Of a DNA stretch of 64,000 nucleotides, positions 1 to 64,000 are shown piece after piece. A program made the translations under genes and the position numbers. The DNA comes from an uncultured Gemmatimonadales bacterium (GTDB lineage: Bacteria > Gemmatimonadota > Gemmatimonadetes > Longimicrobiales > RSA9): the NCBI GenBank assembly GCA_963798845.1, contig CAWCUS010000001.1:416001-480000 (forward strand), given 5' to 3'. Positions within the stretch are counted from its first letter, which is position 1, and every line of letters begins with the position of its first letter. The notes beneath the pieces were generated by a model. That model was given only the letters and a program-made list of their open reading frames with translations. It was not told the origin of the DNA and did no database searches.

Positions 1-920
1 ACGCCCGGACCGGTCTGCCGGTCCATTCGCTCTACGGTGAGACGCGGAAGCCCACGCCAGCCATGCTCGAGGGGCTGGATGTTCTGGTTTTCGACATCCA
101 GGACATTGGGACGCGCTACTACAGCTATGTGTGGACCATGGCGCTGGCAATGGAGGCGGCCGCGGACGCCGGGCTCCGCTTCGTGGTGCTGGACCGCCCG
201 GACCCGATCGGCGGCGTGCTGGTCCAGGGGAATGTTGCGCCGTCCTACTCGCCCGTGGCTTTCTACCGCGCGGCCATGCGCCACGGCCTGACAGCAGGCG
301 AGCTCGCGCGTTACGTGAAGGGCGAGTACGGGCTGGGCGTCGACCTCCACGTGGTGCCCATGGAGGGCTGGCGGCGGGAGATGTGGTGGGGGGACACGGG
401 CGTGCCGTGGCGGGCGCCGTCACCCAACATGCCGTCGGTGGAGTCCGCCACCCACTACCCGGGCACCTGCCTGTTCGAAGGCACCAACCTGTCGGTGGGA
501 CGCGGCACCCCGCTGGCTTTCCAGCAGATCGGCGCGCCGTGGCTCGATGCCGAAGCCGTGGCCGACGCGCTCCGGGGCCGCCGGCTACCCGGGGTAGCCA
601 TCGAAGCCGTGCGCTTCACCCCTCGCGCCCCCACAGACGGGAAGTTCGACGCCCAGGCGCTGGCCGGCCTCCGCTTCCAGGTCACCGATCCAGACGCCTA
701 CGACCCCGTCCGCACCGCCGTCGCCGCGCTCCTGGAGATCACCCGCCGGCACCCCGACGCCTTCCGCTGGCGCGAAGCCTGGTTCGATGGCCTCGCCGGG
801 GGGCCACGCCTGCGAGAGCAGATCCAGGCCGGCGCCACGCTCGACGGGATCACCGCACCGTGGAAGGCGCAGAGGGAACGGTGGGAAGCGCTGCGGAGCC
901 GCTATCTGCTGTACCGGTGA
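1..920 (+). CDS. Exo-beta-N-acetylmuramidase NamZ / DUF1343 family, 5'-truncated by window edge
   Basis: Frame open from position 3 (ARTGLPVHSLYGETRKPTPAMLEGLDVLVFDIQDIGTRYY). Motifs LDRPDPIGG, RHGLTAGELA, PSPNMP, YPGTCLFEGTNLSVGRGT are typical of DUF1343/NamZ. Confidence 0.9.
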   Translation, partial: ARTGLPVHSLYGETRKPTPAMLEGLDVLVFDIQDIGTRYYSYVWTMALAMEAAADAGLRFVVLDRPDPIGGVLVQGNVAPSYSPVAFYRAAMRHGLTAGELARYVKGEYGLGVDLHVVPMEGWRREMWWGDTGVPWRAPSPNMPSVESATHYPGTCLFEGTNLSVGRGTPLAFQQIGAPWLDAEAVADALRGRRLPGVAIEAVRFTPRAPTDGKFDAQALAGLRFQVTDPDAYDPVRTAVAALLEITRRHPDAFRWREAWFDGLAGGPRLREQIQAGATLDGITAPWKAQRERWEALRSRYLLYR

Positions 921-950
921 GGCGGGTGCCCGGCCGGGGTACTCCGCGCG

Positions 951-2102
951 TCACCGCTCGAGCATGGCGGGGATGCTGTCCTCACGGGCGGCGGGATGGG
1001 CGACGACGGCCACGTCGCCGGCTATTCGGAGCTCCACGGGCTGGTCGCGGACGGAGCGCCGGAAGCCTTTTCCTTCGAGGACGCGGTGCACGTAGATCCG
1101 CCGCACCACGACCAGGGTGCTGGCCAGGACGGGAACGGCGACGAGCAGCCCGATGACCTCCATGAGGTGCGCCATGATGAGCACGCTCAGGAGCGTGAGA
1201 ACGGGCGGCAGCGAGACCTGGCGCTCCATGATCATCGGGGCGACGAAGTTCGCCTCCACGAGGTGCACCACCACGCCGAGCAGCGCAACCATGAGCGCCT
1301 GCACCGCGTGCCCCTGCCCCAGGACGAAGATGGCCGGCAGCAGCGTCGAGACCAGGGTTCCGAAGAACGGTACGATGGCCACGATGCCGGTGAACACCCC
1401 GAACGCCAGGGCGTAGGGCACCCGCAGGATGATCAGCCCGAACCAGGTGAACAGGGCGAGCGTGAACATCGCCAGGAGCTGCCCGACGATCCAGCTGCGC
1501 AGCGTCACCGCCAGGTCCGTCAGGATGTCGCGAACCAGCTCCCGGTGGACGGGCGGCGCGAGGGCGATCAGCCCTTCCCGGTACATCGCCGGCCTGAGCG
1601 TCAGGTAGATGCCCATGACCAGCACCGAGAAGAAGTGGATGAGGAACTGCATGCCGCTGAACACGTACGGCACCACGCTGCGGAAGTAGCTCCCGATCTC
1701 CGCAACGATGTTCCCCACATAGCTCTCGTTCTCGCCCAGCCGGCCGAACAGGTTGGCCACGAGCGGCTTCGACTCGGCGAGCTGGACCAGCTGGTCCTCC
1801 CACTGTTCCAGCTGCTCCGGCAGCTGCTGCACAAGCTCCCCGGTCTGCTCCGCCACCGGCGGGACGATCAGGGCGCCGATTCCCACCGCGGCGCCCATGG
1901 AGATCAGGATGGCGACCAGGAGCCCGAACGGCCGGGGCATGGCCAGCCGCCGCTGGAGCGTGTCCGTGATCGCGCCGAGATACAGGGAGAAAAGGACGGC
2001 AATGAACAGCAGCAGGAGGATCTCCGCCACGCTGTAGATGAACAGCAGGAGGAGGACGAAAAGGATCGTCGAGAGGACGACGCCCGCACCCTTGCGGTTC
2101 AT
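951..2102 (-). CDS. AI-2E family transporter (PerM/UPF0118)
   Basis: Multi-TM protein with GQLLAM..LALFTWFGL, IVPFFGTLVS, VEANFVAPMIM and SLPPVLTLLS motifs. Confidence 0.88.
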   Translation of the reverse strand: MNRKGAGVVLSTILFVLLLLFIYSVAEILLLLFIAVLFSLYLGAITDTLQRRLAMPRPFGLLVAILISMGAAVGIGALIVPPVAEQTGELVQQLPEQLEQWEDQLVQLAESKPLVANLFGRLGENESYVGNIVAEIGSYFRSVVPYVFSGMQFLIHFFSVLVMGIYLTLRPAMYREGLIALAPPVHRELVRDILTDLAVTLRSWIVGQLLAMFTLALFTWFGLIILRVPYALAFGVFTGIVAIVPFFGTLVSTLLPAIFVLGQGHAVQALMVALLGVVVHLVEANFVAPMIMERQVSLPPVLTLLSVLIMAHLMEVIGLLVAVPVLASTLVVVRRIYVHRVLEGKGFRRSVRDQPVELRIAGDVAVVAHPAAREDSIPAMLER

Positions 2103-2156
2103 CGACACCCCGGCGATCCCTGCCCGACTCGGTCGCGGGCGCCCGGCATCCGGCCG

Positions 2157-2924
2157 CTACTCCTCTTCCAGCTGCGCTTCCTGGACGTCGCCGTCCTCCT
2201 CGTCCACGACGCCGCTCGGCAGCGACGCCGGCTGCTTCTGTCCGCTCGGAAGCCCCATCTGCTCCTTCAGCGCCGCCAGACGCCGCTCCACGTCGCCGCC
2301 GTTGCCACCCTCCAGCTGCTTGAACTCCGTCTCCAGCGTGTCACCCGAGAGGCTGAGCGTGACCTCCGACGCCGCCAGTGCCTTCCGCTCCGACTCCTCG
2401 ATCTTCTCCGCCACGCGTTCGAACGCGTCGAACGCCGAGCGGTCGGACAGCCCCGACATCGTCTCGTGGATCCGGCGCTGCGCCTGCGCACGCTTCTGCT
2501 TCGCGACCAGGAGGTTCTTCTTCCGCTTCGCCTCCTCGATCTTGTCGTTCAGCTCGCGCAGCGACGACTTGACCTTCTCCGTCTCCTGCGCCTGACGCCG
2601 CCAGGTCTCCTCCATCGACTGCGCCCGCTGCGCGTGCTCCTGCTGGCGCAGCAGCGCCTGCTTCGCCAGATCGTCGCGGTTCTCCTTCACCGCCAGCATG
2701 GCCCGGCGCTCCCACTCCGCCGACTGCCTCGCCTCCTCCTCGACCTGCGACCGCAGCTTCTGCTCGTCCGCGATCGCCAGCGCCACTTCCTGCTTCGCCT
2801 TGCTCAGCTGCTCGCGCATGTCCGCGATCAGCTGGTTCAGGACCTTCTCAGGGTTCTCCGCCCGCGCGATCGCGTCGTTGATGTTCGAGCGCAGCAGCAA
2901 CGAAAGCTTCTGAAAGATGCCCAT
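2157..2924 (-). CDS. pspA: PspA/IM30 family protein
   Basis: N-terminus MGIFQKLSLLLRSNINDAIARAENPEKVLNQLIADM; long coiled coil; WERRAMLAV..RDDLAKQAL. Confidence 0.93.
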   Translation of the reverse strand: MGIFQKLSLLLRSNINDAIARAENPEKVLNQLIADMREQLSKAKQEVALAIADEQKLRSQVEEEARQSAEWERRAMLAVKENRDDLAKQALLRQQEHAQRAQSMEETWRRQAQETEKVKSSLRELNDKIEEAKRKKNLLVAKQKRAQAQRRIHETMSGLSDRSAFDAFERVAEKIEESERKALAASEVTLSLSGDTLETEFKQLEGGNGGDVERRLAALKEQMGLPSGQKQPASLPSGVVDEEDGDVQEAQLEEE

Positions 2925-2928
2925 GTCC

Positions 2929-3336
2929 TCAGCCCTTGTGTGCGACCGGGAGGAGCTCCGCCAGCTCCTTCATGTGACTCCTTGCGGCGAAGACGATGCT
3001 CTCGTACGAAGCCCGCAGCTCCTGGAAATCCAGCGTCTCCAGCTCGAGCGCGTCGCTCAGCGCGATGTCACCCTCCTCGATACCATAGCTGCCGTGCACG
3101 AGGTCCGACGCGTTCAGCTCCAGAAGCTTGCGGTACAGCGGCGCCAGCTGCTGGTCGCTCGGGTCCTGCGGCAGGTCCATCACCTTCAGCCGGAGCAGGA
3201 TCACCGGCGGCGAGTACGTCACCACCACGTTCGTCCCGCCCTCCTCCCCCTTCAGCACCCACATGCTCTCTTCGACCTCCTCGGTCTCCACACCCATCCG
3301 GATGAAGTAGGACTCGAGATCGTCGCGATTCATCAT
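2929..3336 (-). CDS. YbjN/CesT-Tir chaperone-like domain protein
   Basis: 135 aa from MMNRDDLESYF, with GGAG RBS upstream. LYRKLLELNASDLVHGSYGIE resembles the CesT/YbjN fold. Directly upstream of pspA. Confidence 0.7.
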   Translation of the reverse strand: MMNRDDLESYFIRMGVETEEVEESMWVLKGEEGGTNVVVTYSPPVILLRLKVMDLPQDPSDQQLAPLYRKLLELNASDLVHGSYGIEEGDIALSDALELETLDFQELRASYESIVFAARSHMKELAELLPVAHKG

Positions 3337-3496
3337 TGGCCGTAGTCTCCGTCTCGGGAAAACCTGCCGATCCGTACGGTACTGGAGCGGGCGGTGTTTC
3401 GGCAACACCGCCGACCCCGGCTCCGGCGCCCTCGCGCCTCCCTTCCCTGTCCATGCCGCGGCCAAGACCCTTCCGTGTTTCGGGGCCCCGTGCTAT

Positions 3497-3509
3497 GTAG
3501 TATTACTAC
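3497..3509. promoter_or_regulatory. AT-rich palindrome GTAGTA-T-TACTAC, putative PadR operator
   Basis: Perfect 6-1-6 inverted repeat 16 nt before the PadR start, in the divergent intergenic region. Confidence 0.5.
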
Positions 3510-3525
3510 TCTATGGGGAGAGACC

Positions 3526-3843
3526 ATGCCCAGACGCCTCGGCTACGCCACCACCGCCATCCTTCGCGCCATCGTCGACGGCGCGGTCTACGGCCTGGAC
3601 ATCATCGAGCGCACGGGGCTGCCGAGCGGGACGGTCTACCCGACGCTGCAGCGGCTGGAGAAGCGGGGATTCGTGACGGGCCGGTGGGAGGCGGACAGCC
3701 TTGCGCGGGCGGAGGGTCGTCCGCGGCGGCGGTACTACCGGCTGACGGCGGCGGGGGAAGCGGCTCTGGCGGAGGCGGTGCGCGAGTTCGGGGCGCTGGC
3801 GGAGGGTCGGCTGCCGCTGCCGGGGCAGGCGGAGGAAGCGTGA
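3526..3843 (+). CDS. PadR family transcriptional regulator
   Basis: [29 protein letters not shown]...[14 protein letters not shown] winged HTH; GGAG RBS before ATG 3526. Confidence 0.93.
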
Positions 3844-3880
3844 GCGGGGCGGGCGGGGCGGACGGGGGAACGGTGGCCCG

Positions 3881-6652
3881 GTGAGCGGCGGTCCGGGGGG
3901 TGGGTCTCCGGGCGGCGGCCGGAACGCGGAGGACTGGCCTCGATCGGGGCTGCTGGCGGCCGGCCGATCGTGGCTGCGCGGGCTGTCGTCGCTGGTTCCG
4001 GAGGGGCGGCGGGAGGAGTGGCGGTCGGAGTGGGAAGCGGAGCTGTGGCAGCTGTGGCGCCGGGCGACGCGGGTGCCGGAGCGTTACGCGGGTGTGGTGG
4101 CGCGGGGCGAGGGCGAGGGCCTTCTCCGCCTGGCGGCGGTGATGCGGTACCTGGCGGGTGCGCCGTTCTCGGTCATGCACGAGCTGAAGGAGGAGTGGAT
4201 GCGGGACCTTTGGCAGGACGTCCGATACGGCGTGCGCTCGCTGCTGCGGGCGCCTGCGTTCCTGGTGGTGGCGGTGCTGACGCTGGCTCTGGGGATCGGG
4301 GCGAACACGACGGTGTTCTCGCTGGTGAACGCGCTCCTCTTCCGTGCTCCACCCGGGATCGCAGCGCCGGGGCGGCTGGTGCGGATCGGGCGCGGGCACG
4401 CGCCGCGGTTCGACAACTGGTCGATCCCTGTGTACCGGGACCTGCGGGCGGGGGAGGAGGGTCTGGCGGAGGTGGCGGGCTTCGCGAGCGCAGGGTCGGT
4501 GATCGTCGGGCGCGGCCAGGACGCGGCGGCGGTCCCCGCGCAGATGGTGAGCGACAACTACTTCGACGTGCTGGGCGTGCCCCCGGAGCTCGGGCGCACG
4601 TTCGCTTCGGAGGAGGTTACGGAGGCGGGCTCGGCGCCGGTCGCGGTGATCTCGCACGCATTGTGGCGAGCGCGCTTCGGCGGGGACAGCGCGGCCATCG
4701 GCTCGACGCTGGCGGTGAACGGTCTGGCGTTCCGGATCGTGGGGGTGGCACCGGCGGAGTTCGGCGGCTCGGACATCCTGCGGTCGCGGACGGACGTGTG
4801 GGTGCCGTACACGATGGTGGAAACCATGCTCGGCCCGGGCACGGGGGAGCTGCTGAGGCGGCGCTCGTCGAGCTGGTTCTGGGTCTTCGCTCGCCTGGCG
4901 CCGGGGGTATCGTTCGAGCAGGCGTCCGCGGCGACGCGGTCGCTGTACGCGCACCTCGACGAGGAGCACCCGGATCTGGCCGGCCAGGGCATCTGGCTGT
5001 CGCGTGGCGTGGGGCTGACGCCGGAGGATCGCGCATCGGTGCGGCCCACCTCGCGTCTGCTCATGGGGGTGGTGTTCCTGGTGCTGCTGATCGCGTGCGC
5101 AAACCTGGCGGGGCTGGCGCTGGCCCGGGGCGCGAACCGGCGAGGGGAGGTGGGGGTGCGCACGGCCCTCGGCGCCAGCCGGGTACGCGTCGCCCGGCAG
5201 TTCCTGACGGAATCGGTGCTGCTGGCGCTGGTGGCCGGACCCGCCGCGCTGGGCCTGACCTGGCTGGTGGCCGCCGAGCTGCCGGCGCTGGTGCCGTACC
5301 CGGTATCGGTGGGCTTCGACCCGGATGGGCGCGTGCTGGCCCTCGGTCTGGCGCTGGCGCTGGCGGCGGGCGTCCTGTTCGGCCTTGCGCCGGCTCTGGC
5401 GTCCGCGCGGAGCGACGTGCGCGCAGCGCTGGCCGGCAGCTCGCGCGCCGTGGTGGGCCGGGGCGGGCGCTTCGGCCGCGGCCTCGTCGCCGCGCAGCTG
5501 GCCCTCACCTTCGTGCTCCTGGCAGGCACCAGTGTGCTGCTACGCAGCCTGTGGAGCGCGCGGGCGCTGGATCCCGGCTTCGACGCGGATCACGTGGCCG
5601 CCGTGACGCTGGACGTCGGAATGCGCGGAGGGTACGACGCGGGCGCCGGCCGCGCGTTCTACCGGGACCTTCTCTCCGCCGCGCGGGCGCTCCCGGGAGT
5701 GACGGCGGTGGGGCTCGCCTCCGAGCTCCCGGTGGCCGACTTCCAGTCCAATCATACGCCTCTGGCGCCGGGCGAGAAGACGGACCGCGATGCGCCCCCG
5801 CCTGCGCCCGTGCTGTCTTCGCCGGCCGGGGCCGGGTACTTCGACGCCATCGGGCTGCCGCTCGTCTCCGGCCGGACGTTCGTGGCCGGCGACTACGGGG
5901 AGGACGCGGAGCGCGTGGTCGTGATCAACCAGGCGCTGGCGAAGCGGTTCTTCGGCGACGCGGACCCGGTGGGCAGGGTGCTGCCCTTCGCTGCGGACCC
6001 GGATTGGGACGCGCCCACGCGGGTCGTGGGCGTGGCGGCCGACTCGAAGAACCGGAGCCTGCGGGCGCCGTCGTGGGCTCAGTACTGGTACCCGTGGGGA
6101 CGCGAGTACCGGGGCGGGATGACACTGGTCGCCCGGACGGCGGGCGATCCGCGTCCGCTGGTGGCGGGGCTCACCGAGCTGGTGCAGCGGATCGACCCCG
6201 GCATGCCCGTGCTCCGGGCCGCGCCGTTGCGGGAGCTGGTGGGCGGAACGCTGCGCGACACCCGTATGCTCTCGTCGCTCATCGCGATCTTCGGCGCTCT
6301 CGCGCTGGTGCTCGCTGCCGTGGGGCTGTACGGCGTGATGGCGTACACGGTGGCGCGCCGCACCCGGGAGATGGGGGTGCGGATCGCCATGGGCGCTACA
6401 CGGCGCGTGGTCCTGCTCATGGTGCTCCGCCAGGGGCTCCGGCTCGTGGTCATCGGGCTCGCGCTCGGGATCCCGCTCGCTCTCGCCGGACTCCGCCTCC
6501 TCGAGAGCTCCCTCTTCCAGGTCTCGCCGGCGGACCCGCTCTCGCTGGCGGCCGGTGCCGCGGTGCTCGTCCTGGTGGCCACGGCGGCGGCCGTGATCCC
6601 CGCCCGCCGCGCCACGCGTGTGGAGCCCGCTGCCGCGCTGCGCGAGGAGTGA
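3881..6652 (+). CDS. ADOP-family duplicated ABC transporter permease (MacB/FtsX-like)
   Basis: [47 protein letters not shown], duplicated FtsX domain, C-terminal [17 protein letters not shown]; follows PadR. Confidence 0.92.
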
Positions 6653-6788
6653 GGCTGCGCGGGGCGGGGCCGGGTTGAAACCCTTTCCCGGCCCGGGGCG
6701 TAAGTGAAAAACCGCCGCCTGCCACTGCGCCGCATCCCCAATGCCGGGGCATCGGGGCGTGACCCGCTGTCCCACAGGAGCCTCTCCC

Positions 6789-7079
6789 ATGCCCCGCCTC
6801 CTCGAAGCCTGGACCCGCGACCTCGCGCGCGCTGCACGCACCCTCCTGCGCGCTCCCGGCTTCGCGGCAGTGGCCGCGCTCACGCTCGCGCTCGGGATCG
6901 GCGCCGCCCTCGCCCTCACCCGCTTCCTCCGCACCCTGCTCTTCGGCGTCGCCGCCATGGATGCGACAGTGCTCGTGGCCGTCGCCGCGCTCATGGTCGG
7001 CGTTGCGGTGCTGGCCAGCTACGTTCCCGCCCGTCGGGCGTCGGCGGTGGACCCCGTGGAGGCGATCCGGACGGAGTGA
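6789..7079 (+). pseudogene. Internally deleted 96-aa mini ADOP permease (N-terminus fused to C-terminus)
   Basis: [29 protein letters not shown] (ADOP start) is joined directly to AALALTRFLRTLLFGV...YVPARRASAVDPVEAIRTE (ADOP end); AGGAG RBS. Confidence 0.7.
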
Positions 7080-7282
7080 CGGAGGCGGTTAGGGGGCACG
7101 CGTCGTCGAGTCGCCGATTCTCGCGCGACCTTCAGGGGCGGCATATGTTAACCCCGGTTTCGCTTCTCCCGGCGCCTCGCCGTACCGGCCACGGCGGTCA
7201 GGGCCGCACGAGGAGGTCGGGCGGCGGCAGCAGGGCCTCGCGAGGAGCGACGACCGCCGACTTCCAACCGGAGGGGTTGCAG

Positions 7283-7762
7283 ATGCAGGACAAGAGCATC
7301 GAGCTGCTGAACCAGGGTCTGGCCGACGAGATGTGGGCCGTGCACCAGTACATGTACTTCCACGTCCACTGCGACGACCAGGGATACGACCTTCTGGCAG
7401 GCCTGTTCAAGCGCACTGCCATCGCGGAGATGCATCACGTGGAGGAGTTCGCGGAGCGGATCCTCTTCCTGGGCGGCAAGGTGGAGATGAAGGCCGCCCA
7501 CGAGGTGGAGGACATCCACGACATCGCCGGGATGCTGAAGAAGGCGCTGGAGATGGAGCAGGAGGCTGTGGAGAGCTACAACGCGGCGGCGAGCGCGTGC
7601 AGCGCGGACGCGGGGTCCCGCAAGATCTTCGAGGACCTGGTGACGGACGAGGAAGGTCACGCGGATGCGTTCGAGACGGAGCTGGACCACCTCGACCGCT
7701 ACGGCGAGCAATACCTGGCGCTGCAGTCCATCGAGCGGGCGAAGGGGCTGGCCGGCAGCTGA
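7283..7762 (+). CDS. bfr: Bacterioferritin
   Basis: LNQGLADEMWAVHQYMYFH...EMHHVEEFAERILFLGG...DEEGHAD ferroxidase motifs. Confidence 0.9.
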   Translation: MQDKSIELLNQGLADEMWAVHQYMYFHVHCDDQGYDLLAGLFKRTAIAEMHHVEEFAERILFLGGKVEMKAAHEVEDIHDIAGMLKKALEMEQEAVESYNAAASACSADAGSRKIFEDLVTDEEGHADAFETELDHLDRYGEQYLALQSIERAKGLAGS

Positions 7763-7798
7763 CACCCGGCACGAGCCGATCGCAGCGGCGGCGGCGTC

Positions 7799-10702
<2,904 letters not shown>

Positions 10703-10764
10703 TGACACGGGGGCTTCAGGGTGCGGACCAGGGGCGGTGATACACCGGGGGGGGTGTGGTGGTC

Positions 10765-10975
10765 CGCAGTTGGGCTCGACCTGCGGTCTCGCAGAGGGGC
10801 TCAGCCCGTTCGGGCTTCGCAGAGGGGCTCGACCTGCGGTCTCGCAGAGGGGCTCGGCCTTCGGCCTCGCAGAGGGGCTCGGCCTTCGGCCTCGCAGAGG
10901 GGCTCGACCTGCGGTCTCGCAGAGGGGCTCAGCCCGTTCGGCCTCGCAGAGGGGCTCGGCCTTCGGCCTCGCAGG
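10765..10975. repeat. Modular hairpin array: 14-nt constant unit TCGCAGAGGGGCTC (7 exact copies) alternating with 8 short palindromes of three types
   Basis: Constant unit starts at 10789, 10817, 10842, 10867, 10892, 10917, 10944. Inserts are GACC-TGC-GGTC, AGCCC-GTTC-GGGCT and GGCC-TTC-GGCC. An inverted copy CCTCTGCGAGGCCG lies at about 10987-11000. Confidence 0.93.
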
Positions 10976-11012
10976 AACTGGGGGCGCCTCTGCGAGGCCG
11001 GAGACCGGGGGC

Positions 11013-13430
11013 CTACGGCATCGTCACGGGCCGCGCTCCCGCCCCCTTAACGTACGTGTCGAACCACGCGATCATCTCGGCCAGCGTGTCCATGATGGAC
11101 TCGCGGGCGCGATAGCCGTGGCTCTCGGCGGGGAGCATGACGAGGCGGGCAGTGCCGCCGAGCCCCTTCATGGCGTGGAACATCCGCTCGCTCTGGATCG
11201 GGAACGTGCCGCTGTTGTTGTCGGCAATGCCGTGGATCATGAGGAGCGGCTCGTCGATGTCGCCGGCGTGCATGAACGGCGACATCGCGTAGTAGATGTC
11301 CGGCGCGTCCCAGTACGTGCGCTGCTCGTTCTGGAAGCCGAACGGCGTGAGCGTGCGGTTGTACGCCCCGCTGCGGGCAATGCCGGCGCGGAACAGGTCG
11401 GAGTGGGCCAGGAGATTGGCGGTCATGAACGCGCCGTAGCTGTGCCCGCCCACGCCCATCCGGTCGCGGTCGCCGACGCCCATGTCGACCAGCTTGTCCA
11501 CGGCGGCCCGGGCGCTGGCCACCAGCTGCTGGACGTACGTGTTGTTGGCCGTGTCGCCGCCGATGATGGGCATGCTCGGACCGTCGAAAACGGCGTAGCC
11601 CTGAGTCAGGAAGAACAGGTGGCTCGGCCCGCTGAACGTGGTGAAGCGATTCTCCGAGGAGCGCACCTGCCCCGCGGCTGCCGCGGAAACGAACTCTCGC
11701 GGGTAGGCCCACAGGACCACGGGCAGCCGCTGGCCCGCCTGGTGGCCGGCCGGAAGGTAGAGCGTCCCGCTCAGCGGCACGCCGTCGGCGCGCTCGTAGA
11801 CCACGAGCTGCTTGGTGATCCCGCGCAGCTCGGGCGCGGGGTCCTCGAACGCCGTGACGGCGACGTCGCCGTGGCCCGGCAGGTCGAGCACGTGGTAGTT
11901 CGGCGGCTCGGTCTTCGACTCGCGACGCGTGAGCACGCGCCCCGCGCCCGCGTCCAGCACGTCCACCACGCCCTCGTACTCCTCGGCACCGGACTGCCAC
12001 AGCCGCTCGGTCCGGAAGGTCTCCAGGTCGAGGCGGTCGAGGAACGGCCGGTCGCCCTCGGGCAATGCGCCGTCGCCGGCCAGGTAGATGGCGCTCCCAT
12101 CCTGGAGCAGGACCCGCTCGCCCGTGGCCGTGGACACCATCTGCGGCCGCCCCGGGTCGCCGTACGCGTCCTCACGGCTCCGGTCCCACAGCAGCCGTCG
12201 CTCCGCCCGCGGCCGGTCGGGGTCGAAGACCCACGTGCGCATCCACTGCCGGGCGCGCTCGTAGTCGCTCAGCAGGGCGACGCCGTTCCCCCACTCGATC
12301 CCCGCGTACCGCTCTTCCGTCCGGGCGAGCTCGCGCGGCTCACCCATGAACGGCGCATCCAGCTGGAGCACCTGGTCGCGGAACTCCGCGGGCCGGTCGG
12401 GATCACCGCCGTCCAGCGCTTCGGCCCACACGAGCGAGCCGGGCAGGAGGGGTCGCCATTCCAGGCTGCGAGGACCGGATCGCACCCCGCGGATCGGAAC
12501 GTCGTCGGCGATCGGCAGGTCCGCGAGCTGCCGGAGGAGGTCGCCCTTCCGGTTCCAGATCTCGTACGCCACCGGGAAGTCGTAGACGGGAACGAGGTAG
12601 GAGTAGGGGCGGTGCACACGCCGGACGAGGAGATAGTCTCCGCCGGGCGCCGGCGACGCCCCCTGGAAGACGGCGGGGCTCCCCACCCGCGCGGCCTGAC
12701 CGGTGGCCACGTCGACCAGCGCCACCTGCGACGTCATGTAGTAGTCGAAGAGCGCCTCGTCGTGCGGGTTTTCCAGCATGTCCTCGTACGTCCGGACGGG
12801 TGCGACGCGCCCCGTGGTCTCCTGAACGACGGGGCTCGCCGGCACCTTCGGCTCCGGCGGCGGTGCGCCGCGGTCGGCGGGCACCATGAGGCACACGAGG
12901 CTGGCCCCATCGGGCATCCAGTCGCAGCCGCCCGCGACGGCGTTGATGTCCCGGGCGACGAGCCTGCCCGCACCCGTGTTCACGTCCACCACCCACTGGT
13001 CCACCCCGTCGTCCCGGGTGAGCGGGAAAGTGAACCGGCTGCCGTCCGGAGACCACGACGCGAGGCCGGGGGCGCCGCCCCCGACGTTCACCGGCCTGTG
13101 CGTGCCGTCCGCCAGGCGCACCAGCTCGAAGCCGGTGAGGGTGACGTAGGCGTCGGCCCGGCCGTTGGTCGCCGGGTTGATGCGCAGCCCCGCGATCCGA
13201 AGCATCGGCTGGGCGACTTCCGAGAGTGGCGGCATGCTGGCGCGGTCCTGGAGCAGCAGCCACTCGCCTTTCGGACCGGCGGTCGCGATCGGGAACGGCG
13301 GCGCGTCGAGGATCTGGGGGATCGGCGCCGGCGGCATCCGGTAGCCGCCCTGGGCGGCGAGAGGAGCGGAGAAAGCTGCGACCAGCGCGGCCAAGGTGGC
13401 GACCGCGTGGACGGGAGACGAACGAGGCAT
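11013..13430 (-). CDS. S9 family (prolyl oligopeptidase-like) serine peptidase, secreted
   Basis: Signal peptide; beta-propeller region; GGHSYGAFM nucleophile; [28 protein letters not shown]. Confidence 0.92.
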
Positions 13431-13650
13431 CGTCGGCACTCCGTTCTTGGCTCAGCCTGCTGGCCTGGCCAGTGGCTCGGGGGTGGACGCGACGCGCGGT
13501 CGCGCCGGGGTCTCGGCGCGACGCCAGGATCGCGCGATCGCTTCGGCTTCGCCTCGGAGGATCACCCTTCCGCGGGAGCCGTGAAGATGGGACGTCCGGC
13601 CTTCGAAGGCCACCCCCCTGCAGGGCCCCCTGGAGAGTCCGGGCCCCGCT

Positions 13651-14214
13651 CTACCTCACCCGCTCTATGTACGTCCCGCCTTCCGGATCCACGCGCACCG
13701 TCTCGCCCTTGTCGACGAAGGCGGGGACCTGGATGGTGACGCCATTCTCCAGCTTGGCGGGCTTGGTCACGGAGGTGCGGGTGTCGCCGCGCACGCCGGG
13801 CTCGGTCTCCACGACCTCGAGCTCGAGTGTGCGCGGGAGCTGGACTCCGAGCGGGGAGCCTTCGAGGAACTCGACCTGGACGTTCATGTTCGGGATCAGC
13901 CACTGAGCGGAGTCGCCGAGGGTGTCGTCGCCGATGGGGAACTGCTCGAAGGTCTGATTGTTCATGAAGTAGTGGTGATGGCCGTCATGGTACAGGAACT
14001 GGAGCTCCTGCGTCATCATCTCGGCCTTCTCCACCGTGTCGGCGGACCGGAACCGGTGCTCGAAGATGGTCCCCGTGAGGATGTTCTTCAGCTTGGTCTG
14101 CATGTACGCCGGGCCCTTCCCCGGCTTGATGTGCTGAAACTCCATGACGCGGCAGGGCTCACCCTCGTGCATGATCACCGTGCCGCGGCGGAGCTGTGAG
14201 GCCGACATCGCCAT
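13651..14214 (-). CDS. efp: Elongation factor P
   Basis: [34 protein letters not shown] motifs. Confidence 0.97.
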
Positions 14215-14343
14215 GGATGCGCGTGCTCCAGTTCACGGTCCAGAATACGAACAGCCCCGCGTACGCGAGGCCTCGAAGCGCCGGAATGTCGCCGCACGAC
14301 GCGCACCGGGCAAGCCCCCGCGGCTGCGCCGATCGGGGTGGGA

Positions 14344-15270
14344 TCAGCCGGGCGGGCGAGCGCCGGGGGTGTCGGCGGCCGCTCTCCGGTGGTCGTCCAG
14401 CCACGTCACGATCCGGGGCCACACCTCGACGCGCGCCGCCCGGCTCACAACGATGCCCGGGTGGTCGAAGTCCTCGCTGAACCCGGTCTCCCGGCCGGCG
14501 AGGACGTAGCTGGCATCGGCGCTTCCCATCATCTCCACCACGCCGCGGCAGGCGTCGGGCGGCGCGAACACGGTGTCGCCGGCGCCGCTCATGGCGAGGA
14601 CGGGCGTGCACACCGACTGGAGCCGCTCGACGTAGTCGGTGCCGTCGCAGCCCCGCCACTCGCGTTTCAGGTTCCACGTCATCCACTGCGCCATGACGCC
14701 GGGGAGCTCGTCCTCGGGGCCGAGCCCGAGCAGGCGAGCGGGGAAACGGCCCAGGAGCCGGGAGGCGGCCCGGATCGTCCACGCGCCCACTCGTCGCCAG
14801 CGCTGAAGCCAGGGCACGGGCGTGCCCAGGACGACCACGCCGGCCACCCGCTCGCGCAGCGCGGGCTCACCCGCGAGCGCGATGAGCATGGAGGCCCCTC
14901 CCGCGGAGTGGCCCACGAGCAATACGGGAGCGCCATCGGGTGCGGCCGCGGAAACGGCGGCGGGCACGTCCAGTCGGCCCCAGTGCTCGAATCGCCATGG
15001 ACGGCCGCGCGCCCGCTCGCTTCCGCCGTGGCCCCGCGGGTCGAGGACGACGGCCTCGTACCCCGCGTCGGCGAGGTGCCACGCCATTCCGCGGCCGCCG
15101 GTGCCGAGCCAGAAGGTGTGATTCGAGAAGGTGCCTGGCATCAGGACCACGGGCGGCGCCGTCGGCTCGCCCACGCGGTAGAGCGCGAGGCGCGTGCCGT
15201 CGCCAGCCCGGACCTGGTCCCGCCGGACGCGCTCCGTCACCGCGGCGGAGCGGGTCGGCCCGCGCCGCAC
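14344..15270 (-). CDS. Alpha/beta fold hydrolase
   Basis: DPRGHGGS, VGHSAGG nucleophile elbow, catalytic D..H near the C-terminus; start codon uncertain. Confidence 0.85.
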   Translation of the reverse strand: MRRGPTRSAAVTERVRRDQVRAGDGTRLALYRVGEPTAPPVVLMPGTFSNHTFWLGTGGRGMAWHLADAGYEAVVLDPRGHGGSERARGRPWRFEHWGRLDVPAAVSAAAPDGAPVLLVGHSAGGASMLIALAGEPALRERVAGVVVLGTPVPWLQRWRRVGAWTIRAASRLLGRFPARLLGLGPEDELPGVMAQWMTWNLKREWRGCDGTDYVERLQSVCTPVLAMSGAGDTVFAPPDACRGVVEMMGSADASYVLAGRETGFSEDFDHPGIVVSRAARVEVWPRIVTWLDDHRRAAADTPGARPPG

Positions 15271-15274
15271 GGCA

Positions 15275-16219
15275 TCACGTCAGCGCCGGAGCGACGATCC
15301 GCACGCCGCGCTCCACGGCCGTGGCGGTCATGGGCGTGGCCCCGGCGGGGTCGCCGTCGATCTGGACGGGAATGGCGGGGTCGCTCTCGATGGTCACCTC
15401 GCGGGCCTGGAAGTGGATGAGCCGGTCGTCGGCGCCTCGGAAGTGGCGGCCCATGGCCTTCCACAGCAGCGGCGGCACGTCAATGACGTTGCGCGGGGCG
15501 AGGATGACGACATCGAAGAGTCCGTCCTGCCAGGAGCGGCGGGGCTGGGGGGCGAGGGGGAGCCCGAACGGGATGAACTGGGCGAACAGCTCGCCCACGT
15601 TGGCGAGCATCACGCTCACCGCGCGGACCTCGACCACCTCTCCGTCCGCGGTGATCCGGAAGTCCACCGGCTGTGCCGTCAGCGCCTCCTTCACCGCGGC
15701 GAAGATGTACGCCGCAAAACCCCAGCGCTCCTTCAGCCCGCGGGTGGCGGAGCCCATGACCGCGGCATCGAAGCCGGCGCCGGCGACGAGGGCGAAGACG
15801 CGGTCGCCCACGCGCCCGAGGTCGACCGACGCCGCCTCGCCGCGGACGGCCACCTCCACCGCCTCCTCGATCCCTTCGGGGATGCGCAGGTTGCGGGCGA
15901 CCTGGTTGCCGGTTCCGCGGGGGATGATGGCCAATGGGGTCTCGGTGCCGGCCAGCCCCGTGACCGCCTCGGCAATGGTGCCATCGCCGCCGACCACGCA
16001 AACGCAGCGGTAGCCGAGAGCCGCGGCCTCGCGGGCGAGAGCGGTGCCGTGCCCGGCGTGGGCGGTCTCGGCCAGGTCGAACGCGACGCGGCGCGCGGCG
16101 AACGCGCCGCCGATCAGCCGGCGCAGGCGAGCGGGGTCTTCCTGCCCGGCCGCCGGATTCAGGATGATGAACGTGCGGCCGGCGTAGGGGCCGGCCGCAC
16201 GGTCGCGGTCGGGCGTCAC
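15275..16219 (-). CDS. Diacylglycerol kinase family lipid kinase (YegS/DgkB-like)
   Basis: ILNPAAG, VGGDGT, IPRGTGN, GAGFDA, QIDGD motifs. Confidence 0.92.
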   Translation of the reverse strand: MTPDRDRAAGPYAGRTFIILNPAAGQEDPARLRRLIGGAFAARRVAFDLAETAHAGHGTALAREAAALGYRCVCVVGGDGTIAEAVTGLAGTETPLAIIPRGTGNQVARNLRIPEGIEEAVEVAVRGEAASVDLGRVGDRVFALVAGAGFDAAVMGSATRGLKERWGFAAYIFAAVKEALTAQPVDFRITADGEVVEVRAVSVMLANVGELFAQFIPFGLPLAPQPRRSWQDGLFDVVILAPRNVIDVPPLLWKAMGRHFRGADDRLIHFQAREVTIESDPAIPVQIDGDPAGATPMTATAVERGVRIVAPALT

Positions 16220-16232
16220 CGGCGGTACGGGC

Positions 16233-17093
16233 TCAGGCCTCGCCGCCCTGGCGCGCCATTTCCTCGAGCCGCGCCACCCGCTCCTCCGTGGAGGGGTGCG
16301 TGCTGAAGAGCGAGGAGAACGCGCGTCGCTGACCGGCGAGCGGATTGACGATAGCCAGCGATGCCCCGGCCGGATTGATGTTCATGGGGATGCGCCGGCT
16401 GTACGCGTCCAGCTTCTCGAGCGCGTGTGCGAGCCCCATTGGGTTGCCGCTGATCTCCGCGCCGGTGCGGTCCGCCTGGAACTCGTTCTGCCGGCTGATG
16501 GCGAACTGGATCATCATCGCGGCGATCGGCGCGACGATCGCCGCCGCCAGCGCGCCCAGACCCCCACCGTCGCGGTCGCGCCCGCCGTAGCCCCCGAAGA
16601 TCGCGCCCCACGCCACCATGCGCCCGATCATGGCCACGGCGCCCGCCATGGTCGCGGCCACGGTGCCCGTGAGCATGTGGTGGTGCTTGACGTGGGCGAG
16701 CTCGTGGGCCAGCACGCCCTCGATCTCATCCTTGTCCACCAGCTTCAGGATGCCGGCCGTGCAGCACACCACCGCGTGCTCCGGGTTCCGCCCGGTGGCG
16801 AACGCGTTGGGCTGCTCCTGTGCCGAGATGGCCAGGGTCGGCATGGGGAGCCCCGCCCGCTGTCGGAGCCGGTCCACCAGGTCGTAGAGCTCGGGCACCT
16901 GCTCGCGATCCACCACCTTCGCTCGATACATGCGGAGGACGGCCTTGTCGCTCCACCAGTACATGCCGAAGTTCATGATGGCTGCGAACGCGAAGAAGAT
17001 GACCGCGCCGCTCTGCCCGCCAATGTACCCCCCGAGCACGACCAGCAGGGCCGTGAGCCCCGCCATCAGGAGGAATACCTTTGTACGCTGCAT
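16233..17093 (-). CDS. htpX: Zinc metalloprotease HtpX
   Basis: QPNAFATGRNPEHA, GVLAHELAH, ISRQNEFQAD, LFSTHPSTEERV. Confidence 0.95.
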   Translation of the reverse strand: MQRTKVFLLMAGLTALLVVLGGYIGGQSGAVIFFAFAAIMNFGMYWWSDKAVLRMYRAKVVDREQVPELYDLVDRLRQRAGLPMPTLAISAQEQPNAFATGRNPEHAVVCCTAGILKLVDKDEIEGVLAHELAHVKHHHMLTGTVAATMAGAVAMIGRMVAWGAIFGGYGGRDRDGGGLGALAAAIVAPIAAMMIQFAISRQNEFQADRTGAEISGNPMGLAHALEKLDAYSRRIPMNINPAGASLAIVNPLAGQRRAFSSLFSTHPSTEERVARLEEMARQGGEA

Positions 17094-17167
17094 TGTCGCT
17101 CGCTACCGGTTCAGGGTCGCTCGTCAACCTTTGAAGATACCCCGGCCAGGGCGCCCCGGTCCACCGG

Positions 17168-20100
17168 TCAGTACCCCCACTCGCGGACGAGGCTGAGGCC
17201 CCAGACCTTGCGATCGTCGATCTCGGCCAGCCCGAAGGAGGGCGTGCGCGCGAAACGGTCCTCGAGGTAGAACTCGCCGGTCCACGTGGGGCGGAACCGG
17301 TACTGGATGCGGGCGCCCAGCAGGCGCGTCCAAGACTGCTGCGACTCCTGCTGCGCGGGGATCCGCCCGCTCAGGATCAGCGTCAGGTCGCGGGTGGCGT
17401 CGAATCCCAGCTCCACCTGCGTGTTGGCCAGGAGACCCGACGCGCCGTAGTCGCCGAGCTGGTACTCCGGCGCGCGCAGCGCCAGGTAGTCGATCCCGAG
17501 GAGACTGTTGGCCATGCGCTGGAGCTCGCTGGACGCGAAGCCGGTGAGGGCGGGGCGGATGAGCCCGAGGCCGAGGCCGGTCATCATCCCGCTCGACAGG
17601 ACGTCCGACTCCGACTGGGTCAGCTCGGCGCCTGAGCGACCGAACAGGAGGTAGCTGGCGAGGTCGGCCTGCGAGACCTGGATATCGGAATCGGTGGTGA
17701 GACGCACGCGCGGGTTCTGGAGCGTGCCCGTGAGGACGGCCACCACGTCGATGGGGTCGCCCTGGGCGCGCCGAACGCGGTAGGCCGCCTCCACGTCCAG
17801 GTCGGGGTCGATCCCAGGTGTGCCGACGAACTCGATGGTCCCGCTCCGGATGTCGAAGCGGCGGGCGGGAACCCGCTGCGCGACCTGGAGGTCGTACGTG
17901 CCGCGCACGGTCTGGAGCGACCCGGTCAGGCGCAGGTCGCCGGTGCCGAGGTCCGCCTCCACTTCGAGGGCACCGCTCACTTCCACGTCCAGCTCGCGGC
18001 TGCGGAGCCACAGCTCCCGGGACGCGTTGATGTTCAGGTTGGTCACCACGAGGTTCTTCAGGAACGGGTTCGGCGGCGACGGCCGGAAGCTGACCGTGGT
18101 GCTGTCGAAGAGCTGGAACATGGACGTGTCCAGCTGCACGATCTGATAGCGTCGCCAGATCTCGTCCAGGTTCATCTCGCCCCGCACCAGGCGGAGGTCT
18201 CCGGAGACCACCGGCCGTGCGTAGCGGCCGCCCACGTGAACCGCGCCGTCGGCCACCGCAGCCACGTCGCGCCGCTTCGAGGCCTCGAACTGCCTGGCCA
18301 TCACGTCCAGGTCGAAGCCGGGATCCGAGGGGTGCGTCAGGTCGAGCGTGCCGTTCACGTCGGCGGACCCGCCGCCGGTGCGCAGCGTGGCCGTCAGGTC
18401 CACCTGCCTCCCCGGCCGCATGCGTGCGACGGCTTCGACGCCCCGGTAGCGCACGAGGAGCGGCTCGAAGAAGGCGCTCCCGTCGGTGAGGCGAAGCTCG
18501 CCCCCGAGCTCCGGCGATCGGCCGGTCCCCGCCATGTCGATCGCCGCGTCGACCCAGCCGGTGAGGCCCGTGAACCCGGGCGTCAGAAAGCTGAGCAGCC
18601 CGGCCGGCACGCTGTCGGCCCTGATGTGCACGGCGAGGGGCAGCTCCAGCAGCCGCTCCTGCGTGGACATGAAGGCCAGGTCGGCCGGGACGCTGGCGTC
18701 CGCCGTGACCACGGCGTCGCCATCCCGCCAGCCGGCGAACCGGGCCGTGATCAGCCGGTCTTCGTAGCGCATCTCCGCGCCCGCGCTGTCCAGGACGGCG
18801 CCGGCGTAGCGGAAGGGTCGAGAGGCGAGCCATCCTCGAATCAGCGGGGCGCGCGCCGTCCCGGTGACACGGAACTGCCCCGTGATGACGCCGTCCACGA
18901 CGGAGTCCGTCTGCGCCAGCCGCAGCAGCTCCCCCACGCGCACGCTGTCCAGGTCCACGGCCAGCGATGCGGGCAGGGTGTCCCCGGTCTCGAGCTCGCG
19001 CCACGGCAGCACCCCCGCTACGCGGATTCGCGCGGACGACGGCGAGCGGCGAAGCACGAGCGAGTCCACGGCCACACCGCGCCGGCCCACGGTGGCGAGC
19101 ACGGTGTCGGCCAGCGTCCAGCGGGCGTCCTTCAGCTGAACGGCGAGCCGGTGCAGCTGTACGCGCACTCCCGGGTCGGTGCGCTGGAACGTCCCCGCGA
19201 GCTCGAGCTCCTGCGCTTCCGCGCCCCGTGCCTGGAGCGCCAGCTCGCCCGAGCCGCGCGTGTAGCGGAGCGACGCCTGCACTACGGGGAGCGTCCGCCC
19301 CGACGCCCGCAAAGAGTCCAGGGTGGCGTTCGTGCTGAAATCGCCGGGCCCGCCGTCGAAGTCGGCGTGGGCGCTGTGCAGGCGGACATCCCCGTACAGG
19401 ACGTCCTCGCCCGAGGCCCGCCCCTGCACCTTCCAACGCTGGATCCCGCCCCACGCCGTGCCCTCCACGGCGACGCGTCCGCCGAGGCGCGGCTCGAGCG
19501 GCTCGCCCAGCGCGTGCTCGCCCGGGTCGGGGAAGAGCACCGGCTCCAGCGGCTCCACCGAGTCCGCCCGCACCGAGAAGCGCAGCTCCCCTTCCCTCCC
19601 CTCCACCACCCCGAAGCTTCCGCTCGCGACGGCGTCACCGACCGCGGAGCGGACAGTCAGGCTGTCCACGTTCAGCAGACCGCGGTCGAGGCTGACATTC
19701 GCCACGGCCCGATAGACGGGGATCCCGGCGACGCGTGCCGCCGCCACGTCCACGGCCAGCGTCGCCCGCGCATCCGCCACCGCGCGGCCGTCGCCGTCGA
19801 GCTGGAAGCGGGCGCTGACCTGCGTTTCCGGCAGGGACGGCAGCAGCCGCTCGAGCGAGAAGTCGGTCACTTCCCCCCGCATGGAGTAGCGCGGGACATC
19901 ACCTTCGAGGGAGCCGTGGCCGGTGACGGCCACCCGTCCCGCGGGCGTCCGGAGGTCCGCGCCGAGCTCCAGGCTGTCCAGCGGTCCCGTGAGCGTGAGG
20001 ACGCCGGTCGCTTCCCCGACCATCGACACGAGGGTCGGGAACTGCTCGTTCAGGAGGTCCAGCGCGACGGGCGCCGACTCGAGACGCAGGTCCACCCTCG

Positions 20101-21598
20101 AGCGTCCCCGCGCCAGCAGCAGGCTCCCGCCCCCGCGGAAGCGGGACTCCTGCTCTCCTCGCCGGAGGGTCGCGTCGCCGTCCACGGTCAGCCCGCCCGC
20201 CAGGGTGCCGTTGGCGCTGAACCGGCCGCGGGCCTCGCCCCGGAGGCGGAGCCCGGGGACGAGCCGCGCCACCTGCGCCAGGTCGAGGTGCTCCACGGTG
20301 CCGCGAAGTCCGGCCGCGGCGTACGGCCGGGTGGCGCGCACCCGGCCCCGCCACTGCACGGCCGCGCCGGACCCCTTCTCTCCCGCGGCGACGAAGCGGA
20401 CGTTTCCGCGCGTGTCCAGCGCCGAGACCGGCCCCTGCACTTCCACGGTGCCGATGAGGAGGCCGTCGAGCGGGAGGTCCATGGGGACGAGGCTGCGCAG
20501 CAGGTCCACGTTCAGCGGGGACGCGCGCAGGTTCACGTCCGTGAAGTAGAGGGTATCCCCGGTCACGACGCCGAAAGAGCCGGCGAGCTCCGAGTCGCCG
20601 GTGTGAAGGCTGGCGTCGCTGACCAGAAAGAGCGTGCTCCCCGGGCTCCGCGTCTGGAGCCGGAGCTCGAGCTTCCCGCCCCCCTCGGTGGGCAGGGACG
20701 GGTAGAGCCACTGGAGGTCGCCGAACGAAAGGTGGTCCGCACTGGCGCGGATGTCGTAGCGGCGGCCCTGGTCGCCCAGGATCATCTGCCCGACCACGGA
20801 CAGCTCGGAGTCCGGCAGCTTCACTCTCGGCATGTCGAAGCTGATGACCGAGTCGCGGAGCGTGACGGTGCCCTCCACCTGCCGGAGGTCCGCCGGCGTC
20901 TTCCAGACGTACAGGCGACCGCTGAAGTCGCCGATCTGGACGAGGTGACCCGCCTCCTCCGGCGACTCCCAGACGACGCGCGGCAAGCGCGCCTGCAGGT
21001 GCTCCACCCGGATCGTCCGCACCGTTCCGCCCGGCACGTCCTCGAAAATCAGGCGAGCGGTGTCGGACGCCGCCACGGGTCCCGACGGCTCCCACGGGGT
21101 ACGGACCACGACATTGCCGTCGATGATGCCGATGTCGTTGATGAGCACCAGCCGGGTCGGCGCCGGGGCGGTCGTGTCCGCAGCGGTGGTGTCCCCGGGG
21201 AAAACGCGCTGGTAGTTCCATCTCTCCTCCCCCGGGAGGCGCTCGATCGTGATGTCCGGGGAGTACAGCGTGAGCCGGTCGAAGGTCAGGTTGCCGCCGA
21301 TGAGCGTGCGCACGTGGTAGGCGAGGCGGGCGCTGTCCACGCGCATGAACGGGCGGCCGAGGCTGTCGTCGATGGCGACGTCGCGGAGCACGACGCCGTG
21401 CAGCAGCCCTGCGCTGGTGACCGATCCGACGCGAAGCTCGCCATGGACGATGCCGCGCAGCTGGCCGACCGCGATCCGCCCCGCCTGGCGCACGCCCAGG
21501 TCCGTGCGGGTGAGCACGTACACGGCCACCGAGAGGAGGACCACCAGCACCGCCACACCCACCAGCACCCACCGGAGCACCCGTCGAGCGCTCGCCAT
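17168..21598 (-). CDS. tamB: Translocation/assembly module TamB (AsmA-like)
   Basis: 1476 aa with N-terminal TM anchor, beta-taco repeats and a C-terminal TamB domain (GTIEFVG..DPDLDVEA, VLTGTLQNPRV); coupled to the upstream Omp85 gene. Confidence 0.85.
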   Translation of the reverse strand: MASARRVLRWVLVGVAVLVVLLSVAVYVLTRTDLGVRQAGRIAVGQLRGIVHGELRVGSVTSAGLLHGVVLRDVAIDDSLGRPFMRVDSARLAYHVRTLIGGNLTFDRLTLYSPDITIERLPGEERWNYQRVFPGDTTAADTTAPAPTRLVLINDIGIIDGNVVVRTPWEPSGPVAASDTARLIFEDVPGGTVRTIRVEHLQARLPRVVWESPEEAGHLVQIGDFSGRLYVWKTPADLRQVEGTVTLRDSVISFDMPRVKLPDSELSVVGQMILGDQGRRYDIRASADHLSFGDLQWLYPSLPTEGGGKLELRLQTRSPGSTLFLVSDASLHTGDSELAGSFGVVTGDTLYFTDVNLRASPLNVDLLRSLVPMDLPLDGLLIGTVEVQGPVSALDTRGNVRFVAAGEKGSGAAVQWRGRVRATRPYAAAGLRGTVEHLDLAQVARLVPGLRLRGEARGRFSANGTLAGGLTVDGDATLRRGEQESRFRGGGSLLLARGRSRVDLRLESAPVALDLLNEQFPTLVSMVGEATGVLTLTGPLDSLELGADLRTPAGRVAVTGHGSLEGDVPRYSMRGEVTDFSLERLLPSLPETQVSARFQLDGDGRAVADARATLAVDVAAARVAGIPVYRAVANVSLDRGLLNVDSLTVRSAVGDAVASGSFGVVEGREGELRFSVRADSVEPLEPVLFPDPGEHALGEPLEPRLGGRVAVEGTAWGGIQRWKVQGRASGEDVLYGDVRLHSAHADFDGGPGDFSTNATLDSLRASGRTLPVVQASLRYTRGSGELALQARGAEAQELELAGTFQRTDPGVRVQLHRLAVQLKDARWTLADTVLATVGRRGVAVDSLVLRRSPSSARIRVAGVLPWRELETGDTLPASLAVDLDSVRVGELLRLAQTDSVVDGVITGQFRVTGTARAPLIRGWLASRPFRYAGAVLDSAGAEMRYEDRLITARFAGWRDGDAVVTADASVPADLAFMSTQERLLELPLAVHIRADSVPAGLLSFLTPGFTGLTGWVDAAIDMAGTGRSPELGGELRLTDGSAFFEPLLVRYRGVEAVARMRPGRQVDLTATLRTGGGSADVNGTLDLTHPSDPGFDLDVMARQFEASKRRDVAAVADGAVHVGGRYARPVVSGDLRLVRGEMNLDEIWRRYQIVQLDTSMFQLFDSTTVSFRPSPPNPFLKNLVVTNLNINASRELWLRSRELDVEVSGALEVEADLGTGDLRLTGSLQTVRGTYDLQVAQRVPARRFDIRSGTIEFVGTPGIDPDLDVEAAYRVRRAQGDPIDVVAVLTGTLQNPRVRLTTDSDIQVSQADLASYLLFGRSGAELTQSESDVLSSGMMTGLGLGLIRPALTGFASSELQRMANSLLGIDYLALRAPEYQLGDYGASGLLANTQVELGFDATRDLTLILSGRIPAQQESQQSWTRLLGARIQYRFRPTWTGEFYLEDRFARTPSFGLAEIDDRKVWGLSLVREWGY

Positions 21599-23826
21599 CA
21601 GAACGCCTGCCCGATGGAGAAGTGGAGCCGGATGCGGCGGAAGAAAGCCGCCACCGGATCGGACGGATCGGTCCCGTACGGCACCGTGTGGTCCAGGAGG
21701 ACCACGTCATCGGTGTTGCGCACCGTCCAGATCCGATCCTGGCCGTTCACTTTCTGGCAACCTGGCTCATCCGTCATGCATTCTTCTACGCGCGTGGTGA
21801 GCACCGGGAGCGAAATGGAACCACGGGTATTGTAGCCCGCGTCGATGCGGATCGGGCCGATCGGGCTGTAGTAGCGCAGCCCGATCCCCGGCGTTGCGAC
21901 AATGGTCCGGAGATCCACATCCGAGACCGTCGCCCACACCTGTCCGGCATCCAGGAACGCGGCGCCTCGCAGCTTGCCGCGGAAGAGGGGCAGCGGGAAG
22001 CGCAGCTCCACGCTTCCTTCGAGCAGAACTTCCCCGCCGGCGGGCCGGACGTCAATCACGCCGTTGGGCAGCTCCGTGAGCTTGCACGTGCCGTCGTTCA
22101 CACTTTCAGGGGTGCACCCGGCGCCGCGATAGTCGGTCGTGTCCGCGCTCACCAGGTACGGTACGGCGGCGATTCCGAGCACCGTGGGCCCGAGACGGTA
22201 CTGGTCGAAGCCGCGCACGCTGTTGGCGCCGCCGGCGAAAAAGCGCTTCTGCGGGTTCACCCGCACGCCCGCATCGCTGCTCGCGTGGGGCCAGGCCACC
22301 CCCCCGTGCAGCCGTGTGGCCAGGATCACGCCGCCCGGCTTGCCCACGTACGTGCTCCCCTCGCCCGAGAGGCGGGTGTAGGCGAAGTCGGAGCCCGTGA
22401 AACGGTCGGCGTACTCGGCGTCGGCGCGGATGATGTACCCGGAGCTCGGGGTGAACGGCGCGTCGGACCGGTCCAGCGCGAACGAGAGGGCCAGCGGCGA
22501 GAGCCAGTGCGGCTCGCGCAGCATGGCCAGCTCGTCGTACGCGCAGGCGAGGAAGTTCACGCAGAAGAAGAGGTCTCCCCCGCCCTCCGCCCGGATCAGT
22601 GTGAGCTCCGGCCGGTAACTCAGGGAGAGCGTCCCATTGCCGCCCAGCGAGTGACCGAGGGAGACGTAGCCGCCGACCGCCGAGCGCACGAACACGCCCG
22701 GCACGCTCCGCCGCTCGGCGAAAAGCCCGCCCCCGATGCTGTTTCGGGGGCCCAGCAGCCACGGCTGCGTGAAATCAACGGAGACGAGGCCGGTGAGGCT
22801 GTCGTAGGCGACGTAGTCGCCGGCCAGCCACGGGAACTGCTGGCACAGCTCGCCCATCAGCACGTTCCCCAGCCTGCCGCGGACCTCCAGGCGACGGCCA
22901 TCGCCCATGAAGTTGCGGCTGCTCCAGGACGCTTCGAGGTTCCCGCACTCCACGTTGTTGAACCCCGCCCCGACCCGGACCCGGCGCATGTTCCCCTCGC
23001 TCACCTGGATGGTCACGGGTATGACGCTGTCCGAGCCAGCGTCCAGATCCGCGCGGACTTCCGCGTGCCGGAAGATCTGGAGACCATACAGGTTGCGCTG
23101 GCTCCGCAGCAGCGCGCTCCGGTCGTAGCGGTCCCCCTCCCCGAAGGAGAGCATGCGCTCCACGAGCCGAGGAGCGGCTTCCTCGTTTCCCATCACCTGG
23201 ATCGCGCCGAAGCGGGCGAGCGTGCCCGGGATGATCTCGAACTGCACGTACGCCTTCTGCGGCTCCGCGCTCGGGATCATGTAGCCCGGCAGCACTTCCG
23301 CCCGGGCATAGCCATGGTTTCGGAGGCGGTTGAGCAGCGTGTCGCGCGTGGCCTCGTACATCACCATGTCGAACGGGTCGCCGCGCCGCAGCGGTAGCGA
23401 CCGTCGCTTCAGCGACGACGGCAGCCCCGACACCGTGAGCTCGGCCACCCGTACCGGCTCCCCCTCCTGGATGTGGAAGGTCACGCGCACCGCCTCGTCC
23501 CCCGCGCGCGCCGTGTCCACCGTGATCTGCGCCTGCCGGAAGCCGCGCTCGTAGTAGTACACCTTGAGGCGCAGCGGGTCGGTTTCCAGCGCCCCCGCCG
23601 GGAGGAACGCCTCCTCTTCCCCGACGCCCGCCCAGCACACCAGCGCGTAGAGGAGGTTGGGGCAGCGCGTCGCGGAAGTCTCGATCGCGGCCGCCAGCTC
23701 TGTGCGGGTGAACGACCTCGCGCCTGCGAAGCGGAGCGTCTCCACCTCGAGACCCTGCCCCGCTGCCGGCGCGGCGGCGGAGAGGGCGACGAGGAGCCCC
23801 GCGGTCGCTGCGGCGAGGCGCCTCAC
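21598..23826 (-). CDS. tamA: TamA/BamA (Omp85) outer membrane protein
   Basis: Signal peptide, POTRA repeats, RFFAGGANSVRGF, GLRYYSPIGPIRID, terminal HFSIGQAF. Confidence 0.9.
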   Translation of the reverse strand: MRRLAAATAGLLVALSAAAPAAGQGLEVETLRFAGARSFTRTELAAAIETSATRCPNLLYALVCWAGVGEEEAFLPAGALETDPLRLKVYYYERGFRQAQITVDTARAGDEAVRVTFHIQEGEPVRVAELTVSGLPSSLKRRSLPLRRGDPFDMVMYEATRDTLLNRLRNHGYARAEVLPGYMIPSAEPQKAYVQFEIIPGTLARFGAIQVMGNEEAAPRLVERMLSFGEGDRYDRSALLRSQRNLYGLQIFRHAEVRADLDAGSDSVIPVTIQVSEGNMRRVRVGAGFNNVECGNLEASWSSRNFMGDGRRLEVRGRLGNVLMGELCQQFPWLAGDYVAYDSLTGLVSVDFTQPWLLGPRNSIGGGLFAERRSVPGVFVRSAVGGYVSLGHSLGGNGTLSLSYRPELTLIRAEGGGDLFFCVNFLACAYDELAMLREPHWLSPLALSFALDRSDAPFTPSSGYIIRADAEYADRFTGSDFAYTRLSGEGSTYVGKPGGVILATRLHGGVAWPHASSDAGVRVNPQKRFFAGGANSVRGFDQYRLGPTVLGIAAVPYLVSADTTDYRGAGCTPESVNDGTCKLTELPNGVIDVRPAGGEVLLEGSVELRFPLPLFRGKLRGAAFLDAGQVWATVSDVDLRTIVATPGIGLRYYSPIGPIRIDAGYNTRGSISLPVLTTRVEECMTDEPGCQKVNGQDRIWTVRNTDDVVLLDHTVPYGTDPSDPVAAFFRRIRLHFSIGQAF

Positions 23827-24686
23827 TCCTGTTCCAGCGCGGACAGCGTGACGCTGTCGCGGAAGTACGCCGACGGCTTGCGCGGGAAGATGTGCCGGCT
23901 CACCGAGGCGAAGCCGCCCACATCATCCATGAACATGTAGTGGGTGACGCGCACCACCTCATCCGTGATCCGGACGACGTTGAACGAGTTCTTCTCCCGC
24001 TCCCGCACTCGCCCGCGGCGGGACGTGCTGGTGCCGCTCTGGACGATGATGATGCCATGCTCCCGGTCCTGGCCGGGGTACAGGTCGAGGGAGTTGCCGA
24101 TGTACGCACGGTGGAGATGGCCGCCCATGATCAGGTCGACCTTCAGCTCGGCGAAGACGTCGACGGCCCGCTTCGCCCCCGGCATGACCTCGCCGCGCTC
24201 GTAGTCAGGGGCGGGAGCGAAATGATGATGTGCCACCACGATCCTCACCAGTCCGGGCGGCGCCGCCTCCAGCGCCCGTCGGCAGAAGTCGAGCTGTCCC
24301 GGGTCGATCCGGCCGTTCGTGAGCGCGCGCCGCGGGGCCGTGGAGTTGAGCGCGACGATGATGGCGTCATCGGTTCGAACCACCTGGTCGAGCTCGCGCG
24401 CGATGTACTTCCGGTACCAGCGGTACGGCCAAAAGATCCGCTCGAGCCCACGGTACAGGGGCACATCGTGATTCCCCGGCACCACCACGGTGGGCACGTC
24501 GGGGAGAGCGTCCAGGAACACCCTGGCATCCGCGAACTGCTGCTTCTTCGCGCGCTGCGTGAAGTCCCCGCTGGCCACGACGAGATCCGGCTCGATCGCG
24601 CCCGCGGCCTTCAGCAGCGCCTCCCCCACTCGCGGGATGTAGGGAGGTCCGAAATGCAGGTCGGAGATGTGGAGGATGGTCATCAT
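23823..24686 (-). CDS. Metallophosphoesterase (calcineurin-like, CpdA-like)
   Basis: HISDLHFG, SGDFT, PGNHD, AHHH, GGHLH motifs. Confidence 0.9.
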   Translation of the reverse strand: MMTILHISDLHFGPPYIPRVGEALLKAAGAIEPDLVVASGDFTQRAKKQQFADARVFLDALPDVPTVVVPGNHDVPLYRGLERIFWPYRWYRKYIARELDQVVRTDDAIIVALNSTAPRRALTNGRIDPGQLDFCRRALEAAPPGLVRIVVAHHHFAPAPDYERGEVMPGAKRAVDVFAELKVDLIMGGHLHRAYIGNSLDLYPGQDREHGIIIVQSGTSTSRRGRVREREKNSFNVVRITDEVVRVTHYMFMDDVGGFASVSRHIFPRKPSAYFRDSVTLSALEQE

Positions 24687-25750
24687 GCCGGTTCCGCTCC
24701 CCGTCGAACGAGGCCGGGGAACGGCAGGTCCGCCCGCGCGGTGAGGTCGGGGCCGGCCACGTCGCCTCGCGCGAATCGGAAGGCCGCAGTGCGCGCGATC
24801 ATGGCGCCGTTGTCGGTGGCCATGCGCGGGCTCGGGTGGAAGAGCCGGCCCTCCTCGCCCAGAGCGTCGGAGAGGGCGTCGCGGAGGGCGAGGCTCGCGG
24901 CCACACCTCCCCCGATCAGCACCCGGTGGCACCCCTTCTCCTGCACGGCCCGCAGCGTTTTCCCCACCAGGACGTCGATCACCGCGCGCTGGAAGGAGCG
25001 GGCGACTGCGTCGCGCTCCGCTTCCAGGCGACCCTCCGCCTCCAGCTGCCCGGCCCGCGTCAGCACCGCCGTCTTCAGGCCGCTGAAGGAGAATGCGTAG
25101 AAGCCATCATCGCCGGGGCGCTGGTGCCGCGCGAACATGGGGCGCGGGAAGGGGTGCGGGTCTCCCGCAACGCGTGCGGCGGCCCGCTCGATCGGGGGCC
25201 CGCCCGGGTACTCCATGCCGAGCACGCGCGCCACCTTGTCGAACGCCTCGCCGGCGGCGTCGTCGCGGGTCTCGCCGAGCAGCTCGTATCGTCCCCATTC
25301 GGGCACCCAGAGCAGGAGCGTGTGACCCCCGGACACGAGCAGGGCCACGAAGGGGGGAACGGCCCCGGGGTCCTCGAGGCTGGCGGCGAACAGGTGCGCC
25401 TCCATGTGGTGGACGCCCACGATCGGTCGGCCGAGCCCCCACGCCACGCTCTTGGTCCACGTGAGCCCGACCAGGAGCGCGCCGATCAGGCCGGGCCCCG
25501 CGGTCACGCCGAAGACCGCCACGTCGCCCAGCCCGATGCCCGCCTCCCGCAGCGCCGCGCGCGCGACATCGTCTATGGCGCGCATGTGGGCCCTTGCCGC
25601 CAGCTCGGGGACGACGCCGGCATAGACCTGGTGGATGTCCTGTGAAAGTATGACGTGACCGAGAAGCTCGTCCCCGGCCAGGACGGCGGCGGAAGTCTCG
25701 TCGCAGGAGGTCTCGACTCCGAGAACGGGGCCGGGGACCGCGCCCGACAT
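24683..25750 (-). CDS. tsaD: tRNA N6-threonylcarbamoyltransferase TsaD
   Basis: GVETSCDETS, GVVPELAARAH, HHMEAH, LLVSGGHT, DDAAGEAFDK, TDNGAMIA. Confidence 0.97.
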   Translation of the reverse strand: MSGAVPGPVLGVETSCDETSAAVLAGDELLGHVILSQDIHQVYAGVVPELAARAHMRAIDDVARAALREAGIGLGDVAVFGVTAGPGLIGALLVGLTWTKSVAWGLGRPIVGVHHMEAHLFAASLEDPGAVPPFVALLVSGGHTLLLWVPEWGRYELLGETRDDAAGEAFDKVARVLGMEYPGGPPIERAAARVAGDPHPFPRPMFARHQRPGDDGFYAFSFSGLKTAVLTRAGQLEAEGRLEAERDAVARSFQRAVIDVLVGKTLRAVQEKGCHRVLIGGGVAASLALRDALSDALGEEGRLFHPSPRMATDNGAMIARTAAFRFARGDVAGPDLTARADLPFPGLVRRGAEPA

Positions 25751-26472
25751 CAGAATGGGGCGCCGTTCCGATTGGCGCTGTCGGCCCGGAGCACCAGCGA
25801 GTCCGCGGGCGCCACGCGCAGCACCACGTTGACTTCGGTCGGGTCCACGCGCAGGCCGCTCAGGGCCACGGTGTCCACGGTGGTTGGCACGTTCGTGTTG
25901 GAGCGCAGCCCCGAGATGTCCACGGGGAGGAGCGGCACGGAGTCGAGCGCCACGATCCGCGAGCGCGGCCCGCGCACCTCGATGGTCGACGGATTGGTGT
26001 TCACCGGCAGCTGCAGCGCGAAACCGCTGGGCAGCTCTCCCCTGACGCGGACGCGGACCGGAAGCGTGCGGGAAGCCAGCCGCTCGTAGCGCAGGCGGAC
26101 GGTGTCCGGCTGCAGGTCCAGGATCCGGACGTTGCGCAGCCCTTCCGGGATGCGCACCCACTGCGGCGCGACCACCTGCGTCTGGACGGTGTCGTTCACT
26201 CGCTCCACGGGAAGGACGATGCGGGGTGGGCTGTTCGCCAGGGAGACGAGCTCGCCCCGCGGCCCCACCACGCTCACGCTGACCACGCTCGGCGACGGCT
26301 CCCCGTCCAGCCGCCAGTCCGGATCCCGCAGGTCGACGCGCACCGGGACGTTGCGGAACGTCGCCCGCTGCGGCTTGTTCGACTGCACGGCGAGCCACAG
26401 CAGGATGGCGAGCACCAGCGCCGTGAGCTTCAGCGCCCAGTTCTCCGTGAAGAAGCGAACGATGCGCTTCAC
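25750..26472 (-). CDS. YbbR-like (CdaR) domain protein
   Basis: ENWALKLTALVLAILLWLAV N-terminal TM followed by two YbbR-like repeats (V.V.GPR). Confidence 0.8.
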   Translation of the reverse strand: MKRIVRFFTENWALKLTALVLAILLWLAVQSNKPQRATFRNVPVRVDLRDPDWRLDGEPSPSVVSVSVVGPRGELVSLANSPPRIVLPVERVNDTVQTQVVAPQWVRIPEGLRNVRILDLQPDTVRLRYERLASRTLPVRVRVRGELPSGFALQLPVNTNPSTIEVRGPRSRIVALDSVPLLPVDISGLRSNTNVPTTVDTVALSGLRVDPTEVNVVLRVAPADSLVLRADSANRNGAPF

Positions 26473-27056
26473 TGGTTCCGTTCCTCCAGCATGGTCTCGA
26501 TCCTGTCCACGTACGGCGTCTGGTCCCATGCGTGCGCCCCGACCTCCTTCGAGCGGATCACGCCGTCGCGGTCGATGAGCACCGTCGTCGGGAGGTACTC
26601 GGTTTCGAAGCTCGCCTCCGTCCCCCCCGTGGGGTCCAACGCGACCGGGAACGTGAGACCGTAGCGCTCCATGAAGCGGCTGACGGCGCCGACGACCCGG
26701 CCATCCGGCTGCCGCTCGCCCGGGTGGTCATCCACGGCCACCGAGACCACGCGCAGTCCGCGGCCCCGGTACTTCCTGTACACTCTTTCGAGGGCGGGCA
26801 TCTCCTGTCGGCACGGGCCACACCAGGTCGCCCAGATGTTCAGCAGGACCACGTCACCGCGCAGCGAGTCCAGCGCCAGGCCGTCCCCGGCGACGGTCGG
26901 CAGCTCGAGTGCCGGAGCCCGCGCCCCGGCGGCCAGTGCGCGCCTCGGGGTCCCCGCCGCCTCGCGGTTGAACCAGCCCAGGGCGACGAGCCCGCCGATG
27001 ATCGCCAGGAACGCCCCGGTGACCGCCCAGTCCCGGGCCCGATCGCTCAGCCTCAC
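26469..27056 (-). CDS. TlpA/ResA-family thiol-disulfide reductase
   Basis: N-terminal TM, LLNIWATWCGPCRQEMPAL, PTTVLIDRDG. Confidence 0.92.
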   Translation of the reverse strand: MRLSDRARDWAVTGAFLAIIGGLVALGWFNREAAGTPRRALAAGARAPALELPTVAGDGLALDSLRGDVVLLNIWATWCGPCRQEMPALERVYRKYRGRGLRVVSVAVDDHPGERQPDGRVVGAVSRFMERYGLTFPVALDPTGGTEASFETEYLPTTVLIDRDGVIRSKEVGAHAWDQTPYVDRIETMLEERNQ

Positions 27057-27703
27057 GTTCCCCCGGGCGGGGCCGTGCCCGGCGAGTCCGCCCCGCCGGA
27101 CGGTCCGCTGCTCACCAGGAGGAGTACGGATGCCGGCAGCGGCATCGCGGTCCCCGACTCCGGATCGGTGCCGGACACCGCGCCCCGCGGGAGCCGGTCG
27201 TCCTGGACCTGCTGCACCCGGACCTGGAAGCCCGCCCGCTCGAGCAGCGCGCGCGCCGTAGCCGCCCCGAGCCCGGTGAGCGACGGCACGCGGAGGTCGG
27301 GTGGACCGGAGCTGACCGCGAAGGAGACGGCCGCCCCGGGGCGGAGCTCCTGGCCGGGGACCGGGTCCTGGGCCAGCACCTCGCCCGCCGGCGCCGTCGT
27401 GCTGGCCATCTCCGTGACCGTCCCGACCGCGAGCCCATTCTCCGCCACCTCCCGCTCGGCGTCCGCGCGCTCGCGGCCGTACAGCGCGGGAACGGCGACG
27501 CCCGCATCCGCCGTGACCGGCCTGGGGAAGACCACCCGGGTGGCGAGGAGGAAGCCCACGCCGAAGCTGACCACGAGGATCCCGACTCCGGCCAGAACCC
27601 AGCGGAGCCATGGAGTTTCCGGCACACGCCACGGGCGCCGCCACCACGGCTCGCGCGTTCCCTTCTTCAGCGGCGAGCGACGCCGCAGTGATTCCCCGAG
27701 CAC
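27053..27703 (-). CDS. PASTA domain-containing membrane protein
   Basis: One TM then two PASTA repeats (VPALYG..VLAQDP..G; VPSLTG..VSGTDPESG). Confidence 0.85.
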   Translation of the reverse strand: MLGESLRRRSPLKKGTREPWWRRPWRVPETPWLRWVLAGVGILVVSFGVGFLLATRVVFPRPVTADAGVAVPALYGRERADAEREVAENGLAVGTVTEMASTTAPAGEVLAQDPVPGQELRPGAAVSFAVSSGPPDLRVPSLTGLGAATARALLERAGFQVRVQQVQDDRLPRGAVSGTDPESGTAMPLPASVLLLVSSGPSGGADSPGTAPPGGT

Positions 27704-27882
27704 GCCCTAGCCCGTCCTCGCGGACGCGGCCCGCCCCGTGTGCTTCCGCAGACGCCTGTCCTCACTCACTTGAACGTCCCCCGCTACTGCGCTCCACCCT
27801 CGGCCGCAGAATGATACAATAGAGGGGCTGCGGCGGGAAACCCGAGCCCCTGCCGTACGCCGGCATACCGGAGAGGAGAGAC

Positions 27883-28332
27883 GTGGAGACACTGCGATAT
27901 CAGGACCTGTCGGAACAGGACCGCGAGCTCGTCGACGCCGCCCGCGCCGCGACCGAAACCGCGTACGCGCCATACTCCCGCGTGCGCGTGGGCGCGGCGC
28001 TGCGCACCGCGGCCGGCCGTGTGGTCACGGGCTCCAACGTCGAGAACGCGGCGTACGGCGACACGGTGTGCGCGGAGCGCCTCGCGGTGGGGCGCGCCAA
28101 CGCCGAGGGGGAGCGCGCGTTCCCCGTGGTGGCCGTAACGGCGCGGAGCGACCGCCTCCCCGCCGGCACTCCGGTGGCGCCGTGCGGGACGTGCCGCCAG
28201 GTGCTGCACGAGATGGCCCGGGCCACGGGCACGGAGACGCGCGTGATCATGACGACGCCCGACACGGACGAAGTCACGATCGCCACACTGGACGAGCTGC
28301 TGCCGCTGGCGTTCGACGGCCTCACGCGGTGA
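27883..28332 (+). CDS. cdd: Cytidine deaminase (tetrameric type)
   Basis: [41 protein letters not shown]. Confidence 0.95.
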
Positions 28333-29174
28333 TCCTCCTCACCCGCCCGGCTGCGGTCACGCTGATCGAGGCCATGGCGAGGGGCGAGCCCGAAGCCGCC
28401 GCCTCCCTCGACCTGGGCCGGTCCACCGGGACCGTGGCGCTGGACGCCGCCCTCGCCCGCTTCCCCGACGGTCAGACGCTGAGTCGCGAGGCCCTGGACG
28501 CAGTGGCCGGGGGACCGGAGTCCGTGTTCGCGGTGCTCGAGAGCACCGTGGAGAAGGTCACGTGGTTTTCGGCCGAGACCAACAGGGTGTACACGCTGCG
28601 CGCGACGGACGGCTGGCCGGCGCTGGAGATCTCCGGCATCCTGATGCACCGCATCAAGGACACGGATCCGCGGCGGGACGCCGAATCCAAGATCGCCGCC
28701 ATCGCCCCGGTCCGGGGGCGCGTCCTGGAGACCTGCTGCGGCCTGGGCTACTCCGCGATCCTCGCCGCCCGCACCGCCACCCACGTCACGGTCTTCGAGA
28801 TCGACCCGAACGTGCTGGAGATGGCGCGCATCAACCCGTGGTCGCAGCCGCTCTTCGACCCGCGGGGCAACATCGACGTGGTGAACGAGAACATCGCCGA
28901 GGGTATCCACGACATCCCCGGCGACGCGTTCGACTTCGTCATCCACGACCCACCGACCCTCGCGGTGGCAGGAGACCTCTACGCCGGCGACTTCTACCGC
29001 CAGCTTCACCGCGTCCTCCGGCCCGGCGGCCGCCTCTTTCACTACACCGGCGACCCGGGCAGCCGCCACCGCAGGCAGGACCTCCCGGGGCGCGTCGCGC
29101 AGCGGCTGGCCAGCCTCGGCTTCACGGAGGTCCGACGCGAGCCCGCGGCGCTCGGGGTCTCCGCGCGGAAGTAG
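28329..29174 (+). CDS. Class I SAM-dependent methyltransferase, COG2521-like
   Basis: [51 protein letters not shown] overlap with cdd stop. Confidence 0.8.
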
Positions 29175-29229
29175 GGCGGCGCGGCGCAGCCCGCGTCCCG
29201 CGGCGGCGCCCGACGCCGCCGCGTGGCGG

Positions 29230-30036
29230 TCAGTCCAACATGCCCGCGGTGGGCGACGATGGCACGGCCCACTCGCGACGGGGCATGCGGCCGGCCAGGT
29301 AGGCGAGGCGGCCGGCTTCCACGGCGAGGTTCATGGCGCGGGCCATGACGGCGGGGTTCTTGGCGGCCGCCAGGGCGGTGTTCATGAGGATGCCGTCGAC
29401 GCCCTGCTCCATGGTGATGCATGCGTCGGAGGCGGTGCCGACGCCGGCATCGACGATGACGGGCACCTCCAGGCGCGTCTTGATCTCCCGCACGTAGTAC
29501 GGGTTGACGAGGCCGAGTCCGCTGCCGATCGGGCTGGCCAGCGGCATCACCGCTGCGCAACCCACGTCCTCGAGGCGGAGCGCCGTGACCACGTCCTCGT
29601 TCGTGTACGCAAGCACCTTGAAGCCGTCGGCGACGAGCGTCTTGGCAGCGGTGAGGGTGGCCTGGACGTCGGGGAGGAGGGTGTGCTCGTCGCCGATGAC
29701 CTCGAGCTTGACGAAGTCGCTCATGCCCGCAGAGCGTGCCAGGCGAGCGTACCGGATGGCGTCCTCGGCCGTGTAGCAGCCCGCCGTGTTGGGAAGCAGG
29801 AAGGACGTCCTGGGATCCAGGTGGTAGAGGATTCCCTCTTCCTTCGTCCGGTCCAGGTCGATCCGGCGCACGGCCACCGTCACCACCTCGGCCCCGGATG
29901 CGGCGATGGCGTCCACCATCTCCCGGTTCGTCGCGTACTTACCCGTGCCCACGAACAGCCGGGAGCGGAACGTCCGCCCGGCGATCACCAGCGGCTCATC
30001 GTGGATCCCCGGGGCCTGCACCGTCGTCTCAGTCAT
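29230..30036 (-). CDS. thiG: Thiazole synthase
   Basis: SRLFVGTGKY, LPNTAGC, KLEVIGD, MPLASPIGSGLG, VDAGVG. Confidence 0.97.
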   Translation of the reverse strand: MTETTVQAPGIHDEPLVIAGRTFRSRLFVGTGKYATNREMVDAIAASGAEVVTVAVRRIDLDRTKEEGILYHLDPRTSFLLPNTAGCYTAEDAIRYARLARSAGMSDFVKLEVIGDEHTLLPDVQATLTAAKTLVADGFKVLAYTNEDVVTALRLEDVGCAAVMPLASPIGSGLGLVNPYYVREIKTRLEVPVIVDAGVGTASDACITMEQGVDGILMNTALAAAKNPAVMARAMNLAVEAGRLAYLAGRMPRREWAVPSSPTAGMLD

Positions 30037-30063
30037 TGATTTCTGTGCGCTCGAGTTTCCGCT

Positions 30064-30285
30064 TCAGCGTCCACCACCAACGAAATGCACCAGCTCCAGC
30101 ACGTCTCCCTCTTCCACCTCCACTTCGGGGTAGCGGTCGCGGTCCAGGATCTCCCGGTTCCGCTCCACCACCACGAGGCCGGGATTGAGCCCCAGGGACT
30201 CCAGCAAGCTCTTCACGGTCAGCCCGGCATCGATCGTGCGCTCGTCGCCGTTGACGGTGACCCGGATCCTGACCGTCCCGCTCAC
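30064..30285 (-). CDS. thiS: Sulfur carrier protein ThiS
   Basis: VTVNGDER...VVVERNREIL...GDVLELVHFVGGG followed by one extra Arg; lies between thiE and thiG. Confidence 0.92.
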   Translation of the reverse strand: MSGTVRIRVTVNGDERTIDAGLTVKSLLESLGLNPGLVVVERNREILDRDRYPEVEVEEGDVLELVHFVGGGR

Positions 30286-30911
30286 GCGCTCGCCTCCATG
30301 GCCGCCAGGTACGCCGCTGCCGCCGCGACCGGCTCGTCGGCCGACCACACGCCGCGGATGATCGCGACGCCGTATGCGCCCGCCCGCATGGCCTCCCGCG
30401 CCCGCTCCGGCGTGACCCCGCCGATGGCGACCACCGGTCCCGCGGCCAGACCCGCGGCCTCCTCCACCAGCGCCGTGCCAGCACCCCCCCGGCCGGGGTG
30501 CGAAGCGGTCCGCCAGATGGTGCCCAGCACGACGAAATCCGCGCCGCTGCCGAGGGCCGAAGCCGCTTCGGCGGCGTCGTGGGCCGAGTAGCCGACCGGC
30601 ACGTCCGCGCCGAGGAGGTCGCGTGCGGTCTGGACCGGGAGCGAACGGGCGCCCACCTGGACGCCGGTGTCCGGCACGGCCAGCGCCACGTCCACCCGGT
30701 CGTTCACGAGCACGCGGGCTCCCACCCCGGCGGCCACCGGCGCGAGCGTCCGGGCGAGATCGTAGAGGGTCCGAACCGGGGACGTCGGGCCGCGCAGGTG
30801 CAGCGCCAGCATCGGGCCGTGCGCACGGAGGAGGGCCCGGGCGGCCTCGGCGAAGCCGTTGCTCGCCAGGACCTGGTCGTCCGTGACCACGTGCAGGCGG
30901 GGGAGCCTCAC
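30282..30911 (-). CDS. thiE: Thiamine phosphate synthase (ThiE/TenI family)
   Basis: LVNDRVDVA, GYSAH, GADFVVLG, PVVAIGGVT motifs. Confidence 0.85.
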   Translation of the reverse strand: MRLPRLHVVTDDQVLASNGFAEAARALLRAHGPMLALHLRGPTSPVRTLYDLARTLAPVAAGVGARVLVNDRVDVALAVPDTGVQVGARSLPVQTARDLLGADVPVGYSAHDAAEAASALGSGADFVVLGTIWRTASHPGRGGAGTALVEEAAGLAAGPVVAIGGVTPERAREAMRAGAYGVAIIRGVWSADEPVAAAAAYLAAMEASA

Positions 30912-31855
30912 TCGAAGCGATCCCCGGGGCTCGCCCCACGGCCCCGCACCCACTCCGCCGCCGTCATCCGGCGCTTGCCGGCGGGCTTCACCTCTCGGAC
31001 CCAGAGCGCGGCCTCGCCGCACGCGACCAGCAGGCCTTCCTCCGCGTGCGATGGCTCGGCCGCCAGCACCGTCCCGGGCTCGCCGCCCCCCGGGGCCTCC
31101 AGTCCGGCAACGCGCGGCCGATAGACCTTGACCTCCTCGCCGCCGAGGCGCGTCCAGGCGCCAGGGACGGCATCCATTCCGCGCACGTGGTCGGCAACGG
31201 CGCGGGCGGGGCGGGACCAGTCCACGCGGGCGTCATCGCGGCCGATGCGCGGGGCATACGTGACCGCGTCGGCGTCCTGCGGCCGCTCGTCCAGCGCGCC
31301 ACCCTCCATCAGCGTGAGCGTCTCGATCAGCGTCTCCGCTCCAAGCTCGCTGAGGCGGACTGTCAGATCGCTCGCCGTCTCCTCGGGGAGGATCGGCTCC
31401 TCCACCTGCATGAGGATCGGGCCCGCGTCCAGCGCCTCCACCATGCGCATGGTGGTGATCCCGGTGGTGGTGTGGCCGAGGATCAGCGCCCAGTTGACCG
31501 GGGCGGCGCCACGCAGTCGTGGCAGCAGCGATGCGTGTACGTTCACCGATCCGAGCCCCGGCACGCCGAGCACTTCGCGGGGGAGGATCTGACCATAGGC
31601 CACCACCACGCTGAGCTCCGGCTGGAGCTTGCGGATCACGTCCACGAAATCCGGGGCGCGGGCACGCTCCGGCTGGAGGACGGGCAGCGCCTCGTTCTGC
31701 GCGAACTGCTTCACCGGCGGAGGGGCGAGCGAGCGCCCCCTCCCCCGCGGGCGGTCCGGCTGCGTGACCACGCCGACCACGTCGTGGCCTTCGCCGAGCA
31801 GCGCCGCCAGCGACGGGAGGGCGAAATCCGGAGTTCCCCAGAACAGGATGCGCAC
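30908..31855 (-). CDS. fmt: Methionyl-tRNA formyltransferase
   Basis: MRILFWGTPDFA, VTQPDRPRGRG, VVAYGQIL, NVHASLLPRLRGAAP. Confidence 0.97.
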   Translation of the reverse strand: MRILFWGTPDFALPSLAALLGEGHDVVGVVTQPDRPRGRGRSLAPPPVKQFAQNEALPVLQPERARAPDFVDVIRKLQPELSVVVAYGQILPREVLGVPGLGSVNVHASLLPRLRGAAPVNWALILGHTTTGITTMRMVEALDAGPILMQVEEPILPEETASDLTVRLSELGAETLIETLTLMEGGALDERPQDADAVTYAPRIGRDDARVDWSRPARAVADHVRGMDAVPGAWTRLGGEEVKVYRPRVAGLEAPGGGEPGTVLAAEPSHAEEGLLVACGEAALWVREVKPAGKRRMTAAEWVRGRGASPGDRFE

Positions 31856-31859
31856 CGGG

Positions 31860-32378
31860 CTATGCCTTGGAGGCCTCGGCCTCCGGCTTCACCTTCTCCC
31901 ACTTCTTCAGCGCCATCTTCCGCTTGAGCGGCGTCAGACGATCGAAGAAGAGGATGCCGTCCAGGTGGTCCACCTCGTGCTGGAGCACGCGCGCCAGTAG
32001 CCCTTCCGCCTCGAGGCGCACCGGCTGCCCGTCGAGGTCGAGCGCCTCGACCACCGCCGTGGTCGGACGCTCCACCACGTCCCGCACGCCGGGGATGCTG
32101 AGGCAGCCCTCCTCCACCCTGTCGGTCTGCTTCCCGCACTCGACCACACGAGGATTCACCAGCGCCACAGGCTCCACCCCCTCCTCGCGCGGGTCCACCA
32201 CGATCAGCCGCGTCAGAATCCCTACCTGCGGAGCGGCCAGCCCCACGCCGTCCGCCTCGTACATGGTGTCGAACATGCTCCTGGCCAGGCGACGCACCTC
32301 CTCCGTCACCGTCTCGACCTCGGCCGATTTCTTCCGCAGCGCCGGGTCGCCCATGAGCAGGATCTCAAGCGACGCCAT
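31860..32378 (-). CDS. def: Peptide deformylase
   Basis: GVGLAAPQVG, EGCLSIPG, QHEVDHLDG. Confidence 0.97.
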   Translation of the reverse strand: MASLEILLMGDPALRKKSAEVETVTEEVRRLARSMFDTMYEADGVGLAAPQVGILTRLIVVDPREEGVEPVALVNPRVVECGKQTDRVEEGCLSIPGVRDVVERPTTAVVEALDLDGQPVRLEAEGLLARVLQHEVDHLDGILFFDRLTPLKRKMALKKWEKVKPEAEASKA

Positions 32379-32386
32379 CCGTCCTC

Positions 32387-34973
<2,587 letters not shown>

Positions 34974-35080
34974 GGCGGGCGAAAGAAAACGAGGAGTGCG
35001 GCAAAAGGCAAAGCGCGCCGGCGCCATCGCGGCCTCGCGACCTTTGGCGCGAAACGGGGTTTCTAGGCGCGGTCCGCGCC

Positions 35081-36124
35081 TCAGCCGGCCCCGAAGAGGT
35101 TGATCTGCCCCCGTTCGCTCAGGTCCTCGGGCACCGCGTAGCCGAAGCGCTGGAAAGCTCGCCGCGTCGCCACCCGGCCGCGCGGCGTGCGCATGAGGAA
35201 GCCGTTCTGGATCAGGAAGGGCTCGTAGACTTCCTCGATCGTGCCCGGATCCTCGCCCACCGCCACGGCCAGCGTGGTCAGGCCCGCCGGGCCGCCGTCG
35301 AAGTTCTCGATCAGGGTCTTGAGGATGCGACCGTCCATCTCGTCGAGCCCGTACTCGTCGACATCCAACATCTTCAGCGCGTCGTCGGCCACCGGTCCCG
35401 TGATCACCCCGTTCGCGCGTACCTGGGCGAAGTCCCGCACCCGCCGGAGGAGCCGGTTCGCGACGCGCGGTGTGCCCCGGCTCCGCTTCGCGATCTCCTC
35501 CGCGCCCTCGGCCGTAGCGCGCACGTCCAGGATCTCCGCGCTCCGGACCACGATTTCCATCAGCTCATCAGCCCCGTAGTAGTTGAGCCGCTGGACGATT
35601 CCGAAGCGGGCGCGCATCGGAGGCGTGAGCAGACCGAAGCGCGTCGTCGCCCCCACCAGCGTGAAGTGCTCCACCGGCATGGTGATGGTCTGCGCCTTCG
35701 GCCCCTCGCTGAGCCGGATGTCGATCCGGTAGTCCTCCATCGCCGGATAGAGGAACTCCTCGATGATCGGGCGCAGGCGATGGATCTCGTCGATGAAGAG
35801 GAGGTCCCCCTCCTCCAGGTTCGTGAGCAGCCCCACCAGGTCCGCCGGCTTCTCCAGAACCGGCCCGGACGTGGTCTTGATCTGGAAGCCGAGCTCCCGC
35901 GCCATGAGCAACGCCAGCGTCGTCTTGCCGAGCCCCGGCGGCCCGTGAAAGAGCGTGTGGTCCAGCGGCTCGCGGCGCTGCTTCGCCGCGTCAATGGCGA
36001 TGCGCAGCGACTCCTTCACCTTCGACTGGCCGATGAACTCCTCCAGCCGCTGCGGCCGCAGTGAGAGCTCGACGTCCTGGTCGCCGGTGATCGCTTCCGG
36101 GGTGGTGATCTCGGGTCGGTTCAT
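35081..36124 (-). CDS. ruvB: Holliday junction branch migration helicase RuvB
   Basis: [48 protein letters not shown]. Confidence 0.98.
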
Positions 36125-36154
36125 CGTCCCCGAAGGTACCACACCCGCCGCCCC

Positions 36155-36170
36155 TTCGGCCAGTCTTCGG
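36155..36170. promoter_or_regulatory. Direct repeat TTCGG-N6-TTCGG upstream of ruvB (candidate DNA-damage operator)
   Basis: TTCGGccagtcTTCGG, about 30 nt from the ruvB start; same architecture as two sites upstream of dnaE2. Confidence 0.45.
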
Positions 36171-36341
36171 TGGCCTCCTTCGCGTCCTTCGTTTCCCTTT
36201 CTTCTTTCGTGTGTTCCCGTGCTCGTGTCGGCCGCCGTCTCCGCGCGAGCGCGAAACCAACCCCCTTGCCCCCGAACATCCGCTCGTGAATCTGTGTACA
36301 ATGCTGCGGACACAACCATCCCTGTCCCTGGAGAAAGAGCA

Positions 36342-36953
36342 ATGAACGGTTCCGGCAGAGCGATTGGAGTGCTGCTCGTGGCGCTCCTGGCCGTCGGGGG
36401 CACCGCTTGCGCCAAGCGCGTCTCGCGCATCGACCCATCCAGCGTCACTGACCTGTCGGGTCGCTGGAACGACACGGATTCCCGGCTCGTGGCGAACGCG
36501 CTCATCGAGCAGACGCTCGGCGGCGGCTGGGCGGCGCGGTACACGGGCGCTCACGGAGGAGAGTCGCCGGCGGTGATCGTGGGCAGCTTCCGCAACCGCA
36601 CGCTGGAGCACATCCCGGTGAACACGTTCATCAGCGACCTGGAGCGGGCGCTGATCAACTCGGGTGCCGTGAAGATGGTGGCGAGCCCGGTGGAGCGGGA
36701 CGAGATCCGGGCGGAGCGGACGGACCAGCAGGAGAACGCCCGGGCCGATACGCGGGCGAGGATGGCGCAGGAGCTGGGTGCGAACTACATGCTCCAGGGC
36801 GACATCACGGCCATCGAGGACGAGGAGGGCCGGGAGAAGGTGGTCTACTATCAGGTGGACGCGACGCTCACGGACCTGGAGAGCAACGTGAAGGTCTGGG
36901 CCGGTCAGCACCGGATCAAGAAGTACATCGAGCGGCCCCGGATCGGGTGGTGA
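36342..36953 (+). CDS. Penicillin-binding protein activator LpoB-like lipoprotein
   Basis: Lipobox-like [48 protein letters not shown]. Confidence 0.8.
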
Positions 36954-36964
36954 GGAGGCTCCCC

Positions 36965-37783
36965 ATGAGAAAGACGACCATGAAGACGCTGCCGCTGCTG
37001 TCGCTGGCCGCGCTCGTGACGGCGGCGGGATGCGCGCCGAAGCGGGTGAACCAGGCGCCGATCCTCGAGAACGATGACCGGGTGCCGGAGGCGAGCACGG
37101 CTTCCGCGGCCGCGGAAGCGGCCAACCAGCAGGCTTACCAGCAGATGGACCGCGACTCGCTCGCCGCGGAGGCGCTCGCGACGTGCGCCGGCGAGATCTG
37201 CGCGGCGGTGACCCGCGGTGAGCTGGCCCTGGGCATGAACGAGACGCAGGTGCTGGCCGCGACCCGGACCACCTACGACGCGTGGACGGTACGCCGTGCC
37301 GGCGCCAGCGCGGTGCTGGTGCCCCGGAGCGCGCAGTACGCGCCGAAGGACGCCACCGGCGAAGTCGCCTTGGTACAGGTGGCCGAAGGGCGCGTGCGCT
37401 CCTACAGCTACCGTGAGCCGCAGGGGATCCGGGTGGTCAGCACGCCGGCGGAAGCCACGACGGCGGGGCGTGCGGCCGCCATGGCCGACATGCTGGTGCG
37501 CGAGGGCGACGACTACATGGCGCGTGGCGAGTTCGACCTGGCGCTGAACCGGTACGACCGCGCTTCGGTGCTCAAGGTGGACGACCCGGAGGTCACGTAC
37601 CGGATCGCCACCACACTGGACAAGGCGCTGCGGCCGATGGAGGCCCAGATCCAGTATCAGCTGTTCCTGCACCAGATGGAGCTGGAGAAGATCGAGGCGT
37701 ACGGTGACGCCTACGCGAAGATGGCCGACGCCATCGCGCACGCACGCGAACGGCTCATCGTCCTCGAGAAGCGAAACCCCTGA
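36965..37783 (+). CDS. Lipoprotein with C-terminal TPR-like helices
   Basis: Lipobox AAGC; EGDDYMARGEFDLALNRYDRA..DDPEVTYRIA is TPR-like. Confidence 0.65.
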   Translation: MRKTTMKTLPLLSLAALVTAAGCAPKRVNQAPILENDDRVPEASTASAAAEAANQQAYQQMDRDSLAAEALATCAGEICAAVTRGELALGMNETQVLAATRTTYDAWTVRRAGASAVLVPRSAQYAPKDATGEVALVQVAEGRVRSYSYREPQGIRVVSTPAEATTAGRAAAMADMLVREGDDYMARGEFDLALNRYDRASVLKVDDPEVTYRIATTLDKALRPMEAQIQYQLFLHQMELEKIEAYGDAYAKMADAIAHARERLIVLEKRNP

Positions 37784-37805
37784 GCGGGTGACGCGTGTGC
37801 GCCTG

Positions 37806-39257
37806 ATGCGTGCAGGGAGGGTCGCGGTCCTGGCCGCGGTCCTCCCGCTCTCCGGCTGCGCCGCCATGGTCGGCGGCTACGACCTCGCGCCGAACGGGCT
37901 GACCGGCCCCGAGGATGCCCTCCGGCGCGACCTGGCTACACGTGCGCCAGTCACCTACCGGAGCATCACGGAGGGGAAGCGGGAGCTGCCCGGCGACGAC
38001 CTCCTCCGCCTCCTCTACGCCGGCATCGCGGGACGCTACGCCGGAGCGTACGAGGAGAGCAGTCACCTGCTGGACGTCGCCTCGTACCTGGCCGAGGACC
38101 GGGTCACCACGAGCGTGAGCCGGCAGCTGGCCAGCTTCATCACGAACGACCGCGCGCTCGCCTACGTCCCCGGCCGCACCGAGCGCCTCATGATCCCCTA
38201 CATCTCCGCTGTCAACTACCTCGCGGCCGGCGACGCCGACGGCGCCGCGGTGGAGGCGCGCCGGATCGAAGCGCTTCTCGACAAGTTCGACGAAGACGAG
38301 GACCGGGAGGACGCGCCGGCGGAGAGCCGGTTCCTCCACTACTTCGCCGGGACCGTGTTCGAAGCCGCGCGCGACGTGAACGCCGCCGACGTGGCGTACC
38401 GTCGCGCCGGTCCGCTCGCGGAGGCGGTGTCGCCGGGGCAGCCGGAGAAGGCCGCGAACGCCGATTCGCTGGGCGATGTCGTGGTGCTGGTGGAGCGGGG
38501 ATTCGTGCCCCACCGGGTGGAGCAGTCCGTGGTCGTCGTGATCCCGCCGTTCGAGGTCGACCACCTGACCGGAGGATCACCGGGAGAACGGGCGACCGTT
38601 GCAGGCGAAGCGGCGGTCCGCATCCTGGCGACGGCGGCCGGGCTGTACGGGGACCGCAGCAGCTTCTATCACGACCGCGGCTTCGAGCGCGGCATCCGGC
38701 TGGCGCCGTGGGCCGACGCGTGCGCGGACGGCGGCCAGTGCGGCGACGACGACGATGATGAAGACTCCGCGCCCTACCTGCTCCGCATCTCCTGGCCGGT
38801 CCTCTACCAGGAGATGTGGCCGCCGTCGCAGGTGCGCGTGCGATCCGGCGATTACGCCGCGGACGGCGTGGCGTGGCTCGACCTGAGCGAGGCCACGCGC
38901 GCCGATTTCGACGCGGAGCGGCCGACCATGCTCGCCCGCACTGTGGTCCGGGCGGCCGCCAAGGTGGCGATCTCCGCCGGCGTGAAGGAGGCGGTGTCGA
39001 AGAAGGACGAGACTGCCGGCGAAGTCGCCGGCATCCTGACGAACCTCGGAACCATGCTGACCGAGCGGGCGGACACGCGCTGCTGGCAGCTGCTGCCGGG
39101 CTCCATCACCATGGTGCGCATGCGGCTCCCGGCGGGCACCCACGAGCTCACGCTCGAGGCCGGCGACGCCGGCACCCCCGACAGCTCGGTCTACCTGGGC
39201 CCCGTCGAGGTGCGGCCGGGGGAGATCGCGTTCGTCGCCACCCGCCTCTGGCGCTGA
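37806..39257 (+). CDS. COG3014-family lipoprotein
   Basis: Lipobox LSGC; GAYEESS..L, AAVEARR, TERADTRCWQLLP, RLPAGTH; family typically found next to lpoB. Confidence 0.75.
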   Translation: MRAGRVAVLAAVLPLSGCAAMVGGYDLAPNGLTGPEDALRRDLATRAPVTYRSITEGKRELPGDDLLRLLYAGIAGRYAGAYEESSHLLDVASYLAEDRVTTSVSRQLASFITNDRALAYVPGRTERLMIPYISAVNYLAAGDADGAAVEARRIEALLDKFDEDEDREDAPAESRFLHYFAGTVFEAARDVNAADVAYRRAGPLAEAVSPGQPEKAANADSLGDVVVLVERGFVPHRVEQSVVVVIPPFEVDHLTGGSPGERATVAGEAAVRILATAAGLYGDRSSFYHDRGFERGIRLAPWADACADGGQCGDDDDDEDSAPYLLRISWPVLYQEMWPPSQVRVRSGDYAADGVAWLDLSEATRADFDAERPTMLARTVVRAAAKVAISAGVKEAVSKKDETAGEVAGILTNLGTMLTERADTRCWQLLPGSITMVRMRLPAGTHELTLEAGDAGTPDSSVYLGPVEVRPGEIAFVATRLWR

Positions 39258-39380
39258 ACCGCCCTTTGCCCCTGCCCGCCGTTCTGATAGCTTTCCCGTC
39301 CACGGTCCCTCGAACTCGCCGGAGCATGGCGCGCCTTCAAAGCCAAGGGCACACCACTCTATCCCACCGGCTCCACTGAC

Positions 39381-41141
39381 GTGGTGACCGGCACGGCCAG
39401 ACCGCTCCCCGTCTACCCGTCCGTGCCGCCTCCGCGCGGCGACCTGACGCGCGCCCCTCTCCTCGGTCGCTTCCTGCGCTGGAAGCACGCCCGCACCGCG
39501 GTCCAGGTCCCGCTGCTGCTGCTTGCGGCGGTGATCGTGGCCGACGGGCTCTTCGGGCCGCAGGTGGCGCCGGAGAACGCGGCGGGCGTCGGACCCTGGG
39601 TGCAGTGGCGGGGGCTGGTCGTGCTGGCGCTCCTCGTCGCCGGAAACCTCTTCTGCATGGCCTGCCCCTTCATGCTCCCGCGCCGCCTGGCCAAGAAGCT
39701 GTTGCCCGGGAGCCGGAGCTGGCCCGCGTGGCTGAAGGGGAAGTGGCTGGCGCTGGGCCTGCTCGTCGCGTTCTTCTGGGCGTACGAGGGGTTCGACCTT
39801 TGGAACAGCCCATGGCTCACCGCCTGGCTCGTGCTGGCCTACTTCGCCAGCGCCTTCGTGGTGGACGGGTTCTTCAAGGGGGCGGCGTTCTGCAAGTACG
39901 CATGCCCCATCGGGTCGTTCAACTTCGTGAACGCGCTGGCGTCGCCGGCGGAAGTGCGCGTGCGGGACGCCGGCGTGTGCGCGGCGTGCGAGACCAAGGA
40001 CTGCATCACGGGCCGCCGCGAGATCGACCCGCGCTCCGGTGAGCGGCGGCTCGTGCAGTCGGGCTGCGAGCTCTGGCTCTTCCAGCCGCGCAAGGCCGGG
40101 AACATGGACTGCACCTTCTGCCTGGACTGCGTGCAGGCCTGTCCGTACGACAACGTGGGCATCATCGCCAGGATGCCGGGCGCCGAGCTGGTCCTCGATC
40201 CCCGGCGCTCCGGCATCGGACGCTTCACGGAGCGGCCCGACGTGGTCGCGCTCCTCATGGCCGTCGTGTTCGCTTCGTTCGTCAACGCGGCCGGGATGAT
40301 CGGGCCCGTGCAGCCGCTGCTCGAAGGGATCGGTCGCGCCCTGGGCACCTCCAGCGAGTGGATGATCTGGACCGTCTTCCTCGTCGCGACGATGATCGTC
40401 GCCCCCGCCCTGCTGCTCACGGCCGCCACCGCATCCAGCCGCTGGCTCACCGGCGGGGCCGTGCCCGCCCGGCGGCTCGGACTGCGCATGGCCACCGGCC
40501 TCGTTCCGGTCGGCTTCGGCATGTGGGTCGCCCACTACGGGTTCCACCTCCTGGCCAGCGGGCTCACCCTGGTCCCGGTGCTGCAGCGCGCGGCCGGCGA
40601 CGTCGGGCTCGCCGGCGCAGCGCCGGACTGGTCGCTCGGCGCCCTGGTCCCCGCGGCGTGGCTCCTGCCGATCGAGCTCGCAGCGGTGGAGGGCGGGCTC
40701 CTGGGGAGCATCCTGCTCCTCCATTACATTTCGCGCGCCACGCTCGGGTCGGCGCGCCTGGCAAGGCGCGCGTTCGCCCCGTGGGCCGTGCTCGCCCTCG
40801 GCCTCGGCGGCCTGGGAGGTTGGATCATGTCGCAGCCGATGGCCATGCGCGGCATGATGATGCCGGGTATGGGCGCTGAAGGGGGCGTGCCCGGCATGGT
40901 GGATGGCGCGTCAATGCCCGGGATGATGGACGGCGCGCCAATGCCGGGAATGGAGCATGCGGGCGAGGCGCCGGCGGCGACGGGGAGCGCAGCCCCGGAT
41001 CCGGACGGGGACCGGGTCACCCCGCAGCCGTCGACGCAGGGAACGGAACAGGAGAACGGGATGGAAGGAAGGCGGGGAGAGACGCCCCCGGTCGCGCCGG
41101 CGGCCGGCGGAGACCCGGGTGGCGGGAGCCCTCATGGGTGA
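39381..41141 (+). CDS. Membrane 4Fe-4S binding protein (FixG/CcoG/NapH-like) with Met-rich C-terminal tail
   Basis: GNLFCMACP, FCKYACPIG, CAACETKDC, CTFCLDCVQACP; many TMs; tail GMMMPGM..PGMVDGASMPGMMDGAPMPGMEH. Confidence 0.8.
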   Translation: MVTGTARPLPVYPSVPPPRGDLTRAPLLGRFLRWKHARTAVQVPLLLLAAVIVADGLFGPQVAPENAAGVGPWVQWRGLVVLALLVAGNLFCMACPFMLPRRLAKKLLPGSRSWPAWLKGKWLALGLLVAFFWAYEGFDLWNSPWLTAWLVLAYFASAFVVDGFFKGAAFCKYACPIGSFNFVNALASPAEVRVRDAGVCAACETKDCITGRREIDPRSGERRLVQSGCELWLFQPRKAGNMDCTFCLDCVQACPYDNVGIIARMPGAELVLDPRRSGIGRFTERPDVVALLMAVVFASFVNAAGMIGPVQPLLEGIGRALGTSSEWMIWTVFLVATMIVAPALLLTAATASSRWLTGGAVPARRLGLRMATGLVPVGFGMWVAHYGFHLLASGLTLVPVLQRAAGDVGLAGAAPDWSLGALVPAAWLLPIELAAVEGGLLGSILLLHYISRATLGSARLARRAFAPWAVLALGLGGLGGWIMSQPMAMRGMMMPGMGAEGGVPGMVDGASMPGMMDGAPMPGMEHAGEAPAATGSAAPDPDGDRVTPQPSTQGTEQENGMEGRRGETPPVAPAAGGDPGGGSPHG

Positions 41142-42102
41142 CGTGAAGGCGTTCCTGCTCTCCTGGGAGCTCGAGCCGACCATCATCATCGGCATCGTGA
41201 TGGCGGCCGGACTGTACATACGCGGATGGCGGCGGCTCAGGAAGCGGGGACGCGGAGGCAGAATCCTGCGGCCGTGGAGGGCGTGGTGCTTCGCCGGCGG
41301 CCTGGCCTCGGTGGCGCTGGCGCTCCTCTCCCCGATCGCCACGTTCGACTCGATCTTCTTCTTCATGCACATGATCCAGCACGTTCTGCTGATCATGATC
41401 GCAGCGCCCCTGATCTGGCTCGGCGCGCCCATGCTCCCGACGCTCTGGGCGTTCGACCGCCCCACGCGGCATCGGCTGGGGAATCTCTTCCGGCGGCGGA
41501 ACCCGGTCCACCGCGTGTTCCATTTCCTGACGCGGCCGGTCGTGGCGCTGCCGATCTTCGTGCTGGTGCTCCTGGGATGGCACTTCCCGCCACTCTACGA
41601 CGCCGCGCAGGGCCGAACCTTGCTCCACGACCTCGAGCACCTGTTCTTCTTCGGCACCGCGCTGCTCTTCTGGTGGCCGGTCATCCAGCCGTCCGGAGGG
41701 AAGCGGCGCCTGAGCTACGCCGCCGGCATCCTGTACATCTTCCCCGCCAAGCTGGCAGGTCTGATCCTCGGCGCCGGGCTCTCGCTGGCGAGGGAGCCGG
41801 TATACGACTTCTACGCCCGGCAACCCCGCGTCTGGGGGATCTCCGCGCTCGCCGACCAGCAGGCGGGCGGGCTCATCATGTGGGTGTTCGTGGGCGTGCT
41901 CTTCATCATCCCGCTGCTCGCGCTCGTGCTCATGATGATGCGGGAGGACGAGGGCGACCTGTGGACCCCGCAGGCCGTCCGCGATGCCGAGGCTGCCGCG
42001 CGCACCGGCGTCGGGCCGGGCGCCAACCGCCCGGCGGCGGCTGCCGTCTCGCGCAGCGGGGCAGTGAAGACCGCGACACCGGTGGCCGAGCCCGGGCTGT
42101 GA
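41134..42102 (+). CDS. Cytochrome c oxidase assembly factor CtaG (caa3-type)
   Basis: LLSPI..F..HMIQHVLLIMIAAPL, WHFPPLYD, HDLEH, DQQAGGLIMW. Confidence 0.88.
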   Translation: MGDVKAFLLSWELEPTIIIGIVMAAGLYIRGWRRLRKRGRGGRILRPWRAWCFAGGLASVALALLSPIATFDSIFFFMHMIQHVLLIMIAAPLIWLGAPMLPTLWAFDRPTRHRLGNLFRRRNPVHRVFHFLTRPVVALPIFVLVLLGWHFPPLYDAAQGRTLLHDLEHLFFFGTALLFWWPVIQPSGGKRRLSYAAGILYIFPAKLAGLILGAGLSLAREPVYDFYARQPRVWGISALADQQAGGLIMWVFVGVLFIIPLLALVLMMMREDEGDLWTPQAVRDAEAAARTGVGPGANRPAAAAVSRSGAVKTATPVAEPGL

Positions 42103-42614
42103 GCAGGCGGGACGGAAGAACCCGCCGGTCCATGGTCGTCGCGGCGGCGCTCCTGGTCGGCGGGACGGCTCCGCTGCTGGCCAACGGGGGAAAGGTGCGC
42201 GTCTCCCGCGCCCCAGTCGGCCCGTATTTCGTCTCCGTCTACAGCAGCCCGACGCCTTCGCGGACGGGTGGGCAGGACGTGAGCGTGCTGGTGCAGGATT
42301 CGGCCGACCGACAGGTGGACGTCCCGCTCACGCTCGAGGTGCGCCGCGCGGGAGAGCCGGCGGGCTCCCGCACATTCGCCGTCACGCGCGGAGCGGCCAC
42401 GAACAAGCTGTTCAAGGCCGCGAAGTTCGCGCTGGAGGAGCCAGGGGAATGGGATTTCACGGTACGGGTGGGCGACCTGGGGCAGGTCTCGTACCGGGCG
42501 ACGGTGGAGCGCTCGACCCTCCTGGACCACCCGTACCTCATCGCCATGCTCGTCCTGGTCCCCGTCCTGCTGGTCGGCTGGCTGGCGAGTCGGCGGGGGG
42601 ACGCCTCTGGCTGA
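42099..42614 (+). CDS. Exported protein, YtkA/FixH-like Ig domain with C-terminal TM
   Basis: Signal peptide, SPTPSRTG..DVSVLVQD, ATNKLFKAA, EPGEWDFTVRV, C-terminal TM; GTGA overlap with the ctaG-like gene. Confidence 0.55.
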   Translation: MSRRDGRTRRSMVVAAALLVGGTAPLLANGGKVRVSRAPVGPYFVSVYSSPTPSRTGGQDVSVLVQDSADRQVDVPLTLEVRRAGEPAGSRTFAVTRGAATNKLFKAAKFALEEPGEWDFTVRVGDLGQVSYRATVERSTLLDHPYLIAMLVLVPVLLVGWLASRRGDASG

Positions 42615-42621
42615 CCGGCGC

Positions 42622-42981
42622 TCAGTCGCGCAGCGCCGCCACGATGTACCCGGCCACGAACGCTATGGCCAACGAGCGCCACGGCTCGCGGGTGACGGCG
42701 TGGCGGAAGTCCTTCAGCGTCGCCTTCCCCCATAGCTCGTCCTTCTTCCGGCTGAGCTCCGCTTTCTCCCGTCCAAGCCGCACCTCCAGCGTATCCAGCG
42801 TCGCTGACATCCTGGCCCGCGTGCGCTGGATCTCCCGTCGCATGGCGTCGGGAGTGTCCGCGGGCGATGCCGAAGGGCCGCCATCGGCCGCTCCCCTGCC
42901 GTCCATTGCCCGCTCGGCGCGCGTCGAGCGAGGAAGCGCGTGGCTCGGATCCGGATTGTTGAGTTCGATGGAATCGGCCAT
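42622..42981 (-). CDS. DUF3618-like protein
   Basis: PDAMRREIQRTRARMSATLDTL, C-terminal EPWRSLAIAFVAGY helix. Confidence 0.7.
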   Translation of the reverse strand: MADSIELNNPDPSHALPRSTRAERAMDGRGAADGGPSASPADTPDAMRREIQRTRARMSATLDTLEVRLGREKAELSRKKDELWGKATLKDFRHAVTREPWRSLAIAFVAGYIVAALRD

Positions 42982-43129
42982 GGCTCATCGTGGTGAGAGT
43001 TGTGCCGGCGCAATCGGTTGCAAGAGCCGCGCCCCTCGCCCGCACCTTTCCACGGCCCCTCGCGGGCGGCACACGCATTGCACCGTTCGCGGGTACTGAT
43101 CCGAGCCCCGACCTCCCCGGAGGAAACGC

Positions 43130-43645
43130 ATGGCTGCCACGGAACCGACGACCCGAGCCCCATCCCGCTGGCGCTCGCCACCCCCGGACCACCCGCTGCC
43201 GCGCGGGCAGCGGCCCCCCCGCCGCCCCGCCGTGGAGGAGCAGGACGCCGGCGTCACCGACCTCCTGCGGAGCCTCGCCGACGACACCCGCACGCTGGTC
43301 CGCCAGGAGCTGGACCTCGCGCGCATGGAGGTCGTGCGCACGGCCCGGCACCTTACGGTCGATGGGATCTGGATCGCCGCGGGGGCCGGCATCGCGGCGC
43401 TGGGCGGGGTGGTGGTGGTCCTGGGGCTGGCGCTCCTGGTCGGGTATTTCCTGGACTCCTACTGGCTGGGCACCCTGATCGTCGGCGGGTTCCTCCTGCT
43501 GGTGGGCGCGGTGGGAGCGCTCGTGGGCGTACAGCGGCTGCGGTCCCGGGAGCTGGCGCCGAAGCGGACGGTGGACTCGCTGCGGGCCGACGCCACCTGG
43601 GCCCGGACGGAGGCGGATGACTTCAAGCAAGCACTGAAGGAGTGA
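43130..43645 (+). CDS. Holin-X/YqjE-like two-TM membrane protein (phage holin family annotation)
   Basis: DLLRSLADDTRTLVRQELDLARME, two TMs, APKRTVDSLRAD; AGGA RBS. Confidence 0.8.
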   Translation: MAATEPTTRAPSRWRSPPPDHPLPRGQRPPRRPAVEEQDAGVTDLLRSLADDTRTLVRQELDLARMEVVRTARHLTVDGIWIAAGAGIAALGGVVVVLGLALLVGYFLDSYWLGTLIVGGFLLLVGAVGALVGVQRLRSRELAPKRTVDSLRADATWARTEADDFKQALKE

Positions 43646-43647
43646 CC

Positions 43648-44157
43648 ATGGCGGAATTCACTGATCGGCCGCAGCGGGACACCCCCGAGCACCGGGAGCC
43701 GGAGCGGCACGGCGAGCACCGTGCGCCGGAGCGGCACACCGCCGACTACCCCGAGCACGAGACACGCCGTGCCACGGGGATGGGCAACCCTGGCCGGTTC
43801 CCGGATGAGCACCCAATGGAGGGGGAGCACGGCGAGGAAATGCGGGCGTTTCAGCAACGGCGGAGCGACGGTGCCGCGGAATCTCGCGTGCGCCTCGCCG
43901 CCGGCGACCGGATCTCAGACGTGTCGAGTCGAGTCCGCCACCTCGGCGAGGCGGCCGCCGACCGGAACCGCTTCCTCGCCCCCACACGGCCGCTCGCCCG
44001 TGGCGCGGCGGAGGGGCTGGACACGGCCGCGGAGTACGTCCGGACGCACCCGGTCAGCGAGATGCGCGGGGACCTCGAGTCCGAGGTGCGGCGCCACCCG
44101 CTGGCGGCCATAGCCGTGGCGTTCCTGGCCGGCTATACACTGCGTCGGATCTTCTGA
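43648..44157 (+). CDS. ElaB/YqjD-like tail-anchored protein
   Basis: Disordered N-terminus, AAEYVRT..DLESEVRRHPLAAIAVAFLAGY C-terminal anchor; AAGGAG RBS. Confidence 0.65.
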   Translation: MAEFTDRPQRDTPEHREPERHGEHRAPERHTADYPEHETRRATGMGNPGRFPDEHPMEGEHGEEMRAFQQRRSDGAAESRVRLAAGDRISDVSSRVRHLGEAAADRNRFLAPTRPLARGAAEGLDTAAEYVRTHPVSEMRGDLESEVRRHPLAAIAVAFLAGYTLRRIF

Positions 44158-44182
44158 GCCGGTTCCCCGAAACGTCGTAGGG

Positions 44183-44222
44183 CGCGGCCCTGCCGGTCCG
44201 TTCCGGGTCCGGCAGGGCCGCG
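44183..44222. terminator. GC-rich stem-loop between convergent genes
   Basis: CGCGGCCCTGCCGG ... CCGGCAGGGCCGCG 14-bp inverted repeat; no clear U-tract. Confidence 0.55.
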
Positions 44223-44226
44223 TGCG

Positions 44227-45096
44227 CTAGTGGATGACGTCGCCGATCCGACCCGGGCGGATGTTGCGCAGGAAGGCGAAGGGGCGGCGGTGCTGGGGAT
44301 CGTACGAATAGTAGACCACCGTGGCCTTGCCCCGCAGGCGCCACCCGGCGAGGAACCCCCAGTAGCGGGAGTCGACGCTGTCGTCCCTGTTGTCGCCCAT
44401 CATGAAGTAGTGGGCCGGCGGCACGACCAGCGGGCCCCAGTTGTCTCGCGTCGGGTGGCAACCCGGTTGGAGGCTCTCGTCCTCCGGCACCCGGTAGGCG
44501 CCGGAGATGTCGGGGCTCAGGTGCACCGGCTCGCCGCACTGCCACCGCATCCACGGGTGGGCCACGTCGCCCTCGTCGTCGGTGTGCTCCACGTACGGCT
44601 CGTCCTGCCGCACCCCGTTGATGTAGAGCACCTTTTCCTTCATGAGCAGCGTGTCCCCCGGAACGCCAATGATCCGCTTCACGACGTCCAGGCCGGGATC
44701 GTGTGGCGGCCGGAACACGGCTACATCGTGCCGCTTCGGGTGGCTGTAGCCCGGGAAATGGTCCTGCGTGAACGGGATCAGCGGGCCGTATCCCAGCTTG
44801 TTGAGTATCAGGAAGTCGCCCACCAGGAGCGTGTGCTCCATCGACGACGACGTGATCACGAACGTCTGGACCAGGAACGTGCGCAGCACCAGGAACAGGA
44901 GAAGCGCCGCGATCGCCGACTTCGTCCAGTCCATGGCGACCTGACTGCGCGTGCGCGGGCGTCCCAGCCCCCCCGGTCGCACAGGCGGGCCATCCGCAGC
45001 CGCCGCCGTCGCCACCTCGTCCCGATCGCTCATCTCCGCCTCCGCCCCTCCGGCACCGCCGGCGGCGCTCCGTGAACCCTTACGCTTCTTCGCCAC
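44227..45096 (-). CDS. lepB: Signal peptidase I
   Basis: ITSSSMEHTLLVGDFL, VVKRIIGVPGD, MMGDNRDDSVDSRYWG. Confidence 0.95.
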   Translation of the reverse strand: MAKKRKGSRSAAGGAGGAEAEMSDRDEVATAAAADGPPVRPGGLGRPRTRSQVAMDWTKSAIAALLLFLVLRTFLVQTFVITSSSMEHTLLVGDFLILNKLGYGPLIPFTQDHFPGYSHPKRHDVAVFRPPHDPGLDVVKRIIGVPGDTLLMKEKVLYINGVRQDEPYVEHTDDEGDVAHPWMRWQCGEPVHLSPDISGAYRVPEDESLQPGCHPTRDNWGPLVVPPAHYFMMGDNRDDSVDSRYWGFLAGWRLRGKATVVYYSYDPQHRRPFAFLRNIRPGRIGDVIH

Positions 45097-45177
45097 GCTC
45101 CGTCCCCGATCCTGTGTACTCAGCCGCTCACTACGCGGTTCGCGTCCCCCGGGTTCCGGCGGCCGCCGCTGCTCCGC

Positions 45178-45771
45178 TCACCTGCCGGCACGCGCCAGCG
45201 CTTTCCGGATGAGCGCCTTCGCATCCTCTTCGGGACCGTCGTCCTCGATGCTCCGGCGGACGGCCGCGCCCGCATCCATCGCCGAATAGCCGAGCGCCAC
45301 CAGCGCACCGACCGCCTCCTGCGCCGCCGCGCCTTTCACCGACGGACCGGCCGCGCCCAGCGCCAGGTCGTCCAGCTTGTCACCGAGCTCGAGCGCGATG
45401 CGCTCCGCGGTCTTCTTGCCGACCCCCGGGACGCGAACCAGCGTCGCCAGCTCACGGTTCGTGATGGCGCGCACCAGCGCTGCCGGAGTGAGCGTGGACA
45501 TGAGCGAGAGCGCCAGCCGCGGACCGACGCCGGACGCCCCCAGGAGGCGGCCGAAGAGGACCCGCTCCGCATCACCCAGAAAGCCGAACAGCAGCAGGTC
45601 GTCCTCGCGCACCACCTGGTACGTCAGCAGCTGCACCTCCTCGCCCACCCGCGCCAGCTTCTCGAACACCGACAGCGGGATCTCGATCTCGTACGCCACG
45701 CCGCCCGCCGTCATGACCTCCACCTGCGCCGGATCGCGGCGCAGGAGCGTGCCCCGGATTCTGCTGATCAT
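45178..45771 (-). CDS. ruvA: Holliday junction branch migration protein RuvA
   Basis: MISRIRG, GGVAYEI, VREDDLLLFGF, SGVGPRLAL, VPGVGKKTAERI, ALVALGY. Confidence 0.97.
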   Translation of the reverse strand: MISRIRGTLLRRDPAQVEVMTAGGVAYEIEIPLSVFEKLARVGEEVQLLTYQVVREDDLLLFGFLGDAERVLFGRLLGASGVGPRLALSLMSTLTPAALVRAITNRELATLVRVPGVGKKTAERIALELGDKLDDLALGAAGPSVKGAAAQEAVGALVALGYSAMDAGAAVRRSIEDDGPEEDAKALIRKALARAGR

Positions 45772-46274
45772 CGACCGACCACCGCCCGCCCGAGCGCGGA
45801 CAGACGCCCGGTGTGCAGGTGACAGAGCGCCACGGCCACGGCATCCGCCGCGTCGGAGGGAGACGGCGGCTCCTTCAGCCGCAGCAGCTTCTTGACCATG
45901 AACTGCACCTGCTCCTTGGTGGCGCGTCCCGTGCCGGCAATCGCGTTCTTGATCTCCGCCGGCGAGTAGTCGGCCACGGGCAGGTCCAGGAGTCCGGCAG
46001 TCAGCAGTATGGCCCCGCGCGTCTGGCCGAGGAGGACCGTGGTCCGAACGTTCTTCCCGTAGAAGATGCTCTCCACCGCCACCACATCCGGGCTGTGACG
46101 CGCCAGTACGTCCCCGAGCCCCTCGTGGATCTGGCGGAGCCGCTCCGGCAGCTCCGCCTGCGACCGAGTCCGGATCACGCCGCATTCCAACAGCGACACG
46201 GCGCCGCCGTCCCCGCGGACGACGACGCCGTATCCCGTTGCGGCCGTTCCCGGGTCGATCCCGAGAACCTTCAA
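45768..46274 (-). CDS. ruvC: Crossover junction endodeoxyribonuclease RuvC
   Basis: VLGIDPG..TGYGV, VAVESIF, GTGRATKEQV, DAADAVAVALCH. Confidence 0.97.
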   Translation of the reverse strand: MKVLGIDPGTAATGYGVVVRGDGGAVSLLECGVIRTRSQAELPERLRQIHEGLGDVLARHSPDVVAVESIFYGKNVRTTVLLGQTRGAILLTAGLLDLPVADYSPAEIKNAIAGTGRATKEQVQFMVKKLLRLKEPPSPSDAADAVAVALCHLHTGRLSALGRAVVGR

Positions 46275-47020
46275 GCGTCCACCTCGCTCAGCACCTTCTC
46301 ATCAATGTCCGCGTTGGTGTGGACCTTCTGGATGTCGTCCACGTCGTCCAGCGCATCGAGGAGCCTCAGCAGCTTCTCGGCGTCGTGACCCTCCACGCGG
46401 ACGGTCGCCTTCGGGATCATGGCCAGCTCGGCCTCGTCGAACTCGATACCCTGCGCCTTCAGCCCATCCTGCACCGCGTGGAAGCTCGCCACGTCCGTGA
46501 GCACCTCGAACGCCTCGTCCTCCCGCGTCATGTCGTCCGCCCCCGCCTCCAGCGCCGCCATCATCGTGGAGTCCTCGTCGTAGCGGGTTGCGTCCACGTA
46601 GATCCGGCCCCGCCGCTCGAACTGCCACGCCACCGAGCCGCTCTGGCCCAGGTTGCCGCCGTGCCGCTCCAGGACGTGGCGAAGCTCGGCGACAGTGCGG
46701 TTCAGGTTGTCCGTAAGCGCTTCCATGTACAGAGCCACACCGCCCGGTCCGTACCCCTCGTAGGCGATTTCCTCGTAGTTCACCCCCTCCAGCTCGCCCG
46801 TGCCCCGTCCGATGGCACGGTCGATGTTGTCCTGCGGCATGTTCGCCGCCTTCGCCGTGTCCACCGCCAGCCGCAGCCGCGGGTTCATCTCCGGATCGCC
46901 GCCCGCCTCCCTCGCCGCCACCGTGATCTCACGGATCAGCTTGGTGAAATGCTTGCCCCGGCGGGCGTCGTTGACCGCTTTCTTGCGCTTGATCTGCGCC
47001 CACTTCGAATGTCCAGCCAT
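46271..47020 (-). CDS. yebC: YebC/PmpR family protein
   Basis: MAGHSKWAQIKRKK, NPRLR, YEGYGPGGVA, TDNLNRT. Confidence 0.96.
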   Translation of the reverse strand: MAGHSKWAQIKRKKAVNDARRGKHFTKLIREITVAAREAGGDPEMNPRLRLAVDTAKAANMPQDNIDRAIGRGTGELEGVNYEEIAYEGYGPGGVALYMEALTDNLNRTVAELRHVLERHGGNLGQSGSVAWQFERRGRIYVDATRYDEDSTMMAALEAGADDMTREDEAFEVLTDVASFHAVQDGLKAQGIEFDEAELAMIPKATVRVEGHDAEKLLRLLDALDDVDDIQKVHTNADIDEKVLSEVDA

Positions 47021-47244
47021 GGATCCTCAGCTCTCCGCGTTCAGCACTCGCTCACGACGCGGGCCCCGCGCGGGACCCGCCCGACGCCGGCGCGGGGCCT
47101 ACCGCCCCGCTGTGACGCAGTCCACGGAGGCGGGGTCCAGAGGATGGTTCCGGCCGCGCGATCACGCGCGGACTTCATGCTGTGCTCGAGGCGTTTCATT
47201 GGGAGTAACCCGGGGAACGGGGCGGACATCGGCTCCAGCCGCGG

Positions 47245-47272
47245 AATATACCGGCGGTTCTGGGTGAATCAA
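47245..47272 (-). promoter_or_regulatory. Putative sigma70 promoter for yebC-ruvC-ruvA-lepB
   Basis: Minus strand TTGATT-16 nt-TATATT in otherwise GC-rich DNA. Confidence 0.5.
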
Positions 47273-47280
47273 AGGCCGCG

Positions 47281-47537
47281 ACGCGGCTCGTGGCGCAGTT
47301 CGACGGCGCGGCTCGGAACGCGGCTCGTGGCGCAGTTCGACGGCGCGGCTCGGAACGCGGCTCGTGGCGCAGTTCGACGGCGCGGCTCGGGACGCGGCTC
47401 GTGGCGCAGTTCGACGGCACGGCTCGGAACGCGGCTCGTGGCGCAGTTCGACGGCACGGCTCGGAACGCGGCTCGTGGCGCAGTTCGACGGCACGGCTCG
47501 GAACGCGGCTCGTGGCGCAGTTCGACGGCACGGCTCG
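47281..47537. repeat. 37-bp tandem repeat, 7 copies (last 35 nt): ACGCGGCTCGTGGCGCAGTTCGACGGCRCGGCTCGGA
   Basis: Units start at 47281, 47318, 47355, 47392, 47429, 47466, 47503; R=G in the first three copies and A in the last four. Confidence 0.95.
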
Positions 47538-47666
47538 CTGCGCTCGCCGACGCCGCCCGCGCTGCGGGATTCGAACCGTGGGCTCGCTTCAGCTCCCCCA
47601 CGGCCGGCAAAGCCGGATTCGAGCCGCCGCCCCCTGTCACCTCTCGCGGCCGCCCGTCCTCGAATC

Positions 47667-47988
47667 CGAATCCCCCGAAGGGGTGGCCGCGAGCGCAGCG
47701 AGCCGGCCATCGAATCCCCCGAAGGGGGTGGCCGCGAGCGCAGCGAGCCGGCCATGAATCCCCCGAAGGGGGTGGCCGCGAGCGCAGCGAGCCGGCCATC
47801 GAATCCCCCGAAGGGGGTGGCCGCGAGCGCAGCGAGCCGGCCATCGAATCCCCCGAAGGGGGTGGCCGCGAGCGCAGCGAGCCGGCCATCGACTCCCCCG
47901 AAGGGGGTGGCCGCGAGCGCAGCGAGCCGGCCATCGACTCCCCCGAAGGGGGTGGCCGCGAGCGCAGCGAGCGGGCCATCGACTCCCC
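47667..47988. repeat. 45-bp tandem repeat, 7 copies plus partial: CGAMTCCCCCGAAGGGGGTGGCCGCGAGCGCAGCGAGCCGGCCAT (two hairpins per unit)
   Basis: Units start at 47667, 47711, 47756, 47800, 47845, 47890, 47935; hairpins CCCCC-GAA-GGGGG and TGGCC-GCGAGC-GCA-GCGAGC-C-GGCCA. Confidence 0.95.
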
Positions 47989-48009
47989 GCGTAACGCGCA
48001 CAGCGAGCT

Positions 48010-48038
48010 TTGACACGCACCGCCTGTGGCGGTAGATT
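48010..48038 (+). promoter_or_regulatory. Near-consensus sigma70 promoter for rpsU
   Basis: TTGACA (48010-48015), 17 nt spacer, TAGATT (48033-48038). Confidence 0.75.
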
Positions 48039-48074
48039 GGTGTGCTTTTGTAAACACGAGCGAAGGGAGTACCA

Positions 48075-48272
48075 ATGGTCGAGGTTGTACTCGGCGAAAA
48101 CGACCGCCTGGACTGGGCGCTCAAGAAGTTCCGGCGCAAGATGTTACGGTCCGGCCGGTTCAAGGACATGAAGAAGAAGCGGTACTACGAGAAGCCCAGC
48201 GAGGCGAAGAAGCGGAAGGCTGCCGCGTCTCGTCGCCGCAACGCGCGGGCTCGCCGTCGCCGGTCCCGTTGA
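48075..48272 (+). CDS. rpsU: 30S ribosomal protein S21
   Basis: ENDRLDWALKKFRRK...KKRYYEKPSEAKKRK; GGGAG RBS. Confidence 0.95.
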   Translation: MVEVVLGENDRLDWALKKFRRKMLRSGRFKDMKKKRYYEKPSEAKKRKAAASRRRNARARRRRSR

Positions 48273-49561
48273 CGGCCACCCATCCCGACGACCGTACCCC
48301 TGACACAGCTGCCGAGGCGCCGAGGTCGTTCGAGGACCTGACGTCTTCGCCGGCGCTCCTGAGCGCCGTCCGCCATCTCGGGTGGACGGTTCCGACACCG
48401 ATTCAGCTCAAGGCGATCCCCGCAGCGCGGGCGGGTCGTGACGTCGTCGGCATCGCGCAGACGGGTACGGGTAAGACCGGCGCGTTCCTGATTCCGACCA
48501 TGGAGCGCCAGGAGGACCGCGAGGGGCTGCACACGCTGGTGCTATGCCCGACGCGGGAGCTGGCGCAGCAGGTGGCGGCGGATGCCCGGGACCTGTGCGC
48601 CGACACGGAGTTGTTCGTGGGGGAGATCTACGGCGGCGTGCCCTACGAGCCGCAGATCCGCGACCTGCGCGCAGGCTTCGATATCCTGGTAGCCACGCCC
48701 GGGCGGCTCATCGACCACATGGAGAAGGGGAACGTGGACCTGTCCCATGTGGAGGTACTGATCCTGGACGAGGCGGACCGGATGCTCGACATGGGCTTCC
48801 GTCCGCAGATCGACAGGGTGCTTGCGCGAGTGCCGCGGGACCGGCAGACGCTGCTGTTCAGCGCGACCATGCCGCACGGCGTGCACGCGCTCGCGCTGCG
48901 GATCCAGGATGACCCGGTCTGGCTGGAGGCCACGCCGGACCTCACGGCCGCCGAGACCGTCTCGCAGGTCGTGTACTCGGTGAGACCCGACCGGAAAGTC
49001 GACCTGCTGCTCTATCTCATGGGCGACCCGGATTGGGACCAGGTGCTGGTCTTCACGCGCACGAAGCGTGGGGCGGACCTCCTGTACCACAGGCTCCGCT
49101 CTGCCGGGATCGCGGTGGACGTGATCCACGGCGATCGGAACATGAAGCAGCGTGGCGGCGCCATGGAGGCGTTCGCCGATGGGCACGCCCAGGTGCTGGT
49201 CGCCACGGACGTGGCGCAGCGCGGGCTGGACATCGAGGGGATCAGCCACGTGGTCAACTACGACGTTCCGAAGGACCCGGAGGACTACGTCCACCGGATC
49301 GGGCGCACCGGACGAGCGGGCGCGAGTGGCCAGGCAGTGACGTTCATGACGGCCGCCGAGCTGGGACAGGTGCGAAGCATCGAGCGGGTCCTCGGCTACG
49401 CCGTTGCCCGCGTGTCGCTCGAAGGCTTCGACTACACCGGCGCGCCGGCCGAAGCCAGCAGCGTCGCCAGTCGCTGGAATCGCAGCGGCCGGCGACTCGG
49501 CTCCCGCAGCACCGCGGACCTCTCGCCGGAAGAGCTCCAGCGGCTGCTCGACGTGGGCTGA
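48269..49561 (+). CDS. DEAD-box RNA helicase (RhlE-like)
   Basis: PTPIQ, AQTGTGKT, PTRELA, TPGRL, DEAD, SAT, HRIGRTGRAG; TTG start overlapping the rpsU stop is inferred. Confidence 0.93.
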   Translation: MTATHPDDRTPDTAAEAPRSFEDLTSSPALLSAVRHLGWTVPTPIQLKAIPAARAGRDVVGIAQTGTGKTGAFLIPTMERQEDREGLHTLVLCPTRELAQQVAADARDLCADTELFVGEIYGGVPYEPQIRDLRAGFDILVATPGRLIDHMEKGNVDLSHVEVLILDEADRMLDMGFRPQIDRVLARVPRDRQTLLFSATMPHGVHALALRIQDDPVWLEATPDLTAAETVSQVVYSVRPDRKVDLLLYLMGDPDWDQVLVFTRTKRGADLLYHRLRSAGIAVDVIHGDRNMKQRGGAMEAFADGHAQVLVATDVAQRGLDIEGISHVVNYDVPKDPEDYVHRIGRTGRAGASGQAVTFMTAAELGQVRSIERVLGYAVARVSLEGFDYTGAPAEASSVASRWNRSGRRLGSRSTADLSPEELQRLLDVG

Positions 49562-49563
49562 CC

Positions 49564-51333
49564 GTGGCCCGCCTGGTCGTGACGCGCCGCCGGCGCGTCT
49601 CGCCTCTCCCCCTCCCCCTCCCCCTCCCCCTCCTCCTCCTGCTCGGCGCCGCCGCGTGCGGCACGGACGTGAGCGGGCCGCCCGCGACGCTCGTCTCGTG
49701 CGTGTTCGCCGACCCGACGCGGCTGGAGCCCGGGGGCGTGCTCCAGGTGCGCGGAGAGGGACACCGGGACGTCTGCCTCACGCCCGGCGACGAGGGGGCC
49801 GGGCTCTTCCTCTACGTCCCCTTCTACGCGTCGCCGGCGCCGAGCGGGGACACTCCCGCGCCCCGGCTTCAGCTGGACATCCGGACTGCGGGCACCACGG
49901 CAGTAACCGGGTCCGCCCTTCCTGCGCCCGCCCGCGAGCCCGTGCTGCTGGGCGCCGAGCGCGTTCCCGGCTGGCGGCCGATCGATCAGGGCTTCGACAC
50001 CCGCCTTCGGCTCCGGGAGATCCGGGAGCTGCAACCGCTGATCCACACCGCCGGGACGGCGCCCGCCGCCCCCGGCGGGTCCGCCACCGGCCCCGTCGCG
50101 GCGACACCGTCGCTGGCGGACCCGCCGCACACGGGCGACCTGGTGGACTACAACGTCGCCATCAGCTGCACGAACGAGAACGTTCGCACGGGACGGGTCG
50201 GTTACATCTCCCAGCACGCGATCGTGGTGGCGGACACCGGCAACCCGGTGGCGCTGAGCCAGGCGGACCTCGCGTCGATTGCCGCGACGTTCGACACGCT
50301 GGTCTACCCGGTGGACACGGAGAACTTCGGCGAGTCGACGGACATCGATGGCAACGGCCGCGCCATCATCTTCTTCACGAGGGCGGTGAACCAGCTGAAC
50401 GCGCACCAGTCGGGGTCGGTGACGGTTGGCTTCTTCTGGTCGGGTGACCTCTTCCCGGCGGAATCGACCACGCGCCTGGAGGCGTGTTCGGGCGGGAACC
50501 GTGCGGAGATGTTCTACATGATCGCGCCGGACCCGGACGGCGCCTACGGCCCGTCCATCAGCACGGACGAGGTGCTGCGGCGCTCGGTGGGGATCATCGC
50601 GCACGAGTACCAGCACCTGATCAACGCCGGACGCCGGCTGTACGTGAACGAGGCGACGGTGTTCGAGGAGCCCTGGCTGAACGAAGGGCTCAGCCACACC
50701 GCCGAGGAGCTCGTGTTCTACCACGTCACCGGACTTCACGCGGGCATGAACCTGACCGCCGACGCCCTGCGCTCGACCACCGGCGGCGTGGAGGCGTTCA
50801 ACCGCTTCGTCGCTCCGGACTTCGACCTGCTGCGGTCGTACCTGGAGGATCCGGACACCACGTCGCTCATGGGGGTGCCCGGGCTGTCCACCCGCGGTGC
50901 GGTCTGGGCCTTCCTCCGTTACGCCGCCGACCGGAGCGGCCGCACCGACGCGGTCTTCTTCCGCGACCTCGTGAACTCGACCACATCCGGCCTCGACAAC
51001 GTCTCGGCGGCGCTCGGCGCATCGGCGCTGGCGTGGATGCAGGACTGGACCGTGGCCGTGTTCGCCGACGACGCGGTGCCCGGTGTGGACGCGCGCTTCA
51101 CCCAGCCGAGCTGGGACTACCGCGACGTCTTCACCAACTCCACCGTGGGCGAATACCCGTTGAGCACGCGCACCCTCTCGCCGGAAGGCGACCACACCTT
51201 CTCGCTCCTCCCGGGAGGCGCCGCGTTCCCGCTCTTCCAGGTGAGCGGCGGGGAACGCGCGACGCTTCACGCCCAGTCCGGCGACAGGGCACCGCCGGAC
51301 GCGCTGCGGGGCTCCTTCCTGCGCGTGCACTGA
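49564..51333 (+). CDS. Lipoprotein with zincin-type metallopeptidase domain (M30-like)
   Basis: Lipobox AAAC; FGESTDIDGNG, IIAHEYQHLIN, WLNEGLSHTAEE. Confidence 0.75.
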   Translation: MARLVVTRRRRVSPLPLPLPLPLLLLLGAAACGTDVSGPPATLVSCVFADPTRLEPGGVLQVRGEGHRDVCLTPGDEGAGLFLYVPFYASPAPSGDTPAPRLQLDIRTAGTTAVTGSALPAPAREPVLLGAERVPGWRPIDQGFDTRLRLREIRELQPLIHTAGTAPAAPGGSATGPVAATPSLADPPHTGDLVDYNVAISCTNENVRTGRVGYISQHAIVVADTGNPVALSQADLASIAATFDTLVYPVDTENFGESTDIDGNGRAIIFFTRAVNQLNAHQSGSVTVGFFWSGDLFPAESTTRLEACSGGNRAEMFYMIAPDPDGAYGPSISTDEVLRRSVGIIAHEYQHLINAGRRLYVNEATVFEEPWLNEGLSHTAEELVFYHVTGLHAGMNLTADALRSTTGGVEAFNRFVAPDFDLLRSYLEDPDTTSLMGVPGLSTRGAVWAFLRYAADRSGRTDAVFFRDLVNSTTSGLDNVSAALGASALAWMQDWTVAVFADDAVPGVDARFTQPSWDYRDVFTNSTVGEYPLSTRTLSPEGDHTFSLLPGGAAFPLFQVSGGERATLHAQSGDRAPPDALRGSFLRVH

Positions 51334-51998
51334 TGAGCGCGCGAACGGCGTTCCGCCCGATGCTGGTCGCCGCGACGTTCACGGCGGGTGCCCTGGTGCC
51401 GGGCCACACCGCCGCGCAGGTGTGTGGCCCGACCGGGCTGGCCGTCGGCGGATCGGTGGCGGCCGTGCGTTACGACATGGCCGGCGGCGTGAGCGGAACG
51501 GAGGTGGACGCGCGGCTGCGGGGCAGCGCGGGGAGCCTCGGGATCGAGGTCGCCTACGGTCGTCTGCTGCTCCAGCAGGGGGTGGCCGATCCGAACGTGG
51601 CGAGGGTCACGGTGCGGGCGCCGCTCGCGTCGCTGCTGGGGCTCCATTTCTGCTTCGCAGGACACGGCGCCACCAGCTGGTTCAGCGCGAACGGCGACGA
51701 TGGACGCGTGCTCGCGGGCGGGGTGGGTCTGGTCGCTCGCCTCCCGCTCCCGCTCGGCGGGGTCCGGTTGACGCCGTTCGTCGAAGGGCGCGCCCTGGCC
51801 GCGCACAGCTCGGGCAGCATCCTGGGGTTGGACGCGAGCGCCACAGGGGAGTCGCTGGGGGGCGAGGCGGGTGCGGACCTCGTGCTCGGTCACTTGCTCG
51901 TGCGCGGCGGCGCGGCGTTCGACGGGCTCGCCGGCGGACTGGGCGCCACGCCGTACCCGACGCACGCCTTCCGTATCGAGGCGGTCTACCGCTTCTGA
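51333..51998 (+). CDS. Putative small outer-membrane beta-barrel protein
   Basis: Signal peptide (TAAQ), amphipathic beta strands, terminal VYRF; TGATG coupling to the upstream gene. Confidence 0.55.
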   Translation: MSARTAFRPMLVAATFTAGALVPGHTAAQVCGPTGLAVGGSVAAVRYDMAGGVSGTEVDARLRGSAGSLGIEVAYGRLLLQQGVADPNVARVTVRAPLASLLGLHFCFAGHGATSWFSANGDDGRVLAGGVGLVARLPLPLGGVRLTPFVEGRALAAHSSGSILGLDASATGESLGGEAGADLVLGHLLVRGGAAFDGLAGGLGATPYPTHAFRIEAVYRF

Positions 51999-53053
51999 TC
52001 CTTTCCGGCCGCGCGGAGGACCCACAGCGCGCCGCTCCCCTCCCGCTCAAGCTGCTGGTAGGTGCACTGGCGCGGGTCCTTGTCGGGCCGCCAGCGCACG
52101 AGGGAGGTGCCGTGGCGGAACCGGCCGTCGGTGAAATGGTCGTAGGTGACCTCGACGACGAGCACCTGGCGCAGCGGCTCCCACTCCGACGACCGTTCGG
52201 TCGCCCAGCGACTGGGCCCCCCCGGCCGCGAGCCGGTGAATCCGGGCTCCTCGACGAGCGGTTCGACCACCTCCCGAAGCCGCTGGCGGTCGCGGTCTGA
52301 GAAGCTCGAGCAGAACCCCACGTGGTCGAGGCGCCCGGCGTCGTCGTAGAGTCCGAGGAGCAGCGAGCCGATGCCCTTTCCAGAGCGCGAGTAGCGGAAT
52401 CCGCCCACGACGCAGTCCGCGGTGCGCCGCCGCTTGACCTTCAGCATGGCGTCCCGCGATCCCGCGAGGTAGGGACGGCCGGGGTCCTTCGCCATCACCC
52501 CGTCCACGCCGGTGAGCCCGCGCAGCCACTCCGCGGCCAGATCGGCGTCGGACGTGGCGCGGGAGAGGTGTACGGCGGGCGCGTCGTCGAGGTACCGGGC
52601 GGCGAACGCTTCCAGCGCGTCACGACGATCCCGGAGCGGTTGCTCGAGGAATGAGCGGGTCGAGCCGCGGGCGAGCAGATCGAACACCACCAGCCATGCC
52701 GGCGTCTCGGCCGCCAGCCGACGAACGCGGGTCTCGGCCGGGTGGATGCGCTGGAGCAGGAGGTCGAAGGCGACGTCGTCGCCCCGGGGGACGAGGAGCT
52801 CGCAGTCGAGCACGAACTGGCGAGCGCCCACGCCGAGCACGGCCTCCACCACCTCGGGGAAGTAGCGAGTCAACGGCTTGCACGCTTTCGACTGCAGCTC
52901 GACGGTCCCGTGGTTGCGGAACACGAGGCAGCGGAACCCATCCCACTTCGGCTCGTAGAGCCACTGCCCCTCCCGGGGGATGGCGTCGGTGCTGCGGGCT
53001 TCCATGGGCGCGAGCGGCGGCTCCACCGGAAGACCCAGCGGGGCGAAGGTCAC
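51986..53053 (-). CDS. ATP-dependent DNA ligase (LigC-type)
   Basis: YEPKWDGFR, RYFPE, VFDLL, GVMAK, RTADCVVGGFR, SLLLGLY, FRHG..RWRPDK. Confidence 0.92.
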   Translation of the reverse strand: MTFAPLGLPVEPPLAPMEARSTDAIPREGQWLYEPKWDGFRCLVFRNHGTVELQSKACKPLTRYFPEVVEAVLGVGARQFVLDCELLVPRGDDVAFDLLLQRIHPAETRVRRLAAETPAWLVVFDLLARGSTRSFLEQPLRDRRDALEAFAARYLDDAPAVHLSRATSDADLAAEWLRGLTGVDGVMAKDPGRPYLAGSRDAMLKVKRRRTADCVVGGFRYSRSGKGIGSLLLGLYDDAGRLDHVGFCSSFSDRDRQRLREVVEPLVEEPGFTGSRPGGPSRWATERSSEWEPLRQVLVVEVTYDHFTDGRFRHGTSLVRWRPDKDPRQCTYQQLEREGSGALWVLRAAGKDQKR

Positions 53054-53264
53054 GGGGCTGCTCCTGGTGCGGTTCTGAGGCTGTGAGCGTCGTGCGCAAG
53101 GAGCCCGCCACCGCTTCGCCAGTGCCGCTGCGGAGCGCGTGGGAATGCGCCTGCGGCGCGCCCGCGACCGAGCCGGGCGACGGCGTGCGGTGGCGCCGGA
53201 ACGGACCCGCCCGCATATTCGGCCCCGATTCCTTCCGACCGCATCCACCACCGGAGGTTGGACA

Positions 53265-55754
53265 ATGCACCGACTGCTTGCCGGCGCGCTGCTGCTCGGC
53301 TCCCTCTCAGGCTGCGCGCACGCCGGAGGCGGCGCCCCGACGGCCCCCTCGGCACCGAAGTCGCTGCCCTCCATCGCCTCGAAGACCGCGGGGCTGCAGC
53401 AGCTGCCCGGGTTCCTTCCCCTTTACTGGGACGAGGCGGAGGGGAAGCTCTGGATGGAGGTGCCGGAGCCGGGCACGGAGCTGCTGTACGTGGAAGCGCT
53501 CACGGCGGGCGTCGGGTCCAACGACATCGGCCTGGACCGCGCGCAGCTCGGCCGGACTCGCGTGATCCGGTTCGACCGCATGGGCCGCAAGCTGCTGGTC
53601 GTCGAGCCGAATTACGAATACCGCGCGGTGAGCGAGAACCCGGCGGAGCGGCGGGCAGTGGAGGATGCATTCGCGCGCTCGATCCTGTGGGGCTTCCCGA
53701 TCGCAGCGGAGACCGATGGCCGGGTGCTGGTGGACGCCACGGACTTCCTGATCCGGGACGTCCACGGCGTGGCGCAGCAGCTGAAGCAGACGCACCAGGG
53801 GAGCTACAAGCTCGACAGCGCCCGCAGCGTCATCGACCTGGACCGTACCCGCGCGTTTCCGCGCAACACCGAGGTGGAGGTCATCCTCACCTTCGAAGGC
53901 GAGCCCACGGGCGGCTGGATCCGCTCGGTCACCCCTTCGCCGGAAGCGGTGAGCGTGCGCGAACGCCATTCCTTCGTGCACCTGCCCCCGCCCGGGTACC
54001 AGCCGCGCCGCTTCGACCCGCGCGCCGGGTACTTCGACGTCACGTGGAAGGACTACGCCGCGCCGCTTGGCGAGCCGCTGGAGCAGCGGTTCATCGCCCG
54101 CCACAGGCTGGAGAAGAAGGACCCGACGGCAGCCGTGAGCGAGCCAGTGGAGCCGATCGTCTACTATGTCGACCCGGGTGTGCCGGAGCCGATCCGCTCC
54201 GCGCTCGTGGAAGGCGCGAGCTGGTGGAACCAGGCGTTCGAGGCGGCCGGGTACCGTAACGCGTTCCAGGTGAGGGTGCTGCCGGACACGGCCGACGCCA
54301 TGGACGTCCGCTACAACATGATCAACTGGGTGCACCGGTCGACGCGCGGCTGGAGCTACGGCAGCTCGGTCACCGACCCGCGCACCGGGGAGATCATCAA
54401 GGGGCAGGTCCTGCTCGGCTCGCTGCGCGCGCGACAGGACTACCTGCTGGCCGAGGGGTTGCTCTCGCCGTACGACTCCACGGGTGATGTCCCGCCCGCC
54501 ATGCGAGAGCTGGCCCTGGCGCGCATCCGGCAGCTTTCGGCACACGAGGTCGGCCACACGCTCGGGCTGGCCCACAACTACATCGCCAGCACGGAGGGCC
54601 GGGCTTCCGTCATGGACTATCCGCACCCGCTGGTCAAGCTCGCGCCGGACGGCACCATCGACCTGTCCAATGCGTACGACACCGGAATCGGCGAGTGGGA
54701 CAGGGTCACCATCGCCTACGGCTACTCGGATTTCCCGGACAGCACCGACGAGAAGGCTGCGCTGAAGCAGATCATCTCCGACGCCCGGGCGCGCGGGCTC
54801 ATCTTCCTGACCGACCAGGACGCGCGGCCGGCGGGGAGCGCGCACCCCCAGACGCACCTGTGGGACAACGGCACCGACGCCGCGAGCGAGCTGCGCCGCA
54901 TGCTCGCCGTGCGGAAAGCCGCGCTGGATCGTTTCGGAGAGCGGGCCATCCGCATGGGGATGCCGCTGGCCACCATGGAAGAGGCGCTCGTTCCGCTCTA
55001 CCTGCACCACCGCTACCAGGTCGAAGCGGCCACCAAGGTGATCGGGGGGAAGTACTACACGTTCGCCATGAGGGGGGACGGACAGGCCCCGGTTCGCCGC
55101 GTCCCGGCCGCCCAGCAGGAGGCGGCGCTTTCGGCGGTGCTCGAGACGCTAGCCCCCGCCGTGCTGGCCCTCCCGACGCGACTCGTGGACCTCATCCCTC
55201 CGCGGCCCGCGGGGTTCCCGTCGCACCAGGAGCTGTTCGACCGGTACACGGGGATCACCTTCGACGCCGTTTCCCCCGCTGCGGCCGCCGCCGACCTCAC
55301 GCTCACCTTCCTCCTCGATCCCGAGCGAGCAGCCCGTCTGGTGGAGCAGCACGCGCTCGACCCGTCGCTGCCAGGGCTCCAGGACGTGCTCGGACGCCTC
55401 GAGCGCGCCTCCTTCGGCGCCGCCACCGGCAGCCCGTACGAGGCGGAGATCAGGCGTGTGGTGGAGGAAGCCGTGGTCGAACGGCTCATGCGGCTCGCCG
55501 CCAGCGCGCCCATGCCGCAGGTCCGCTCCGGAAGCGAGCTGGAGCTGCGGGGTCTCCATGACCGGCTGCAGGCCCGGGGCCGCGGCGCGCCCGTCGAGGA
55601 GCGGGCCACCGACCTCCGGCTCGCGGGCGACATCCAGCGCTTCCTGGACCGCCCCGCGGCCCCGTGGTCACCCGCTCAGCCGGTCCCGGCGCCACCAGGC
55701 AGCCCGATCGGGGGCGGGAGCGACTTCATTCAACTTCCGGACGGAACGCCATGA
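53265..55754 (+). CDS. Zinc-dependent metalloprotease lipoprotein (DUF5117/DUF4953, EcxA-like)
   Basis: Lipobox LSGC; PIVYYVDPG, DPRTGEII, AHEVGHTLGLAHN, SVMDY Met-turn. Confidence 0.9.
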   Translation: MHRLLAGALLLGSLSGCAHAGGGAPTAPSAPKSLPSIASKTAGLQQLPGFLPLYWDEAEGKLWMEVPEPGTELLYVEALTAGVGSNDIGLDRAQLGRTRVIRFDRMGRKLLVVEPNYEYRAVSENPAERRAVEDAFARSILWGFPIAAETDGRVLVDATDFLIRDVHGVAQQLKQTHQGSYKLDSARSVIDLDRTRAFPRNTEVEVILTFEGEPTGGWIRSVTPSPEAVSVRERHSFVHLPPPGYQPRRFDPRAGYFDVTWKDYAAPLGEPLEQRFIARHRLEKKDPTAAVSEPVEPIVYYVDPGVPEPIRSALVEGASWWNQAFEAAGYRNAFQVRVLPDTADAMDVRYNMINWVHRSTRGWSYGSSVTDPRTGEIIKGQVLLGSLRARQDYLLAEGLLSPYDSTGDVPPAMRELALARIRQLSAHEVGHTLGLAHNYIASTEGRASVMDYPHPLVKLAPDGTIDLSNAYDTGIGEWDRVTIAYGYSDFPDSTDEKAALKQIISDARARGLIFLTDQDARPAGSAHPQTHLWDNGTDAASELRRMLAVRKAALDRFGERAIRMGMPLATMEEALVPLYLHHRYQVEAATKVIGGKYYTFAMRGDGQAPVRRVPAAQQEAALSAVLETLAPAVLALPTRLVDLIPPRPAGFPSHQELFDRYTGITFDAVSPAAAAADLTLTFLLDPERAARLVEQHALDPSLPGLQDVLGRLERASFGAATGSPYEAEIRRVVEEAVVERLMRLAASAPMPQVRSGSELELRGLHDRLQARGRGAPVEERATDLRLAGDIQRFLDRPAAPWSPAQPVPAPPGSPIGGGSDFIQLPDGTP

Positions 55755-56137
55755 GCAACATCCTCTTTCACGCCCACTCCGGGCTGCGCTACCTCGTCCT
55801 GCTGAGCGCCGTGGTCGCGTTCGGCTACGCCCTCGTACGCTGGATTCAGCACGCGCCCGAAGCCGGTGCCGGACGTGCGCTGACCGCCGCGTTCGTCGGC
55901 GTTCTCGATCTCCAGATACTGCTCGGGATCACGCTCGTCTTCTTCCGCCCCTGGTTCCCCGCCCTGGCCGGCCACATCGCCATGATGGTCCTCGCCGCCG
56001 GGGCGGCGCACTCCACGAGCGTCCTCGCTCGGCGGACGACCGGCGAAGGAGCGCACCGGATCGCGGCGATCGGCATCGGCGTGACGATCCTGCTCATCGT
56101 GGCGGGAATCCTGTCCATCGGCCGCGCCGTGGTCTGA
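55751..56137 (+). CDS. Four-TM membrane protein (His-containing, cytochrome b-like DUF)
   Basis: HAHSGLRYLVLL, LDLQILLG, GHIAMM..AH; ATGA overlap with the upstream gene. Confidence 0.65.
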   Translation: MSNILFHAHSGLRYLVLLSAVVAFGYALVRWIQHAPEAGAGRALTAAFVGVLDLQILLGITLVFFRPWFPALAGHIAMMVLAAGAAHSTSVLARRTTGEGAHRIAAIGIGVTILLIVAGILSIGRAVV

Positions 56138-56157
56138 GGGTCTCGGGGCCGATGCAG

Positions 56158-56192
56158 AGCGCCCCGCCGGCAGCGTGCCGGCGGGGCGCTTT
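56158..56192. terminator. Intrinsic terminator-like hairpin between convergent genes
   Basis: AGCGCCCCGCCGGCA-GCG-TGCCGGCGGGGCGCT 15-bp stem followed by a short T run. Confidence 0.65.
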
Positions 56193-56215
56193 CACTGCCT
56201 CCCGCTCGACGCCCG

Positions 56216-57586
56216 TCAGTGCCCACCGCCGCCATCGCCGCCACCACCCGGCTTGGACGGCTTGGAGGAAGGCTTGGGCGTCGAAGGTCGCGGCGCCGGC
56301 GTCGCCCGAGGCGGCGGCGAGGACCGCTCCACTCGCGGCGGCGAGGAGCGGGGCTCCGTCGACGGCGAGGCCGCGCGCTGCGGCTTGGGCTTGCTCCGCT
56401 CCACGCGCGGCGTGACCGCGCGGGGCTCGGCTCGTGGCTCCGACGGGCGGTCCACGCGTGGCGGCGCTTCGACCGCCGACGGGGCCGCCTTCTCACCTCG
56501 CGACGGGAACATGTCCGGCAGGGTGGGACCGGCTCGTTCCGGCGTGTCGGGATCTCCGAGCGTGCGCCGGCCAGCGGCGTCGTCCGCCGAGCCGTCGTCG
56601 GCCCGCTTTGGGACCGGACCGCGGAGCACCGGTCGCTCCTTGCTCACGCGCTCTCCGGCGCCTGGTAGCAGCGAGCCTCGATCCCCGAGCGTGCCCGTCC
56701 TTTCTTCGGTGCCGCGCAGCGGGGGCCGCGTCTTCTCCGTGCCGTCCCTGCCGCCGTTCCGATCGATCACGCCGCCCACGCGACGCGCGGGCACGCCGTC
56801 GTCGCTGGACCCTTCGGCCACCCAGCCGGGCGGGACCCCCGGGCGCTTGGGCAGCTTGTCCTTGATCCTGGGCAGCGGCCTGGTGCTGTCCGCCGGCGGC
56901 TGCGTCCGGTCCTGCTTCGGGCACACCACCCAGCCGGCGTAGTAGGCGTCAGTGGGCACGGAGAGGATGATGCCGTTGCCGCAGTTCACCCAGACGTACT
57001 GGCGCTGCATGCCGTACGGGCTGTACCACAGGTTGGTGGGCCAGACCACGTGGTACGCCACGGTCCAGTCCGTGACGCCGGGGTTCGGCACGATCTCCTG
57101 CGCCAGCAGGTCCGCCGCGTGGTACGGGCTCATGGTGGCGAGCCGGTGCTGGAGCCACGGCGCGTACCCCGTCGCCATGAACGCCGCCACGTCCATGGCT
57201 CGCTCCGAGGCGATCAGGACGATGTACGTGGGTCCCGCCCCGTAGACCAGCGACTGGTTGCTGGCGAATCGCATCGACGACGTCGCGGTCCGGACATCGT
57301 GGCGGCCGCTGGCGAAGCGCTGCTGGCCGCCGTAGCCGATGGCCGGGTAGATCATGCGCAGGCTGCTGCCCGGCTGTATTGCGAAGATGGCCACGTGGGC
57401 GGGGCGGTTGACGTCAAACGACGCAAAGCCGTTGTACTCGTCGTACCAGATGGACGCTTGCAGCGGCATGTCGTAGCCGCCGACGCCGTACGCCGGGGTG
57501 GCGTAGCCATCCGGGCCCGCGCCAACGGTGCGCGGCGCATAACACGCGGACACGCCCAGGAGGAGGAGCGGGAGCATGGTTCGCAT
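56216..57586 (-). CDS. Lipoprotein with DUF4384-like domain and long Pro/Arg/Ser-rich disordered tail
   Basis: MRTMLPLLLLGVSAC lipobox; FDVNRPAHVAIFAI..LRMIYP, YIVLIASE; GGAGG RBS. Confidence 0.6.
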   Translation of the reverse strand: MRTMLPLLLLGVSACYAPRTVGAGPDGYATPAYGVGGYDMPLQASIWYDEYNGFASFDVNRPAHVAIFAIQPGSSLRMIYPAIGYGGQQRFASGRHDVRTATSSMRFASNQSLVYGAGPTYIVLIASERAMDVAAFMATGYAPWLQHRLATMSPYHAADLLAQEIVPNPGVTDWTVAYHVVWPTNLWYSPYGMQRQYVWVNCGNGIILSVPTDAYYAGWVVCPKQDRTQPPADSTRPLPRIKDKLPKRPGVPPGWVAEGSSDDGVPARRVGGVIDRNGGRDGTEKTRPPLRGTEERTGTLGDRGSLLPGAGERVSKERPVLRGPVPKRADDGSADDAAGRRTLGDPDTPERAGPTLPDMFPSRGEKAAPSAVEAPPRVDRPSEPRAEPRAVTPRVERSKPKPQRAASPSTEPRSSPPRVERSSPPPRATPAPRPSTPKPSSKPSKPGGGGDGGGGH

Positions 57587-57766
57587 GGGATTCCTCCGGG
57601 TCAGGTTCATCGAAACTACATCTCCTCCCGTCGGATGGTTCCATCTGTCATGAAATATAGGGCATCGCCGCCCGGACGGCAGGGTCGTTGCAGCGATCGT
57701 CAGATGCGGGCGGGGTCGCGCGGAGGCGGGCCCGCCCGGCCCAACCGACACGGAGGAGGTCCCCCA

Positions 57767-58048
57767 GTGCCACGGGAAAGCGGCAAGGTCAAATGGTTCT
57801 CGGACGCCAAGGGCTACGGCTTCATCGAGTCCGAATCCGGCGACGACGTCTTCGTCCACCACACGTCCATCGAGGGCAACGGGTACAAGACGCTGAGCGA
57901 AGGCGAGCGCGTGGAGTACGAGGTGGTGGAGGAGCCGAAGGGGCGGAAGGCGCGGGACGTGGTCCGGCTGGACGCCGCGGGCGACGCATCCGATCCCCGG
58001 CGGGACCGGGCGATCCAGAGCCCCATGGACCACAAGCCGCGGCGCTAG
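57767..58048 (+). CDS. Cold-shock protein (CspA family)
   Basis: GKVKWFSDAKGYGFI, DVFVHHTSI..GYKTLSEGERVEY; GGAGGAGG RBS, GTG start. Confidence 0.95.
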   Translation: MPRESGKVKWFSDAKGYGFIESESGDDVFVHHTSIEGNGYKTLSEGERVEYEVVEEPKGRKARDVVRLDAAGDASDPRRDRAIQSPMDHKPRR

Positions 58049-59156
58049 CGCGAGCCCGGGTCGGCGGCGTCGAAGAGCCCGAGCTGGCCGTCGGTACGGG
58101 GGCGCCGGAACGCCGTCGCGTCCAGCTCGATCCGGCCGTCCTCCAGGCCGCAGCGCCGGAGTGCGGCCCGGAACAGCTGGTGCAGCTGCTCCGCGTACGG
58201 CCCCTCTCCCTTCATGCGTGAGCCGAAGCGCGGGTCGTTGAGAGCGCCACCGCGGACTTCGCGGATGCGGTGCAGAACGCGTCCCTTCCGGTCCGGGAAA
58301 TGTGCCTCCAGCCAGTCGGCGAACAGCCCCTTCACCCCGTGCGGCAGCCGGACCACGAGCATGGAGGCGGCCACGGCGCCGGCCGCCGCGGCCGCCTCCA
58401 CCAGCGCGGGCACCTCCTCGTCCGTCAGGCCGGGGATCACAGGCGCGATCATGGCGCGCACGGGGACGCCCGCGTCGGTGAGCGCCCGCATGGCCTCCAG
58501 GCGGCGGGCGGGCGAAGACGTGCGCGGCTCCATCACCCGCTGGAGCTCGGGCCGTAGCGTGGTCAGCGACAGCGCCACGGTCGCGGCGCGGTGCGTCGCC
58601 AGATCGCCAAGCAGGTCAATGTCGCGGGTGACCAATGGTTCTTCGTGATCACGGAGACCGGGTGACGGAACTCCGCCAGCACTTCCAGGCAGGCGCGCGT
58701 GAGGCGTAGCCGCCGTTCGACAGGCTGGTACGGGTCGGTCACGCCGCTCAGGCCGATGGGGGACGGCTCCCAGCGCGGCGACGCGAGCGCCTTCCGCAGC
58801 AGCACCGGCGCGTCCTCCTTCACCAGGATCCGGGTCTCGAAGTCCAACCCGGCCGAAAAGCCCAGGTACTCGTGCGTGGGACGAGCGTAGCAGTAAATGC
58901 AGCCGTGCTCGCAGCCCCGGTACGGGTTCAGCATCCAGCTGCACGGCACGTCTGGGCTGTCGTTGCGGTTCAGGATGGAGCGCGAGGCGTCCCGAAAGAA
59001 CAGCGTGCGCGGCGCCGGGCCGTCCGGGTCCGTCCACGACTCGGTGGCCACCACGTGGAGCCGCTCGAAGCGGTTCGCCGGGTTGTCCGTGGCGCCCCGC
59101 CCCCGGAGCGCGCGGTCGGCCGCGGGCTGCCCCTCGGGCGCGCCGGTGCCCGTCAC
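58045..59156 (-). CDS. PA0069/Rv2578c-family radical SAM protein (SPL-like), one-base frameshift near 58635
   Basis: GRGATDNPANRF, NPYRGCEHGCIYCYARPTHEYLG, TDPYQP, ITKNH; continues in another frame as LVTRDIDLL..MEPRT..APVIPGLTD..QLGLF. Confidence 0.88.
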
Positions 59157-62100
59157 GAGCGCGCCCCCGACACCGCCGGAGGGGCCGCCGGGCGCTTGCG
59201 CGGCTCCATCTCACGGAATCGACTCGCCACCACGTTCAGCACGCGGCCCTCGCGCTCGAAGCGCCCCTGGACCAGAAGGAACGGCGAGTTGTTGATCGCC
59301 TCCCGGTATGCCTGGTACACGGGTGGCGGGATGATCACGTTGATGAAGCCGGTCTCGTCCTCCATCAGGATGAACACCGTGCCGTTGGCAGTGGCCGGGT
59401 GCTGCCGGGCGACGACCAGCCCCGCCACCACCACGGGCGCCCGGTCCGGCACGTCCGGCAGCTCGGCGGAGCCGACCACGCCATAGTCCTTCAGCCGCGG
59501 CCGGATGTGCTCCATCGGGTGACCGGCCACGGAGATGCCGGTGGCCAGGTAGTCGAGGAAGATGAGGTCCTCGTCGTCCATCTCATCGGGCCGGAACGGG
59601 AGCCGGCGGGCGGGAGCCAGCGGGAGCGTGTCGCCCGCGGCGCGCAGCGCTTCCCACGCCGCCTTCCGACGCCCCGGCTCGAAAGCCTCGAACGCGCCGG
59701 CCCTCGCCAGGTGCAGCGCGTCCGCGCGGGTGAGGCCGGCGCGCCGGACCACGTCGGCCACGGAAGTGATCGGGCCACCGGCGCCCGCCCGCTGAAGCCG
59801 GTCCCGGGCCTCCTCGCCCAGCCCCCGGATGTGCTTCCAGCCGATGCGGACGGCCGGCTGGCGGTCCGCGGAGCCGCCGACGCCGCCGACGGACGCCCGA
59901 TCGGCCCGGTGGGCGGCCGTGGCCCAGTCGCCGGCGGCACCGTCGTCGCCCGGCTCCAGCGTGCAGTCCCACTGGCCGTGGCGGAGGCAGGGCGGGCGGA
60001 CCTCCACGCCGTTGCGGCGGGCCTCGTGGACCAGCGTGGCCGGCGGGTAGAAGCCCATGGGCCACGCGTTCAGCAGCGCCATGAGGAAGTCGGCCGGGTA
60101 ATGCGCCTTCAGGTACGCGGTGGCGTACGCGATGAGGGCGAAGCTCCAGGCGTGGCTCTCGGGGAAGCCGTAGTTGGAGAAGGAGTAGAGGTCGTCCGTG
60201 ATCCGCTCGGCGTTCTCCGGCGACACGCCGTTCCCGGTCATCCGCTCCTTCAGCCGCTGGATGGCCGCGTGCAGCTTCGGCAGCTTGCGACGGTGCCCCA
60301 TGGCGCGCCGGAGCTCGTCCGCCTCCGCGGCCGTGAAGCCGCCCAGCGCCATGGAGATGGCCATGGCCTGCTCCTGGAAGATCGGGATGCCGTACGTGCG
60401 CCGGAGGATCGGCTTCAGCCGCTCGTCCAGGTACTCCACCTCCTCCAGCCCGAGCCGGCGACGCGTGTAGGGGCGGACGAACCGGGCCTGGATCGGACCC
60501 GGGCGGATCAGCGCCACCTGGACCACGATGTCGTACAGCCGCCGCGGCTGCGTCTGGAGGATGGACTGGATCTGCGCCCGGGACTCGATCTGGAACGTGC
60601 CCAGCGTGTCCCCGCGGCCGATCATGTCGTACGTGGCCGGATCGTCCACGGGGAGGTCGTAGAGCGCCATCTCCCGGCCGGTGCGCGCGCGGATGGCGTC
60701 GAACGCCTTGTGCACGACGCTGAGGCCACCCAGCCCCAGGAAGTCGAACTTCGGCACGCCCGCGGCGTCCAGGTCGTCCTTGTCGAACTGGAGGATGGTG
60801 CGCCCCATCGTCGTCTCCTCGATGGGGAGGAACTCGCCCAGTGGCGCGCTGGACAGGACGAAGCCGCCCGGGTGCGTCGAGCGGAGCCGCGGAACGTCGT
60901 CGAGCGAGCGGAGCGCGGACAGCAGCGCCCGCCCCTTCGGCGACGCCGTGTCCACCCCGAACTGCGCGGCCAGCCCCGCGGTCAGCTCCTCCGCCGCCTC
61001 CGCCGGCTCCCGGCCGTGCAGCCGCTTGCTGAGATTGAACGCCGTCTCCGCCGGCCAGCCCAGGGCCCGCATGCAGTCCTGGATGGCCGTGGGCGCGTGG
61101 AAGACCTGCGTCACGGCCGTGATGGCGGCGTGCTGCCGGCCGTAGCGCGTGTACATGTAGTCCAGGACCTCCTCGCGCCGGTGCATCTCGAAATCCACGT
61201 CAATGTCCGGCGCCTCCGTCAGCCCGTCGGTGCGCACCTCGCTGAGAAAGCGCTCGAAGAGCAGCCCGTGGCGCACCGGGTCGACCGCGGTGATCTCGAG
61301 GCAGAAGGCCACGGCGGAGTTCGCCGCGCTCCCCCGACCCTGGCACAGGATCCCCCGCGACCTCGCCTCCCGCACCGCGTCCCACATGACCAGGAAGAAG
61401 CCCGAGAAGCCCAGCCGGTCGATCACCCCCAGCTCGTGCTCCAGCTGCGCCCGCTGGCGCGCGTCCAGCTCACCCCAGCGCTTCTCCGCGCCCCGGAACG
61501 TCAGCTCCCGCAGCCACGAGCCGTCCGTCTGGCCTCGGGGCACCGGAAACTTCGGCAGCGGCGGACGCACCCACCTCAAGTCGAACGCGCACGCCTCCGC
61601 GATGGCCGCAGAAGTCTCCAGCCCCGCTTCCCGCCCCTTCCACAGCGTGCCCATCTCCGCCGGGCTCTTGAGCCGCCACTCCCCGTTCGGGTGCAGCACC
61701 CCCCAGCTCGCCGCCGTGTCGATGTCCAGGTCGGCCCGCAGCGCCGTGAGGAGGTCGTGCACCAGGCGGGTGCCGCCGTCCACGTAGCGCGGGTCGTTCG
61801 TCGCCACCCACGGCACCCCCTGCCGCTCCGCCAGCTCGATCAGCGCTCCCACCAGTGCGCCCTCCTCCCCCGACACGTGGTGCAGCCCCACTTCCACCGC
61901 CAACCGTCCCGGGAACAGCTCCCGCAACCGCGACAGCAGGAACACCGCCTCCTCCGGCCGACCCTGCCGCAGCATGCTCGCCAGCTCCCCCTCCGCGGGG
62001 CCCGTCAGCAGGTGCAGCCCACCGGTCCGCCCCTCCAGATCCGACAGGGTGAGAAGCGGCTGACCGCGCGGAGGGATCGGATCCCCCGCCTCCATGCCCG

Positions 62101-62760
62101 TGCGAGTGCCGTGCCAGCGCCCGTGCGAGTGCCCGTGCTCGTGCGGGTGCGTGCCCCCGCCCGGCTACCGCCGCGGGTGACGGCCCGGGCATCGCCGCGG
62201 GTGCCGGCCCGGCTGGCGCCCGGCGAGGCGGCGAGCGGTCGTCGCCGAGAGGTCACCGCCGTCGCCCGCGTGCGAACCCGCCCGTCCCGGTCCAGGTGCA
62301 GACCCGCCCCCGGTGCCCGCCTCGCGCTCCCGGAATCCGGGTACCACCCCGACCCGGAAGCGGAGCTCGACCCCGGAGCGGAGCTCGACCCCGGAGCGGA
62401 GCCGTCCCCCTCCTCCGCATAGATCGCTACCCGCTCCGCCTTCTCCGCGAGCCACGCCCCCCAGTCCCCCATGCGGCTCCGCGTCACCAGCCCCGCCAGG
62501 TTGCGGAATCCCTCCCGGTCCGAGGCCAGCAGCGCCAGCGGATGCCCGTCCACCACCAGCTCTGCCCCCACCACCGGCCGGATTCCCGCGCTCCCCGCCG
62601 CCAGTGCGAAGCGGATCACTCCGCCCAGGTCCGAGCAGTCCGTCAGCCCGAGCGACCCATGCCCTTGCCCGGCCGCCGCCCGGACCAGCGTCTCGGGTGT
62701 GGCCGAGCCATCGCCGAAGGAGAAGGCGGAGTGCGCGCGAAGCTCGGTGAATCCGGTCAT
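59153..62760 (-). CDS. dnaE2: Error-prone DNA polymerase DnaE2, one-base frameshift near 62109
   Basis: PHP start [14 protein letters not shown] (62760 frame); [45 protein letters not shown] (62095 frame). Confidence 0.92.
62350..62403. repeat. 18-bp tandem repeat x3 inside the dnaE2 PHP-domain insertion
   Basis: CGACCCGGAAGCGGAGCT / CGACCCCGGAGCGGAGCT / CGACCCCGGAGCGGAGCC, encoding [18 protein letters not shown]. Confidence 0.8.
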
Positions 62761-62907
62761 GGCCTCCCCTGCACCGGCTGCGCGCCCGCCCGTGCCGGGA
62801 GGCTGCGCCTGCGATTGGCGGCTCCGGAACGACGCACCACGCCATTCCCCCGCGGGGATGGAGGGCTTGGCCGATACGAAGGCCGCCGGCGAGCGGCGGC
62901 CCCGAAG

Positions 62908-62962
62908 CCGAAGGTTTACCGAAACAAAGAATGGCATCACCCAGAACCGAAAACAACCCGAA
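62908..62962. promoter_or_regulatory. Two CCGAA-N6-CCGAA direct repeats upstream of dnaE2 (candidate SOS/LexA-type boxes)
   Basis: CCGAAggtttaCCGAA (62908-62923) and CCGAAaacaacCCGAA (62947-62962) in an AT-rich promoter-like stretch. Confidence 0.55.
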
Positions 62963-63094
62963 AGGCGGCGGCGGGGTCTTTGCCCGGAATGCCGCGCGCG
63001 TTATGCTAATCGCACCGCGGTCTGGAGGCCGCGGCACCCATCATCCACGCCGCAGGTCGTCCCGCAGGCGACGCAACATCCCGGAGGTTCTTGC

Positions 63095-64000
63095 ATGACG
63101 CAGCATTCGAGTCGGGCCGGTCACCCCGTTTTCCGCGCGGCGCGTTTCGGCCCGGTACTGGCCGCAGCGCTCTTCCTGGTCCCGACGGGAGCGCGGGCGC
63201 AGGGCGTCACGTACAGGGAAGTGAGCCGGACCGAGCTGAGCGGCACGGCGGGCAAGGTGCTGAAGGTGCTGAGCGGGGGGATGAAGTCCGAGCAGACCGT
63301 GAGCATCGGGGACGGGAAGATGCGCACCGACAGCGAGGGGTCCTCGACGATTCTGGACACGCAGGCGAAACGCTGGATCTTCCTGGACCACGAGAAGAAG
63401 CAGTACTACGCCATGTCGCTGGACGACATGATGGAGTCCATGTCGCAGATGGGGGCACAGATGAAGGAAGCGGCAGCCCAGCAGCCCGCGCAGGCGCAGC
63501 GGGGCACGGCGGCGGATTCTTCCGGCATCGAGTGGAGCTTCGATCTGGCCGTGGATCGCACGGGCCGCAAGGAGCAGGTCTCCGGCTACCCCGCCGAGGA
63601 GGTCCTGCTGACCCTCAAGATCCAGGGCAAGGGAACGGACCAGGAGACCGGCGACACCGCCAGCATGAACATGGTCCTCCTCAATGACCTCTGGATGAGC
63701 ACCGACGCCGCCCTCACCAGCGCCATGAAGGAGTTCGGCGCCGGGATGAGCGAGGCCGCCCGGGAGAGCGGGGCCTCGATGACGGCAGGAATGGAGGAGG
63801 CCTTCGGCCAGGACCCGCGGATCAAGGCCGGGATGGAGAAGGCTGCGAAGGAGGCCGCGAAGCTCGAGGGGATCCAGCTCAAGGGCACCACCTACGTCGT
63901 CCTCCTGCCTCCCGGCACGGAGTTCGATCGTCAGCTCGCCCTCGAGGGCCCCCGAAAGAAGGAGGGCAGCGGCGCTTCCGACGCCGCCAAGAAAGCGGTC
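63095..64000 (+). CDS. Secreted protein, DUF4412-like, 3'-truncated by window edge
   Basis: Not in the ORF track (no stop in window). GGAGG RBS, MTQHSS..ARA/QG signal peptide, KMRTDSEGSSTILD..WIFLDHEKKQYY, RTGRKEQVSGY. Confidence 0.7.
   Translation, partial: MTQHSSRAGHPVFRAARFGPVLAAALFLVPTGARAQGVTYREVSRTELSGTAGKVLKVLSGGMKSEQTVSIGDGKMRTDSEGSSTILDTQAKRWIFLDHEKKQYYAMSLDDMMESMSQMGAQMKEAAAQQPAQAQRGTAADSSGIEWSFDLAVDRTGRKEQVSGYPAEEVLLTLKIQGKGTDQETGDTASMNMVLLNDLWMSTDAALTSAMKEFGAGMSEAARESGASMTAGMEEAFGQDPRIKAGMEKAAKEAAKLEGIQLKGTTYVVLLPPGTEFDRQLALEGPRKKEGSGASDAAKKAV

Follow-up and report, generated by a model that had tools for sequence, protein, structure and literature searches.

Two intergenic tandem arrays in a 64,000-nt stretch of DNA from an uncultured Gemmatimonadales bacterium (hereafter, the window) differ in sequence and period, and both repeat on one strand (the GA strand) a hairpin framed by GCGA and GAGC. 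The question raised by this locus is whether such repeats are ordinary slippage products, structured elements read by a protein, or parts of a mobile system.

Array loci and their families

The first array (10765..10974, minus strand; TRF period 25) contains 8.2 units of 25-28 nt, each of which reads as GCGA-stem-loop-stem'-GAGC followed by the 6-nt linker CCCTCT. It mixes three hairpin types (GACC-GCA-GGTC, GGCC-GAA-GGCC, and AGCCC-GAAC-GGGCT) with one hybrid unit and occupies the sense strand between two co-directional genes, being bounded by uvrA, which starts at 10702, and by an S9 peptidase gene, whose stop lies at 11013. A degenerate single unit read directly from the sequence, CGCCTCTGCGAGGCCGGAGACC (10984..11006, plus strand), lies in the opposite orientation and forms a head-to-head doublet with the array.

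The second locus is located between yebC and rpsU. Its plus arm is an array of 7.2 units of 45 nt (47667..47988, plus strand; TRF period 45), each composed of TCGAAT, hairpin A (CCCCC-GAA-GGGGG), and hairpin B (GGCC-GC-GA-GC-GCA-GC-GA-GC-C-GGCC). To its left, direct reading identified two degenerate units of the same family (47556..47623, minus strand), which on the plus strand read CCCGC-GCT-GCGGG-ATTCGAA and CCGGC-AAA-GCCGG-ATTCGAG and have a GA-GC-TGAA-GC-GA hairpin between them on the minus strand. These are followed by a solo unit GCGA-GC-GCA-GC-GAGC (47533..47547, minus strand) at the end of a 37-bp array (47281..47537, minus strand; TRF period 37, 6.9 copies). The 37-bp array has, by eye, a linker of the family-2 type (GTCGAAC on the minus strand) without clear hairpins, and its fold z-scores are -1.7 for the plus strand and +2.1 for the minus strand; its sequence suggests that it is the minus arm of the doublet, amplified and degenerate. 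The whole doublet sits exactly between two promoter-like sites, one facing yebC directly left of the arrays (47245..47272, minus strand) and one for rpsU directly right of them (TTGACA-17-TAGATT; 48010..48038, plus strand), the latter being conserved in the sister species G001. Since these sites are divergent, the doublet is probably transcribed from neither.

The descriptor GCGA-stem(2-7)-loop(3-5)-stem'-GAGC has 16 matches in the window, including seven on the minus strand of the first array (GACC-GCA and GGCC-GAA three times each, AGCCC-GAAC once), seven on the plus strand of the 45-bp array (GC-GCA), the solo unit mentioned above (GC-GCA), and a chance-like match at 21375. All array examples quoted in the original prediction were found where it had placed them, as judged by TRF, the descriptor, and direct reading. 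Neither a match to Rfam in the window nor an intrinsic terminator (GC hairpin with a T run) in or at the arrays was observed. A CRISPR array was considered and rejected, since the units abut with a constant 6-nt linker instead of unique spacers.

Both arrays belong to families that are dispersed over the genome. Family 1 includes 30 arrays, the first array among them, and is characterized by a constant 14-nt joint GAGCCCCTCTGCGA and a variable hairpin, arranged in the frame CTGCGA...GAGC with a C-rich linker; the units are direct tandem copies, up to 20 per array, with the linker fixed at 6 nt. Family 2 includes 12 arrays, among them the 45-bp array, in which the frame TCGAAY is combined with two hairpins. 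The two arrays of the window had been described as unrelated, but the 15-nt module GCGAGCGCAGCGAGC is common to the 45-bp unit and to the 21-bp arrays at C1:373972 and C2:829993, and the two array types have the same head-to-head layout; the two arrays are therefore related.

In the whole genome, the loose descriptor was matched 488 times, as compared with 202-267 times in 10 dinucleotide-preserving shuffles, and of all 620,376 hairpins with perfect stems of at least 3, 340 had the flank pair GCGA/GAGC vs. 61.6 expected under independent flanks, in agreement with the predicted enrichment over shuffled sequence. The joint GAGCCCCTCTGCGA has 182 exact copies in the genome, vs. 0+1 for the reversed control, and between 0 and 1 copy in each of 40 relatives. 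A survey of 301 Gemmatimonadota genomes yielded 114 matches to the family-1 unit pattern here, one match in each of two genomes, and none in the other 298; the family-2 pattern was matched 20 times here, once in G001, and in none of 39 others. Among the sequencing runs examined for read support of the arrays, none contained more than 0.08 of the sampled words.

Ordinary minisatellites, that is, independent slippage repeats whose common motif reflects chance or GC-rich composition, are an extremely improbable explanation for these numbers. The genome does contain 193 TRF rows with a period of at least 15 and at least 3 copies, many of them unrelated to the two families, and when 2-bp stems are allowed the enrichment of the descriptor is only about twofold. 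However, the same 14-mer is found at 30 loci, with 0-1 copies in reversed controls and in relatives, and the stems and the G.A step covary.

Variable stems in a constant frame

The well-formed family-1 units (253 in 30 arrays) represent 63 unit types. The tandem G.A frame GCGA...GAGC is present in 214 of the 253 units, and a further 25 have GCGC...GCGC, in which both A's are replaced by C to give two G-C pairs. The A's of the two G.A pairs vary in concert, the counts being 214 for A,A, 25 for C,C, 4 for A,C, and 0 for C,A. At least 12 distinct, perfectly complementary stems were found within this one constant frame; stems are perfect in 236 of the 259 units inside arrays, and intermediates of the G.U type are nearly absent (one G.T in 259 units). 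The closing pair is 5'-C/G-3' in all 27 unit types with at least two copies, and most loops are GNA or GNNA, the exceptions being GAAT (16), CGAA (7), ATCA (4), AAA (8), AAC (3), CCA (2), and TCC (12), the last in the fully paired variant. Similarly, 10 of the 12 family-2 arrays carry GA-stem-loop-stem-GA, with outer pairs that vary around the kept GA...GA (GC/GC, CGG/CCG, TCGC/GCGA, GCC/GGC, and CC/GG) and with GNA or GNNA loops in nine of these ten. Thus, both the claim of a structurally defined family, as opposed to simple slippage repeats, and the expectation of compensatory stem changes at other loci hold. Quasi-palindrome template-switch correction could keep stems complementary without selection. 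RNA, too, forms stable C-GA-G tandem G.A steps and GNA/GNNA loops.

On the GA strand, each unit would fold into a compact mini-hairpin, in which two G-C pairs and a tandem sheared G.A step (C-GA-G) are followed by the variable stem, which ends in a C-G pair closing a GNA or GNNA loop. By nearest-neighbor DNA folding the first array is not unusually stable (z -0.1 and +1.0). Nearest-neighbor parameters are reported to miss mini-hairpins, and for those of the sequences GCGNAGC and GCGNNAGC an exceptional stability of the DNA form is described (PMC13037366).

An alternative reading places the signal in double-stranded DNA, where the 14-nt joint or the G4/C4 tract would bind a nucleoid or topology protein, or would form a G-quadruplex or i-motif with the hairpins as loops, GA...GA being simply part of a conserved non-palindromic site. 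Consistent with this, the joint is more conserved than the hairpin, GGGG/CCCC tracts recur in the arrays with a spacing of 21-29 nt, 27 of 30 arrays have a 3' flank rich in C on the same strand, and several proteins are reported to bind BIMEs (PMC2817692). Such sites are nevertheless quite unlikely to be the main explanation, since they leave unexplained the self-complementary variable core, the joint A to C changes, and the occurrence of GA...GA in family 2 with different neighbors and a different linker.

Placement and turnover of the arrays

All arrays are localized between genes, except for those in metH linkers, and most of them begin within about 40 nt of a stop codon. Single arrays were found in 13 tandem, 6 convergent, and 1 divergent gaps; they are located at gene ends and avoid promoters, and convergent gaps are over-represented (6/20 single arrays vs. 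13% of all gaps). The 30 arrays include five head-to-head and no tail-to-tail doublets, and the two loci of the window are likewise head-to-head; in gene-less doublets the hairpin types differ between the two arms. With respect to replication, the GA strand coincides with the C-rich strand in 14 cases and with the G-rich strand in 6 (p = 0.12), and with respect to transcription in the 13 co-directional gaps it is sense in 8 and antisense in 5. Neither bias is significant, including the leading/lagging-strand bias that had been proposed as a check on strand specificity.

Copy number or presence differs from the sister species at every locus compared. The site of the first array has 1+1 units in G001 vs. 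8+1 here, the locus at C1:6441 has 4 vs. 10 units, and the metH linker, which here contains an in-frame 51-nt (17-aa) family-2 array, has one in-frame unit in G001 vs. about five here; the yebC-rpsU interval of G001 contains no arrays.

The proximity to stop codons and the excess of convergent gaps would also agree with a function at the RNA level, transcribed arrays serving as 3'-UTR stabilizers, terminators, or protein sponges. The sense orientation of the first array fits this as well, and a recent preprint describes REPs as 3'-UTR elements in E. coli (bioRxiv 10.64898/2026.03.23.713779). We regard an RNA function as rather unlikely, since the GA strand is antisense in 5 of the 13 co-directional gaps, the 37/45-bp doublet is probably untranscribed from either of the divergent promoter-like sites, T-tract terminators and Rfam matches are lacking in the window, G.U-type intermediates are almost absent, and arrays also occur in frame inside the metH linker.

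Cassettes, mobility, and related systems

Three four-helix-bundle genes (PF05635, rRNA-IVS/Avd-like) were identified in the genome, and two of them are enclosed by inverted arrays: the gene at C1:734064 (40 bits, cut-off 33.8) by family-1 arrays and the gene at C6:1185657 (66 bits; PDB 2gsc, E 2e-5) by family-2 arrays. The third gene has a simple inverted repeat only. The arrays of the window belong to the same families as these cassette arms, with the 14-nt joint and unit plan of family 1 and the order TCGAAT-hairpin A-hairpin B of family 2, and they are gene-less copies, as no PF05635 match was found within C1:416001-480000. The link to the four-helix-bundle cassettes, which lie outside the window, was overlooked in the original prediction. 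Both array-armed cassettes are absent from G001, in which the only cassette has arm units of 23 nt without dispersed copies. Among 32 PF05635 loci from this genome and its relatives, 17 have flanking inverted repeats of at least 40 bits, and tandem repeats are present on both sides of 14 loci and on at least one side of 24, the respective numbers for 200 control genes being 2, 4, and 41. The PF05635 loci studied are located between or inside protein genes, none in an rRNA gene, and no target-site duplication or sharp insertion boundary was found.

With about even confidence, we conclude that the arrays constitute two related, lineage-specific families of selfish, non-coding, REP/BIME-like minisatellites of hairpin units, which also serve as arms of PF05635 cassettes; it is their position around two four-helix-bundle genes that makes them look selfish and unlike ordinary slippage repeats. 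Two arms placed head to head form the basic element, which may or may not enclose a small gene, and either arm can expand by tandem amplification. Arrays would grow locally by slipped-strand mispairing, probably favored by the very stable hairpins, and new loci would be seeded by the copying of arms or entire cassettes into intergenic tracts rich in C, a step in which the ring-forming four-helix-bundle protein of the cassette or a host enzyme may assist. The mini-hairpin fold would then be kept because the copying and spreading process acts on folded single strands, and no benefit to the cell would be needed. Against this reading, only two cassettes carry these arms, and hairpin-driven expansion would be expected to leave a replication-strand bias, which is weak here (14:6). 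The four-helix-bundle protein may be a passenger, neither binding nor moving the repeats.

Linker variants within arrays are polarized from 5' to 3' (26 in the 5' halves vs. 2 in the 3' halves), which is not predicted by simple slippage. Because of this polarity and the C-rich 3' flanks, we keep open a further reading, although we give it a rather small chance: the arrays would be a substrate of directional, protein-guided addition or conversion of units, in which the ring-forming four-helix-bundle protein reads the single-stranded linkers between mini-hairpins and new units appear at one array end. Its recognition code would be the structure grammar (C-GA-G step and C-GNA-G loop), not the sequence. 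If true, it would represent a new kind of repeat-plus-protein selfish system and the first function for the very large PF05635 family.

The reader protein had been predicted to be a HUH/RAYT-type nuclease, a primosome, or an SSB-type factor, and a RAYT/TnpA gene flanked by the motif had been proposed as something to look for. Three Y1/HUH genes of the genome match REP_Tyr_transpos (NF047646) at E 2e-13 to 2e-20, all under the NCBIfam cut-off (50-73 bits vs. 80). Terminal inverted repeats of 29-37 nt, private to each gene, enclose all three; these repeats lack the GCGA hairpin, are unrelated to the hairpin units, and have a motif found only at the three genes and in one solo copy. No arrays are located within 5 kb of these genes. 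The Y1 genes of this genome thus lend no support to the HUH/RAYT idea, and a classical REP/REPIN system, with hairpins recognized as single-stranded DNA and mobilized by a RAYT-type Y1 HUH transposase, is unlikely. In its favor, a flanking tag and a mismatch are conserved in these short palindromic units, which are intergenic, present at high copy, and arranged as inverted doublets (a single-unit doublet in G001 too), and RAYT cleavage is reported to need the tag and unpaired bases near the loop (PMC3733652). However, in addition to the sub-threshold matches and private repeats of the Y1 genes, the array tag is neither of the tetranucleotides GTAG and CGTC given there for REPs, the units are direct tandem copies and do not alternate as in BIMEs, and the Y1 genes fit the 'TIRYT' class, which the same paper describes as not tied to REPs (PMC3733652).

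The arrays provide a clean natural case in which nucleic-acid shape, and not sequence, constrains how repeats evolve: stems are free to vary, and both families retain the tandem G.A step, the C-G closing pair, and the G...A loops. For the poorly understood four-helix-bundle/rRNA-IVS cassettes, they would represent a case of arms that escaped and multiplied about 40-fold in one species, and this spread supplies numerous natural variants with which recognition by the protein or by host machinery could be tested. Since the arrays break short-read assemblies, differ between sister species, and enter protein linkers, as in metH, they are relevant to annotation and might be used as strain markers.

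The arrays resemble the REP/BIME/REPIN elements of Proteobacteria, imperfect palindromes of 20-40 nt in which a tag next to the stem and a mismatch are conserved and which are present in hundreds of copies at gene ends, in inverted doublets, and in species-specific bursts; REPs are also reported to occur occasionally inside genes (PMC3733652). Unlike REPs, the units described here have the tag CTGCGA...GAGC, form long direct tandem arrays with a fixed 6-nt linker and without alternating orientation, and flank genes for four-helix-bundle proteins and no RAYT gene. The in-frame metH array is reminiscent of Rickettsia palindromic elements, palindromic repeats that are also inserted in frame into protein genes; those are not known to be arranged in tandem, and their sequence and host are unrelated. 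The GC-GAA-GC and GC-GCA-GC units contain exactly the heptamers of the d(GCGAAGC) and d(GCGNNAGC) mini-hairpins, and in all common unit types a C-G pair closes a G...A loop frame, as in d(GNA) triloops (PMC13037366; PMC3201870). The known natural mini-hairpins of this kind occur singly, in the single-strand origins of phages and plasmids, unlike the chromosomal tandem arrays considered here. Finally, a small PF05635 gene within inverted arms of tandem units, present or absent between close relatives, is a feature shared with the ORF-bearing 23S rRNA IVS (S23p/PF05635/Avd-like) cassettes. In Coxiella, according to PMC4990558, tandem GACAGAT heptamers adjoin the S23p ORF of the IVS in numbers that vary between strains, and mobility has been proposed. 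In contrast to the plain 7-12-nt units of those cassettes, the arm units in this genome are self-folding hairpins of 21-29 or 44-52 nt, and the arms have spread as gene-less arrays to about 40 loci.

Hairpin units and their conserved frame

Tandem Repeats Finder and direct reading of the sequence place the three arrays of the window, as originally predicted, at 10765-10974 (array 1, minus strand; period 25, 8.2 copies), 47281-47537 (the 37-bp array; period 37, 6.9 copies), and 47667-47988 (the 45-bp array, plus strand; period 45, 7.2 copies). A descriptor search of the window (GCGA, stem of 2-7, loop of 3-5, complementary stem, GAGC) yielded 16 matches: seven in array 1 (minus), one at 47533-47547 (minus), seven in the 45-bp array (plus), and one chance-like; every hairpin example quoted in the original prediction is correct. 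Two minus-strand genes border array 1, with the stop of an S9 peptidase gene on one side and the start of uvrA on the other; yebC (minus) and rpsU (plus) border a 1055-bp gap that the other two arrays occupy. In the window, neither Rfam at its gathering threshold nor a tRNA scan gave a match. By DNA folding z-scores, which depend on nearest-neighbour folding that cannot score these motifs, the 45-bp array reaches about -3.1 on both strands and array 1 is indistinguishable from shuffles. A cluster of further short tandem repeats (periods 6, 12, 18, and 24) at 62095-62402, near the window end, appears by eye to be unrelated to the two repeat families described here.

Across the whole genome (4.26 Mb, 70.6% GC, 6 contigs, with the window at C1:416001-480000), Tandem Repeats Finder detected dozens of arrays built like array 1, which constitute family 1. 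They share a constant 14-nt joint, GAGCCCCTCTGCGA, present in 182 copies (87 + 95; the reversed control gives 0 + 1 matches), and the hairpin between joints varies, so that periods range over 21-29. With the frame CTGCG-X-core-G-Y-GCCC (perfect stem of at least 2, loop of at most 5), a census identified 253 units, comprising 30 arrays of at least three units and scattered small clusters. Stems are perfectly complementary in 236 of the 259 parsable in-array units, 14 units have one mismatch, and 9 carry indels or are hybrids. In the family-1 unit a variable core, complementary to itself, is set in a constant frame, and at least 12 distinct complementary stems fit this frame, including GGCC, AC/GT, GC, GGGC/GCCC, GAC/GTC, GGCCGC/GCGGCC, GACC/GGTC, GGCCCC/GGGGCC, AGCCCC/GGGGCT, and AGCCC/GGGCT. 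The loose descriptor is enriched only about twofold in the genome (488 matches vs. 202-267 in dinucleotide shuffles), as chance readily yields 2-bp stems; when every perfect hairpin with a stem of at least 3 is considered, the flank pair GCGA/GAGC occurs 5.5-fold above expectation (340 vs. 61.6). Since in-array units are copies, unit counts do not represent independent events, and the independent evidence consists of the loci (30 of family 1 and 12 of family 2) and the distinct stems.

The tandem G.A positions named in the original prediction do covary: among the 253 units, the X,Y combination A,A accounts for 214, C,C for 25, and A,C for 4, and C,A does not occur; the 10 others are chance-like. 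The C,C state turns the two G.A oppositions into two G-C pairs, as expected for bases that lie opposite one another in a helix. Template-switch correction of quasi-palindromes could keep stems complementary without selection, but alone it would not preserve the G.A step. The 5' arm ends in C in 27 of 27 unit types with at least two copies, giving a 5'-C/G-3' closing pair, and sheared pairs are favoured by the C-GA-G context in DNA and RNA alike. The claim that every loop is GNA holds within the window and only mostly genome-wide, where the majority of loops are GNA (GCA, GAA) or GNNA (GTCA, GCCA, GCAA, GGAA) and the exceptions are GAAT (16 copies), CGAA (7), ATCA (4), AAA (8), AAC (3), CCA (2), and, in the fully paired variant, TCC (12). 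The heptamers GC-GAA-GC and GC-GCA-GC are described in two papers as extraordinarily stable DNA mini-hairpins (PMC13037366; PMC3201870). GGGG/CCCC tracts recur every 21-29 nt in the family-1 joints genome-wide; G-quadruplexes with hairpin loops are thus conceivable on the G-rich strand, and i-motifs on the GA strand (on which units read GA...GA). An explanation of the arrays as double-stranded DNA sites or as G4/i-motif sites has, in our estimation, only a small probability.

Family 2, to which the 45-bp array belongs, comprises 12 arrays (periods 40-52) with a unit composed of TCGAAY, hairpin A (mostly CCCCGC-GNA-GCGGGG), and hairpin B. Hairpin B takes the form GA-stem-loop-stem-GA in 10 of the 12 consensus units, always on the linker strand, and 9 of these 10 have GNA or GNNA loops. 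Its inner stems (GC, GCGGC, GCCGC, CGGC, GGCGCC, GGCGGC) and outer pairs (GC/GC, CGG/CCG, TCGC/GCGA, GCC/GGC, CC/GG) vary, the latter being a single pair in one array and absent from three. The hairpin B core of the window is identical to the 21-bp family-1 unit at contig positions C1:373972 and C2:829993; thus array 1 and the 45-bp array, previously described as unrelated, are related modules and not convergent repeats.

Layout, polarity, and turnover of the arrays

One-third of the family-1 arrays (10/30) form five pairs, all head to head (a minus array, a gap of 70-330 bp, and a plus array), and no tail-to-tail pair was observed among the 30; no common spacer was seen by eye in the five gene-less doublets. 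Read directly, the yebC-rpsU locus is a family-2 head-to-head pair of the same kind, in which the plus-oriented 45-bp array stands opposite the 37-bp array and two degenerate minus units (47556-47623), the pair being bracketed exactly by promoter-like sites at 47272-47245 (minus, yebC) and 48010-48038 (plus, rpsU). The arrays sit at the ends of genes and in stretches between promoters. The 20 single arrays are found in co-directional (13), convergent (6), and divergent (1) gaps, and our own rough gene caller, the source of the gene calls used here, assigns 74, 13, and 13% of all gaps in the genome to these classes, respectively. Within the co-directional gaps the GA strand is sense in 8 cases and antisense in 5, and we consider a role of the arrays at the RNA level unlikely. 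No significant replication-strand bias of the GA strand, which the original prediction had set as a test, was detected by base skew (GA strand on the C-rich replication strand in 14 arrays vs. on the G-rich one in 6, p = 0.12).

The variant joint CCCCCCTGCG (in place of CCCCTCTGCG) sits at the 5' (GA-strand) ends of arrays. In 29 family-1 arrays, 26 joint variants are located in 5' halves vs. 2 in 3' halves, with the first joint being variant in 10 arrays and the last in 1; examples are C1:6441, C6:1016924, and C6:1158910, and array 1 lacks variant joints. This one-sided polarity suggests directional growth or conversion. Furthermore, in 27 of 30 family-1 arrays the GA strand is rich in C over the 40 nt after the array (mean C 0.46, G 0.23; 10725-10764 for array 1). 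At one cassette, i.e., a PF05635 gene enclosed by repeat arms, the C-rich tract pre-exists without the insert in the same-genus sister species G001, which hints at a target preference. Units are amplified locally in tandem, and simple slippage explains neither the joint-variant polarity nor the C-rich 3' flanks. We regard plain minisatellites as an extremely improbable reading of the arrays.

The 14-mer joint has 0-1 matches in each of 40 relatives, including G001. Assemblies of many relatives are fragmented, so that arrays would collapse, with one joint still remaining per collapsed array. The unit pattern matches 114 times in the source genome (G000), once in each of two genomes, and in none of the other 298 of the 301 sampled Gemmatimonadota genomes, a sample without G001; the family-2 pattern matches 20 times in G000, once in G001, and never in 39 others. 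True units in G001 amount to a handful: a loose pattern matches 53 times, compared with 99 times for its control, and real hairpins number three or four. Among the matches listed, public genome contigs contain chance-like single matches only. The 41 single matches in metagenome contigs are also chance-like (hairpin in 0/41), and plasmid and phage collections, searched with the low-complexity filter on, gave no match. We found no description of these arrays or of a GCGA/GAGC-tagged repeat in the open-access literature.

Turnover is fast between G000 and G001: at about 86% identity in flanking genes, all six compared loci differ. At the site of array 1, G000 carries eight minus units and a single degenerate plus unit, and G001 one minus and one plus unit, 18 nt apart, forming a head-to-head doublet. 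The yebC-rpsU region is 802 bp in G000 vs. 172 bp without arrays in G001, where the promoter-like site of rpsU (48010-48038) is conserved. At C1:6441, 10 units of G000 correspond to 4 diverged units in G001, whose GGTCC/GGACC stem is complementary in its own way. Both four-helix-bundle cassettes of G000 are absent from G001, one as an 821-bp block between two metH genes and the other as an 884-bp block replaced by 124 unrelated bases. Inside metH, about five units are present in G000 vs. one in-frame unit in G001.

The split metH, outside the window, contains family-2 arrays at C6:1183330-1183565 and C6:1184700-1184965. The linker before the B12-binding domain carries a 51-nt (17-aa) array in frame; the second array, with the approximately five units, lies in the activation-domain loop between the ADYV and DYVGF motifs and alters the reading frame, which may reflect either a true disruption or a homopolymer error. 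The 12-nt sequence GGCGGATTACGT around this array was considered as a target-site duplication and rejected after comparison with G001, since its two copies code for native motifs, ADYV and DYVGF, between which G001 has its single unit.

Candidate proteins and four-helix-bundle cassettes

The original prediction proposed a HUH/RAYT-type partner, which is not borne out. G000 has three Y1/HUH genes (PF01797; NF047646 E-values of 2e-13 to 2e-20, all under the cut-off) at C1:549712-550716, C5:284171-285298, and C5:398618-399583, encoding 321-375 aa, one with a C-terminal HTH match. Each is bracketed by its own, unrelated 29-37-nt inverted repeats, a motif restricted in G000 to these genes and one solo copy, and no arrays are found near the three genes. 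In the published classification (PMC3733652), these genes fit TIRYTs and not the REP-associated RAYTs; the link to RAYT/HUH enzymes was therefore rejected, and mobilization of the units by a RAYT is very unlikely. A small GIY-YIG (Ssn-like) nuclease was also dismissed, the sole PF01541 match being in a 659-aa frame, probably UvrC.

Direct reading of the sequence revealed a small gene of the four-helix-bundle family PF05635 in the gap of one array doublet. Its members are named 23S rRNA intervening-sequence proteins and are said to resemble the DGR protein Avd (PMC10053308). Three such genes occur in G000: one at C1:734064 between inverted family-1 arrays, one at C6:1185657 between inverted family-2 arrays (PDB 2gsc match, E-value 2e-5), and a third with a simple inverted repeat only. 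Head-to-head arms enclose a PF05635 gene in some cases and none in others.

We propose that units of the GA strand would fold as mini-hairpins, and that the fold may be retained because both copying and spreading operate on folded single strands. Arrays would grow by slipped-strand mispairing, favoured by stable hairpins, and new sites would arise when C-rich tracts receive copies of arms or cassettes. We hold the chances of this mechanism as a whole to be about even, its weakest step being the putative role of the four-helix-bundle protein.

In all, 32 PF05635 loci were analyzed, 29 from relatives and the three from G000, together with 200 control G000 genes of similar size. L159 and L169 are from genomes flagged unpublished, on which the locus counts depend in part. 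Flanking inverted repeats of at least 40 bits were observed for 17 of the 32 loci vs. 2 of 200 controls, tandem repeats on both sides for 14 vs. 4, and tandem repeats on at least one side for 24 vs. 41. The repeat-armed build of PF05635 loci is general within this bacterial family, with arm units of 7, 8, or 12 nt in the relatives, different at each locus. On either side of the only PF05635 gene of G001 (L171, G001:C1:638450-639600) lie copies of a 23-nt array plus an approximately 130-bp segment with an internal palindrome, in direct rather than inverted orientation; dispersal of its arm unit in G001 was not found, all 7 matches being at the cassette. In relatives, many PF05635 genes are located no more than a few hundred bases from where a contig ends (e.g., G002:C366, G004:C77, G006:C132, and G007:C17), as expected if repeat arms break short-read assemblies.

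A similar arrangement is known from the intervening sequence of Coxiella, where tandem GACAGAT heptamers lie beside the S23p ORF; strains differ in how many heptamers they carry, and the element has been suggested to be of mobile origin (PMC4990558).
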